Positions 1 to 32,000 of a stretch of 32,000 nucleotides of DNA are shown in pieces (position 1 is the first letter of the stretch; the number at the start of each line of letters is the position of its first letter). Under the pieces are notes generated by a model. That model saw only the letters and a list, made by a program, of their open reading frames with translations, was not told the origin of the DNA and searched no databases. Source of the DNA: an uncultured Candidatus Bathyarchaeia archaeon (GTDB lineage Archaea; Thermoproteota; Bathyarchaeia; 40CM-2-53-6). The translations under genes and the position numbers were made by a program. The stretch spans positions 1-32,000 of the forward strand of contig CAZHKA010000023.1 in NCBI GenBank assembly GCA_964533505.1, written 5' to 3'.

Positions 1-1097
1 CGTTTAAGTCTATCCGTTATGACGTCGTAAATCAAGGGGAGCTCCCAGCCTTCTTCAGAGTAGCTGAAGGAATCTTTGGGAGTTCTGATTTGGACGGTGA
101 CTTCATATCGCGATCGCTCCCCGCCGGTCTTGTGCTTCGACTTAACGATTGAACGAGCCTCTTCAATGTCGGGAAAGACTTTCTGCAGCTGACGGACAAT
201 CCGTTTGAACTTCGCTTTCGTAGCTTCTGACTCGAAGGGGTCTTCAGGAAGACCGACTATGAATACCGGCACTTCGGGTTCAGGCTCAACTTCAGCGAGC
301 AAGGTCATAAAGTCTCTCTGTGTGGCAATTGCCTGCAGTTCATCCCATTGCGTTACCAAAACGCAAGTCTTTCCGCTATCCAGCATGAGTCTCAGTCCTT
401 CCTCGGCAGGCATCTCGGGAGGACATGCAACAGGGCTTCGGTCCATAATATCTACCACGGGGAAATCGAGGTCCGCCTTAGTTTGTGGGAGCATGGATTT
501 ACTGCCCACTCGCTCAGGGGTTCTGAGTAATGAGACAATGTGAGTTGAAGTGACCAATCCCGTCAAACGCTTTCCACTGGTTACCGGCAAATGATCAAAG
601 CGTTTCTTGAGAAGCACGTCTCGAGCCTTGGACACGGATGCTGTTTCGTCAATTGTGATGGGGTTGTTCGTGGACACCGACGTAATCCTGTAGTCTCCCC
701 CTACTCGTCTCTTTAATTCTCCAAGTAGCGCGCTGCAATTCACTTGGCCGAAGATTTTCCGACCGTCCGAGACCGGCACGGCTCTGATCCGGTAATCTGC
801 CATCAATCGCGCGACTTCCGCGACCAACGCTTCCTTGCGGACTACCGGAACATATCGGATCACCGTTGCTGGTTTGGTCAATTCAATGCTTGTTTCCTTG
901 AGGAGCTCTCTTTCCGAGATAATCCCGCACCGGGTCCCTCCGGGCAGGAAGACTTGGTAGACTTCTCGCTCTTTGAGGATGCCCAAAATCCTGGATAGCG
1001 TAGCGTCCGATGGTGCTTCAACCAGAGGTGATATCATATTGTCGATTGGCTGGTTCTTGGTAGTTTCAATGTACTTTGATGCTAGAGAAGCGGCCAT
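1..1097 (-). CDS. CBS-domain protein (tandem CBS pairs) with a C-terminal HPF/RaiA-like domain; 3' end runs off the window
   Basis: Absent from the ORF track because it has no stop in the window. Manual reverse translation from ATG 1097..1095 gives MAASLASKYIETTKNQPIDNMISPLVEAPSDATLSRILGILKEREVYQVFLPGGTRCGIISERELL...AVPVSDGRKIFGQV...RFDHLPVTSGKRLTGLVTSTHIV...VACPPEMPAEEGLRLMLDSGKTCVLV. The frame stays open to position 1. CBS-like repeats are recognisable. Confidence 0.8.
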   Translation of the reverse strand, partial: MAASLASKYIETTKNQPIDNMISPLVEAPSDATLSRILGILKEREVYQVFLPGGTRCGIISERELLKETSIELTKPATVIRYVPVVRKEALVAEVARLMADYRIRAVPVSDGRKIFGQVNCSALLGELKRRVGGDYRITSVSTNNPITIDETASVSKARDVLLKKRFDHLPVTSGKRLTGLVTSTHIVSLLRTPERVGSKSMLPQTKADLDFPVVDIMDRSPVACPPEMPAEEGLRLMLDSGKTCVLVTQWDELQAIATQRDFMTLLAEVEPEPEVPVFIVGLPEDPFESEATKAKFKRIVRQLQKVFPDIEEARSIVKSKHKTGGERSRYEVTVQIRTPKDSFSYSEEGWELPLIYDVITDRLK

Positions 1098-1197
1098 CGC
1101 AAGACTCGACCTTTCGCTTGACCCTCTCGATTTCACTTCCCCGTAATAGCCTTAGTTACTGGCGAGAAGAGGATAATCTCCGGGCCCTGAATCGACT

Positions 1198-1875
1198 TTG
1201 ATTCCACAAAGTGGAAACATGTTTAATGAAACTCCCCACGAAGCTAGCCTTGGGATTGAAATTTTGCTTCGAAACGGAATAATAAGTCAAGAGCCTAAGC
1301 CCCCCAAGAGGTCTCGTGCCCTACTCGTTGCCGGGGTTATGATTGTCACTCTCCTTATCCTTCTGGCATTTCCGTCCGAAGGCTACGCCTCAACTGCTCA
1401 AATGCAAACTGCCAACTATGCAACTGCAACCTACGCTATCGTTACGTCAACGGGAAGCTTCTACGGAAATCCGGGACAACTGCAATGCTCGCCTGCTGGC
1501 TGCACTTACATACCTGGCCCTTACCAATACCGCGTTAATCCTAATACGCTAGGATACTACAACGGAGTCTACTACGCCTATGTGAATGATAACTACTACC
1601 GACCATGCCAGCCAGACTTGAACCATCAGGTGACTTGCTCGGGCTTTGCTGAGCAGTCGCCGTCCGGTTGCACGGAACTTGTAGTGGTCATCGCCAATGC
1701 ATACATCCCAGAAAACTACTGGTACCAGTATTACACGCTACATAATCTGGCGTCCAACGCTACAATCAACGGACAATTCGTGACCGTTTCGGGTCAAATG
1801 TTCACTGGTCCAAATAGTAGCCCAACAAGTGCCGCTTGTCCAGGTTCGTACATCAACGTCACTTCAGTCTCTTAA
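1198..1875 (+). CDS. Secreted or membrane-anchored Tyr/Asn/Cys-rich protein, function unknown
   Basis: ORF track. Hydrophobic N-terminal segment ALLVAGVMIVTLLILLAFPSEGYA followed by a polar Y/N/C-rich domain. The true start may be ATG 1219. Confidence 0.55.
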   Translation: MIPQSGNMFNETPHEASLGIEILLRNGIISQEPKPPKRSRALLVAGVMIVTLLILLAFPSEGYASTAQMQTANYATATYAIVTSTGSFYGNPGQLQCSPAGCTYIPGPYQYRVNPNTLGYYNGVYYAYVNDNYYRPCQPDLNHQVTCSGFAEQSPSGCTELVVVIANAYIPENYWYQYYTLHNLASNATINGQFVTVSGQMFTGPNSSPTSAACPGSYINVTSVS

Positions 1876-2017
1876 CCGAGACACTTCGTTGCCCCTTTCC
1901 CTTCCTCGAACTTTCTATTTCGACCATCACGTTTCAGACAAACGTAGCTTGTTGGACAAGCAAGTCTGAAGCCCATACGAAATAGCGGATCATGTCATCC
2001 AGCGCCGCAGCCGACAG

Positions 2018-3403
2018 TTAAACCGCGTCATACAGCCTGTCGTGGGTCATACGCTCAGGTAAGGCGTCTTGCGATTTCAGGTAGGTTCCATAGTAGCTTA
2101 GAGCCCATAGAGCTCGTGCGGCCCTGTCGGGTACGTCGAAGGATGGCACGCCTCGTTTTTCGTATCCGCGCAACATTGTTTGTGCCATCTCCGCAGCGCC
2201 CATGTCGCAGACGGTCACTGGCTTTCCATACTTTCGTACGGTCTTCGCTATCTTCCCGACGACGTCATCGAGTATGGTGGGAGTTTGGTGGGTGGGGATT
2301 AACAGAAGTCCTCCTATTTCCGGGTCGGCGAGAACCGTTTCGATTACTAGGACGAACATGTCGCTGGTTGCCTCTGCGGTGAGGTCTAGGGGGTTGAAGC
2401 CTGATTGAACTGGGAGGAGGAGTTTCTTGGCTTTGTAATCTGTTAGTTTCGATTTGATTCGGTCAGGGAATTGTAATAGAGTCAACCCTGACTCCTCGAG
2501 AGTGTCAGCGGCTATAATCCCGGGTCCGCCTGCGTTCGTTATGACCGCGACATTCTTGATGGGGGCTGGTGGTTGCAGCGCGAGCGCTCGTCCGAAGTCG
2601 AAGAGTTCTTCCACGGTCGTCGCTCGAATTATGCCCGCCTGCTTGAACGCGCCATCATAGATTTGGTCCCTTCCTGCGAGGGCAGCGGTGTGGGATACGG
2701 CGGCTCTTGTACCCGCCTCAGTTCTGCCCGACTTCAATGCGACTATTGGCTTTCGCTTAGAGGTCTCCTTCGCGCGCCAAAGGAATTCTCGCCCTTTCGC
2801 GAGTCCTTCGAGGTACATGAGAACTACTTTGGTCTTCGGATCGTTCTCATAGTAGAGTAGTAACTCATCTTCTGTTACGTCGCATCTATTACCGTAGCTA
2901 ACGAAGCTTCTTATGCCCAGCCCATTTCCGGCCATGTAGTCGAGAGCGGCGGCTCCGAACGCTCCGCTTTGAGTTAGGAATGAGATGGAGCCAGGTCTGG
3001 GCCGCGGTGTGGCTACGACTTCCCGGCCGTCTGAAAGGAACTTGTTTTCCGGCAGGAACAGGGTGTCCATGCCCGTATAGGCGTCGTAGACTCCAAGGCA
3101 ATTCGGGCCGATGATTCTTACGCCGTGAGCCTGAGCAGCTTTGGCCATTTCCAGTTCTAGGGATTTGTTTCCAATTTCCGCGAATCCCGATGAGATTACG
3201 ATTGCCGCTTTCGCCCCGGTTTTCCCTGCTTCCTCAATTAACGCGGGAACGCCTGGGGCGGGTATTACTACGAGTACCGTTTCCACTTGCTCGGGAAGGT
3301 CTGAAAGCGACGGGTAACACTTTTCGCCTATGATTTCGTCATGCTTGGGATTTACGAGGTAAACATGGCCTTTGAATGTCCCGCGCTTTCTGTTTGTGAC
3401 CAT
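2018..3403 (-). CDS. Acetate--CoA ligase (ADP-forming) alpha subunit / succinyl-CoA-synthetase-like CoA-binding protein; the real N-terminus probably extends to about 3511
   Basis: 461-aa ORF with ...VVIPAPGVPALIEEAGKTGAKAAIVISSGFAE...IIGPNCLGV...SQSGAFG...VSYGN. The conserved CoA-binding N-terminus FFKPKSLAIVGASAAPNRVGYTI lies in frame upstream of the first ATG (see finding). Confidence 0.85.
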   Translation of the reverse strand: MVTNRKRGTFKGHVYLVNPKHDEIIGEKCYPSLSDLPEQVETVLVVIPAPGVPALIEEAGKTGAKAAIVISSGFAEIGNKSLELEMAKAAQAHGVRIIGPNCLGVYDAYTGMDTLFLPENKFLSDGREVVATPRPRPGSISFLTQSGAFGAAALDYMAGNGLGIRSFVSYGNRCDVTEDELLLYYENDPKTKVVLMYLEGLAKGREFLWRAKETSKRKPIVALKSGRTEAGTRAAVSHTAALAGRDQIYDGAFKQAGIIRATTVEELFDFGRALALQPPAPIKNVAVITNAGGPGIIAADTLEESGLTLLQFPDRIKSKLTDYKAKKLLLPVQSGFNPLDLTAEATSDMFVLVIETVLADPEIGGLLLIPTHQTPTILDDVVGKIAKTVRKYGKPVTVCDMGAAEMAQTMLRGYEKRGVPSFDVPDRAARALWALSYYGTYLKSQDALPERMTHDRLYDAV

Positions 3404-3486
3404 GTTCTCGGATATTGTGTAGCCTACTCTGTTGGGTGCGGCGGATGCTCCGACGATGGCTAGGGATTTTGGTTTGAAAAATGATT

Positions 3487-4581
3487 CTAGGCTACTACCT
3501 TCTTGAGGTATTGAGCGTCTCCCCTGGGTCTTCGCTCTTTCCAGATTTGACAGAAGTCTGTGTTGTTTTCAAGGTACCGGTTCATGGCTACTTCCGAAAT
3601 TAATTTGGCGGACCGGGCGATATCAAGGAGGTTCCAAACGATTCCTCGTAGGACCAGGGCGAGTTTTCTATCTTGTACTGATGAAACTATCAGTTCCGTA
3701 ATTTCCTTCTCAGTTTCTTCAATTTTCTTTGAGCGGCCAATAGCAACGTTAGCGAGTTCTATATCCATCATGCTAAATGAGTCCATGGCGCTGTCGGTCA
3801 CCGAAAGCGTCTCACTGCCAAACTTTGCGACTGCGTCAATCACGGAGGAATATGTCTCGTACTTTCCGTCGGACAATGAAATTACTTGGCTTGCAATGGC
3901 TTCACTGCAATCGGCTATTTCTTCCAAGTACTTCGATACTGCTCGGTAACCGACCGCATGTGTTGCTGACTCTAGGCCTATGTGACGTGACAACGGTATT
4001 GTCGAAATCGCGCGGAAGATTTGGCGTAATATTAGCCAATAAAGTCGGTCGGCCTCGCTTTCGAGTTCTAGGACCTCCAACGCAAGTGAGCACTTGTGCT
4101 CTGTCAAGGCTTGCATGGTCCGTTCTAACATGGAAGTCGCAACTTTGTGAAGGCGTGAGATGAGTCCTGCTAAGGAGAATTTTCCAGGGTCAAGAAAGCA
4201 TTGTATGACTGTTTCAGTCGGCGTTTGTTCGACGATACCTAGCCCGCTCAGTCTCCTGGTGGAGTCGCGAATCGCGTTAAGCTGTTCTGAAGTTAGGTCC
4301 TTGGATGATGTAATGATGGTCGTATCGCGGCCGAGTATGTAACTCCCCGTAATCATCCGTGATAGAAGCTCGCTGTCTTTGCAAGCATCCACGTTGATCC
4401 TGCACACAGTCATTTCGTCGGCTTCAAAATCTGTGCCTGGGGTAACCACGAGTTCTCCGAATTCAGAGAGTCTAAGGGTGACAATGCCTCCTTGCTTCAA
4501 CCCAACTTGCCTCACCCAGTCCCTGGGTAAGGAAACGGTCAGGGTTGAGTGTCCAACGCGTTGAACCTTTCTTATTTCCAA
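3487..4581 (-). CDS. AbrB/SpoVT-domain plus PhoU-like-domain regulator (paralog 1)
   Basis: The N-terminus MEIRKVQRVGHSTLTVSLPRDWVRQVGLKQGGIVTL is a SpoVT/AbrB swapped-hairpin motif. The remainder is helical and PhoU-like (EADRLYWLILRQ...). Confidence 0.8.
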   Translation of the reverse strand: MEIRKVQRVGHSTLTVSLPRDWVRQVGLKQGGIVTLRLSEFGELVVTPGTDFEADEMTVCRINVDACKDSELLSRMITGSYILGRDTTIITSSKDLTSEQLNAIRDSTRRLSGLGIVEQTPTETVIQCFLDPGKFSLAGLISRLHKVATSMLERTMQALTEHKCSLALEVLELESEADRLYWLILRQIFRAISTIPLSRHIGLESATHAVGYRAVSKYLEEIADCSEAIASQVISLSDGKYETYSSVIDAVAKFGSETLSVTDSAMDSFSMMDIELANVAIGRSKKIEETEKEITELIVSSVQDRKLALVLRGIVWNLLDIARSAKLISEVAMNRYLENNTDFCQIWKERRPRGDAQYLKKVVA

Positions 4582-4713
4582 CGCTATTCACCCATCAATA
4601 TGTTCTGAAAGAACACCTTTTCCGGCGGAACGGTGTTCCACGGTTAATGTTGTTATATATTGTGTGGCGATTCTATATAGAGAACAGATGCTCAAGCGGC
4701 CCGTATAACCGCA

Positions 4714-5115
4714 TCAGGATGCCGGACTCGCTTTCATCAACCGACTTGGCGCAGCCATGCGTACTTTCGTTATCAGGCATTCTTCCCCACCCTCAATGTT
4801 CAGGGTCGTTGTGCATCTAGGGCATACTAGTGAGGGTGGAGCAAAGTGGAACTCCATGTTCGCAGTTTCGAACTCTCGGGCATAACCGCAATTTGGGCAT
4901 CTCGCAATCCCGTGCGTTTCTTCTATCGACAGGCGCGATCCTTCGAGTATGGTACCCTTGGAGAGGATTTTGTAGGAGAATTTCAACTGGTCTAACGAAA
5001 TAAGCCTCAGTTTTCCAACTCTAAGTTGAACTGCTACGACCTTGTTTGATGACTGTTTCTTGGCGATCTCTAGTAGCGATTCGACCAGGGATGTTGCAAT
5101 CGAGAGTTCATGCAC
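4714..5115 (-). CDS. hypA: Hydrogenase nickel-insertion protein HypA
   Basis: MHELSIATSLVESLLEIA... N-terminus and a CPNCG...CPRC zinc site. Confidence 0.9.
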   Translation of the reverse strand: MHELSIATSLVESLLEIAKKQSSNKVVAVQLRVGKLRLISLDQLKFSYKILSKGTILEGSRLSIEETHGIARCPNCGYAREFETANMEFHFAPPSLVCPRCTTTLNIEGGEECLITKVRMAAPSRLMKASPAS

Positions 5116-5127
5116 ATTGGGGACCTC

Positions 5128-5820
5128 CTACCCTCTTGCGTTTAATTGAAGGGCCTTGACTACTTCGTCAACACCCGCCCCCGTCCTGCAGCTCGTGCGG
5201 ATCGTAGAGGCTTTGGGGTTAAGATGGGAGACATCGATGCTGAGTTTTTCCGGGTCGACACCCATGGCCGTTGCTAAGTCTACCTTGTTGATGGCTACGA
5301 CTTGAGCGTCGAGGAACATCATTGGATGCTTCACGACCATGTAGGGTCCCTCGGTCACGCTTATGACGACCAACCGCCTATCAGATCCAAGCGGAAACTC
5401 TGCAGGGCAGATGAGGTTTCCCACGTTTTCGATGAAAATCAAGTCAAGGTTGTTAAGCGGTGTGATATCAAGCGCCTTTCTGATCAGATTCGCATCCAGA
5501 TGGCATTCCTTGCCAGTGTTAACTTGGACGGTTGGCACACCTTCAGAAGCTATTATGTCGGAGTCGATTGTGGTGGTCACGTCTCCCTCAATCACGGCTA
5601 TTCGGTAGGAATGCTTGAGCTTCGATATCATCGCCTTGATTAGTGACGTCTTTCCTGACCCAACTGAGCCCATGACGTCAATGGCCTGTATGCCCTTTGC
5701 TTGCATCCGTTTCTTGTTCTCCTCGGCCAGTCGGCGGTTCTCCTTCAGAATATCGACTTCAAGTTCAATGTCGAACACCTCGCCCTCGGAGGATGTGACT
5801 ACTTCGGCTCCCTTTGACAA
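5128..5820 (-). CDS. hypB: Hydrogenase maturation GTPase HypB
   Basis: P-loop GSVGSGKTSL, ENVGNLICPA and NKVDL motifs. Lies immediately upstream of hypA on the same strand. Confidence 0.9.
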   Translation of the reverse strand: MSKGAEVVTSSEGEVFDIELEVDILKENRRLAEENKKRMQAKGIQAIDVMGSVGSGKTSLIKAMISKLKHSYRIAVIEGDVTTTIDSDIIASEGVPTVQVNTGKECHLDANLIRKALDITPLNNLDLIFIENVGNLICPAEFPLGSDRRLVVISVTEGPYMVVKHPMMFLDAQVVAINKVDLATAMGVDPEKLSIDVSHLNPKASTIRTSCRTGAGVDEVVKALQLNARG

Positions 5821-5969
5821 GCCATAGCCCTGCCCTTAGCTGGAGGTCTCCATTGGTTAAGAAGATGCTTACTAGTCTTCCATTTCTAACTAGGGGCTTG
5901 GCTCCATACATGGGAACGGCGTCACAGAAATATAGCTCTCGGATGAAGATTTCATGCCTGTGTTCGAAG

Positions 5970-6203
5970 TTGTGCCTCACCATCCCCGGAAGAGTGGTTG
6001 GAATAACTGGGGACTTGGCAAGGGTCGATTACGGTGAGGATGGCGTCAGGGAAAAGGTCAACATATCTTTAGTGAAGGCGAAAATGGGCGACTACGTACT
6101 AGTCCAAAGCGGTTTCGCCGTGAAGTTACTGTCAGAAGGGGAAGCTGGCGAGGTATTGGAAATGTGGAAGATGATCCGTGAACTCAACGGCGGAGAACCA
6201 TAG
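5970..6203 (+). CDS. hypC: Hydrogenase assembly chaperone HypC/HupF family
   Basis: A TTG at 5970 gives (M)CLTIPGRVVGITGDLARVDYGEDGVREKVNISLVKAKMGDYVLVQSGFAVKLLSEGEA, the canonical MCLxIPG N-terminus. The longer track ORF (5814) or ATG 5943 would bury the essential N-terminal Cys. Confidence 0.85.
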   Translation: MCLTIPGRVVGITGDLARVDYGEDGVREKVNISLVKAKMGDYVLVQSGFAVKLLSEGEAGEVLEMWKMIRELNGGEP

Positions 6204-6999
6204 AGGGCGAAGGTTGCAAAAGAAATCTAACTCAATAGACGGCGCAGTACTGTCCGCCCGCCACAGTTTTCAGCCGAATCGGTTAGGCTATTGCGGCCCT
6301 AATGAGAACGAGGTTCTGTTTGAAGCATGTCTGGCTAACGTGCGTAGTGATCAGTTAGTGAAGGCGCTGCAAGGATTCCACGCCGCCTATCCTTACCTCC
6401 GCTTCATCGCCAAATCTATCGGATCGCAAGATCCATTCGATTACAGGTCCTCCGAGGCATATTGGATCGGTAACGATTACCTTCAGAAAATTGCACCCGG
6501 CGATTTCTATGATCACCTGAAAGCCAGGTTCAAGGCGAAATTCCCCAAAGAACACATCAAGAAGTTCTTTGAAGAGCAATCCTTCGCTCCGTTTCCACAT
6601 CATGCACTTCACGTCTTCAACGCTTTCTCAACGATGGGGACGGTGCCCGAATCATTCGCTAGCGGCTTGGGTAGAGATGAAACCGTTGGTCCCCTCATGG
6701 ATAAGTGTCGAATCTCATGGGGCAGAGTTGTCCAGGTTGATGAGACCGGAAACTTGACGGTTGAGTATGAACCAGTGGTCCGCCGTCAAAGTAAACTGTT
6801 CTTGGATAGGCCGGTTCATGCAAAAGTGTTGGCGGAAGTGCAGGGGAAGAGTTTCGTGAGCGGCGTGAAACCAGAAGATTGGATTTCATTTCACTGGGGG
6901 TTCGCTTGCACCATCCTTACCCCCTCGCAGGTAGCGAATTTGCGGAAATACACTCTCTCAGACATGGCGATCGCGAATGCGGTGTCTCCACCTGAATGA
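6178..6999 (+). CDS. Uncharacterised protein with a C-terminal HypC-like domain; overlaps the hypC stop
   Basis: 273-aa ORF. The C-terminal segment CRISWGRVVQVDETGNLTVEY...VKPEDWISFHWGFACTILTP parallels HypC CLTIPGRVV...GDYVLVQSGFAV. The N-terminal ~175 aa are not recognised. An alternative start is TTG 6214. Confidence 0.6.
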   Translation: MNSTAENHRGRRLQKKSNSIDGAVLSARHSFQPNRLGYCGPNENEVLFEACLANVRSDQLVKALQGFHAAYPYLRFIAKSIGSQDPFDYRSSEAYWIGNDYLQKIAPGDFYDHLKARFKAKFPKEHIKKFFEEQSFAPFPHHALHVFNAFSTMGTVPESFASGLGRDETVGPLMDKCRISWGRVVQVDETGNLTVEYEPVVRRQSKLFLDRPVHAKVLAEVQGKSFVSGVKPEDWISFHWGFACTILTPSQVANLRKYTLSDMAIANAVSPPE

Positions 7000-7017
7000 G
7001 CAAGAGAAGGTTGAGCG

Positions 7018-7407
7018 GTGCCTGTTCGTAATCGGTGGACCCTGGCCGGGCTGACAAGCGCCGGTATCTTCGTAACTCTCGTACTGCGCGTAAACCTGTC
7101 TCCCGTGGCGCCCGTCTTACAGCGAACTCTCGCTCTATCAGACTTTCAAATTGATTTGGTGCTTTCTGCATTCTTGTGGGTCTACACATTCCTTCAACCG
7201 ATTGCAGGGCTGATTACCGAGGGTTCGGGCCAAAGCTCAGTCTGTTCGTGGGCGGCCTTGCAACCTCTTGTGGGCGCTCTTTCAGCAACGCTGCTCATTA
7301 GGCCTAGAAGCCAGCATTGGAGTCAGGCAATGGTCAATAAAACATGTAGAGTACCAACAGAACTTCTAAGGGTAATTACAACCATGTCCGACTTGCCGCG
7401 TCTGTAA
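7018..7407 (+). pseudogene. MFS transporter N-terminal remnant
   Basis: NLSPVAPVLQRTLALSDFQIDLVLSAFLWVYTFLQPIAGLITE resembles MFS TM1-TM2 and the loop motif. The expected continuation GFGPKLSLFVGGLATS appears in another frame, then stops. Only about 100 of the ~400 aa expected are present. Confidence 0.45.
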
Positions 7408-7824
7408 ATGTCAAACCAGAGACTCGTCTCAATGTTGAGAGAACAACTCTCCCATGAGGAACATGAGACGGAAGTATACGCTAGGAAGGTCAGCGAGACC
7501 CAACATAGTATCGCCAAGGTTCTCTACTCAAAACTCATGCGTGACTCCATGCAGCACTGCGATGTCCTAAACTGCGCCATGAATTATCTGGTCACGAATC
7601 AGTGGGAGGCACTCGGCCCAATCAACGAGAGCCGTGACGAACTCCTGCGGTTAATGGATATGGAAGAGAAGGCTCTTCGCCTATTCACCTCCGCCTCGGC
7701 TCAAGTCATCGATCCTCATCTGAAGACGTTACTAATGATGCTAATGCTGGATGAAGAGCAGCATTATGAAACGCTCCGTTATGTCTTAGAGAATTTCAGC
7801 AGTAAGAAGGTTGTAACGATTTGA
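7408..7824 (+). CDS. Putative four-helix-bundle, ferritin/rubrerythrin-like protein
   Basis: 138 aa, predicted helical, with acidic/His clusters (SHEEHETE, DSMQH, MEEKA, DEEQHYE). Its stop overlaps the TTG start of the next gene (TTGA). Confidence 0.4.
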   Translation: MSNQRLVSMLREQLSHEEHETEVYARKVSETQHSIAKVLYSKLMRDSMQHCDVLNCAMNYLVTNQWEALGPINESRDELLRLMDMEEKALRLFTSASAQVIDPHLKTLLMMLMLDEEQHYETLRYVLENFSSKKVVTI

Positions 7825-8072
7825 GTCAAACAGTGTCCACGGTTGAACCCCGTGCAAACGTTATCGTCTTGGAGGAACGGTGCAAGGCATGTGAGCTCTG
7901 CGTGGTCGCGTGCCCTCAAGGTAACCTGAAACTGTCGACTCGACTGAATTCGGCCGGATTTCATCCGGCCGAATTCTCGTACCGGGGCGTGAAAGGGGAA
8001 TGCACGGCATGTGGCGTCTGCTATTGGGTATGCCCCGATTTCGCAATTAGCGAGGTTAGGGTGAAAGCATAG
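7821..8072 (+). CDS. 2-oxoacid:ferredoxin oxidoreductase delta subunit (2x[4Fe-4S] ferredoxin)
   Basis: CKACELCVVACP and CTACGVCYWVCP cluster motifs. First gene of the operon. Confidence 0.85.
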   Translation: MSQTVSTVEPRANVIVLEERCKACELCVVACPQGNLKLSTRLNSAGFHPAEFSYRGVKGECTACGVCYWVCPDFAISEVRVKA

Positions 8073-9149
8073 ATGAGCGGGAACAGGGTTTACCTGAAAG
8101 GAAATGAGGCCCTCGCTTACGGTGCGCTAGAAGCAGGACTAAACGCTTACTTCGCCTACCCGATCACGCCGTCAAGTGAAATCCCTGAAACGCTCGCCAA
8201 GGAATTTGGCAGCAAGAAGTATCCTGAATACAAGTTCTTTTTGCAAGCGGCAAGCGAGCTTGAAGCGATCAACATGGTGATCGGCGCAGCCTCGGGCGGC
8301 GTCCGAGCAATGACCGCCACATCTAGCCCTGGCTTCAGCTTGAAACAGGAAGGGCTGTCGTACGCGGCTTGCATGGAGCTTCCACTGCTGATAGTTGACA
8401 TCTGCCGGGCAGGACCGGGCCTCGGAAACCTTGGACCCGAACAGAGCGACTACTTCCAAGGTACGAAAGGAGGAGGACACGGAAACTATCATCTGATCGT
8501 GCTCGCGCCCGACTCTGTTCAAGAGATGGCGCTCTTACCCAGCGTCGGTTTTGAGTTGGCGTTCAAATACAGAAACCCCGTGTTGATCTTTGGAGACGCG
8601 TTCACGGGCCAACTCAAAGAAGACGTAGAGTTCCCTCAATTCACGCCAGAAGATTTCGATGTTTCAGCATGGGCAGCGACCGGAGCCAAAGGAAGGCCCC
8701 CACATATTCTCAACTCCCTAGAACTTGACCACCAGAAGCACTACAAACATCTCCAAAGGATCTACGAGAAGTACAAGCGAGCACAGGAGAAGGAGGTTAG
8801 GTTCGAGGATTATCGTACGGAAGATGCTGAGACCGTGATAGTTGCCTTCGGCATAGCGGCAAGAGTTGCGAAAGGGGTGGTAAACAAGTTGCGCTCTAAG
8901 GGCGTAAAGATCGGTCTATTCAGGCCAATAACCCTGTGGCCATTCCCGAGTCCTCAGCTCAAAGCGCTCGCATCCCAAGGTAAGCGGTTTCTTGTGGTCG
9001 AACTAAACATGGGACAAATGCTGGAAGACGTTAAGCTGGCGGCGGGCGACGGCGTTACAGTAGACTTCATCGGCAGATCGGGCGGCCTCGTTCCAACCGA
9101 GGTCGAGATAGAAAGCAAGCTCAGACGATTGGAGGTAGTAGCGGTATGA
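8073..9149 (+). CDS. 2-oxoacid:ferredoxin oxidoreductase alpha subunit
   Basis: GNEALAYGALEAGLNAYFAYPITPSSEI N-terminus typical of OFOR alpha. 358 aa. Confidence 0.9.
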   Translation: MSGNRVYLKGNEALAYGALEAGLNAYFAYPITPSSEIPETLAKEFGSKKYPEYKFFLQAASELEAINMVIGAASGGVRAMTATSSPGFSLKQEGLSYAACMELPLLIVDICRAGPGLGNLGPEQSDYFQGTKGGGHGNYHLIVLAPDSVQEMALLPSVGFELAFKYRNPVLIFGDAFTGQLKEDVEFPQFTPEDFDVSAWAATGAKGRPPHILNSLELDHQKHYKHLQRIYEKYKRAQEKEVRFEDYRTEDAETVIVAFGIAARVAKGVVNKLRSKGVKIGLFRPITLWPFPSPQLKALASQGKRFLVVELNMGQMLEDVKLAAGDGVTVDFIGRSGGLVPTEVEIESKLRRLEVVAV

Positions 9150-9946
9150 CTCAGGTTGCATACACCGTCAAATTGGGTAAACTCGGCGCGCTAACCGATG
9201 CGCCAACTCACTATTGCGCGGGCTGCGAGCACGGTACCCTGACGAGACTCATCGCCGCGGCTATGGACGACCTAGGCATCCGAGAAAAGACCGTGATGAT
9301 TGACTCAGTCGGTTGTAGCGTCCTAGCTTTCAATTACTTCAATTGCGACCACATTGTCGCCGCCCACGGAAGAGCGCCTGCAGTTGCTGCAGGCCTGAAG
9401 CGAGTTCACCCCGAGCTTATGGTCTACTCAGTACAAGGGGATGGCGACGCTGCTTCAATAGGGCTTCTCGAACTAATCTACGCCGCAAAGCGGTCTACCC
9501 CAATCACAATCTTCTTGGTGAATAACGCTATCTACGGCATGACCGGAGGACAGATGGCCCCCACAACAATGGAGGGACAGGTTACAACAACAACGCCGTT
9601 CGGCAGAGATGTTCATCTAACCGGTACAGAACTAGACGTCTCGAAGCTCGTGGCGACGATTGACGGGGCGGCTTACGTAAAGCGAGTAAGCCTTGCGATC
9701 CAAGAAATATCCAGCGTCAGAGGAAGCGTCTACACCATCAAGAATCTTCTAGACGCAAAGAAATCCGTCGAGAACGCATTCAAGGTTCAAGCCCTCGGAG
9801 GGTTCGCGTTCGTTGAGCTGCTAAGCACCTGCTCGATTAACTGGAAGATGCCGGTTCTCGAAGCGAAGCGATTCGTGAACGACAAACTGGTCAAGAAGTT
9901 TCCGTTGGGCTTGTACAAGGATACGTTTGGAGTGGAGAGCAAATGA
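9146..9946 (+). CDS. 2-oxoacid:ferredoxin oxidoreductase beta subunit (TPP-binding)
   Basis: CAGCEHG..., QGDGDAASIG and NNAIYGMTGGQ motifs. The short (266 aa) beta subunit suggests a 2-oxoglutarate-type enzyme, but this is unproven. Confidence 0.9.
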   Translation: MTQVAYTVKLGKLGALTDAPTHYCAGCEHGTLTRLIAAAMDDLGIREKTVMIDSVGCSVLAFNYFNCDHIVAAHGRAPAVAAGLKRVHPELMVYSVQGDGDAASIGLLELIYAAKRSTPITIFLVNNAIYGMTGGQMAPTTMEGQVTTTTPFGRDVHLTGTELDVSKLVATIDGAAYVKRVSLAIQEISSVRGSVYTIKNLLDAKKSVENAFKVQALGGFAFVELLSTCSINWKMPVLEAKRFVNDKLVKKFPLGLYKDTFGVESK

Positions 9947-10578
9947 CGAAGATCAAGATCCTCGTGGCCGGCCACGGCGGCCAGGGCGTCCTCCTCCTCA
10001 GCGATTACATAGCCTACACGGCAATGTTGGACGGAAAACATGTCGCCTACACGCCTTCCTATGGGCCGGAGACGCGCGGGGGCAAGGCAAAATGCTACGT
10101 GGTTATCTCAGATGAGGAAGTGGACAACCCGATCGTGGAGGATCCGGACGTTGAAATAATCATGAACCAACCATCCATGGATTTTCTGAACTACCTTCGT
10201 CCCAAAGGCCTGTTCATGTACAACAAATCATTGGTTGATAGTGCACCCGACCGCGATGACGTAAAGTCTTTCGGTATTCCGGCAACTGAAATTGCTGATC
10301 AACTGAAGTTTGACGTGCCAAAGGGCACCGTGGCGGATACCAAGATGTTTGCCAACGCAGTCATGTTCGGCTCGTTTATCGAATTATGCGCTCCGAAGAT
10401 AGGCGAGGAACTTCTCAAGGAATCTCTAAAGCACTTCTTGGCAGGAAAGAAAGAAGAGCTGACCACACTGAACTACTTAGGGCTTACAAGAGGAAGGGAA
10501 TTCGTGCGCGCAAATCCACCAGAAGAGTCCGCTCCCCAAGCACCTTTCCATTGCATCCCAGCATGGGCCGCCCAGTAG
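9943..10578 (+). CDS. 2-oxoacid:ferredoxin oxidoreductase gamma subunit
   Basis: KILVAGHGGQGVLLLSDYIAYTAMLDGKHVAYTPSYGPETRGG matches the gamma-subunit signature. Confidence 0.9.
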   Translation: MTKIKILVAGHGGQGVLLLSDYIAYTAMLDGKHVAYTPSYGPETRGGKAKCYVVISDEEVDNPIVEDPDVEIIMNQPSMDFLNYLRPKGLFMYNKSLVDSAPDRDDVKSFGIPATEIADQLKFDVPKGTVADTKMFANAVMFGSFIELCAPKIGEELLKESLKHFLAGKKEELTTLNYLGLTRGREFVRANPPEESAPQAPFHCIPAWAAQ

Positions 10579-10584
10579 ACCGAA

Positions 10585-11064
10585 TCAACCGCACCAGTAG
10601 CGATTCTTCCCCAGCTTACCCTCTACGGTAGAGAGGTCAAATCGGCCTAGGCAGTCGGGGCAGAAGCTAACAAAGGCTCTTCTAGTAAAGCCTGAACTGT
10701 GAATGTGCTCAGAAACCCAATATGATCCTGCGCATTGGATGCATCTACGCTTACTCGTCGTCAGAGGAATTCTCATCAACCTTGACTTGTCGGATGCGAT
10801 CTGGAGAGCGACGGTTTCGTTGACGCCTAACGCAACAGTCTGGACCGGCTCCTCCGGTGGAAACCCCAAGTCGGTCACAAGCATGTTACCGTTAGCTATC
10901 CAAACATCGAAGTGACCGTGCAATTCGCATTCGTGGCCTTCATTCTTTGCCGTGGCGCCGCGGGGTCCAAGAATGCATGGTCTCCCATTCACGTGACACC
11001 TTCCTTCCTCGATGAAGTTCAAGCACACTGACACCGACCCCAGTAGCATACTTTGTGTACACAT
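10585..11064 (-). CDS. Cys/His-rich hypothetical protein with a C-terminal CxxC...CxxC zinc ribbon
   Basis: ORF track. CIQC...CPDC pair plus N-terminal Cys/His residues. No family recognised. Confidence 0.4.
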   Translation of the reverse strand: MCTQSMLLGSVSVCLNFIEEGRCHVNGRPCILGPRGATAKNEGHECELHGHFDVWIANGNMLVTDLGFPPEEPVQTVALGVNETVALQIASDKSRLMRIPLTTSKRRCIQCAGSYWVSEHIHSSGFTRRAFVSFCPDCLGRFDLSTVEGKLGKNRYWCG

Positions 11065-11198
11065 TCTTCTGAAGGTAATACTCTACTCGGAATTTCTGTT
11101 GGTTATCAAACTTGATGCCTCATCGCATCTAATATACCACAAGCCTGAATCGTCCCAGATGCCCTGAGTTATTGCAAGACAGTAGAGGCCAGTGAAAT

Positions 11199-12428
11199 AT
11201 GGCTACGCTCTCTGATCGCGTAACTGGACTACATGTTTCCCCGATTCGCCGCGTTGCCGCTTTGTTGGCCGAAGCATCCGAACGAAAGGAACTGATATCC
11301 TTCGGAGGTGGAGCTCCCAGCTTACCTCCCCCAAAGGAAGTCTCCGATGAAATCATAAAATTGGTTTCCGAAGATTCGCAAGCCGCCACAATGTATTCAG
11401 GGACTAAGGGATACCTGCATCTAAGACACTTGGTCGCCGAAGATTGGTCGAAGCACCAAGGCGAAGCGTACGACGCTGAATCCGAAGTAATGATGATGGA
11501 CGGGGCGACCGAGGCGATTTATGCTGCATTCCAATCTCTACTGAACAAGAATGACGAAGTTCTGATTACCGATCCGTCATACTTGGGCTACTTGGAGGCG
11601 GCGCAACTCGCCGGCGGACGTGTGTCACGGCTTCCAGTTTCAGTTGAAAACAAATACCAACCCGATCTTGAGCTAACGAAGTCATTGATAACCCGGCGAA
11701 CCAAAATCGTCCTTCTACTTAGCCCGGACAACCCCACTGGTAGAATAGTTGAGTCGCCCTACGTCAGAGGGTTGCTTGACCTCGCTGTTGACAATGATTT
11801 CTGGATCGTATACGACGCCACTTATCGTGACATCGCTTATGGAGAACGTGGCAAAACGCAACCCAAACTTACAACTTTTCCAGGGGCTCACGAACGGGTC
11901 ATAGCGCTTGGTAGCTTTTCGAAAGAGGCCTCTGTCCCAGGCCTTAGGTTGGGGTACGTTCTAGGGCCGAGGAAAGTGATCGACGCGATGGAGAAAGTTA
12001 AGCAATACACAAGTCTTGCGCCGAATACGTTGAGTCAACGTGCAATGGTGACCTTCCTTACCGGCGATACTAAGGAGAAGTATCTTCGAGACTTTGTCAT
12101 TCCAACATATGTCAAACGCAGAGATTTCATGCAGAAAGCTATCGCGAAATACCTCCCCGAAGCCAATACCGTAACCCCGGATGGAGCTTTCTACTTCTTC
12201 GTTGATGTGAGGAAGTATTTGGCAACCATGCAGATTACGGACGAACAACTGTGTGCGCACCTAACGAAACAGAAAGGCGTGATTGCAATACCCGGGTCCT
12301 TCTTTGGAGAGAAGGGTGTCGGACACATCCGTTTGACGTTCGTTAGTGAACCCGAGGAGAGGATAGATGCCGGGATGAGGCGGATAGGAGAATACGTATT
12401 CTCCTTCGCGTTTTCGGTGGCTAAGTAA
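11199..12428 (+). CDS. Class I/II PLP-dependent aminotransferase (aspartate/aromatic type)
   Basis: 409 aa. NPTG, YDATYRD and the SFSKEASVPGLRLGY PLP-lysine motif. Confidence 0.9.
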   Translation: MATLSDRVTGLHVSPIRRVAALLAEASERKELISFGGGAPSLPPPKEVSDEIIKLVSEDSQAATMYSGTKGYLHLRHLVAEDWSKHQGEAYDAESEVMMMDGATEAIYAAFQSLLNKNDEVLITDPSYLGYLEAAQLAGGRVSRLPVSVENKYQPDLELTKSLITRRTKIVLLLSPDNPTGRIVESPYVRGLLDLAVDNDFWIVYDATYRDIAYGERGKTQPKLTTFPGAHERVIALGSFSKEASVPGLRLGYVLGPRKVIDAMEKVKQYTSLAPNTLSQRAMVTFLTGDTKEKYLRDFVIPTYVKRRDFMQKAIAKYLPEANTVTPDGAFYFFVDVRKYLATMQITDEQLCAHLTKQKGVIAIPGSFFGEKGVGHIRLTFVSEPEERIDAGMRRIGEYVFSFAFSVAK

Positions 12429-12560
12429 ACTCTGGTAACTAGGAATCGGGAAGCCTACTGGCCATTAGAAATGACAGTCTCTATAGTTCGAACACGTTAG
12501 TTTAGGCTTTGAAAAAGAATAAGGAAGCATATATTCTAGGCCTTACAGTATATTGAAATT

Positions 12561-13634
12561 GTGCCGGTTTTGGAAGCTCGAAAGGTTCAACGTGTCGGTT
12601 ATTCCACGCTTACAGTATCGCTCCCAAGAGACTGGGTTGAGGATGTAAAGCTCAAGGCCGGTGACATAGTCTCCATAAAACGAGAGGATGACGGGTCGCT
12701 CAAGCTTGTCCCCGGAACGGAACACAAGCGGGACGAGGTGAGAAATTGCATCGTAAATGCCGATCTATGCAATTCCCCACATCTCTTGACGCGAGTAATC
12801 ACGGCTAATTACATTCTAGGTCACGACACTATCCAGATCGTCGCCAAGGAAGAACTGAAGCGAGAGCATCTGGAGGAAATACGCTCAACGACACAACGCC
12901 TTACCGGGCTCAGCATAGTCGAACAAACAATGAAACAAGTGACACTGCAAAGCTTCGTTGACCCTACGCGATTTCCAATATACGGCCTGATGCGGCGCCT
13001 ACACATCATCCTTACTTCAATGCTCGACCTATCGCTCAAGGCTTTAGTCGAGAGAAGGCCGGAGCTTGCCGCCGAAGTCGCCCATATGGAAGAAGAGTCC
13101 GATAGGATATACTGGCTGATCGTCAGACAACTTCTCCTTGCAATCCGCGACAGGAGCGTGGGAACTAAAATCGGAATAGAATCACCGGTGCACATCGCGG
13201 GCAACAGGGTAGTTGCCAAGACCCTTGAGGAGATGGCGGATTCCGCGGAAAGTGTCGCAAACGAAGTCATCGCCTTGAAGGATCGACAGATCAATAGTGA
13301 GTCAATTCTTACTGACGTCGCGAAGTTCGGTGCTCAGACAGTCAGAGTCTCAGACCAGACAATGAAAGCTCTGCTCACGGGCGACATCTCCTTAGCGAAT
13401 TCAGCCGTCGAAATGGTCGAAGAAGCTGAGGAAGATGAGAGAAAGTTAACGCAGAAAGTTCTCGCACACGTAAAGGACCCTGCCTCGGCCGCAGGCTTGA
13501 GAATCATCGTCTGGAACTTAGGGCAGGTCACTAAGTTCTGCCGAATGATTGGTGAGGTAACCATAAACCGTGTGCTGGAGAAACCTTCGCCTATCTGTGA
13601 GTACCTCCCAGTTCCTGAAGCTCGAGCAGCTTAA
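12561..13634 (+). CDS. AbrB/SpoVT-domain plus PhoU-like-domain regulator (paralog 2)
   Basis: (M)EARKVQRVGYSTLTVSLPRDWVEDVKLKAGDIVSI aligns with the 3487..4581 product along its whole length. The likely start is TTG 12570, by analogy with paralog 1. Confidence 0.8.
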   Translation: MPVLEARKVQRVGYSTLTVSLPRDWVEDVKLKAGDIVSIKREDDGSLKLVPGTEHKRDEVRNCIVNADLCNSPHLLTRVITANYILGHDTIQIVAKEELKREHLEEIRSTTQRLTGLSIVEQTMKQVTLQSFVDPTRFPIYGLMRRLHIILTSMLDLSLKALVERRPELAAEVAHMEEESDRIYWLIVRQLLLAIRDRSVGTKIGIESPVHIAGNRVVAKTLEEMADSAESVANEVIALKDRQINSESILTDVAKFGAQTVRVSDQTMKALLTGDISLANSAVEMVEEAEEDERKLTQKVLAHVKDPASAAGLRIIVWNLGQVTKFCRMIGEVTINRVLEKPSPICEYLPVPEARAA

Positions 13635-13647
13635 CCTTATTGAATGA

Positions 13648-14073
13648 CTACTTTCGTAGAGCTTTGCCGATCATCACAAGGTCCGAGCGTTCCTCGTAAC
13701 CACATGCACTGAAGAAATGCAGAGACGTAGTGTTAGAATGGTAAATCTGAGCGTTCACTCTCTTCGCGCCCTTGCTTGCTAGCCGCTCCTCCAACTCACG
13801 GATAAGCTCGTTCGCTATGCCAAGTCTCTGATGCGACGGTTTCACAGCGAGATGATAAATCCATCCCCGCCGCCCATCCCAGCCGCCCATAACAGTTCCC
13901 ACAAGATCGCTTCCGTCCCTGGCCACGAGGAAGAGGTCAGGGTCCCTCTGGAGCTTCAACCGTATACCCTCCAAGTCATCCCCGGGCCTAAGAACCAACC
14001 CAGCTTCCTTCCATAGTCGTACAACCGAATCGTATTCCGCGAGATCAAATTCATTGATTCGGACGCTTGACAA
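13648..14073 (-). CDS. GNAT-family N-acetyltransferase
   Basis: GWIYHLAVKPSHQRLGIANELIRELEERL is the acetyl-CoA-binding motif A. 141 aa. Confidence 0.85.
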   Translation of the reverse strand: MSSVRINEFDLAEYDSVVRLWKEAGLVLRPGDDLEGIRLKLQRDPDLFLVARDGSDLVGTVMGGWDGRRGWIYHLAVKPSHQRLGIANELIRELEERLASKGAKRVNAQIYHSNTTSLHFFSACGYEERSDLVMIGKALRK

Positions 14074-14105
14074 TCAACTCACTCATGTCGCTTGTAGAGG
14101 TATTA

Positions 14106-14132
14106 GCGCCGCCGGCAGGATTCGCATCTACG
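14106..14132 (-). repeat. Fragment resembling the 3' end of tRNA-Asn (possible distal att site)
   Basis: gcgccgccggcagg (14106..14119) is identical to 28202..28215, which covers the first C of the CCA, the discriminator, the 3' acceptor strand and the 3' T-stem strand. It is in the same orientation, and partial similarity continues into the T-loop. No complete tRNA can be folded here. Confidence 0.35.
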
Positions 14133-14344
14133 TAGGTGAATTTTAAGGACACGGGAAAACCGGTTCAATTTTGGTCACCCGCACCACCACACCCACACAC
14201 ACACGAAAAAATCGAACGAACGACGGTTCACCTATTCCCTTTTCAAAGGTAGTCTAGCGAACAAATTACGACGGATGCGGCGATGAGTACACACACCATG
14301 CTTCCGACAATTGGGCGTGGAGTTTCTACTCATGAAATTTGTCA

Positions 14345-15105
14345 GGTTCAATCCTTGTTTTGATGGATTAGTCTTCCCGACTATCTAGCACGAGCTTACG
14401 GTATGGGCGCAGGCATGTTTCAATCCTTGTTTTGATGGATTAGTCTTCCCGACTTGGGTACTCTGGGTCGCCTCAGATCAAGTTTTCTAGTTTCAATCCT
14501 TGTTTTGATGGATTAGTCTTCCCGACTATGCTTACCGCGTTTGGTTCGACGGTTTACATTATGTTTCAATCCTTGTTTTGATGGATTAGTCTTCCCGACC
14601 TCATGCAGGGCATGGACACTTTTGAGGATGTCAGTTTCAATCCTTGTTTTGATGGATTAGTCTTCCCGACAATGTCTCCGTTGCGGGAAAACCGTTGAGG
14701 AACCTGTTTCAATCCTTGTTTTGATGGATTAGTCTTCCCGACATAGACCACGTAATCGTTGAGTGAATCGTAGTAGCGTTTCAATCCTTGTTTTGATGGA
14801 TTAGTCTTCCCGACCGAATTGGATGCAAGGGGTACCTCCGCCTGCACGCGTTTCAATCCTTGTTTTGATGGATTAGTCTTCCCGACGGATTTCTATAATT
14901 TGTTGGGCAGACAGTAGAGGGTTTCAATCCTTGTTTTGATGGATTAGTCTTCCCGACTATAACGTGATAGTTTGAGTTTGGCCTACACCGAAAGCGTTTC
15001 AATCCTTGTTTTGATGGATTAGTCTTCCCGACTTACTACGATAATGATGTCGAACATGTGTATATCGCGTTTCAATCCTTGTTTTGATGGATTAGTCTTC
15101 CCGAC
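14345..15105 (-). CRISPR. CRISPR array with 11 repeats of 37 bp and 10 spacers of 34-38 bp
   Basis: The plus-strand repeat is gtttcaatccttgttttgatggattagtcttcccgac. Repeats start at 14345, 14417, 14490, 14563, 14634, 14706, 14778, 14850, 14921, 14996 and 15069. Only the repeat at 14345 is degenerate (ggttc...). On the minus strand the repeat is GTCGGGAAGACTAATCCATCAAAACAAGGATTGAAAC. Its ATTGAAAC end matches the usual Cas6 8-nt handle, so transcription runs on the minus strand from the 15106 side. Confidence 0.97.
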
Positions 15106-15263
15106 TGCCACTTTTTTGGGTCGTTTTCGATTGTTTTGGTTTGATTTGAGCCTCATGTTGGTTTTTCATTTTCGGATCGTGGAATTATTCTAGCGGTTAT
15201 AAAGATCGTCTCACTCTTTGAGGCAAGTATAGCGTAGGATGCATGGAGTACTTCGGAGGACAG
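15106..15263 (-). promoter_or_regulatory. Putative CRISPR leader
   Basis: Non-coding AT/T-rich stretch between the cas4 stop and the newest (perfect) repeat. It contains a TTTATAA-like element on the minus strand, about 90-100 nt from the first repeat. The degenerate repeat is at the opposite end of the array. Confidence 0.5.
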
Positions 15264-15866
15264 CTACTGTTTCGCGAAGTTTGGCGTAAGGGATCCGACT
15301 TCGCATACCTTTCTGTAGCAGCATGTGAGACAACGGTTGCTGTAGCGGGCTGGAGGGCATTTCCCTGACACTAAAGTTTCCTTTGTTCGTTGGAGAATAG
15401 AAAGCGCTAGGTTGCGTATCTCTTCGGTTATGTTGACTTGGATCTCACGTCTCCTTGTTCTGTCAAACACGACTATTGCCTTTCTAACTTTCTTTCCAAG
15501 GGCCTCTTCGACAAGAAGCGAGAGTAGCCCTAGTTGGGTCTTGGTTGTGGTTCCTACGATGGCGTGGTCTGAGTATTTGCGTTCTATGATTATGACCTCT
15601 GTAGGTGTCTCTATGGCTTCATCTACTTTTCCTGAAAACAGTTGGCTCTCTGAGAATAGTTGGAGTTCGGTGACTTTTTTTCCTCTGGTTTTTCTAGGCA
15701 TGTAGCTGAGGTTCGTTATTGAGTGGCGTTCGTGGTACGCGCGGCCTGCTTTGACGCTTCCCTGTTTTCCTTCATACTGTTTCAAGCCAAGAACAAGTTC
15801 GTAGTATGTGAATTTGGGGCAGAAGGCGTTTTCGAGAGCATTAGTTACGGTCAGGTTGGTGTTCAA
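15264..15866 (-). CDS. cas4: CRISPR-associated exonuclease Cas4
   Basis: N-terminal Cys (AFCPKFTYYE), a RecB-type GKVDEAI...VIIIERK motif, and C-terminal CLTCCYRKVC Fe-S cysteines. The likely start is TTG 15866, which overlaps the cas2 stop (TTGA). The track ORF extends to 15953. Confidence 0.8.
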   Translation of the reverse strand: MNTNLTVTNALENAFCPKFTYYELVLGLKQYEGKQGSVKAGRAYHERHSITNLSYMPRKTRGKKVTELQLFSESQLFSGKVDEAIETPTEVIIIERKYSDHAIVGTTTKTQLGLLSLLVEEALGKKVRKAIVVFDRTRRREIQVNITEEIRNLALSILQRTKETLVSGKCPPARYSNRCLTCCYRKVCEVGSLTPNFAKQ

Positions 15867-16159
15867 ACTACTTCTATTGCCTTCTCGTTTGATACGTATT
15901 CCATGTCGAAACCTTGCCCAATTATGGTTATTTTTCCAAAGCAGTGTTTGCATGCAAGTATGAGGTAGATTGATTCGGGCTTGCGCGCGGCCTGTTTAAG
16001 GTTCTCGACTAGATTCTTCTTTTGCTGTGAGGATAGGGAGCCGCAGAAGACGCTCTTCTGGATTCTCACGAATCCCGCATTCTTGAGCGTCTGCATGATT
16101 TGTAGCCTCGTCTTATCGCTTGAGATATCGTAGACTGCATAGTACATGTTCTCCTTCAT
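15863..16159 (-). CDS. cas2: CRISPR-associated endoribonuclease Cas2
   Basis: MYYAVYDISSDKTRLQIMQTLKNAGFVRIQKSVFCGSL is the classical Cas2 beta1-alpha1-beta2 signature. 98 aa. Confidence 0.9.
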   Translation of the reverse strand: MKENMYYAVYDISSDKTRLQIMQTLKNAGFVRIQKSVFCGSLSSQQKKNLVENLKQAARKPESIYLILACKHCFGKITIIGQGFDMEYVSNEKAIEVV

Positions 16160-16163
16160 GAGG

Positions 16164-16982
16164 TCATGCCTCAGTTATGAACCGTTGAAGTAGCTTTCGG
16201 CAGTATTCCCAAGTATCCCTCTGAATCGGACGCGATAGCTCACCGATATATCGTGTCATCGCGTTTCGTCGGCCTTCTTTTGACAGGTAGACTTCGGTGT
16301 CTGAGCCTCTTTCTTCAAACCAAGAGTCTCTTATGATTCTCTTCGTGAACATCGTGATAACTAGTCGGTCAACTCTTGGTCGGAAGATCTCTATTATGTC
16401 AAAGACGAGTGTTGGTTTGCCGTAGGCGTCGGCGTGGTAGATTCCGGCGTTCGGATCTAGCCCAGAGAGTATCACGATCTTCTCGATGTCTGAATAGGCG
16501 TAGCCGTAGAGGTAGTTCAGAATCGAGTTGAACTCGTCTCTTGCGGGCTTTCTGCTTCGCTGTTCAAACACGTACTTGGTTGGGAGTATAGATGATATGG
16601 CTTTGAAGTATTCTGAGGCTGCGAATCCTTCCAATCCGAGGAGAGACTGTTTGAATTGCGGTGTGAATTTAAACGAACTAAGCTGCATGAGTGTTGATTG
16701 TATGTTATGAATCGCTTGGTTCAGTGTTTCTGTTCCGGCCTTCCTGTTCTTTCTGAGATGGCTGAGTAATCTCTTCTGTTCCGTGAGTTTAGTGGTCACG
16801 ATTGTCCTTGATATTTCAAAAGCCAGTTGCGAATCCTGGTTGAGGTACTGCCCTCGTCGAATCTCAGTTGCTCTTCCGGGTGCACTGGCCCAGAACCTTC
16901 CGAAGGGTCTGCCAGACCAATCGGCAAAAACAAGTTGTATTCCTTTCTCGAGACAGAGAGCAGCCGCTTGTGTGCTCACCAA
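16164..16982 (-). CDS. cas1: CRISPR-associated endonuclease Cas1; the 5' end (16983..17088) is disrupted
   Basis: GLDPNAGIYHADAYGKPTLVFDIIEIFRP and surrounding helices are Cas1 catalytic-domain motifs. The intact ORF lacks about 35-45 N-terminal residues, and remnants of them are visible upstream in shifted frames from ATG 17088. Confidence 0.85.
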   Translation of the reverse strand: MVSTQAAALCLEKGIQLVFADWSGRPFGRFWASAPGRATEIRRGQYLNQDSQLAFEISRTIVTTKLTEQKRLLSHLRKNRKAGTETLNQAIHNIQSTLMQLSSFKFTPQFKQSLLGLEGFAASEYFKAISSILPTKYVFEQRSRKPARDEFNSILNYLYGYAYSDIEKIVILSGLDPNAGIYHADAYGKPTLVFDIIEIFRPRVDRLVITMFTKRIIRDSWFEERGSDTEVYLSKEGRRNAMTRYIGELSRPIQRDTWEYCRKLLQRFITEA

Positions 16983-17176
16983 CGCGTTTGCGGTGATAAT
17001 GATTCAACAGTCAACACTACTTTATGTAGCGTTCTTCAACCGTCTTCCGGGTATGCTCCAGGTACTCTGTAATCGCGTCCTCTTTCATGATCTCGCCTAG
17101 CGTCCTTCTGGCAGTGGCAGTATGAAGTGTGTGTTGCTACTTTCTGTTTTAGGCTGGGCTTTGAACCTATTTGGGT

Positions 17177-17929
17177 CTAGGTCAACCGCAAGTTTCTCGT
17201 TCGTATCTTGACATTGTGGCCGTCCAAGTTGTGGATGGATTCAACTGGAAGTCTCCCCAGAATAAGCAGCCCGCCAACCCCCATAGCGGGGTCGTTCTCT
17301 TTCTCCTCGCGAGCTAATTTCATCCCATTTTTTGATTCAAGTTGAAGCTGTGCGATTCGCCTACCCGGGTAGGCAGTCAAGAACTCTAAGAACTTAGAAG
17401 GGCAACTTAGAAGGGCTCGATGCAATTTGCGAATCTCTTGCTTTTTCTTTGCTTGCTCTCGTGCCTCCAGAACAATTGAATCCCACCTATGTGACAGGTA
17501 TTTTTCGGCTCGCCATCGCCCTTCAGACGTTGCAATGTATTTCAGTAGTTTAGTAGGGTTGACCACATATGTTACAGCGAACATCCGAGTCTTGCCAAAA
17601 TAGCGCACCCATCCTCTTCGAAGCAACCGGATGTTTATGCCATAAGGTTGCTTCGTCGGATCATAAACCTCTGGACGCATCTTTCCAGCCCCGATTGCAT
17701 GCACGAGCAGTTCACCGAGGAAAAACATTGTACCACTGAATTTCGGTCGTTGATAGAAGAAGAAATCCTCAAGATCATCACGTGCATCTATGATCGTTCG
17801 ACAAAACGCCACATTATGAGCCCCTGGAAAGCTAACAGAACGGAACGTACCCCCAAGGCGGGTCGTCAATCCATAAGGCTTAAAACTTAAACCTACTTCC
17901 GCCGCAAGTGTTTGTGTTGATGATGTCAA
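17177..17929 (-). CDS. Uncharacterised protein at the head of the cas1-cas2-cas4 cassette; possibly Csa1-like, judged by position only
   Basis: 250-aa ORF on the same strand, directly upstream of cas1. The order X-cas1-cas2-cas4 matches type I-A adaptation cassettes (csa1-cas1-cas2-cas4). I could not confirm a PD-(D/E)xK motif. The start is uncertain: TTG 17929 overlaps the divergent neighbour, and TTG 17869 or later starts are possible. Confidence 0.3.
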   Translation of the reverse strand: MTSSTQTLAAEVGLSFKPYGLTTRLGGTFRSVSFPGAHNVAFCRTIIDARDDLEDFFFYQRPKFSGTMFFLGELLVHAIGAGKMRPEVYDPTKQPYGINIRLLRRGWVRYFGKTRMFAVTYVVNPTKLLKYIATSEGRWRAEKYLSHRWDSIVLEAREQAKKKQEIRKLHRALLSCPSKFLEFLTAYPGRRIAQLQLESKNGMKLAREEKENDPAMGVGGLLILGRLPVESIHNLDGHNVKIRTRNLRLT

Positions 17930-18819
17930 AGAGGCAGGCGTTAGTTACTCTTCTCTTGCTTTGTGCAGCGATTACACCGATGATTCAGGTTGCAGTTGCT
18001 AATGGACAAGATTTTACAGCCACTCTAATCGAAAATCGAGGTGACGGAGGCGGAAACAGGCCTAGTCCTCCTCCCAGAACCGGCGGAGGGGGTCCTCCCG
18101 GTCGTGGGAGTGGTCCTCCTCGACCTAATCCTCCCGCTATCAGCCTCCCTACCGCGCCGGGCCCAACTATCTCTCGGCCTACCGCTGGACCTTCGTTCAC
18201 AGGATCCAGGCCCTCATTCACTGCTTCATTCACGCCTTCATTCTCACGTTCGTTCACGCCTTCCGTGAGTTTCAGCTTCACCCGTAGCCTTTTCACGAGT
18301 TTTAGCTTCGACACTTCAGCTTGGACGGGAATCACCTTCACTCGTACTTACGAAACTAGTTACACGTTTAATCCCACTTTCACGTATACGTACGCTACTA
18401 CAACCAACTGGTATGGGTGGGGAGGATATTGGTATCCTGGAATGGGATGGTACCAACAACCCGTCTACTACAATCCGAGTACCGGATCCTTCACTCTGGA
18501 TCGAACGCTCTATGACCAAAACCAAAATCCATGCCTCTACTACGACTATTTCGTGTTCGATGCTCCAGCCGGACTGTCCGTAACCGCGCAAGTCTGGACA
18601 TCGGGTGCGCCAGTCAGTTACATGATTGTTCCTTCGTCGGTAGTTTCGCTTCTCACGAGTCCTAGTGGTTGCAGCACACTTGGAAGTTTGGGCCAAGGCG
18701 GGTCGTTTGGGTCAACTCCCACTCTATTGAGTTGGACAGCGCCTCAGAACAATCAATACGCGATTATCTTCTACTCAACAACATTGAACGGCAGTACCGT
18801 CTATTTCATCCCTCAATAA
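17908..18819 (+). CDS. Secreted protein with a Pro/Gly-rich linker, Ser-Phe-Thr low-complexity repeats and a C-terminal beta-rich domain
   Basis: Signal-like segment MMSKRQALVTLLLLCAAITPMIQVAVANG (probable start ATG 17920), then GGGNRPSPPPRTGGGGPPGRGSGPPRPNPP, then PSFTGSRPSFTASFTPSFSRSFTPSVSFSFTRSLFTSFSF. Confidence 0.6.
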   Translation: MFVLMMSKRQALVTLLLLCAAITPMIQVAVANGQDFTATLIENRGDGGGNRPSPPPRTGGGGPPGRGSGPPRPNPPAISLPTAPGPTISRPTAGPSFTGSRPSFTASFTPSFSRSFTPSVSFSFTRSLFTSFSFDTSAWTGITFTRTYETSYTFNPTFTYTYATTTNWYGWGGYWYPGMGWYQQPVYYNPSTGSFTLDRTLYDQNQNPCLYYDYFVFDAPAGLSVTAQVWTSGAPVSYMIVPSSVVSLLTSPSGCSTLGSLGQGGSFGSTPTLLSWTAPQNNQYAIIFYSTTLNGSTVYFIPQ

Positions 18820-19054
18820 TCAGATCCTGGCGCGTCGATGCGAAGATCGCGCCTCCATTCTCCTCCTTGGCTATTCCTAGTGAACGCTACAGAACATAAT
18901 ATCCGCAATCTGAATCGCAGATTAAAGAAAATGAATCTTAGGAGCTGTGTTGTTATGCGTGTGCATCTCTTGATGTGACTCAGTTGTAACGTAGTCGGTC
19001 TTCCAAGCGACTCCTTGTCAGCCGAGGAGTCGCCGCTGCCGCCTAGAACGGAGG

Positions 19055-19252
19055 TTAGAAGAAAATGATAAGATAAGAGCAGATAAGAGCAGTATCTTCA
19101 GTTTCAATGCCTGAATCTTGCATGAAGAGTTGTAGGAGATTGGCGCACTCCCGGATTCCAAGTCCTTGGCTAGAAATGCTTGGCTGCCTAAGCAGGGATC
19201 GGAAGTCTTCGAGCATTTCGTCTCGCACGTAGGCGGCAGATTGCTGATCCAT
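19055..19252 (-). pseudogene. N-terminal fragment of an M20-family (ArgE/DapE/CPG2-like) peptidase
   Basis: DEMLEDFRSLLRQPSISSQGLGIRECANLLQLFMQDSGIETE resembles the M20 N-terminus. The ORF ends after 65 aa. Confidence 0.35.
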
Positions 19253-19347
19253 TCAATCCACTGATTGGAATTGAGGTCGCACACGTTGAAAACGGTTTCT
19301 TACGTCAAATAAAAATGTCTGCGGGATACGCGAAGTGTCGCGGGTCC

Positions 19348-19488
19348 TTAGGTACTCAGACGTTTCTCCATTTTGGCTAATTTTCTTCCCACGATTTTCT
19401 TGGCGATTTTTACTCTACGTTTGGTCCTACGGATTTTACGTTTAGTCTGACGGATCTTACGTCTAGTCTTACGATCGGCTTGGGGCAT
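19348..19488 (-). CDS. Candidate 46-aa highly basic small protein
   Basis: Manual translation gives MPQADRKTRRKIRQTKRKIRRTKRRVKIAKKIVGRKLAKMEKRLST. It is below the ORF-track size cutoff and has no clear SD sequence. Confidence 0.3.
   Translation of the reverse strand: MPQADRKTRRKIRQTKRKIRRTKRRVKIAKKIVGRKLAKMEKRLST
19415..19477. repeat. Tandem 21-bp repeat, 3 copies
   Basis: The units are ctacgtttggtcctacggatt, ttacgtttagtctgacggatc and ttacgtctagtcttacgatcg. They encode the heptads RKTRRKI, RQTKRKI and RRTKRRV on the minus strand. Confidence 0.8.
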
Positions 19489-19933
19489 AAAGATCAAGCG
19501 GGCGTTTCAATTCTAATGTAATAAGAGTTCCTGATGGTTCTCGGTTAGCTCTCCACTTTCGTTGCAGACCACCGAATCGGAATATTAGACTTGGCTCTAA
19601 CGCAGAATACTCTGATACCAATGACACCAAACTGTGTGAAATGTGGTAGCCCAATGCGGTTGTTGTAGAGCTTCACCAAGCTGAAGGGTGAGAAGCGGGT
19701 TACAATTCGTTATACCCCACCCCAACCCAAAAGGGGGTACAGAGATTTCCCGGCTCAGATTTCGTGGAAGTCAACGTTCATCAGCGGCTCTGAGAAGAGC
19801 CAATCTTTCTTCTAAGAGCAAATACATGGTTTTCGGGGATTTGGATTTTCACGAAAGCCTCTCTTTCTACTCAGGCTCAACAATAACGTAAGTTGTAAAT
19901 CTCTAGTGAACCGATTAGGCTAGGGGTAAGGGT

Positions 19934-20404
19934 ACGGGTAAGTCTAAGGGAATTTTTCTTCTTTCTGCATGCTTCCTACTGCTAACAATAATTGAGGGAG
20001 TTCGCGCTCAACCGGGCATCACCGTTACCACGGACAAGAGCACTTATCATCCTGGCGACTCGGTCATCATCACCATTACGATTTCGAGCGTACCCTCCGA
20101 CACGTGCTTCCCCGTCGGAATAACTCCTATCACATCTCAGAATTTGCCTCTCTATTCTATTGGGGAGGTCTGTGGTTTGGGCGGTAAGTTGGCATGGACG
20201 ATTCCCAACAACGCAACGCTTGGCCTTTATGATGTCGAGGTCAGCACAGCCCCGGCGTCAGGGTTTAACGCATATGAATCATACGCTGTGTTCACAGTGA
20301 CAGGCCCGACACCCGTACCTGAAACACCATCAGTTCTAGGGTTACTACTTCCGGCATTGCTAGTAGGAATCTACGTCTCAAGAAGAAAGAGAACAGTTAG
20401 GTGA
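19934..20404 (+). pseudogene. Secreted Ig-like protein with a PEP-CTERM-like C-terminal sorting signal (paralog 1); the start codon is apparently mutated to ACG
   Basis: The frame is open from 19919. It encodes a signal peptide KGIFLLSACFLLLTIIEGVRAQPGITVTTDKSTYHPGDSV that is collinear with the 24683 paralog. ACG (19934) stands where the paralog has ATG, and the only canonical start (TTG 20144) would delete the signal peptide. The C-terminus is PVPETPSVLGLLLPALLVGIYVSRRKRTVR. Confidence 0.55.
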
Positions 20405-20425
20405 GTCGGAGTTAGTTAGTCGAAG

Positions 20426-20515
20426 TTAGTTAGTAACTACGACCATCTGCTGTCCACAACAGTTTTCCGCCACAACCGCCTCTCTTCCGCATGCGGCACA
20501 TCTGTACACGGGCAT
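20426..20515 (-). CDS. Candidate 29-aa Cys-rich mini-protein
   Basis: GGAGGTGAGG is followed by ATG, giving MPVYRCAACGREAVVAENCCGQQMVVVTN. The 96-aa track ORF upstream of this ATG runs through the conserved non-coding module and is unlikely to be coding. Confidence 0.3.
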   Translation of the reverse strand: MPVYRCAACGREAVVAENCCGQQMVVVTN

Positions 20516-20713
20516 CAGAACCTCACCTCCAGACAAAAAGCTCCGCATCACTAAGCGCCCATTGATGCGTATATTTGATTTTCCCATCTGCGAACCGTAT
20601 TGGATATGCATCCCGTGTATCCGAAGGTCTGAATTTATGGCGTTTGGGTTGATTTTGTATTGGAGTTGGGTTTCGAGAGAATTGGGCTTCGCCCGTGTAT
20701 GCGTGGAGTATAA

Positions 20714-20758
20714 CAAAATAAGAAAATAAGGCGGAACGGCCCGCCGCTCGTGCGAGCC
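20714..20758 (-). terminator. Putative terminator after sORF A: two GC hairpins plus a T-tract
   Basis: On the minus strand: GCTCG-CA-CGAGC, then GGCGG-GCCGTT-CCGCC, then TTATTTTCTTATTTTG. Conserved in copy B (27467..27511), where the only change falls in a loop. Confidence 0.4.
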
Positions 20759-20845
20759 CTAAGCTACGATTTCCTCTTGTCGAATGTTCTTGTCGTGCTC
20801 AGTATCTAGTCTCATTCTAACTTTCTTTTTTGGTCTCGGCGCCAT
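20759..20845 (-). CDS. Small basic peptide, family member A (28 aa)
   Basis: AGGAGGTGTTTACAG precedes the ATG. The product is MAPRPKKKVRMRLDTEHDKNIRQEEIVA. Confidence 0.45.
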   Translation of the reverse strand: MAPRPKKKVRMRLDTEHDKNIRQEEIVA

Positions 20846-21092
20846 CTGTAAACACCTCCTATCATTAACCGGGAAGGCCTAAGCATGTCGGCATATAAGG
20901 GGAGTTGGAGATACAGTCGAAATAGGTAATTATACTCCATTTCCACCCAGTAGAATAGGGGCGAAGGGTATCCTTGTTGACGTGGCCGGGCAAGATGCCT
21001 TCTATAGATGAAGCTCACGCAACTGCGAAATCTTTGTTAGGTATGAGCTTTCTTGCGGTCAAGCAACCTACACTCCTTACCTCAGTCCTAGC

Positions 21093-21329
21093 TCAGAATT
21101 TGCAGTTCGAAACAGGAAATTCTCGCTGACGGTGAACCTGATGAAGCATGCGATTTGAACCGGAGTTATCAAATCCCAATTTGCCGACTACCCTACGTTT
21201 TGCTCTACAGGCGGAAGGAATATGCAACAGTTTGTTCATCTGGGCATTTTTGCATTCTCCACAATAAACGCACATCAATACTCCGAACGGCATCGCATGA
21301 TGATATTCATGGTCATGTTCGTGAATCAT
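21093..21329 (-). CDS. His/Cys-rich hypothetical protein
   Basis: An internal ATG gives MIHEHDHEYHHAMPFGVLMCVYCGECKNAQ... (78 aa). The longer 128-aa track ORF is also possible. No family recognised. Confidence 0.3.
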   Translation of the reverse strand: MIHEHDHEYHHAMPFGVLMCVYCGECKNAQMNKLLHIPSACRAKRRVVGKLGFDNSGSNRMLHQVHRQREFPVSNCKF

Positions 21330-21946
21330 GACAGGTTCACTACGGCTACCAAGATTCAAGCACCACTTAAACGGGCGGCACCTCTTGTGTGCACCACGGA
21401 TGAGTCTCTGCGATTCTCGAGGCGTTTCTGTTCGTTGAGGGCGGCCATCAAACCGGATCTGCAAACCCTGACTATTCACTCCGTAGGAGGCGGTTTTGTG
21501 TATTGGAATGCCGAACGCATATGTGACGGAGGAAGACTGAGAGAATAAGAATCTGCAATGTCATAGAAGAGACGAGTTTCAAAAGCCCCGCCCTCAAACG
21601 TCACGTATCGAAGTCTGTTCGCATAAGCGTATGAGGCATCATCTAGCTAAGATCGTGCTCAAGTTGGTAGGATTTTTACATGTCCGAAGTCTCTTCAGAA
21701 CCAGACACCAAGTACCTAGATCCCCGGGATTCGCACCATCAGTGCGTACGCACACAATTTGAACTGTCGTCGTTCGTTGGGGCGGACCGAAGATTGTTTT
21801 CCTTATCACGATAAGTTCGAGAGGACATAGCTTGTTGAGCAGCATGATCTTGGGGAGCGTCTGCCGTAATCCGACACGCCACCTGTCCAGTGTTAGTGGT
21901 AAGGTAATGACCGGTCGCTTGTCTGGGGCATGCAACGGATTCGACA

Positions 21947-22210
21947 CTATTTCCTCGCTAATGAACCAATGGGATCCCAGAAGGGTAAAACTACGGGTTC
22001 GGTGTCAAGGACCTTCACGAGTTCTGGGGACAGATACTCCTTCCTCACAATAGCTTCGTAGAGATAGTCGTCGAACCATTCATCCATCATGTACATGTAC
22101 CCTTTATGGCCTACTGCTGCTCCCCAGCTGTTTTCAACTCGCCATTTCCTAGGATTGCCTTTCTGTTTCGGGGGTTCTCGTTGAATGATTGAGAAAAGAG
22201 TGCTATATCT
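21947..22210 (-). pseudogene. C-terminal fragment of aminopeptidase C / bleomycin-hydrolase-like (C1B) cysteine peptidase
   Basis: Manual translation gives ...KGNPRKWRVENSWGAAVGHKGYMYMMDEWFDDYLYEAIVRKEYLSPELVKVLDTEPVVLPFWDPIGSLARK, which matches the conserved PepC C-terminus. An in-frame TGA lies upstream, and the remaining N-terminal ~350 aa are missing or scrambled. Confidence 0.6.
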
Positions 22211-22342
22211 TCAAAACTCAAACGCTTTTCCAATGACTTCCCGACTCGACGTAGTTTCATTAGCAGCCAAAATATGCTTTCCTACAACAACCCCTTTTGT
22301 GGAAGCTGAATTGTTGAACTCGTTCTGTCTCAGGGGAAATAG

Positions 22343-22830
22343 TCAGGAAAGCCGCATCGGGCGGTAGGGGGACTCTTTCTCAGCCTCGGCTATCTCCTTC
22401 TTCACGACTTTAAAGTAGACGATCCATACGAGCGCAAGCATCGCGATGAGCCCGACCACATCCGGTAAGATCGTGGCCACCGTATCAAAAAGGCCGTGCA
22501 GAAGCGCCGCGATCCCCAACCCGTAAAGCGCAAGCCACGAACGGCCGCGCACTTTCGCTTCTCCAAGATAGAACCCTATAATGCTCTCAGGATGCCAACT
22601 CCGACGCCATATTGGAAAACGTAAAACGCCGTTCCTAGTCTCTGATGCTTTCGCCTCAGGTTTGGGCTGGTGACATCACTCGACTTCCTTTCCTCCTCCA
22701 TGAATGGAGAGCGCTGAGGGGGACCCAGGCAAATGAAATTGTCTTCAATAGGCGTATGCCCGCTTTGATCTATGAGAAAATCAGAACCGGCCGGTTTTCC
22801 TCATTGGGCGCCACAGAGAGAAGTTAGTCT
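22343..22830 (-). pseudogene. PrsW-family intramembrane protease remnant
   Basis: The 22343..22552 ORF carries GFYLGEAKVRGRSWLALYGLGIAALLHGLFD-like C-terminal helices. Upstream pieces (VAPNEE..., YGVGVGI...) lie in other frames interrupted by stops. Confidence 0.5.
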
Positions 22831-22938
22831 TCGCTGACAAACCTAACGTGATAGGTTTGCTGCTGCTACGATACTGGTACCATGACAAGAGGAAAGGAAT
22901 TACTTTCAGTCAATTGAGACCTAGGATCTGGTAAAGCC

Positions 22939-23979
22939 ATGACGTTTAGGAAACCCGCTAGACTAAAACGAAAAGACATAGTAGCGGTCCTCTCGCCGTC
23001 GAAGGGGCTTCCTAGCAAATTCCCTCAGGTGTACGAGCTTGGAGTAAGGAATCTTGAGAAACTCGGACTAGTTGTGAAGGAATACCCAACAGCCAGGGCT
23101 GATAATCAATTTCCAATTACGAGAATCCCAGGAAGCGGGCGGAGGATGTGAACAATGCGTTCGCTGATCGGGAAGTCAAGGCTATCGTATGTACGATTGG
23201 AGGAGATGAATCTGCAAGGATTCTTCCTTTACTAAACAATGAGGTCATTACAGCTAATCCAAAGATTCTGATGGGATACTCTGACATTACCACACTGCTG
23301 ACTTATTGCACACAACTCGGCTTGGTCACCTTTCACGGTCCCACGATTATGGCCGGTTTCTCGCAGCTTAACTATCTACCAAGGGCTTTCGCTGACCACG
23401 TTTCGGATCTTCTGTTCGACCCAAAGCCAACGTATCTCTACGAGTCCTATGACGAATATTCTGACGGTTACCCTGACTGGACGGACGTAACCAACTTGGG
23501 TAAAGTCAAAACCACCAAGAAGCAATACAGGCTGGAACTGGTTGCAGGGAAACTCCTGCGCACAAGGGGAGCTGTTCGGCGGATGCATCGAGGTATTGGA
23601 GTTCGTTAAAGGGACACCCTATTGGCCAAGACCAGACTTCTGGGAAGGAAAGATTCTCTTTCTGGAAACATCAGAAGAGAAACCGAGCATAACGAACGTC
23701 CAGCGATGGTTGCGCAATTACGGGTTGCACGGAATTTTTGGCAAGATAGGCGGCTTGCTCTTCGGAAGAGCTAGGGACTACTCGGAACCAGAAAAGATGC
23801 AGTTGGATAATGTCATCGTTTCTGTCGTAGCAAAGGAATTCAATCGACCTGACCTACCGATTGTCTCGAACATGGACTTTGGTCACACAGACCCTCAGTT
23901 CATTCTACCCTTAGGAGTGCTAGCTCAAGTTGACTGTCAGGATAAGAAGTTCAGATTGCTGGAATCTGCTGTTCTCTGA
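22939..23979 (+). pseudogene. S66 peptidase (LD-carboxypeptidase / MccF-like) split by two frameshifts
   Basis: Three consecutive track ORFs (22939..23151, 23148..23609, 23542..23979) together form one S66 protein: KDIVAVLSPS..., RAEDVNNAFADREVKAIVCTIGGDES..., GYSDITTLL, GELFGGCIEVL..., ILFLETSEEKP..., NMDFGHTDPQFILPLG. The frame changes near 23105 and near 23550. Confidence 0.75.
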
Positions 23980-24200
23980 GTACAGTGAGATTGGAGATCG
24001 TGATTTCAAAAGTCTGAAGGGAGTGATTCTTCATACGTTTCTGCCATTAGACCACCACAATATCACACTGTTTAATCCCCTATCTGGCCTCCTCTGATCG
24101 ATCGTTTCTTGAACCTGCTGTATGTGCAGAAGCTATATGCCGAAAGTAGTTGCGGCAAATTGGATGGGTCTCTTCACGTCAGCTTTCTTCTTATCCTCGG

Positions 24201-24482
24201 TCATTGTGTTTCCTCCTTTCCGAAGCCATCCATCTTCTGTGCCTTGTATATGGTAGCTGTCTCGCAAAATTCCTTGGTTAGCTCATAGAACTTCTTGGCC
24301 AACTCTTCATCAGGTGTAGTGTAGCAGCTAAAGGTGCTGAAGTCTACGTGGGCCTTATCGAAGTGGGCGTTCAACATCTTATGGACTTTTTCGTAAAAGT
24401 AGGTGCGCCTAGATTCGTTCTTAGTGCTTAGCTCATAATCTATTACGAACAACCATCCACTCACCAACGACATGCCATACAC
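24201..24482 (-). CDS. Hypothetical 93-aa protein, possibly a ferredoxin-like (Cas2/VapD-like) fold
   Basis: The pattern LFVIDYELS...RRTYFYEKVHKML...VDFSTFSCYT...DEELAKKFYELTKEF...ATIYKA resembles the beta-alpha-beta-beta-alpha-beta layout of Cas2. The assignment is weak. Confidence 0.3.
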   Translation of the reverse strand: MYGMSLVSGWLFVIDYELSTKNESRRTYFYEKVHKMLNAHFDKAHVDFSTFSCYTTPDEELAKKFYELTKEFCETATIYKAQKMDGFGKEETQ

Positions 24483-24682
24483 CTGTAGAGCTGAAGCTTT
24501 ACTAGAGTTCCGAATAGTCTTACTTCGGTTTGACTGTTGGAAAGGGGTGAGAAATAATGGGTTTAGATGAGGAGGAAAATGATGATGAACAAAGTAATGA
24601 TGAAGATGGAAGACGAAGAAGATAATGAGGAAATCTTCATTTGCCTTAACTTAAATTCTCTAGTGAACTGAGGAATACGGGT

Positions 24683-25159
24683 GTGAGTATGAGTAGGTTT
24701 AAGGGGATTTTTCTTCTTCTTGCATGCGTCCTACTGCTAACAATAATGGGATTAGCCCATGCTCAAGGGTCATCTATCACTGTAACGACGGATAAGACCA
24801 CTTATAGTCCCGGAGATACTGTCCGCGTAACCGTTACTGTGACTGGCCCAATCACCGGCCCAGGCTTAACCGTTGAAATTGTGCCTGTGCCAATGTCTTC
24901 AGGTCTATTCCCGGTTGCAGCGGGAACTCTCTCCGTCAGCGGAGGCACCTTAGCATTGACACTTCCTAATAGCACAACGCCCGGCCACTATGACGTTGGG
25001 GTAGTAGCAGAAGAGGGAGGAACATTCACCCTGGACCCGGCCGTTGGAGTCACGGTGACAAAACTGACACCGGTACCTGAAACGCCCTCAGCTCTTGGGC
25101 TACTGCTTCCGGCAATGTTAGCAGTGATAATCGTTCTAAGAAAAAATAGGTTAAGGTAG
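24683..25159 (+). CDS. Secreted Ig-like protein with a PEP-CTERM-like C-terminal sorting signal (paralog 2)
   Basis: Signal peptide MSRFKGIFLLLACVLLLTIMGLAHAQG, then ITVTTDKTTYSPGDTVRVTVTV. The C-terminus is a tripartite signal: PVPETPSALGLLLPAMLAVIIVLRKNRLR. Confidence 0.7.
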   Translation: MSMSRFKGIFLLLACVLLLTIMGLAHAQGSSITVTTDKTTYSPGDTVRVTVTVTGPITGPGLTVEIVPVPMSSGLFPVAAGTLSVSGGTLALTLPNSTTPGHYDVGVVAEEGGTFTLDPAVGVTVTKLTPVPETPSALGLLLPAMLAVIIVLRKNRLR

Positions 25160-25161
25160 GA

Positions 25162-25398
25162 TTGTCAATGTCTTCGACTAATTTACCTGAAGTCAAGGTC
25201 GTTGTTTGTCCGAAATGTGGAAGCGAGATGGTTACAACACCACAAACACCGTTTCATGGACTTGCTGCCATTGACGTCAAAGAAGCTGCTGACCAACAAC
25301 CAGCAAAGCACATCACCGTATTCCTACCTGTGAAGGTCTATGAGTGTGTGAACTGCCATTACATCGAACTCTATGGAGCCGCTAGGACCAGTAAGTAA
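25162..25398 (+). CDS. Small zinc-ribbon protein
   Basis: A CPKCG...CVNCH pair. 76-78 aa. Lies immediately downstream of the sorting-signal protein. Confidence 0.5.
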   Translation: MSMSSTNLPEVKVVVCPKCGSEMVTTPQTPFHGLAAIDVKEAADQQPAKHITVFLPVKVYECVNCHYIELYGAARTSK

Positions 25399-25449
25399 GG
25401 CAGATTAGAAAAATAGGTTAAGGTTAGTTCGATTACTTCTGTTGTTGGG

Positions 25450-25650
25450 TTACGCTTGTAACGATTTCGTAATCAGCGCAACAGCTTCTTCCATCGTGAT
25501 TGCTGCCCCGTCTCTTCTTGAGATGCTTCCTCTACCGGGAACATCTACTTCTGTTCCTTGTGCTAAGATCTCTACAGGCTTGGACTCTACCACGTATTTC
25601 CGTTGCCAATCTCCGCCTAGGCCGTTACAGTACGGCCAGGGGATTTCGTA
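25450..25650 (-). pseudogene. Degenerate paralog of the 26311..26484 CxxCxGxxG zinc-finger peptide
   Basis: The open frame YEIPWPYCNGLGGDWQRKY... follows an in-frame TAA. It has no ATG/GTG/TTG start, and the first Cys is replaced by Trp. Confidence 0.25.
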
Positions 25651-25860
25651 TTATCCTAATTCCGTTAGACCTAGTATCTTATCAAGCGAAAGACGAGAGT
25701 CCTTCAGCGCTCTGACGAATCCATAGTTGAATTGTTTCGATATGATGGCTGGTCGCTGTAAATTTTAGCGTCTGCCTCTTAGCGACTTTGCCTTGATGAG
25801 TTTAGAGTTCCTTTAGCGAAAGCTCATCGGACTAGGTGCGTCCGCGAGTGGAACGAAACA

Positions 25861-26304
25861 ATGAGAAGAGAAAGATTCATTCTCGGGGCAGTACTTGTAA
25901 GCGCTATCATTGTTATTGCGTTTCAGGCATACCTTCTCAGCTCACTAACGTCAAGCGTAGCGTCAAGTCCATCCTTCTCTCCTTCAAACAACTACCCAAC
26001 GGACCAACCCTCGACCTTGACCTTGACCGGTCCACTTACAACGACAGCAGTCTCACCAGTATGCGCTCTTTACAGTAGCCCACCTTGCGCAATCTGGGTC
26101 GGTACACTTTACTACATTACGATCAACGGCGTGAATTACCGCCTTATCTTCCCAACGTCAATGAAACCGCCGCCCCCAATAAACGGCATCCGGATCATCG
26201 TGACTGGAACTTACGTGACGCCCTCAACCTACCAATACTACCAATACACACCTCAGCTGTCTTTCCGCGGCGACATGTACGTCATATCCTACAGCATTTC
26301 CTAG
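25861..26304 (+). CDS. Membrane-anchored or secreted small protein; C-terminal domain related to that of 1198..1875
   Basis: N-terminal TM segment FILGAVLVSAIIVIAFQAYLL, a Ser/Pro/Thr linker, then YYITINGVNYRLIF...IRIIVTGTYVTP...GDMYVISYSIS. Compare YYTLHN...INGQFVTVSGQMFTGP...GSYINVTSVS in 1198..1875. Confidence 0.55.
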   Translation: MRRERFILGAVLVSAIIVIAFQAYLLSSLTSSVASSPSFSPSNNYPTDQPSTLTLTGPLTTTAVSPVCALYSSPPCAIWVGTLYYITINGVNYRLIFPTSMKPPPPINGIRIIVTGTYVTPSTYQYYQYTPQLSFRGDMYVISYSIS

Positions 26305-26310
26305 ACTCAG

Positions 26311-26484
26311 CTAAGGATCCGGGGCAAGAATTTTCCGTAGTCCGTGGCATCCACGGCATTCAACCCAGACGCCTGTTTCGGTTTCGACGGTTTGACCACG
26401 ATACTTTTTGGGTCCGAGCACCCATTGCCAATCTCCACTCATCCCGTTACAGTATGGGCATTGGATTTCCTCACGTCCGACCTC
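26311..26484 (-). CDS. Small DnaJ-CR-like zinc-finger peptide (CxxCxGxxG twice); start codon unclear
   Basis: The open frame EVGREEIQCPYCNGMSGDWQWVLGPKKYRGQTVETETGVWVECRGCHGLRKILAPDP has no canonical start. It begins right after the tiny ATG-ACT-TAA that overlaps the stop of the upstream ORF. Confidence 0.35.
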   Translation of the reverse strand, partial: EVGREEIQCPYCNGMSGDWQWVLGPKKYRGQTVETETGVWVECRGCHGLRKILAPDP

Positions 26485-26489
26485 TTAAG

Positions 26490-26660
26490 TCATGGAGCTT
26501 GTGCCATCTCTATGTGTTGGGTAAGTTCGCCGTCCTTCAGCTTCCAAATTCTGTGGCAGTGCCTACAATAGTACCATGCTAGAGGCTCTAACCTGGTGCC
26601 GCTCCATTTGTATTCTAATGAGTATAGGTCTAGCATCCTTGAACAGTTAGGGCAGTTCAT
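26490..26660 (-). CDS. 56-aa zinc-ribbon protein
   Basis: Manual translation gives MNCPNCSRMLDLYSLEYKWSGTRLEPLAWYYCRHCHRIWKLKDGELTQHIEMAQAP. Below the ORF-track cutoff. Confidence 0.45.
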   Translation of the reverse strand: MNCPNCSRMLDLYSLEYKWSGTRLEPLAWYYCRHCHRIWKLKDGELTQHIEMAQAP

Positions 26661-26790
26661 GACTTGGCGTTGAAGCTGAATCTGATTTATTTCGTAACGT
26701 GGATTGAATAATAGCCTGTGTGTTGTGAGAAAGTAATCGGCATACTAGCCGTAAACCGTAAATGCTGAGCCAACGATTGGAGTATTCTAG

Positions 26791-27054
26791 TTGAGTCAAT
26801 TGAATGAATTGAGTAAATTGAGCGAATCGACCCGAGCCGAATATGAGGCATTCAAAAAGGAACTACATGATTTTTCAAGGAAGTTTGGGAGAGCCAAAAC
26901 TACTAAGGAAGTTCACGCTGAAATCAAACTTGCCAGTAAAATGGTTCGCAGAATCTGGAGATTGCAGAGGAAAATCTACAGGGAAGACTTAGAGAACGCA
27001 AAGAAGGATATCACAGAACTCAGACAGCGAATCGAGGCATTAGAAAAGAAATAG
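26791..27054 (+). CDS. Coiled-coil small protein
   Basis: 87 aa, charged and heptad-like (…EYEAFKKELHDF…RIWRLQRKIYREDLENAKKDITELRQRIEALEKK). Confidence 0.5.
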   Translation: MSQLNELSKLSESTRAEYEAFKKELHDFSRKFGRAKTTKEVHAEIKLASKMVRRIWRLQRKIYREDLENAKKDITELRQRIEALEKK

Positions 27055-27108
27055 ATATAAAAAATAGAATTGGGCCTGCGGCCCACGACATTAGGTTGGC
27101 GCACAGAA

Positions 27109-27378
27109 ATGGGGGCCGTTGAATATAAGACGGTTTACAGACCGTACGTCACTAAGACCTTGATATCTCAAAGAGACGAGGACAGGTCTCGTGATGTTGG
27201 CGTAAACGAGGACTTCGATAAGGTGCTAAACGAACACGAAGACGGGTGGAGAGTGAAGGATTGCGGGGTAATAAACACACAGACCCACAGCATATTTTGG
27301 GCCTTGCTCGAAAGGGAGGCGCCCTCGACCGCAAGCTTCCAACCTAACTATCCAATACGTACATCTCGCACATCCTAG
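27109..27378 (+). CDS. DUF4177-like small protein
   Basis: MGAVEYKTVYRP...FDKVLNEHEDGWRVKDCGVI...IFWALLERE resembles the DUF4177 pattern (xEYKxV...LNxxGxxGWxL...). ATG 27109 is preferred over TTG 27070. Confidence 0.45.
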   Translation: MGAVEYKTVYRPYVTKTLISQRDEDRSRDVGVNEDFDKVLNEHEDGWRVKDCGVINTQTHSIFWALLEREAPSTASFQPNYPIRTSRTS

Positions 27379-27386
27379 AACCCCGT

Positions 27387-27705
27387 TTTATGGCGCCTAG
27401 TCTGATTTTGTATTGGAGTTGGGTTTCGGAAGAATTGGGCTTCGCCCGTGTATGCGTGAAGTATAACAAAATAAGAAAATAAGGCGGAACGGCCCGCCGC
27501 TCGTACGAGCCTTAAGCAACGAATTCCTCTTGTCGAATGTTCTTGTCGTGTTCAGTACCTAACTTCATCTTAACTTTGCGTTTCTTAGCCAACCCCAAAC
27601 ACCTCCACTAATTGCCTAGAATGATCTGAGCGTCGTTTAGGCATATAAGGCAGCTTGGAGAAGAAGTCATAAAGGGAGAATATTCCGCATTTCCACCTAG
27701 TAGAA
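27387..27705 (-). repeat. Duplicated ~320-bp module, copy B
   Basis: See copy A (20634..20955). Shared elements are the TATA-like gcatataagg, catttccacc(c/t)agtagaa, the 3' half of the sORF, and the hairpins with T-tract. Confidence 0.85.
27512..27592 (-). CDS. Small basic peptide, family member B (26 aa)
   Basis: GGAGGTGTTTGGGG precedes the TTG. The product is (M)AKKRKVKMKLGTEHDKNIRQEEFVA. Confidence 0.45.
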   Translation of the reverse strand: MAKKRKVKMKLGTEHDKNIRQEEFVA

Positions 27706-27846
27706 CATACGGTTAAATAATCATGTCTCTTAATGGTGATTTTGGCGAGGCGAATTTGAATGGTGGACAAAAGGAAAGTCAAGTTGAATCTGCGTGTCTT
27801 GTTCCCTGACAAGGCAGGGACAGGTTAGCAAATGAGGTGAGCTTGA

Positions 27847-27945
27847 ATGGTGAAGAAGCGTATGGGCAAGAGGAGGAAGGTCAAGATGACACTTCAAGGT
27901 GGTCCTCCCCAAGCTGTCCCTGCCACGGACGAGTTAGTTGCTTGA
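27847..27945 (+). CDS. Small basic peptide, family member C (32 aa)
   Basis: GAGGTGAGCTTGA precedes the ATG. The product is MVKKRMGKRRKVKMTLQGGPPQAVPATDELVA, which shares the basic N-terminus and the acidic-hydrophobic xELVA C-terminus. Confidence 0.35.
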   Translation: MVKKRMGKRRKVKMTLQGGPPQAVPATDELVA

Positions 27946-27994
27946 GTTCATAGCTGACAAGGTAAGGCTAGATTACGTAGGGAGATGAAGTTGC

Positions 27995-28084
27995 ATGGCG
28001 AAGAAGCGGAAGAGTAAGATGAAGTTGGACGCACGTTGGAACCCATCTGGACGTAAGCTGCAAAGAAGTTGGAAGTTCCAGTGA
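27995..28084 (+). CDS. Small basic peptide, family member D (29 aa)
   Basis: GGGAGATGAAGTTGC precedes the ATG. The product is MAKKRKSKMKLDARWNPSGRKLQRSWKFQ. The N-terminus is near-identical to member B, but the C-terminus differs. Confidence 0.35.
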   Translation: MAKKRKSKMKLDARWNPSGRKLQRSWKFQ

Positions 28085-28199
28085 GGAGCCTAAGCCGCTA
28101 GTCACCCTCGGCTTGAGGGCATTGTAATTTCCACACCTTTATCGAGTGTATTGTGTATTGTTATGGCATAAGGAATAGGAAAAGCCGTAGGTTGGATAG

Positions 28200-28335
28200 T
28201 GGCGCCGCCGGCAGGTATCGAACCTGCGACCAACGGGTGTCTGCCCGTTTAACAGCTTCAGCCCCTTCAAGGTTTGTTGAGGGTCCGCTGCTCCACCACT
28301 GAGCTGTCGTCTGCGCTGTTCGCGTATACGGCGGC
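28200..28335 (-). tRNA. tRNA-Asn(GUU) with three putative introns and an encoded CCA
   Basis: The reverse complement starts GCCGCCG and ends CGGCGGC-G-CCA. D arm: GCTC-AGTGGTG-GAGC. T arm: GCAGG-TTCGATA-CCTGC. Variable loop: TGGTC. The anticodon loop CTGTTAA is flanked, after removing the insertions, by GCGGG/CCCGT. The insertions are about 22 nt (about 28306..28327), 28 nt (28257..28284) and 11 nt (28239..28249). Confidence 0.75.
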
Positions 28336-28371
28336 TAGTGTGCCTGTTCGGCGGCGAGGCGCAATTTGCTT

Positions 28372-28608
28372 TCAGCGCTTTATTTGTTCTCCGGATGCTT
28401 GTTGTGCCTGCCAAGCACCACAAAACGCGCAGCGCCGCACCCCTTCCGGAATTAGCGATCCGCAGGACCAACAATTTGTGAGTTTCTCTAGTTCGAATTG
28501 TGGTTCAGATGTCTTCCGTCGGTTTTTTTGCGACCACCAAGCCCACCCCGCTGTTAGCGCAAAGATGAGGCCGACAACGAGAACTATGAGTATGACATAG
28601 GAGTTCAA
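28372..28608 (-). CDS. Small membrane-anchored zinc-ribbon protein
   Basis: TM segment YVILIVLVVGLIFALTAGWAWW followed by CWSCG...CAFCG. 78 aa. Confidence 0.5.
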   Translation of the reverse strand: MNSYVILIVLVVGLIFALTAGWAWWSQKNRRKTSEPQFELEKLTNCWSCGSLIPEGVRRCAFCGAWQAQQASGEQIKR

Positions 28609-28667
28609 TGACGCCTCGTCCTGTTTAGTGGGTCTAAGAATATTATCCTCCCTCAGTAAGCTTATCC

Positions 28668-29930
28668 GTGAATCCTATGCCAACCCGCCAATTCCGACGC
28701 CTGACCTCGGTTGAAGATGCGACGCGCAGATTCCTTGACACGGTAGAGACCGTGAGAACGGTTGAATCGGTCAAAATCCAGGATGCTCTCGGTAGGGTGC
28801 TCGCTCGACGAATCGTGTCCAGAAAATATCTTCCGGCTCATGATATAGCTGTGCTAGACGGATACGCTGTTCACTCGGCTGACGTCCGTCATGCCTCCGC
28901 GAGAAACCCTACGATCCTACAACTGGTCGGAGAGAGCAGACTCGGCGAGCCGTCTAGGAACCGCGTCGGGAGAGGCGAAACGGTGGCGGTCGCCACGGGA
29001 AGTATCCTTCCGAAAGGTGCCGACGCGGTAGTCATGGTCGAGAATACGAGAATTCTGGGTCGGGGGAGAATTCAGTTTCGAGTGTCCGTCGTTCCGCGGG
29101 AGGGTATGACGGGGAAGGGTGAAGACCTCACGCCGGGCAGGTCGGTTATCGACAGAGGGAATCGCCTTCGCCCTGAAGACATTGGTATGATGAAAGCATT
29201 AGGCCTAGCAACAGTTCCGGTCGTCCGCCGAGTGCAGGTTGGGATCTTATCGACTGGAAACGAGCTCGTAAACACAGCTAGAAAGAGTCGCCCTGAGAAG
29301 ATCGTTGACCTCAATCGTCCTATCTTCGCAGCTATGTTGGAACAATCGGGAGCCATTCCTGTGGATTTGGGTATCGTTGAGGACGATGAGTGGGCTATCA
29401 CGTCTGCTCTCAGAGCGGGACTCTTAAGGACGGATGTTGTTTTGATCACAGCTGGTTCGTCTGTTGGCAAGAAGGACCTCGTCGCACACTGTATCAACAC
29501 ACTAGGGAGCCCTGGGATGCTCATTCATGGTATCTCCATGCGCCCTGCCATGCCCACTGGATTAGCAGTCGTTAAGGGCAAGCCGATCGTTTCTCTACCC
29601 GGTTTTCCCGTTTCTGCGATGATAGCCTTCAGGGTGTTCGTACGCCCCCTCTTAGCTAGGCTAAGCGGTGCACCGGGACAAGTGGACCCGACTGTCAAGG
29701 CAGTGTTAAAGAAAAGAGTCCGTGGGATCGAGGGGAGCCGAACATATGTGCGAGTCAGAGTAAAGAGAGTGCGAGACGGCTTTGTGGCTGTCCCACTCGA
29801 AGCGCAACGCTCGTCCATTTTGACGAGTATGGTGAATGCTAACGGCATCGTCACCGTATCAGAGGATATCCAGCTGATTGAGGCTGGAACCGAAGTCTCG
29901 GTTACGTTAACCGGCGATTTACCTGGCTAA
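28668..29930 (+). CDS. moeA: Molybdopterin molybdenumtransferase MoeA
   Basis: 420 aa. LDGYAV, ATGSILPKGADAVVMVE, VGILSTGNEL and VLITAGSSVGKKD motifs, typical of MoeA/gephyrin E. Confidence 0.9.
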   Translation: MNPMPTRQFRRLTSVEDATRRFLDTVETVRTVESVKIQDALGRVLARRIVSRKYLPAHDIAVLDGYAVHSADVRHASARNPTILQLVGESRLGEPSRNRVGRGETVAVATGSILPKGADAVVMVENTRILGRGRIQFRVSVVPREGMTGKGEDLTPGRSVIDRGNRLRPEDIGMMKALGLATVPVVRRVQVGILSTGNELVNTARKSRPEKIVDLNRPIFAAMLEQSGAIPVDLGIVEDDEWAITSALRAGLLRTDVVLITAGSSVGKKDLVAHCINTLGSPGMLIHGISMRPAMPTGLAVVKGKPIVSLPGFPVSAMIAFRVFVRPLLARLSGAPGQVDPTVKAVLKKRVRGIEGSRTYVRVRVKRVRDGFVAVPLEAQRSSILTSMVNANGIVTVSEDIQLIEAGTEVSVTLTGDLPG

Positions 29931-30211
29931 CTCTTCTTTTCCCTGGAGATTCGCATCTTCCGAACTTCACTGGCCAATGAGCGGAGCGGTTCCGATTTAG
30001 GCGAGGTCTTCGTGACGACTAGATAGCCGCCTTTCTCCCACCATGAGGGAGGCCTCGATTTACTCGCCACGATTTCATGATCGATTGATAGTGTCTTTGC
30101 GGCTTCACTCAATTCTTCGAGTCGGGGCGATTGAACAGATTGGCTCTTTGGGAGTTTGCGCCCCAATCGGCGCGTCTTTGTGGAGTCGAGGTTAGATGGC
30201 CAGATGACCAT
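29927..30211 (-). CDS. srp19: Signal recognition particle protein SRP19
   Basis: MVIWPSNLDSTKTRRLGRKLPKSQSVQSPRLEEL...RPPSWWEKGGYLVV matches the SRP19 signature. 94 aa. Confidence 0.9.
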   Translation of the reverse strand: MVIWPSNLDSTKTRRLGRKLPKSQSVQSPRLEELSEAAKTLSIDHEIVASKSRPPSWWEKGGYLVVTKTSPKSEPLRSLASEVRKMRISREKKS

Positions 30212-30259
30212 CTTTCCACGGAGTTTCAGGGATCATCCCTTCGGGCAGGAGATCCGCGA

Positions 30260-30655
30260 TCACTCTTGCGTGCCCTGAAGCAGAATCGCGTTAACGACGC
30301 CGTGTTGACCTGGCCTTGAAGTGACGACCGCCTGTCCCAGTGGAGTTTCTAGCACTGCACCCTTTGTGATCACGCCTCGGCGCTGGTAGTCGACGTTCGC
30401 TGGGTTCTTCAAGACGCGTCTGATTTCCGTCTTCTGGCTCTTGCCTGTTGCCGGATCGGTTACGTTGACCGTGTTAACGGCCAGTGCTGCCAACTTCAGT
30501 TTTCCACCCCGCACACGTTTAACGGAAACACGCTTTTCTCCGACTATCGTCTCCGTTGGGTCACTGCCCATCTCGAAGGCGCGTTTTCCGCGGAAAATGT
30601 GTTTCTTTCCGCCGCTCTTCTTTCGCTTATGCAAATCTCCGTGCCATTGAGGCAT
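30260..30655 (-). CDS. rps8e: 30S ribosomal protein S8e
   Basis: MPQWHGDLHKRKKSGGKK...KRVRGGKLKLAAL...NPANVDYQRRGVITKGAV. ATG 30655 is preferred over GTG 30664. Confidence 0.9.
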   Translation of the reverse strand: MPQWHGDLHKRKKSGGKKHIFRGKRAFEMGSDPTETIVGEKRVSVKRVRGGKLKLAALAVNTVNVTDPATGKSQKTEIRRVLKNPANVDYQRRGVITKGAVLETPLGQAVVTSRPGQHGVVNAILLQGTQE

Positions 30656-30702
30656 ATGATCCACTTCTAGACAATTTCAGTGACTGCCGGTGCGCGCTTC
30701 AT

Positions 30703-31320
30703 TTAAGGATTTTGAGGCTGCGAGGTTGGTAAAGGAGCAGGGGGCGGCGCCTTAGGTGTTTTCTGTGACTTGATATACTCAAAAAGGTGTTCCAGCTGTT
30801 TCTTCAGTGCCGGGGTTTCATGGCTGAGGTTGAAATAGTCCGCGAAATTCGGCGTCGTTCGAAGAACCTTTGTTCGGCCGAGTCGTTCTTCGGAGATCAA
30901 TCCTATTTCTCGCAGTTGCTTCACATGCGAATACGCCAAATTTCCTCGGACCTTCGCCACATACGATTGGGTGATTGGTTGTCGGTATGCGATGAATGAG
31001 AGCGTTTTCATCGGACCGGGCGTTAGTAACTGTCTTGTGGCGAGACGTTTTACGTCGGAGACGTATTGAGGTTTCAGTTGCATCACGAATCTTCCGTCGC
31101 TCAACTCCAGAACCTCTAGCGCACTGCCGTCGGATCCGTACTTACCTTTGAGTACTCGGCCGAGTTCCCTCACTTTCTCCTCCGATCTGAAACCCACAAC
31201 CGAACTAAGCGTCTTAAGGTCTAGAGGTTTGCCGGTCACATAAAGTGCCGCTTCGATTAAGGCGAGTTTTGTCTTCGCCTTGGATTGTTGGAGACTCTGC
31301 TCTGGGATGGGTTCAGACAA
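30703..31320 (-). CDS. scpB: Segregation and condensation protein B (ScpB)
   Basis: IEAALYVTGKPLDLKTLSSVVG... followed by a second winged-helix region PMKTLSFIAYRQPITQSYVAKVRG. Overlaps the scpA stop. Confidence 0.85.
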   Translation of the reverse strand: MSEPIPEQSLQQSKAKTKLALIEAALYVTGKPLDLKTLSSVVGFRSEEKVRELGRVLKGKYGSDGSALEVLELSDGRFVMQLKPQYVSDVKRLATRQLLTPGPMKTLSFIAYRQPITQSYVAKVRGNLAYSHVKQLREIGLISEERLGRTKVLRTTPNFADYFNLSHETPALKKQLEHLFEYIKSQKTPKAPPPAPLPTSQPQNP

Positions 31321-31984
31321 TTGGAGGTGAAACCTCGCCCAATCTTACATACAGGTCGGAGCCGTCTTCGTCTTGTGTTAGTATGATCTTCTTCTCGTTA
31401 GCGAGGAAGAGTAGCATGATGAAGACCCTTACCGCCTCGATGAACGTCTGGTCTTTTACAAGTTCCTTGAACGAGAGGGGCACGCCTCTTATGCTTAGTT
31501 TGATCAAGGTGCCGTAGTAGTTCTCGATATTCTCCTCGATATTGGCTAGGAACTGATCAAATTGTTCGAACACGGACGGAGGGCTGAGAATGAAAGGCTT
31601 CTTCGCGAGAACCGCTTTTTCATTCGCGAGGGCTTCCTGCAGTGTGCGCAAGATTTCAACGACTGAGGTTGATGTGTATTCGAAACGAAGGGGAAACGGC
31701 AGCGCTGGGGGGACTTCATCGTTCGGTCTGGGGACAGGGGGTTTTGGCGGTTCTTCCATTTTGAGGATAATCTCAGATTTCATTCGATGAACCACTGAGG
31801 ATGATAGTAAGGCGGTTCCGGAAGCCGAGAAGTCTACGAACCCGTTCTCTTTCATTTGAGCCATAAATGAGTTGAGGAGTTCGGCAATATCGACGTCCCA
31901 GGGTTTGACACGGTGAAGTCGCAGCAGGTCGAATAGGATTAGGTAAGGCGGCCGCATCCAGAATGGTTTAGTTATTTCTTCCAA
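31313..31984 (-). CDS. scpA: Segregation and condensation protein A (ScpA, kleisin)
   Basis: LILFDLLRLHRVKPWDVDIAELLNSFMAQM at the N-terminus and a C-terminal winged helix. GGAGGT lies upstream of the TTG 31984 start. Confidence 0.85.
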   Translation of the reverse strand: MEEITKPFWMRPPYLILFDLLRLHRVKPWDVDIAELLNSFMAQMKENGFVDFSASGTALLSSSVVHRMKSEIILKMEEPPKPPVPRPNDEVPPALPFPLRFEYTSTSVVEILRTLQEALANEKAVLAKKPFILSPPSVFEQFDQFLANIEENIENYYGTLIKLSIRGVPLSFKELVKDQTFIEAVRVFIMLLFLANEKKIILTQDEDGSDLYVRLGEVSPPIV

Positions 31985-32000
31985 CCATCTTTACCTCCTG

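Follow-up and report, generated by a model that had tools for sequence, protein, structure and literature searches.

The window, a stretch of 32,000 nt from an uncultured Candidatus Bathyarchaeia archaeon, contains a block of about 14 kb that separates a GNAT gene from a tRNA-Asn gene and MoeA. The features of the block and of its two borders are listed below in window coordinates.

14085-14105, minus strand: ancestral-type tRNA-Asn 3' trailer forming the chromosomal side of the distal junction; the GNAT start codon is 12 nt away
14106-14119, minus strand: att-like partial repeat of the tRNA-Asn 3' end at the distal border, identical over 14 nt
14120-14344, no strand: left arm of the inserted DNA, its first ~13 nt a degenerate T-arm (8/13)
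14345-15105, minus strand: CRISPR array (Rfam RF01320) in which 10 spacers separate 11 repeats of 37 nt
15264-17003, minus strand: cas4, cas2 and 5'-truncated cas1, a type I-B adaptation stump (Pfam, NCBIfam)
17177-17929, minus strand: truncated member of a small family with a wHTH plus an unknown domain, C-terminal ~145 aa of the family kept
17908-18819, plus strand: predicted secreted proline-rich protein, 303 aa, no family match
19919-20956, no overall strand: module M copy A, with a plus-strand gene for a secreted protein of ~160 aa and a conserved segment (repeats D2-D5)
21940-22233, minus strand: Peptidase C1_2 pseudogene, ~1 kb of its interior deleted
22346-22675, minus strand: possible fragment of a PrsW-like intramembrane protease, from a weak match to part of the Pfam profile (E=0.026)
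22918-23976, plus strand: LD-carboxypeptidase (Peptidase_S66) pseudogene, N and C domains in different frames
24650-25156, plus strand: module M copy B, secreted-protein gene (repeats; L161 homology)
25150-27386, plus strand: nested ~2.2-kb insertion with small zinc-ribbon and coiled-coil ORFs, splitting module M copy B
27387-27705, minus strand: conserved segment of module M copy B, in which a 26-codon ORF lies at ~27512-27592
27706-28199, no strand: right arm of the inserted DNA; its last stretch, immediately next to the encoded CCA, is the non-ancestral trailer ccgtaggttggatag
28200-28335, minus strand: intact tRNA-Asn(GUU) with three introns, including the proximal att copy (28202-28215)

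The block abuts the 3' end of the tRNA-Asn gene. ARAGORN called no tRNA in the window, and the Rfam tRNA model scored the locus at 27.7 bits, with a 48-nt insertion, against a gathering score of 29; program and threshold miss the gene because it has three introns (28326-28305, 28284-28257 and 28248-28238, boundaries that were set by eye and may move by a few nt). Once the three insertions are removed, ARAGORN calls the remaining 75-nt sequence as tRNA-Asn(GUU) with a canonical cloverleaf. The exons are invariant across 11 relatives, with variation confined to the three inserts, and a compensatory C-G/G-C change is found in the T-stem among relatives. Judged by these comparisons, the gene is genuine, multi-intron and intact. 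Multi-intron tRNA genes of this kind, missed by standard tRNA finders, can hide integration sites.

Gene content and decay of the block

The CRISPR array, the sole array in the window, ends in a degenerate repeat at 14345 and has its leader at ~15106-15263. Cas1 measures 272 aa here and ~318 aa in all its homologues, residues 1-37 being missing, and its nearest relatives (L181-L183) sit in full cas8-7-5-3-6b-1-2-4 operons. The effector module cas8b-cas7-cas5-cas3 and cas6b are absent from the window. The spacers match sister-strain arrays only, with no match to the window or to any retrieved locus; one leader-end spacer is absent from the sister strains, which hints at a recent acquisition. 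The array should not be taken for a working defence locus.

The only large unknown ORF in the block (17177-17929) belongs to the wHTH family, and its product had no match in Pfam, NCBIfam or PHROG; structure prediction for the 250-aa block ORF was unusable (pLDDT 33). The C1_2 pseudogene matches Pfam over the C-terminal 68 of 438 positions only, and is 83% identical at the nucleotide level to positions 3106-3325 plus 4380-4448 of L006. Module M copy A is homologous to 16842-17688 of L161, adjoining the tRNA-Asn of that locus. Its conserved segment holds a 28-codon ORF on the minus strand (~20759-20845), and the right arm has the small ORF a third time, in inverted orientation (~27995-28084, plus strand; inverted repeat I1). 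In-frame indels point to a tiny ORF as the content of the duplicated 250-nt segment. An RNA was also considered for this segment; Rfam gave no match, and the covariation that RNAalifold detected among three sequences was weak. The nesting of the 2.2-kb insertion is deduced from the spacing of the repeats (~4755 for D3/D4 vs ~6750 for D2/D5), and its ORFs received no Pfam or PHROG assignment. Taken together, the block is largely a gene graveyard, with a I-B stump, a truncated wHTH-family gene and three dead peptidase genes.

The block also lacks a recombinase. A six-frame Pfam search of stop-to-stop segments of at least 45 aa between 14001 and 28400 returned no integrase or recombinase, none of its remnants were detected near the borders (14120-14344 and 27706-28201; Pfam, six-frame), and tblastn with the integrase beside the related I-B locus of L181 found no homologue in the window. 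The first-pass annotation had likewise found no integrase, a point that the profile search bears out. It had also proposed to compare the composition of the block with that of the flanks. GC is lower in the block (0.473 vs 0.511 and 0.528 in the flanks) and tetranucleotide correlation with the flanks is 0.48 for the block vs 0.64; the shift is patchy, and both the low coding density and the overlap of the windows confound it. A provirus was considered as well and is unsupported, since the reconstructed attP halves had no exact match or similar pattern in IMG/VR and the block ORFs had no match in PHROGs.

Junctions and the empty site in relatives

The 14-mer GCGCCGCCGGCAGG has two exact copies in the window, both on the plus strand (14106-14119 and 28202-28215), and allowing one mismatch adds none. 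Dinucleotide shuffles gave 0.02 expected matches, with two or more in 0 of 100 shuffles. The sequence reaches from the 3' strand of the T-stem through the 3' strand of the acceptor and the discriminator to the first C of CCA. The repeat extends in the same orientation to 32 nt at 78% identity (25/32; 14101-14132 vs 28197-28228). The distal border thus carries an att-like direct repeat of the tRNA-Asn end, as the first-pass annotation had described it, including the assignment to the acceptor and T-stem strands, the second copy at 14106-14119 and a weaker similarity into the T-loop; within the window, the 14-mer is confined to the two junctions.

The distal copy is joined to the trailer ATGTCGCTTGTAGAGGTATTA (14085-14105), which corresponds to what immediately adjoins the intact tRNA-Asn in L081, L178 and L161 (17/18 in the core stretch) and also matches the trailer abutting the intact tRNA in L176. 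The trailer that now adjoins the intact tRNA in the window, ccgtaggttggatag, is unlike those of L081, L161 and L176, and matches the more distant L084 at 14 of 17 positions. The trailers have changed places, the arrangement expected of reciprocal recombination. Beyond the T-arm, the left arm (14120-14344) holds no recognisable features and no similarity to any relative's insert; a sigma-70 promoter and terminator scan of the left junction is uninformative for an archaeon.

Useful relatives were obtained via the PhoU-domain neighbour and via MoeA protein matches. MoeA scans of GTDB species representatives and JGI metagenomes yielded only relatives at or below 70% identity or short contigs. A 100%-identical PhoU was seen on a 12-kb contig (P0002). 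The left part of the block is confirmed by two independent assemblies (L179, L180), which carry it at 97-98% identity. At least eight relatives keep both flanks, and the stretch between GNAT and the tRNA varies. In eight relatives the left-flank alignments end at 14083-14119 and the right-flank alignments begin at 28197-28202, which agrees with the earlier placement of the left copy at the boundary between core and accessory genes. The GNAT-MoeA interval measures ~0.5 kb in L176, 0.76 kb in L173, 1.5-2.1 kb in L169, L171 and L172, 7 kb in L161-164 and 14.6 kb in the window.

An empty site, which the first-pass annotation had proposed to look for, is found in exact form in L176 (JGI Ga0120198_0000474) and nearly so in L173 and L175. 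In L176, GNAT is followed by ~27 nt, the intact tRNA-Asn and MoeA; the junction reads '...aactcactc tcccagctagaggcaata', then GCGCCGCCGGCAGG, then 'tatcgaacc...'. The locus is colinear with window positions 14040-14119, that is, through the 14-mer, and the window diverges beyond. This alignment, with an empty site as reference, shows the block as an insertion. Nucleotide identity to the window is only ~75-78% in all relatives that have informative contigs, so that gain in the window lineage and precise loss in L176 are indistinguishable. The geometry of an intact tRNA, cargo and a partial 3'-end copy, read earlier as that of site-specific integration, gains support from L176 and the swapped trailers.

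Repeated use of the tRNA-Asn 3' end

Independent partial copies of the tRNA 3' end, with a common start nucleotide, occur in L169 (4424), L171 (4612 and 5336) and L172 (6996). These copies of the relatives' own, placed around small inserts, mark the site as a recurrent insertion hot spot, documented here across a radiation of uncultured Bathyarchaeia. A T-stem allele other than that of the resident tRNA is found in the partial copies of L169, L171 (the one at 5336) and L172, as would fit a crossover within the acceptor stretch, with an attP from another lineage. Three tRNA-end copies bracket two different segments in L171, where the GNAT-side junction resembles that of the window and the content is different. 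The partial copy of L169 is preceded by the trailer that ends the cassette of L172, and in L172 itself the remnant of a decayed cassette precedes an intact one. Partial copies were also sought in the distant L006, L001, L085 and L086, where none was convincing; a match with two mismatches lay inside an EamA coding region.

The inserts exactly at the tRNA-Asn 3' end of L169, L171 and L172 are cassettes of 0.7-0.9 kb, each encoding only a protein of 160-171 aa with a LAGLFDSEG motif and a C-terminal HTH. This protein scores just below threshold for Pfam LAGLIDADG_3 (22.1 bits vs a cut-off of 22.5), matches phrog_5046 at 2e-13, and has I-AniI and I-HjeMI as its only PDB matches. The cassette protein is 84% identical between L169 and L171 (MoeA 62%) and 65% between L171 and L172 (MoeA 71%); by these identities, cassette phylogeny is incongruent with the host flanks. 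No LAGLIDADG ORF was found in the window by hmmsearch of its six frames with a three-sequence profile or by tblastn. We found no literature report of homing-endonuclease cassettes bracketed by a duplicated tRNA 3' end, and to our knowledge such bracketing is no known feature of them. The candidate cassette may comprise 0.7-0.9 kb with a predicted LAGLIDADG-like endonuclease with HTH, bracketed by a 14-19-nt tRNA-end duplicate that leaves the tRNA intact, and it may invade repeatedly, decay and be re-invaded. That the tRNA-Asn 3' end is the target of such an undescribed minimal cassette, and that the window's island reached the site, or was maintained there, by the same break-and-repair activity instead of an integrase, is a speculative reading which we consider unlikely.

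Origin of the island

We posit that 14120-28201 is probably a genomic island formed by Campbell-type site-specific integration at tRNA-Asn(GUU) and now immobilised, the island being immobile because it has no recombinase. A circular DNA would have crossed over with the intron-containing gene at its 3' end, in the invariant acceptor-stem stretch GCGCCGCCGG within the 14-nt identity. The incoming DNA would have brought a new 3' trailer and kept the tRNA intact, displacing the original 3' end and the native trailer by 14.1 kb, to 12 nt from the GNAT start. During or after acquisition, the two-gene module would have been duplicated and the 2.2-kb insert nested. A tyrosine-type integrase presumably catalysed the event, and the bulk of the block presumably arrived together. 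Counting against this reading are the missing integrase in every frame, the lack of a free attP form in IMG/VR and the patchiness of the composition shift. About 14 kb of this genome would then be laterally acquired, largely dead DNA and not core metabolism.

The first-pass annotation had suggested that the 14-kb block may be a decayed integrated element carrying the CRISPR locus and the dead peptidases. The insertion stands; that it is a single element is unproven, given the duplication, the nested insert and the presence of block pieces beside tRNA-Asn elsewhere. On the chromosomal side, module M lies 310 nt from the tRNA in L161; in L006 and L086, both of which lack the partial tRNA copy, the distance between the C1 peptidase and the tRNA is ~5-7 kb. 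A simple one-step cargo model does not predict these neighbours. Serial accretion, that is, at least two successive integrations at a re-formed tRNA-Asn site with later deletions that erased the internal att copies, is a possibility to which we give limited credence. Tandem occupancy is directly visible in L171, L169 and L172, the window block is compositionally patchy, and module M is present twice with the insert nested in one copy. Against this, the block has no internal core copy (up to three mismatches give two matches, at 20249 in the same orientation within coding sequence and at 18144 on the opposite strand), and the sequence after module M copy A is unlike the tRNA-proximal sequence after copy B.

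The island might have been copied from another strain via the conserved GNAT and tRNA-MoeA flanks, by recombination or after a break perhaps made by the predicted LAGLIDADG-type endonuclease, the partial tRNA copy being inherited from the donor allele. LAGLIDADG-like cassettes at the same site in L169, L171 and L172 and their disagreement with the flanks fit such a replacement, and the 83% identity of the C1 fragment to L006, vs 65-73% for core genes, hints at lateral exchange of tRNA-proximal DNA. We nevertheless hold it to be improbable: the window lacks a LAGLIDADG remnant, the endonuclease assignment is sub-threshold with a putative target, and the reciprocal junctions with swapped trailers are a product of site-specific recombination that gene conversion does not need. 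Alternatively, the block could be ancestral and lost from the relatives by unrelated deletions, the 14-mer being a chance GC-rich repeat, a caveat raised in the first annotation. All relatives are fairly distant, and C1 peptidase and module M do occur near tRNA-Asn in other lineages. Yet a 21-nt native trailer sits beside the left copy, with 17/18 matches far beyond chance given the anchor; the colinearity of L176 stops exactly at the repeat, four further partial copies mark the same boundary in relatives, and the shuffles leave little room for coincidence. This joint reading is strongly disfavoured and very improbable.

Insertion at a tRNA 3' end is a well-known kind of event. We know of few integrated elements with defined att sites in Bathyarchaeia. 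In SSV-type elements, with their 'suicidal integrase', the split gene remains as int(N) and int(C), one half at each border; the window differs in that no such fragments were detected. She et al. reportedly described SSV-type and pNOB8-type integration with 'gene capture', and Williams (2002) is said to have defined sublocation classes of bacterial tRNA-linked islands. The latter share with the window an intact tRNA, an island with a 3'-terminal partial repeat and repeated use of the site, and perhaps also an atypical composition; the window differs in being archaeal, in a target with three introns and in the loss of the integrase.

The closest known kind appears by analogy to be the cryptic integrated elements (CIEs) of Thaumarchaeota, of which NitVie-E4 and NitEve-E4 carry type I-B CRISPR-Cas (Krupovic et al., 2019; PMC6563490). 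Like the island in the window, these are archaeal (Thermoproteota-related) chromosomal insertions in the 3'-distal part of tRNA genes, intron-containing ones included, with att-repeat flanks, a CRISPR array and I-B-type cas genes (PMC6563490). Their integrase and the full set of cas genes are still present (PMC6563490), whereas the window has no recombinase and its I-B locus lacks cas8, cas7, cas5, cas3 and cas6b and has a truncated cas1. SSV-type and pNOB8-type integration with 'gene capture' is covered for Sulfolobales and Thermococcales in PMC7253208; there, as in the window, part of the tRNA is left repeated after integration into its gene, and the inserted DNA is fixed and then decays. 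In 'Caldiarchaeum subterraneum', a tRNA-Thr fragment accompanies a 1.8-kb recombinase element (Sugahara et al., 2012; PMC3293823). There the displaced fragment is 5' and a recombinase is present (PMC3293823), in contrast to the 3' fragment without recombinase in the window; common to both are heterogeneity of the population or lineage at a multi-intron tRNA locus and a displaced tRNA fragment bracketing the insertion.

The window has no free-standing LAGLIDADG gene, unlike the relatives, whose inserts resemble such genes in being single-gene cassettes with a fixed conserved target and a phylogeny incongruent with the flanks. These LAGLIDADG-type cassettes provide a testable lead on small selfish genes that may exploit archaeal tRNA ends.

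Flanks, empty site and junctions

The genes on both sides of the block (14120-28201) are ordinary core genes, namely CoA ligase, Hyp proteins, POR subunits, an aminotransferase, two PhoU/AbrB proteins and GNAT on the left, and MoeA, SRP19, S8e and ScpB on the right. The closest species representatives are Bathyarchaeia with a MoeA identity of 47%. Relatives were found by searches with MoeA and the PhoU-domain neighbour of GNAT (compared loci carry L-numbers). Short contigs of the same species (L167, L168, L179, L180) showed 97-98% nt identity, the samples with the species at this identity being JGI 3300018088 and 3300018090 and Logan SRR23702723 and SRR23702711, and a radiation of relatives is about equidistant from the window (PhoU 93-95%, GNAT 71-79%, MoeA 62-70%, flanks 70-78% nt). 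The flanks on both sides are kept in all these relatives, and the GNAT-MoeA interval is widely variable.

GNAT-MoeA interval in the window and related loci
L176: about 0.5 kb
L173: 0.76 kb
L169, L171, L172: 1.5-2.1 kb
L161-164: 7 kb, with unrelated genes (DUF7523/ACT, beta-eliminating lyase, Kelch-like)
Window: 14.6 kb

The 14-mer GCGCCGCCGGCAGG occurs at exactly two sites in the window (14106-14119 and 28202-28215, both plus strand), with no further copies at up to one mismatch. In 100 dinucleotide-preserving shuffles the 14-mer never appeared twice (expectation 0.02 hits); ungapped extension of the match reaches 32 nt at 78%. The same-orientation recurrence reported in the first-pass annotation is thus confirmed by window scan and shuffles, and its mapping onto the tRNA-Asn 3' end agrees with the gene itself, where the 14-mer takes in the 3' strands of T-stem and acceptor together with the discriminator and the first base of the encoded CCA.

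ARAGORN reported no tRNA on the window, and the Rfam tRNA model, which needed a 48-nt insertion in the anticodon arm, stayed at 27.7 bits and so below its gathering score of 29. The gene and its putative introns, with borders set by eye, are as follows:

28200-28335, minus, tRNA-Asn(GUU), called by ARAGORN on the 75-nt sequence after removal of three insertions
28326-28305, minus, putative intron of 22 nt
28284-28257, minus, putative intron of 28 nt
28248-28238, minus, putative intron of 11 nt

Because the intron-free sequence is called as tRNA-Asn(GUU), the exons are invariant among 11 related genes with variation confined to the three inserts, and the T-stem carries a compensatory C-G/G-C polymorphism, this appears to be a genuine multi-intron archaeal tRNA gene. 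The three putative introns lie at non-canonical positions, which are conserved across the clade.

The empty site that the earlier note had proposed to seek in relatives is present in L176, where GNAT is followed by intact tRNA-Asn and MoeA, with the breakpoint at the 14-mer. L176 reads ...ttcgacaacaaactcactc tcccagctagaggcaata / GCGCCGCCGGCAGG / tatcgaacctgcg... and runs directly into the intact tRNA-Asn, with MoeA following. The left junction of the window, ...ttgacaatcaactcactcatgtcgcttgtagaggtatta / GCGCCGCCGGCAGG / attcgcatctacg..., is colinear with it through the last base of the 14-mer, past which the two diverge. The 21 nt left of the partial copy in the window are the native tRNA-Asn trailer (the sequence directly 3' of the gene); their ATGTCGCT.GTAGAGGT motif is found immediately next to the intact gene in L081, L178 and L161. 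The intact tRNA-Asn of the window has a different trailer, ccgtAGGTTGGaTaGTG, which resembles that of a more distant genome (acgcAGGTTGGgTtGTG in L084, whose contig ends 25 nt on). These swapped trailers match the B-O-P' / P-O-B' outcome that a reciprocal crossover of chromosomal attB with an element attP would leave.

Several features of the flanks may be added. The left flank holds two paralogous AbrB/MazE-N and PhoU-domain proteins (3487-4581 and 12561-13634), the second of which is unusually conserved (93-95% aa) compared with the flanks at about 75% nt. MoeA is single in the window (29927-30211 region) and the close clade, and two tandem moeA paralogues precede SRP19 in many other Bathyarchaeia loci (for example L001-L009, L011, L019, L032 and L071). 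In L178:1-10000, Peptidase_M3, DUF7121, PNP_UDP_1 and prenyltransferase genes lie left of tRNA-Asn; in L176 they are found on the right, beyond SMC, and a chromosomal rearrangement with its breakpoint at tRNA-Asn is therefore indicated.

Content of the block

A six-frame Pfam search of all stop-to-stop segments of at least 45 aa in 14001-28400 found only Cas4, Cas2, Cas1, a Peptidase_C1_2 C-terminal fragment, a weak PrsW fragment, and Peptidase_S66 N and C domains in different frames. The peptidase remnants bear out the dead peptidase genes noted at first pass. No integrase, transposase or other recombinase was detected in this search, in line with the earlier reading, and PHROGs and NCBIfam gave no viral or plasmid-like matches for the remaining block ORFs.

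The CRISPR-Cas locus of the window is only a stump, because the operons around its closest Cas1 relatives (75-77%) are complete and type I-B-like (cas8-cas7-cas5-cas3-cas6b-cas1-cas2-cas4-array). The Cas1 ORF has 272 aa versus about 318 aa in all homologues; residues 1-37 are absent, with a breakpoint at about 17003. The adjoining 250-aa ORF matches only the C-terminal 145 or so residues of a small family, in which full-length proteins carry an N-terminal winged helix, and is another truncated gene, not a recombinase. In L181, whose complete type I-B locus resembles the stump most, a 372-aa tyrosine-recombinase-like gene (13099-14217) lies directly past the array. The window contains no homologue of this gene, and the arrangement hints that this CRISPR-Cas lineage may travel on integrative elements.

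The leader-proximal spacer at 15033-15068 is missing from the sister-strain assemblies L179 and L180 (97-98% nt), and the internal spacers have been lost from L180 as well. This suggests that the window array may have taken up a spacer recently despite a truncated cas1 and no effector genes in the vicinity, or else that the spacer was lost from the sister strains.

Recurrent insertion and its probable mechanism

The tRNA-Asn 3' end is a repeatedly used site: L169 (4424, one mismatch), L171 (4612, 5336) and L172 (6996) have partial tRNA-Asn copies that all start at the same nucleotide. Partial copy and resident tRNA have opposite T-stem alleles (GGCAGG or GGGAGG) in L169, L171 (5336) and L172, which places the crossover within the invariant GCGCCGCCGG stretch and implies an attP that evolved on another lineage's tRNA. 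The oldest copy in L171 shares the GNAT-side junction of the window, with different sequence beyond the core, and we read the two as parallel events at one site.

In L169, L171 and L172, cassettes of 0.7-0.9 kb lie between tRNA-Asn and the partial copy, and older, decayed cassettes adjoin intact ones. The product of their sole gene has 160-171 aa, a LAGLFDSEG motif and a C-terminal HTH; it falls just below the Pfam LAGLIDADG_3 threshold, matches phrog_5046 at 2e-13, and has only I-AniI and I-HjeMI as PDB matches.

L169:4493-5008, minus, LAGLIDADG-like ORF
L171:5661-6161, minus, LAGLIDADG-like ORF
L172:7097-7579, minus, LAGLIDADG-like ORF
L173:1790-2005, LAGLIDADG-like gene remnant in the L173 trailer
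L172:6676-6963, LAGLIDADG-like gene remnant

A second mobile-element type at the locus is an IS200/IS605-type OrfB/TnpB gene (HTH_OrfB_IS605, E=1.4e-9) on the MoeA side of tRNA-Asn in L174 (4854-5357).

We posit that the block most probably entered the 3' end of the tRNA gene by site-specific integration of the Campbell type, in which an element attP would have crossed over with chromosomal attB, and that the island then lost its recombinase and decayed; the catalytic step is inferred. Accretion through several integrations, as directly visible in the tandem occupancy of L169, L171 and L172, is a less probable course and would refine this reading rather than contradict it. Replacement driven by an endonuclease or by recombination would accord with the cassettes at this site in three relatives, the remnant in L173 and a cassette-protein phylogeny incongruent with the flanks, but the window holds no trace of a LAGLIDADG-like gene, and we consider this explanation unlikely. 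An ancestral region with a chance repeat is effectively excluded.

Integration into tRNA genes is a known kind of event. In Thaumarchaeota, most integrated elements sit in tRNA genes, some of which contain introns, and typically in the 3'-distal part; two cryptic elements carry type I-B CRISPR-Cas loci (Krupovic et al., PMC6563490). In Caldiarchaeum, a displaced tRNA fragment occurs around a recombinase element (Sugahara et al., PMC3293823). For SSV-type elements, split integrase halves would be expected, and none was seen in the window. The island has the textbook form of a tRNA-linked integrated element; because the integrase feature is lacking, it is accurately labelled not an integrase-bearing element but a decayed, immobilised island working like one.

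Unity of the block

The first-pass proposal of a decayed element integrated at tRNA-Asn is supported as to integration, by empty site and junctions; that the block is one element is unproven. In the composition check suggested there, GC was below the flanks throughout the block and tetranucleotide deviation was patchy. Module M, a unit of a gene for a secreted protein of about 150 aa and a segment of about 250 nt, is present twice, the second copy being split by 2.2 kb of small zinc-ribbon ORFs:

19919-20956, module M copy A
24650-25156 and 27387-27705, module M copy B, split by the 2.2-kb insert

In L161-164 the module is single-copy and lies 310 nt from tRNA-Asn, past the native trailer on its chromosomal side. 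The C1-peptidase remnant (21940-22233) is 83% identical (nt) to a gene in L006 (3106-4448) of apparently intact length, annotated there as a pair of overlapping ORFs. Remnant and L006 gene are each no more than about 5-7 kb away from the tRNA-Asn/MoeA junction; L086 has a short C1-peptidase match in the same neighbourhood. No partial tRNA-Asn copy was seen in the L006/L086 group. Because core genes of this group are only 65-73% identical to the window, the C1 fragment suggests that tRNA-Asn-proximal DNA may be exchanged laterally between distant Bathyarchaeia. These data are consistent with uptake or exchange of such DNA between lineages by the island, or with several successive integrations. 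Duplication, nested insert, shared pieces and patchy composition do not undo the junction evidence.

Tiny basic ORFs 26-29 codons long form a family (MAPRPKKKVRMRLDTEHDKNIRQEEIVA and variants) with members at the following positions:

Window ~20759-20845, minus, tiny ORF
Window ~27512-27592, minus, tiny ORF
Window ~27995-28084, plus, tiny ORF
L161 ~17500-17590, tiny ORF adjoining tRNA-Asn, with no gene called there

All have GGAGGTG ahead of them and a hairpin plus T-run behind, and the copies differ by indels in multiples of three.

Follow-up and report, generated by a model that had tools for sequence, protein, structure and literature searches.

In Escherichia coli, the ldr/rdl and Sib/Ibs loci encode hydrophobic membrane toxin peptides that are under the control of cis-antisense RNAs. 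In the trpL and hisL attenuators a short ORF is directly followed by a hairpin and a U-tract, and the known termination signals include the intrinsic hairpin with its U-tract and the oligo-T signals of archaea. Very small basic proteins are also found in the ribosome, i.e. eL41, bS22 and bL37. Bathyarchaeia, an abundant and mostly uncultured group of archaea, live in peat and sediments, and their genomes have been annotated almost wholly by homology. In the archaeon Methanosarcina mazei, the 23-aa protein sP26 was reported to bind glutamine synthetase (bioRxiv 10.1101/2020.05.06.080432; PMC11456600), and archaeal ribosomal proteins were described to carry NLS-type Lys/Arg motifs (bioRxiv 10.1101/671966).

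We analysed a 32,000-nucleotide stretch of Bathyarchaeia DNA (hereafter the window), in which an earlier note, made from the sequence alone, had described two collinear direct repeats. These repeats are copies of a highly conserved, multi-copy and previously undescribed family of small Bathyarchaeia genes. Like ldr/rdl and Sib/Ibs, the copies are scattered repeats of a few hundred bp with a promoter-like region, a very short ORF and structure at the 3′ end and, like trpL and hisL, they present a short ORF directly ahead of a hairpin and a T-tract. We describe below the structure of the cassette, its distribution, the evidence that it encodes a peptide and the probable origin of the similarity between the two copies of the window.

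Structure of the two cassette copies

Both repeats lie on the minus strand (20634-20955, copy A; 27387-27705, copy B), and all the elements listed in the earlier note were recovered in place. As it had proposed, they make up a real genetic unit, composed of a promoter-like region, a Shine-Dalgarno-like (SD) sequence, a small ORF (sORF) and a terminator-like 3′ structure. The limits conserved in the family run from the upstream box to the terminator T-tract, i.e. 20708..20955 for copy A and 27461..27705 for copy B. The upstream box reads TTCTACTGGGTGGAAATG in copy A (20938..20955) and TTCTACTAGGTGGAAATG in copy B (27688..27705), both of the form TTCTACT(G/A)GGTGGAAATG; the exact motif GGTGGAAATG has two sites in the window, in copies A and B only. 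The TATA-like CCTTATATGC, a predicted promoter element, is located at 20891..20900 in copy A, 46 nt 5′ of the start codon, and at 27641..27650 in copy B. It is followed by the SD-like GGAGGTG (20853..20859 and 27600..27606, respectively).

The sORF of copy A, MAPRPKKKVRMRLDTEHDKNIRQEEIVA, comprises 28 codons plus stop (20759..20845; 62.7 bits against the family HMM) and its N-terminus is atypical of the family. That of copy B, (M)AKKRKVKMKLGTEHDKNIRQEEFVA, has the canonical family form with 26 codons plus stop (27512..27592; 71.2 bits) and starts with TTG, not ATG. An 18-nt core of the ORF matches copies A and B only in the window, versus 0.05 matches expected. Downstream of the ORF are found the hairpin GCTCG-CA-CGAGC in copy A (20757..20746) or GCTCG-TA-CGAGC in copy B (27510..27499), then in both copies the hairpin GGCGG-GCCGTT-CCGCC (20745..20730 and 27498..27483) and TTATTTTCTTATTTTG, the whole 3′ structure including the T-rich tract covering 20711..20757 and 27464..27510. 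Beyond it lies a 74-nt extension that is common to copies A and B only (20634..20707, C/A-rich, in copy A; 27387..27460 in copy B) and that contains the hairpin GGGC-GAA-GCCC (20694..20684 and 27447..27437). All these elements are on the minus strand.

Regarding the surroundings, the two copies are located in a low-GC interval flanked by tRNA-like repeats. The gene that comes next downstream of copy A has a TATA-like sequence and an SD ahead of it.

Distribution and genomic context of the family

Further copies were sought with back-translated peptide patterns, in one scan per collection, in metagenome-assembled genomes (MAGs), in peat metagenome contigs and in viral, phage and plasmid collections. 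These pattern scans found 82 more copies, so that A and B are not a private duplication. Seven are in three Bathyarchaeia MAGs (7 loci) and 75 on peat metagenome contigs (73 loci), i.e. 84 copies including those of the window. They occupy at least 26 unrelated flanking contexts (downstream-flank groups), with 2-3 copies or more per genome, often less than 10 kb apart (the window and loci L001, L010, L040 and L049). Several syntenic positions are among housekeeping genes (CysRS, NUDIX, M20 peptidase, beta-carbonic anhydrase and rubrerythrin), and a co-oriented gene for a secreted protein lies downstream of the cassette in L001, L007 and L038. All-against-all clustering of the flanking ORFs revealed several syntenic groups and no universal neighbour or functional theme. 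No cassette match was found in IMG/VR, phages or plasmids, and no terminal inverted repeats on the cassette, whose two ends are unrelated.

In 55 unique copies, the conserved block extends from the upstream box to the T-tract: the conservation profile climbs at TTCTACnnGGTAGAAATG and drops past the T-tract. A linkage to tRNA genes was considered and rejected. Since ARAGORN found one tRNA in the 80 related loci (in L040), the tRNA neighbouring copy B is not a general feature of the family.

The sORF and its peptide

The best-conserved part of the cassette is the peptide, (M/L)AKKRKVKMxLGxEHDKNIRQEExVA (e.g. (M)AKKRKVKMKLGTEHDKNIRQEEMVA), which is rich in Lys, Arg, Glu and Asp and has no hydrophobic segment. 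The sORF is a putative protein-coding gene with a clear coding signature. Over 59 unique CDS, the summed minor-allele fraction was 2.85 at third codon positions versus 0.76 at first and 0.59 at second positions, in statistics that the peptide-derived seeds bias at the amino-acid level in the seeded codons and not at wobble positions; since the antisense frame has its wobble positions in common with the sense frame, this third-position variation alone cannot identify the coding strand. The same result was obtained with one representative per flank group. Synonymous six-fold switches are present in the 59 CDS (Leu TTR and CTR, Arg AGR and CGN), and the amino-acid replacements are conservative (K/R, I/V, M/L/V). 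The start codon occupies one position (ATG in 37 and TTG in 22 of the 59 CDS), the stop falls at codon 27 in 59/59 canonical copies, the SD GGAGGTG is invariant and the indel separating copy A from the family is in frame. An antisense ORF (MFLSCSV...) was also considered and rejected, its ATG being absent in 10 of the 59 copies and the Leu and Arg six-fold switches being silent only in the sense frame.

Of the 12 matches from an exhaustive HMMER search, P0008 was a spurious match to a repeat protein; the others were very short members of the family or N-terminal extensions called in error. A word-indexed protein search with a concatenated query returned a single match. More distant members of 26-29 aa (P0004-P0012) keep the peptide pattern while the DNA changes. 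No homology to the peptide was found in Pfam, NCBIfam or PHROGs, nor in a profile search against all PDB chains including those of archaeal ribosomes; literature string searches gave no match and a cluster look-up gave no names. Since the peptide has no match in Pfam, NCBIfam, PHROGs or PDB, any activity assigned to it is a guess from its composition. The AlphaFold model, of low confidence (mean pLDDT 63.5), suggests a C-terminal helix and a disordered N-terminus.

Putative upstream control region

A common upstream control region of about 90 nt is present on every family copy. It comprises the quasi-palindromic box, an A/T-rich element and CTCCAAGCC, and an archaeal TATA-like box follows. The box is the quasi-palindrome TTCTAC-N3-GTRGAA (TTCTAC-N3-GTAGAAATG), of which the right half GGTRGAAATG is most conserved. 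It lies 5′ of the putative promoter and may be a regulator-binding site. Judged by its spacing and by the archaeal TATA consensus, the TATA-like element (family consensus GTTAAATAC) would act as a promoter, and the conserved TTCTAG found about 25 nt downstream of TATA (27621..27616 on the minus strand in copy B) is a candidate transcription start. A profile of the region from the box to the SD matches family sORFs only, and a wider box regulon was rejected on this basis. No conserved RNA structure was found in the upstream region on either strand.

3′ structure and constraint on the nucleotide sequence

The usual 3′ structure is composed of a stop-codon hairpin, a GC hairpin and a T-tract. In most copies the last three codons pair with the bases just past the stop, which is thus in the loop; copies A and B do not have this usual register and present the local GCTCG hairpin instead. 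The T-tract is found in 63 of the 66 unique copies, at a median of 36 nt past the stop and with the hairpins ahead of it, and similar hairpin and T-tract sites follow other genes of the window. We read this structure as a putative intrinsic-type terminator. In alignment A6, 82.6 % of the cells are paired versus 33-54 % for slid controls; the 3′ hairpins pointed out in the note persist throughout the family despite changes in sequence. Helix 2, paired at 95.4 %, is mostly invariant within the subgroup that was aligned, whereas its whole sequence changes from one paralog group to another. Covariation is clear at one pair only, located in the stop-codon hairpin (GC/GU/AU); pairs changing on both sides number 5 of 13, a figure that 37 of 500 shuffles reach, and the covariation score is 0.160 versus 0.130, with 0 of 500 shuffles as high.

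No structure was found in the leader and CDS, RNAalifold retrieving the terminator helix only, and no alternative antiterminator pairing is conserved. Searches of Rfam at gathering and permissive thresholds gave chance-level scores only (at most 17.3 bits for copy A and, for a wider region around copy B, 18.9 bits), all of them far below the gathering scores; the note had recognised no known RNA family either.

Other proposals of the note found no support. It had described about 115 nt of non-coding sequence as nearly identical between the copies, with GGGC-GAA-GCCC as the far hairpin. This stretch does not hold as a conserved element: in the family, conservation does not go past the T-tract, none of the 80 related loci has a counterpart of the 74-nt extension or of its hairpin, and the extension folds no better than shuffles (z of -0.79 and +0.25). 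It had also favoured selection on an RNA element rather than only on the peptide, a view opposed by the fact that no other feature of the family is as conserved as the peptide, which has clear coding signatures.

At the level of the family, synonymous variation in the 3′ half of the ORF is far below that in the 5′ half, which implies some nucleotide-level constraint beyond the peptide. Codons 14-23 hardly vary at their synonymous sites over 26 flank groups. Among the flank-group representatives, the codons used at positions 14-23 and 25 include CAC (26/26), AAG (25/26), AAC (25/26), CAA (25/25), GAA (24/26) and GTA (23/26), whereas A2, R5, K6 and L11 show full mixing. Codon usage in the genome is close to 50:50, and among the Val codons GTA is the least frequent. 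This invariance of codons 14-23 is not predicted by a model in which the peptide alone matters, and leaves some room for a role at the RNA level.

Similarity between copies A and B

The note had found conservation between the two copies to be uneven, and the segment identities bear this out. Identity is at background in the 100 nt upstream of the box (49 %), reaches 65 % from the box to the start codon and 57 % in the 5′ half of the ORF, where the copies differ by an in-frame indel of 6 nt, then rises to 91 % in the 3′ half of the ORF, 98 % from the stop to the end of the T-tract and 89 % in the next 74 nt, before returning to background (54 %) in the following 100 nt, the boundaries being sharp on both sides. 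Since these identities differ from segment to segment, the unevenness is real.

Copy B has a mosaic similarity: its 5′ segment is nearest to L070 and L072 (85 %) and its 3′ segment to copy A (94 %) and L077 (92 %), L070 reaching only 81 % there. In six of the seven other paralog pairs located on a same contig, identity from the terminator onwards is 45-65 %, so that the 3′ identity of A and B points to a local and recent event; the pair L014/L058 presents the opposite mosaic, with 99 % in the promoter and 46-65 % in the 3′ flank. Recent gene conversion, rather than a separate RNA element, best accounts for the very similar 3′ halves of A and B. This was one of the alternatives raised in the note and, given the segment identities and the mosaic of nearest neighbours, it fits best. 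The 74-nt extension is part of this putative conversion or duplication tract and not of the family module. More generally, two repeats may be unevenly conserved because of a conversion tract and not because of selection, and only cross-genome comparison separates these causes; pairs of cassettes illustrate mosaic gene conversion between very small paralogs.

Diverged sORFs next to copy B

Three further diverged sORFs, missed in the note, adjoin copy B on the plus strand. Paralog D (MVKKRMGKRRKVKMTLQGGPPQAVPATDELVA; 27847..27945) has the basic N-terminus and the -ELVA end of the family, and its orthologs in L029, L070 and L072, where a related promoter is found, are 89-92 % identical. Paralog C (MAKKRKSKMKLDARWNPSGRKLQRSWKFQ; 27995..28084) has only the N-terminal motif in common with the family (E=0.005 with the family HMM) and is followed by a hairpin at 28105-28119. 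Finally, E (MVDKRKVKLNLRVLFPDKAGTG; 27760..27828) is a possible remnant with a weak match (E=0.69 with the family HMM), in a region that is rearranged in comparison with L070 and L029.

Proposed function and alternative explanations

We consider it probable that A and B are paralogous, autonomous microprotein cassettes whose matching 3′ halves stem from a recent conversion or partial-duplication tract and not from an RNA element. The cassette would be an autonomous and monocistronic small-protein gene, typical of Bathyarchaeia. Transcription would start at TTCTAG, about 25 nt past the TATA box, giving a short leader that bears GGAGGTG; translation would proceed from ATG or TTG over 26-28 codons, and the hairpins with the T-tract would end transcription and stabilise the short mRNA. 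The functional product would be the peptide, with a disordered Lys/Arg-rich N-terminal part KKRKVKM, a short acidic helix EHDKNIRQEE and a hydrophobic -xVA end. Its target might be nucleic acid or a nucleoprotein complex (e.g. the ribosome), and the common upstream box might allow joint induction of all copies. In the window, the tract exchanged between paralogs would begin at codon 13 and end 74 nt past the terminator. Doubtful, though worth naming, is a more ambitious reading in which a lineage-wide microprotein acts on a core nucleoprotein machine (e.g. bound to the ribosome or to RNA, and induced as part of a dedicated regulon) and/or in which the mRNA has a dual function through its invariant purine-rich 3′ half with the two GACAAGA repeats, acting in trans or binding protein.

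Such a dual function, which narrows the proposal of the note to the part that is really conserved, can also be considered by itself: a transcript of about 150 nt would encode the microprotein while the invariant purine-rich 3′ half of its ORF, GAGCACGACAAGAACAUUAGACAAGAGGAA, binds RNA or protein. The near-fixed synonymous sites of codons 14-23 and 25 in 26 independent flank groups speak for it, as do the balanced codon usage of the genome with GTA as the rarest Val codon, the presence of (C)GACAAGA twice in this stretch (15 nt apart and in different frames) and the unstructured leader and CDS, which would therefore be accessible. However, the invariant segment has no complementary site in the window, and neither an intramolecular partner nor an Rfam match was found; codons 24-26 are already accounted for by the stop-codon hairpin, concerted evolution among paralogs could reduce synonymous diversity, and the peptide signature indicates that translation matters whatever the RNA does besides. 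We regard this reading as unlikely. A leader-peptide attenuator, in which translation of the sORF decides between termination and read-through into a downstream gene, appears very unlikely. The ORF is short and rich in Lys and Arg codons, with a GC hairpin and T-tract within 14-17 nt, the hairpin that encloses its stop codon has to be opened by a terminating ribosome, and L001, L007 and L038 have their co-oriented secreted-protein gene downstream; yet antiterminator pairing is not conserved, the downstream genes vary over the 26 flank groups and are often convergent, the next gene past copy A has its own TATA-like sequence and SD, and purifying selection bears on the entire peptide, beyond a regulatory codon run. 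Unlike trpL and hisL, the cassette has neither an antiterminator nor a fixed downstream operon, and its peptide is conserved throughout.

A type I toxin-antitoxin-like repeat (of the E. coli LDR or Sib/Ibs type) or a MITE-like mobile element would account for a unit of about 250-320 bp that is present in several copies, each with a promoter of its own and a small ORF, for copies often less than 10 kb apart (the window, L001, L010, L040 and L049) and for the low-GC interval between tRNA-like repeats that holds the window copies. Both are highly improbable: unlike the E. coli peptides, that of the cassette is hydrophilic and basic, without hydrophobic helix, and no antisense gene is conserved, be it as promoter or RNA, the antisense ATG missing in 10/59 copies, the reverse strand showing no conserved structure and conservation being confined to the sense-strand elements, while the lack of terminal inverted repeats, the syntenic chromosomal positions among housekeeping genes and the absence of viral, phage and plasmid copies in the collections searched argue against mobility. 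That the ORF is incidental, the unit being a purely non-coding RNA or a regulatory DNA repeat, is scarcely credible. The ORF is unannotated and too short for standard gene callers, and the wobble positions common to both frames make third-position variation strand-ambiguous; against this stand the first-position synonymous switches of Leu and Arg, silent in the sense frame only, the conserved SD, start and stop, the in-frame indels, the conservative replacements and the distant members that hold the peptide pattern despite the change in DNA.

Several copies per genome and an elaborate common upstream region usually indicate a product that is needed in quantity or is under tight common control. 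The family is below the size limit of gene callers, yet it is among the most strongly conserved sequences of its loci, and its recognition supplies a gene missing from Bathyarchaeia annotations. Additionally, the family-specific box offers a clean cis-element for studies of archaeal transcription control.

Comparison with known systems

As regards termination, the cassette is like intrinsic terminators in that a GC-rich stem precedes a T-rich tract in 63/66 unique copies, and it differs from plain ones by the extra upstream hairpin, which usually encloses the stop and the last three codons. The KKRKVK of the peptide resembles a basic cluster of the classical monopartite NLS type, and its size and charge are akin to those of the smallest ribosome-bound proteins (eL41, bS22 and bL37). 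Unlike ribosomal protein genes, however, the cassette is multi-copy, scattered and apparently regulated, and the C-terminal half of its peptide is acidic. The family may be compared with sP26 and the small proteome of M. mazei, which likewise consist of stand-alone archaeal genes for fewer than 30 residues that are missed by annotation and expressed from short monocistronic mRNAs (predicted for the cassette), and a condition-dependent regulation like that of the M. mazei small proteins may apply here as well. In contrast to sP26, with which it has no sequence similarity, the cassette is multi-copy, each copy being preceded by the same control region of about 90 nt.

Two direct repeats and their uneven conservation

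The stretches 20634-20955 and 27387-27705 of the window are collinear direct repeats when read on the minus strand, and each feature listed in the earlier note was located at both copies, hereafter A (cassette 20708..20955) and B (27461..27705). All on the minus strand, these are the box TTCTACT(G/A)GGTGGAAATG (20955..20938 and 27705..27688), the TATA-like CCTTATATGC (20900..20891 and 27650..27641), a GGAGGTG ribosome-binding site (20859..20853 and 27606..27600), an ORF of 28 codons in copy A (20845..20759) and of 26 codons with a TTG start in copy B (27592..27512), the hairpins GCTCG-NA-CGAGC and GGCGG-GCCGTT-CCGCC followed by TTATTTTCTTATTTTG and, farther 3', a GGGC-GAA-GCCC hairpin. Identity between A and B was 49% 5' of the box, 65% from box to start codon, 57% (plus a 6-nt in-frame indel) in the 5' half of the ORF, 91% in its 3' half, 98% from stop codon to T-tract, 89% over the next 74 nt and 54% thereafter, which bears out the uneven conservation described previously.

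Further sORFs with the same basic N-terminus, overlooked in the earlier note, lie beside copy B on the plus strand (27760-27828, 27847-27945 and 27995-28084, i.e. E, D and C). They form a divergent cluster of small basic ORFs (27760-28084), in which D and C are kept at 89-92% in three metagenome contigs (L029, L070 and L072); there, the promoter of D is related to the cassette promoter, a region replaced in the window.

Distribution of the cassette family

The back-translated core EHDKNIRQEE, scanned against one genome per prokaryotic species, gave seven loci, all within three Bathyarchaeia MAGs, and a second pattern, VKMxLGxEHDK, scanned against JGI metagenomes, gave 73 loci on peat and wetland contigs. 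Zero matches were obtained in IMG/VR with both patterns, and the module had no BLAST match among phage and plasmid records. With 84 copies in total, window included, the module is a multi-copy family and not a private duplication. Two copies lie within 0.3-9 kb of each other on several contigs, and two MAGs hold at least three copies each. Unrelated downstream flanks define 26 groups of copies. Flanking ORFs revealed several syntenic groups with ordinary chromosomal genes (i.e. cysteinyl-tRNA synthetase, NUDIX hydrolase, M20 peptidase, beta-carbonic anhydrase, GyrI-like, DUF6754 and rubrerythrin), with no universal neighbour among the ORFs compared. Judged by such affinities, the window is probably of Bathyarchaeia origin.

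The sORF is a coding sequence

The peptide consensus of the family is (M/L)AKKRKVKM(K/S/R)LG(T/R/K)EHDKN(I/V)(R/K)QEE(M/L/V/Q)VA, and the coding evidence was drawn from 59 unique 26-codon sequences. The start codon occupies one position (ATG in 37, TTG in 22), the stop is fixed, replacements are conservative, and summed variation at codon positions 1/2/3 is 0.76/0.59/2.85 for codons outside the search-pattern constraint. Both TTR and CTR are used for Leu and both AGR and CGN for Arg; these first-position switches, silent in the sense frame only, matter because the antisense frame shares the sense wobble positions. The antisense ORF (MFLSCSV...) lacks its ATG in 10 of the 59 copies. The family ORF is therefore a real coding sequence.

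Searched exhaustively with HMMER, 1.84 billion representative proteins yielded only 12 matches, all of them 26-29-residue proteins or mis-called N-terminal extensions of such, with the exception of P0008, a spurious repeat-protein match; more distant members such as MAPKKRKVKMRANTEHDKSFRYQGEEVVA and MAKGKAKRKVRMHVDAEHDKNVLQQETVA are among these matches. None of the matches carries a name in cluster look-up, profile searches of the peptide against Pfam, NCBIfam, PHROGs and all PDB chains gave no match, and the peptide strings are absent from the searchable literature. A low-confidence AlphaFold model places a helix across TEHDKNIRQEE behind a disordered basic N-terminus. We describe an unannotated, previously undescribed and strikingly conserved family of microprotein genes.

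Upstream control region

Alignment of 55 unique copies over 560 nt revealed no conservation 5' of TTCTACnnGGTAGAAATG and, from there, a continuous conserved block ending at a T-rich tract about 50 nt past the stop codon, beyond which the sequence is unconserved. Outside the coding sequence, conservation within the block is strongest at GGTAGAAATG, GAATATT (A/T-rich), CTCCAAGCC, the TATA box TTAAATAC, a TTCTAG about 25 nt farther on and TGGAGGTG, 7-8 nt 5' of the start codon. The box is partly symmetric: its left half mirrors its right half, though more weakly, with at least four of six positions symmetric in 40 of 57 copies. Across some 530 kb of related DNA, the nucleotide profile of the upstream block matched family sORFs only, and RNAalifold predicted no conserved RNA structure in this block on either strand, nor in the leader and coding region. 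Because the profile is specific to family sORFs and conserved RNA structure is lacking, the upstream block is read as a putative DNA-level promoter with regulator-binding sequence; by analogy with known archaeal promoter layout, the spacing from TATA to TTCTAG would fit a transcription start.

Structure of the 3' region

A T-rich tract was found in 63 of 66 unique copies, starting at a median of 36 nt past the stop codon and preceded by one or two hairpins. The hairpin that adjoins the T-tract is GC-rich; many copies have GGCGG...CCGCC, and other paralog groups have strongly different versions (CGAGGG...CCCTCG, GGTGGA...TCCAC, GCCCGG...CCGGGT). The last codons (GAA-AUG-GUA-GC) form, in most groups, a first helix with the bases right after the stop codon, which itself lies in the loop; paired cells reached 82.6% in a 35-sequence alignment, vs 33-54% with slid partners, and covariation (GC 15, GU 6, AU 5) is seen at the pair that involves the third base of codon 24. 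Copies A and B lack this helix in its usual register and carry the local GCTCG-NA-CGAGC hairpin instead; L077, their closest relative here, has UCGUAGC...GCUACGA. The structural evidence is real but modest, and matches what a terminator and mRNA-stabilising stem-loop would be expected to show.

Possible RNA-level selection and proposed gene conversion or partial duplication

The earlier note had proposed an RNA-level element rather than a peptide alone, with gene conversion as an alternative, and had recognised no known RNA family; the module indeed has no Rfam match. Synonymous sites, counted with one representative per flank group (n=26), are fully mixed at A2, R5, K6 and L11 and nearly fixed at H15 (CAC, 26/26), K17 (AAG, 25/26), N18 (AAC, 25/26), Q21 (CAA, 25/25), E23 (GAA, 24/26) and V25 (GTA, 23/26); long ORFs of the same loci split these codon pairs about 45:55 and use GTA least of all Val codons. 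Codons 24-26 are accounted for by the stop-codon helix. Over codons 14-23 (20777-20806 and 27530-27559, minus strand), the 26 flank groups hardly vary at synonymous sites, a constraint that no feature tested explains. Two (C)GACAAGA motifs lie in this segment, in different frames and at a distance of 15 nt, and the window holds no site complementary to the segment. Selection at the RNA level thus gains partial support at the family level for the 3' half of the ORF, and none for the non-coding tail. The same near-invariance would be compatible with a dual-function RNA, i.e. a sORF transcript that also acts at the RNA level, a reading that we consider unlikely; the cassette is not a new kind of RNA element.

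As for the tail, the 74 nt past the T-tract, GGGC-GAA-GCCC included, are common to A and B only: BLAST found no counterpart among all 80 loci, homology to L077 stops exactly at the T-tract end, and neither strand folds better than shuffled sequence. The copies are mosaics. In B, the promoter and 5' half are nearest L070 and L072 (85%), which the collinearity of the neighbouring sORFs D and C also marks as its positional orthologs, and the 3' half is nearest A (94%) and L077 (92%), with L070 at only 81%. For the 5' part of copy A, no other copy exceeds 75% identity; A adjoins a secreted-protein gene, homologs of which likewise adjoin the copies L042, L050 and L075. Six of seven other same-contig paralog pairs are only 45-65% identical in the terminator and beyond. 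One pair, L014 and L058 on one 427-kb contig, presents the reverse of the window mosaic, with promoters 99% and CDS 94-100% identical and unrelated 3' flanks. Together with the mosaics, this pair indicates that partial gene conversion or partial duplication between paralogs is recurrent in the family, and such an event is the best explanation of the A/B pattern. The repeat unit is likely a protein-coding cassette with conversion-derived 3' identity.

Genomic surroundings of the cassettes

The interval 14-28 kb has a G+C content of 0.45-0.49 (one 1-kb bin at 0.51), below most of its flanks (0.48-0.55). It contains CRISPR-cas genes, both cassette copies, pseudogenes and duplicated secreted-protein genes, and could be a variable region or an island that has integrated; an integrase was not identified. 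Eleven 37-nt repeats form a CRISPR array (Rfam CRISPR-DR7; 14345-15105), which is adjoined on the minus strand by cas4 (15264-15953), cas2 (15863-16159) and cas1 (16164-16982), and no effector gene was identified among the window ORFs scanned. The paralogous putative secreted proteins (repeats D3 and D4, 75-77% identical; 19921-20404 and 24683-25159, plus strand) both finish with PVPETPS, then a hydrophobic helix, then a basic tail, resembling an archaeosortase/exosortase-type sorting signal; no sorting-domain model matched them, and the weak matches were to MG2, A2M and 'choice-of-anchor V' only. An LD-carboxypeptidase (Peptidase_S66; 23148-23979, plus strand), in two overlapping frames and lacking the first ~56 positions of the N-terminal domain model, is likely a pseudogene. 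A 29-codon ORF, MPVYRCAACGREAVVAENCCGQQMVVVTN (20426-20515, minus strand), has its own GGAGGTGA, an upstream TATA-like AAATATAC and a weak desulforedoxin-type FeS4 domain match (Pfam PF06397, E=1.2e-4, just below cut-off). The hypothetical-gene region between copies A and B holds a 48-nt direct repeat (D6; 25600-25647 and 26422-26469, 79% identical, 822 nt apart).

A probable intron-containing archaeal tRNA gene (28203-28314, minus strand; Rfam tRNA model 27.7 bits, gathering score 29), missed by ARAGORN, is convergent on sORF C. A degenerate tRNA-like fragment lies 14.1 kb from it in direct orientation (14060-14200 vs 28160-28330), sharing a D-arm-like GTGGTGG.GC and the 3' end CCTGCCGGCGGCGC; the fragment and the tRNA gene enclose the 14-28 kb interval of lower G+C. 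In L077, the copy nearest A and B, a T-arm/acceptor-like tRNA sequence, GCAGGTTCAAATCCGGCCCGGCC, directly follows the terminator (112-170) and was not called by ARAGORN. Elsewhere, two paralogs with AbrB/MazE-type DNA-binding and PhoU domains (3487-4581, minus strand; 12561-13634, plus strand) bracket a 2-oxoacid:ferredoxin oxidoreductase gene cluster and an aminotransferase gene.

Proposed mechanism and known systems

Each repeat would be a self-contained gene that encodes a protein of 26-28 residues. Transcription would start at a TATA promoter, itself dependent on or under the control of a factor that binds the upstream box specific to the family. The unstructured, purine-rich mRNA with its strong SD would be translated efficiently, and the hairpin and T-tract would end transcription. 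The Lys/Arg cluster of the peptide could bind RNA, DNA or a nucleoprotein complex, and the conserved acidic helix and -xVA end could contact a protein partner; this activity is a low-confidence guess. The family poses a puzzling nucleotide-level constraint and has no direct bearing on a major open question.

The layout is like that of the repeated type I toxin-antitoxin modules of E. coli, a class whose hydrophobic toxin and conserved antisense RNA the cassette lacks. As in leader-peptide attenuators, the ORF abuts a terminator; the cassette has neither an antiterminator nor a fixed downstream operon. The Lys/Arg cluster resembles NLS-type motifs of archaeal ribosomal proteins (bioRxiv 10.1101/671966). 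The cassette would work like archaeal sORF-encoded microproteins such as M. mazei sP26 (10.1101/2020.05.06.080432; PMC11456600), to which the family is unrelated by sequence and beside which it is unusual in its copy number and promoter conservation.

Follow-up and report, generated by a model that had tools for sequence, protein, structure and literature searches.

Short open reading frames in the window

The window, that is, the whole 32,000-nt stretch of a Bathyarchaeia contig analyzed here, contains four short open reading frames (sORFs), A to D, whose coordinates and translations were as given in the initial annotation. The canonical family member is sORF B, which lies on the minus strand at 27512..27592 and encodes 26 amino acids plus a stop codon, (M)AKKRKVKMKLGTEHDKNIRQEEFVA. 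Its start codon is a TTG at 27592, not an ATG; a second possible TTG is found at 27598, and the ATG, TTG or GTG codons of the orthologues align with 27592. The peptide differs from the commonest peptide of related loci by a single residue, F24 for M24. A Shine-Dalgarno motif, GGAGGTG, is located 7 nt upstream of the TTG start (27600..27606, minus strand). Further upstream, an alignment of 36 upstream regions revealed a family-specific region at 27642..27696 on the same strand, which comprises a TATA-like TTATATG 56 nt from the start (27642-27648), a CTCCAAG box (27654-27660) and the upstream box GTGGAAATGCGGAATATTCTCC (27675-27696). On the 3' side of B, a terminator-like hairpin, GGCGGGCCGTTCCGCC, is followed by TTATTTTCTTATTTT (27466..27498, minus strand).

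The divergent paralogue A (20759..20845, minus strand) starts with ATG and encodes 28 amino acids plus a stop codon, MAPRPKKKVRMRLDTEHDKNIRQEEIVA. Its signals, all on the minus strand, correspond to those of B: GGAGGTG is found 7 nt upstream of the ATG (20853..20859), the promoter-like upstream region (20890..20955) is homologous to that of B with 73% identity, and the terminator-like hairpin and T-tract on the 3' side (20713..20745) have the same sequence as those of B. A variant resembling A, which begins MAPKKKVKMKL..., was found in L021. Both A and B are held in a direct repeat of ~320 nt that carries the whole gene unit, with copy 1 at 20634-20955 and copy 2 at 27387..27705. The two copies show ~96% identity over the 3' half of the sORF and ~125 nt downstream, where the similarity ends abruptly, and 65-75% identity over the 5' half of the sORF and the promoter. 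Because A and B differ by a 6-nt indel that preserves the frame, by exchanges between R and K, by synonymous changes and by a TAG-to-TAA change of the stop codon, their similarity is not merely that of a nucleotide repeat.

The other two sORFs lie on the plus strand. C (27847..27945) is a diverged paralogue of 32 amino acids, MVKKRMGKRRKVKMTLQGGPPQAVPATDELVA, with GAGGTG 7 nt upstream, which retains the basic N-terminus and an acidic ...ELVA C-terminus. D (27995..28084) is a tandem duplicate in which the family N-terminus is joined to an unrelated basic tail, and a terminator-like hairpin after it (28105..28119, plus strand) possibly ends a C-D transcript. The Shine-Dalgarno-like motif that had been ascribed to every sORF is thus perfect in A and B and present as GAGGTG at equal spacing in C, while D has only a degenerate GGGAGATG. 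Similarly, A and B possess the upstream boxes and, 55-60 nt from the start, the TATA-like element; D has neither. We also found a fragment, E (27760..27828, plus strand), which begins MVDKRKVKLNL... and appears as what is left of the N-terminus of a third tandem copy, joined to the post-C spacer CTGACAAGGCAGG. The motif CTGACAAGG, previously reported upstream of both C and D, was found there at 27806 and 27954. At one mismatch it occurs 9 times in the window against 8.1 expected, i.e., no more commonly than by chance; a distance of 148 nt separates the two exact copies, which, read by eye, would form a single unit of local tandem duplication, the same event being responsible for the truncated copy E.

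A probable tRNA adjoins this cluster. A two-intron tRNA at about 28197-28335 (minus strand) is probably real; default ARAGORN did not report it, and its score is below the Rfam gathering score. The clustering of the sORFs next to the tRNA, as first described, turned out to be incidental; B, C and D alone lie in its vicinity, and A is 7 kb away. Linkage to a tRNA was also considered as a general feature and was rejected, as an ARAGORN-detectable tRNA stands beside an sORF in one lineage only (L052, L053).

Family distribution and evidence of coding

To search for relatives of A and B, we used a codon-degenerate DNA pattern of ~46 bits, which fixed 10 of the 26 codons at the amino-acid level. 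The pattern revealed 50 further copies, namely 46 peat-metagenome loci and 4 loci in two Bathyarchaeia MAGs. Forty-four of the 46 matches that were not cut by a contig end contained an intact 26-codon ORF, and all 44 of these were preceded by a Shine-Dalgarno motif. That nearly all uncut matches to a ~46-bit pattern proved to be one and the same ORF, intact and preceded by a Shine-Dalgarno motif, is far beyond chance. Its range is narrow: only two of about 185,000 species representatives were matched. The gene is present in multiple copies per genome; the MAG CAWHWX01 has three, and L008 and L031 have two each, 8-9 kb apart.

Multiple lines of evidence indicated that these ORFs are protein-coding units under constraint. 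First, the signals are fixed. In the intact copies, GGAGGTG is located 7-8 nt upstream of the start and the stop codon is TAA or TAG; among the 36 unique sequences, the start codon is ATG in 19 and TTG in 16, and it is GTG in L052. Second, the length is fixed. The family ORF ends exactly three residues past the QEE motif; B conforms with 26 amino acids, and A reaches 28 through an in-frame N-terminal insertion that leaves the C-terminal register unchanged. The ORF is also retained where the flanks diverge. Third, the substitutions are those of a coding sequence. Synonymous-site conservation, a check suggested in the initial annotation, gave a pN/pS for the A/B family of 0.29 in frame on the 15 pattern-free codons; the two out-of-frame readings gave 1.64 and 1.09. 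The entropy of the third codon position was 2.5-fold that of the first two. In matches to the DNA pattern, conservation of the 10 pattern-fixed codons is circular, so that matches found by protein search alone provide the independent test; these diverged members, MAKKRKVKMKLGLEKDKNVTQEEMVA, ...KKKKVKMKLGGEFDKNVRQEEIVS and MGLKQKIKMKLGLEHDKNVKQEEQVA, retain both the length and the motif. The comparison of relatives, which keep the frame, length, start, stop and Shine-Dalgarno motif and change mostly at synonymous sites, therefore upholds the earlier claim that A and B are unannotated Lys/Arg-rich micro-proteins, and shows A and B to be paralogous copies of what, by these comparative signs, is a real protein-coding micro-gene of a clade of peat and soil Bathyarchaeia.

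An opposing view would hold that the product is a regulatory or structured RNA, or that the copies are plain DNA repeats, and that the ORF is incidental. At the nucleotide level, both the 3' hairpin and the upstream boxes are indeed conserved, the upstream CUCCA could pair with the Shine-Dalgarno UGGAG in some copies, and synonymous variation within the EHDKNIRQEE core is modest. However, several signs indicate coding: pN/pS is asymmetric among frames, third positions change in excess, the ORF keeps its length, valid start and stop codons replace one another, the Shine-Dalgarno motif stays at a fixed distance, and indels preserve the frame. In addition, minimum-free-energy folds of 33 5' regions had no common structure, and no Rfam family was matched. 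We consider an incidental ORF highly improbable. The mRNA may have a dual function; a 5' structure sequestering the Shine-Dalgarno motif was considered and dropped, as the same 33 folds were inconsistent.

The same criteria divided C from D, both of which had been proposed as micro-proteins. C is conserved in two syntenic relatives, L042 (27 aa) and L023 (22 aa), which differ by in-frame N-terminal indels; its codon differences, very few in number, amount to 2-4 synonymous and 1-2 non-synonymous changes. In both relatives, C is preceded by a family-type CTCCA..TTAAATA, the place of which is taken in the window by fragment E, itself not present in L042 or L023. For C, the proposal is thus plausible, and the persistence of its basic N-terminus and its D/E-E-Φ-V-A end despite a different linker suggests that both ends matter. 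For D, the proposal is not supported: D differs from its counterpart in L042 by 2 synonymous and 8 non-synonymous codons and is truncated to 20 aa in L023. D is probably decaying or fast-evolving, with no detectable constraint.

The gene unit, its neighbors and its mobility

Alignment of the loci showed that each copy forms a self-contained unit of ~300 nt, composed of an upstream box, a TATA-like element, a Shine-Dalgarno motif, an ORF of fixed length and a hairpin and/or oligo-T. The upstream box of the family reads GTGGAAATGnGGAAtATT...CTCCAAGCC. The TATA-like TTAAATA is found ~57 nt upstream of the start and falls within 55-60 nt in 33 of 44 loci; 38 of 42 loci have a run of at least 4 T no more than 80 nt past the stop, most often at a distance of 30-39 nt. 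In 370 kb of related DNA, all 35 matches to the upstream box preceded family sORFs, and the CTCCA/TATA box did so in 34 of 35 cases, plus one sORF that the flagging filter had missed. The upstream region presumably acts as a promoter. We also tried to define a regulon through the upstream boxes; as these precede family sORFs only, no functional clue was obtained.

At least two stable syntenic contexts were recognized around the units. In the first, at 13 loci, a gene of 192-194 aa is convergent to the sORF; in the second, at 10 loci, the sORF has a convergent gene and an upstream gene. Judged by eye, the neighbor in the first context looks like a NUDIX hydrolase, and those in the second look like a carbonic anhydrase (convergent) and a phosphoglycerate dehydrogenase (upstream). 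No conserved neighbor or partner gene was found, and the neighbors differ between paralogous loci. This, together with the hydrophilic nature of the peptide, speaks against the toxin of a small toxin-antitoxin pair, one of the roles first suggested.

The surroundings also bear on a broader alternative, namely that the sORFs are cis-acting leader peptides, RiPP precursors or type I toxins. Their small size, their strong Shine-Dalgarno motif and an N-terminus that B, C and D share while their C-termini vary would suit such products. However, with a terminator past the ORF and a convergent gene beyond it in the main contexts, a leader or attenuator would have nothing to attenuate. No gene cluster was common to the different contexts, whose genes look by eye like housekeeping enzymes. 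No recurrent modifying enzyme or transporter was found beside the sORFs, and the peptide is strongly hydrophilic (GRAVY -1.2), has no membrane segment and matches nothing in PADLOC. We therefore regard this alternative as extremely improbable.

Mobility was weighed in several forms. The units might be cargo of mobile elements, or the micro-gene itself might be an attachment or recombination site, with the sORFs of the window lying in an integrated or hypervariable island. Several observations around the window and its relatives point in this direction. The internal order of B, C and D is kept in L042 and L023, while the flanks differ in all three genomes, and L023, compared with the window, shows a circular permutation. 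A C-terminal fragment of an SSV-type integrase (PF16795) lies 345 nt downstream of the B-type sORF in L042, and the sORF of L052 adjoins a tRNA-Arg and an integrase. L050 holds only a remnant of the 3' half beside AbiGi-type island genes, and in L004 the last seven codons are duplicated past the stop. Within the window, the rise in A/B identity from mid-ORF and its abrupt downstream end could mark such a site, the GC content dips over 14-28 kb, and a fragment resembling the 3' end of the tRNA lies at 14101-14132.

However, most copies reside in stable housekeeping synteny in many genomes, and collections of viral contigs, phages and plasmids yielded no matches. Among the ORFs of the window that were scanned, no integrase was found. 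Both A and B are complete and their promoters have diverged, which fits duplication and gene conversion better than an attL/attR pair; in 32 kb, about 2 exact matches of 14 nt are expected by chance. A MITE-like mobile repeat was not indicated either, for the units have no flanking inverted repeats and the copies are syntenic across genomes. Thus, mobile-element cargo, as the initial annotation had proposed, does not describe the family as a whole, and it may still apply to the B-C-D cluster of the window; as an account of the units in general, we consider mobility unlikely.

Peptide properties, related systems and possible role

The peptide has a computed mass of 3.1 kDa, a pI of 10 and a GRAVY of -1.2, and contains no transmembrane stretch. 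An AlphaFold2 single-sequence model places an extended N-terminus before a C-terminal helix over EHDKNIRQEEFV, with a pLDDT of 68, a value of low confidence; a fold search starting from this model was dropped for that reason.

The earlier statement that no known family could be assigned was borne out in Pfam, NCBIfam, PHROGs, PADLOC and the PDB. Scans of A-D against the first four returned nothing at E values up to 10, nor did sequence and profile searches of the PDB, ribosome chains included, at the same threshold. The literature, searched with the peptide strings, yielded no paper. A word search of 5.8 billion proteins with a tandem-duplicated query and a HMMER search of 1.84 billion representatives gave 7-13 unnamed matches each, mostly mis-extended ORFs, and cluster look-ups of the database entries returned only 'hypothetical protein'. 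Small proteins of archaea have been catalogued by Ribo-seq and peptidomics in Haloferax volcanii (PMC10117724) and Methanosarcina mazei (PMC11456600), and smORFs have been catalogued globally in GMSC (PMC11364881). Like the entries of these catalogues, the members of this family are stand-alone, unannotated sORFs of no more than 70 codons that have their own expression signals and are missed by gene callers. Unlike them, the family belongs to uncultured Bathyarchaeia, is multi-copy and possesses a family-specific conserved upstream region; no sequence relation to any described family was found.

Based on these features, we propose how the micro-gene may work. Each unit would be transcribed alone as a short monocistronic mRNA and efficiently translated. 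Residues 2-11 would make up a basic amphipathic strand, K-K-R-K-V-K-M-K-L, with alternating basic and hydrophobic residues. To judge from its composition, this strand probably binds a polyanion, either RNA or the ribosome, or DNA. The nearly invariant E-x-D-K-N-[IV]-x-Q-E-E-x-V-[A/S/Q]-COOH of residues 14-26 would form a short acidic helix, the conserved C-terminus of which may contact a protein partner or fold back onto the basic half. The multiple gene copies would supply dosage. Among the roles previously suggested, binding to nucleic acid or the ribosome is our best guess for this putative activity. The best explanation overall, which we consider fairly probable, combines paralogous A and B, self-contained units, a diverged C, decaying D and E and a bipartite basic/acidic peptide; D and E would be decaying products of local tandem duplication, and the proximity of the tRNA would have no functional meaning.

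Known counterparts in size are found at the ribosome. eL41, bS22, Thx and Sra are very small basic ribosomal or ribosome-associated proteins of 25-45 aa, which are basic throughout, usually single-copy and often missed in annotation. The peptide resembles them in its size and in a Lys/Arg-rich segment that likely binds RNA, but differs in its invariant acidic C-terminal half and its several gene copies. Because ribosomal protein genes are normally single-copy, a core ribosomal role is argued against. A more far-reaching proposal, which we regard as doubtful, would make the 26-residue peptide a part or regulator of a core machine acting on nucleic acid in Bathyarchaeia (for instance ribosome, chromatin or RNA polymerase), lineage-specific, abundantly expressed and encoded by several dispersed copies with a dedicated promoter module; separately, the extremely conserved 3' half of the gene may, like tRNA genes, also serve as a hot-spot of recombination or attachment.

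DNA would be the target if the peptide were a minimal ribbon-helix DNA binder, its basic/hydrophobic strands pairing as a two-stranded ribbon in the major groove, or a modulator of ribbon-helix-helix (RHH) regulators. In the RHH proteins CopG, Arc and MetJ, an N-terminal strand is followed by helix A and helix B. Compared with these proteins, K-V-K-M-K-L followed by G-T-E and a helix is like the RHH strand and first helix, i.e., an alternating strand, a capping residue and a helix, and the AlphaFold2 model likewise has an extended N-terminus and a helix. However, 26 residues provide a strand and one helix only. The RHH core is formed by a second helix, which would not fit, so that helix B and the hydrophobic core are missing. 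In addition, the helix is largely polar, and no Pfam or PDB profile was matched at E = 10. We therefore consider a ribbon-helix peptide very unlikely.

Bathyarchaeia are among the most abundant archaea of anoxic sediments and peat and have barely been cultivated. The present family adds to them a new micro-protein of 26 residues that is under strong purifying selection and present in several copies per genome. The conserved promoter module, the perfect Shine-Dalgarno motif and the terminator of each copy suggest that the gene is likely highly expressed and physiologically important. It is essentially unannotated, the database entries being unnamed and most having wrong starts; its recognition improves annotation and gives a clean marker for the clade. 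As the peptide is small and can be synthesized, its binding partner is directly testable, and the family is a good case on which to test micro-gene calling by comparative evidence alone.

Lastly, we compared the peptide with LRV (PF01816) and HEAT-like repeats. Homology to LRV, which the protein-search match P0010 had suggested, was rejected, as hhalign gave a probability of 12% and no LRV or HEAT model was matched at E = 10. At the level of a motif only, the 15-residue MKLGTEHDKNIRQEE resembles the repeat RQLASDHDKGVRQEV of the NACHT-LRV protein P0010 and fits a turn followed by a short helix.

Coding potential of the small open reading frames

Re-translation of the window bore out the four small open reading frames (sORFs) proposed in the initial annotation, with their translations: A (20759-20845, minus strand), B (27512-27592, minus), C (27847-27945, plus) and D (27995-28084, plus), B starting with TTG at 27592 rather than with ATG. 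The Shine-Dalgarno-like motif claimed for each was found in three of them: GGAGGTG lies 7 nt 5' of the starts of A and B, and C is preceded at that distance by GAGGTG, whereas D has only GGGAGATG. Of the six full GGAGGTG sites in the 32-kb window, three precede a micro-ORF start codon by 7-8 nt: those of A, of B and of a Cys-rich ORF of 29 codons that is unrelated to them. This last ORF, unannotated (20429-20515, minus strand), encodes MPVYRCAACGREAVVAENCCGQQMVVVTN (29 aa, four Cys, zinc-ribbon-like) behind a perfect GGAGGTG 8 nt upstream, and had no counterpart in the other related loci examined.

A and B lie within a direct repeat of ~320 nt (20634-20955 vs. 27387-27705). Their coding-strand alignment shows an in-frame indel of 6 nt, exchanges between AGA and AAG (R/K), synonymous changes and a stop altered from TAG to TAA, a pattern indicating coding sequence rather than a plain repeat. 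The same repeat carries, convergent with the micro-gene, a 30-codon hydrophobic ORF (27390-27482 and 20637-20729, both plus strand; M..LILYWSWVS.ELGFARVCV.YNKIRK), which has no Shine-Dalgarno site, occurs in the window only, shows two internal copy differences that are both non-synonymous, and is probably not coding.

The shared core, (T)EHDKNIRQEE, was back-translated to degenerate codons and used as a DNA search pattern. Matches were found at 4 loci of two Bathyarchaeia MAGs (among ~185,000 species representatives), on 46 metagenome contigs and on no viral contigs; the public sequences nearest to the window come from Bathyarchaeia MAGs and peat or bog metagenomes. Four of the 50 matches were cut by contig ends and two were degenerate (L037, in which the start and Shine-Dalgarno site are gone, and L050, where a remnant of the 3' half is left), leaving 44 intact loci, in which the ORF is exactly 26 codons long and a GGAGGTG-type Shine-Dalgarno site lies 7-8 nt upstream (44/44). 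Fifteen distinct peptides are encoded, the commonest being MAKKRKVKMKLGTEHDKNIRQEEMVA. The 36 unique sequences start with ATG (19) or TTG (16), one diverged lineage using GTG at the same position, and stop with TAA (25) or TAG (11). Because the amino acid was set by the pattern at ten codons, selection was measured only on the other 15, for which pN/pS was 0.29 in frame, compared with 1.64 and 1.09 when the frame was shifted. The entropy of third codon positions was 2.5 times that of first or second positions. Protein-level searches, which are independent of the DNA pattern, recovered further members of 26-28 residues with changes inside the core (...LGLEKDKNVTQEEMVA, ...LGGEFDKNVRQEEIVS and MGLKQKIKMKLGLEHDKNVKQEEQVA), which narrow the truly invariant motif to E-x-D-K-N-[IV]-x-Q-E-E-x-V-[A/S/Q]-COOH. 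Thus, all three grounds on which the initial annotation could have been abandoned fell away for A and B, and they very probably belong to a real, selected micro-protein gene family.

Next to C and D we noted a fifth, truncated copy, E (27760-27828; MVDKRKVKLNL...). The CTGACAAGG motif reported before C and D is indeed present, at 27806 and 27954 (148 nt apart), and by eye E, C and D appear to form a small tandem array. The B-C-D cluster is syntenic in two related contigs, L042 and L023, at 85-92% identity. Both retain C (MVRKRKVKMTLQAGPPQAVPATDELVA in L042, MVKMTLQGGPPQAVPATDELVA in L023), with in-frame indels in its basic N-terminus, codon differences of which 2-4 are synonymous and 1-2 non-synonymous (0-1 synonymous in other frames) and a family-type upstream region (CTCCA...TTAAATA); its basic N-terminus and D/E-E-Φ-V-A end are preserved, with a different linker between them. 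On this evidence C is probably a paralogue that has diverged yet remains functional. The D frame is intact in L042, where 8 of its differences are non-synonymous and 2 synonymous; the L023 version is cut short, and the Shine-Dalgarno site of D is poor. These comparisons reveal no sign of constraint on D. E is absent from both relatives and is a remnant. Taken together, C, D and E show a family evolving by local duplication and decay.

The gene unit and its product

Alignment of 36 distinct upstream regions revealed a conserved order of GTGGAAATGnGGAAtATT, ~14 nt, CTTtTTCTCCAAGCC, ~4 nt, TTAAATA, ~40 variable nt, TGGAGGTG, 7 nt and the start codon. The TTAAATA-like element begins 55-60 nt ahead of the start in 33 of 44 loci, a distance that would fit an archaeal TATA box driving an mRNA whose 5' UTR measures ~30 nt. 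A T run follows the stop within 80 nt in 38 of 42 loci, in most beginning 30-39 nt downstream, and is often preceded by a GC hairpin. Across 370 kb of related DNA the boxes were restricted to family sORFs: all 35 matches to the upstream box and 34 of 35 to the CTCCA/TATA box preceded one, and the 35th preceded a divergent family sORF missed by the flagging filter. Minimum-free-energy folds of the 5' regions shared no common structure. The upstream boxes, TATA-like element, Shine-Dalgarno site and T-tract thus point to a self-contained monocistronic gene of ~300 nt, which would duplicate together with its promoter.

Searches of Pfam, NCBIfam, PHROGs, PADLOC and PDB gave no match up to E = 10, confirming that no known family could be assigned; the peptide strings appeared in no paper in a literature search, and large protein databases held a handful of unnamed entries, mostly ORFs wrongly extended at the N-terminus by translation of the promoter region. 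Over 15 residues the peptide resembles a single repeat of a NACHT protein with LRV repeats, a weak match (hhalign probability 12%) that we rejected. A leader peptide was ruled out by the terminator after the ORF and the convergent next gene, and a RiPP precursor by the lack of recurrent maturation genes. A role as a type I toxin does not agree with a GRAVY of -1.2 and the lack of a membrane segment, and frame-specific selection speaks against a pure RNA element. The family is a new one for which no relatives could be detected, and it falls into the broad and already known class of small proteins of prokaryotes.

The product has a computed mass of 3.1 kDa and a pI of 10. In residues 2-11 (KKRKVKMKL), predicted to be extended, basic and hydrophobic side chains alternate; residues 14-25 are predicted with low confidence to be helical, and the acidic-hydrophobic C-terminus is nearly invariant. 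Since C keeps both ends while its middle is replaced, the ends may be two functional anchors. Tentatively, and with more doubt than confidence, we propose as the simplest reading that the basic strand would bind a polyanion (rRNA or ribosome, other RNA, or DNA), while the acidic helix and C-terminus would contact a protein or neutralise the basic half. Several gene copies and a strong Shine-Dalgarno site point to a high demand for the peptide.

Genomic context and possible mobility

The window carries archaeal-type housekeeping genes (2-oxoacid:ferredoxin oxidoreductase, MoeA, ScpB and MazE-PhoU fusions). Two MazE(AbrB-like)-PhoU paralogues in inverted orientation (3487-4581, minus; 12561-13634, plus) bracket a region with the oxidoreductase and aminotransferase genes and contain a 29-nt inverted repeat (4223-4251 and 12900-12928). 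An LD-carboxypeptidase (Peptidase_S66; 23148-23979, plus) is broken up into a pair of frames that overlap (23148-23609 and 23542-23979), which reflects either a frameshift in a pseudogene or an error of assembly. The 14345-16982 region holds a CRISPR array (11 repeats of 37 nt, Rfam CRISPR-DR7) alongside an adaptation module only (cas4 15264-15953, cas2 15863-16159 and cas1 16164-16982, all minus), with no effector genes recognised within the window.

Clustering of flanking ORFs revealed at least two stable contexts for family loci, with neighbours named by eye from sequence. A convergent, NUDIX-hydrolase-like gene comes next in 13 loci; in 10 a convergent, carbonic-anhydrase-like gene does, with a phosphoglycerate-dehydrogenase-like gene upstream. 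No neighbour is common to the contexts, and hence there is no operon partner. MAG CAWHWX01 has three copies, and contigs L008 and L031 have two each, 8-9 kb apart.

The tRNA near B, C and D (28197-28335, minus) is probably a tRNA-Ser(UGA) that has a long variable arm and is interrupted by two introns. With default settings ARAGORN found nothing there and the Rfam tRNA model scored 27.7 bits vs. a gathering score of 29 (E = 0.0025), but after deletion of ~21-22 nt between positions 9 and 10 ARAGORN called tRNA-Ser(UGA) with a second intron of 22 nt. Among family loci, an ARAGORN-detectable tRNA adjoins the sORF only in L052 (9852-10180) and L053 (9853-10180), where a diverged-lineage micro-gene with a GTG start, MGLKQKIKMKLGLEHDKNVKQEEQVA, lies 70 nt 3' of tRNA-Arg(CCG). 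L052 has a tyrosine integrase and several small hypothetical genes in a row directly beside this tRNA; in L053 the neighbours are genes for arginyl-tRNA synthetase, CdvA, ESCRT-III and Vps4. Clustering beside a tRNA is thus incidental: of the initial annotation the observation stands, as does its interpretation for A, B and probably C, though neither for D nor for the tRNA link.

In favour of a mobile-element reading, some family copies occupy unstable positions: the flanks of the B-C-D cluster differ among the window, L042 and L023, the last being circularly permuted relative to the window; L042 (649-1053) has a C-terminal fragment of an SSV-type integrase 345 nt 3' of its B-type sORF; the C-terminal half stands alone in L050 (3400-3440) beside AbiGi and DUF4145 defence-island genes; and in L004 (about 2850-2960) the last seven codons (QEEFVA*) are repeated directly after the stop. 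L042, L050 and L004 in this way bear signs of recombination in the 3' half of the micro-gene, and within the window identity between A and B rises sharply to ~96% from mid-ORF through ~125 nt downstream. These features could reflect gene conversion between paralogues or a conserved 3' half serving as a recombination site. However, housekeeping synteny of the copies dominates and the family had no match in plasmid, phage and viral-contig collections, so mobility remains a minority reading.

Just before the CRISPR leader, a fragment at 14101-14132, where there is no tRNA, looks like the 3' end of the tRNA-Ser(UGA) (28197-28228), with which it shares an exact 14 nt (CCTGCCGGCGGCGC). The G+C content is lower across about 14-28 kb than in the flanks, and the two sites may represent an ancient pair of attachment sites on either side of a 14-kb island; however, chance alone predicts about two such 14-mer repeats, and the window yielded no integrase. 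Two paralogous putative surface proteins (19921-20404 and 24676-25159, plus; ~75% DNA identity), a homologue of which comes after the B-C-D cluster in L023, both end in a PEP-CTERM-like tail (PVPETPS..LLLPALLVGIY..RRK), suggesting an archaeosortase-type sorting signal.
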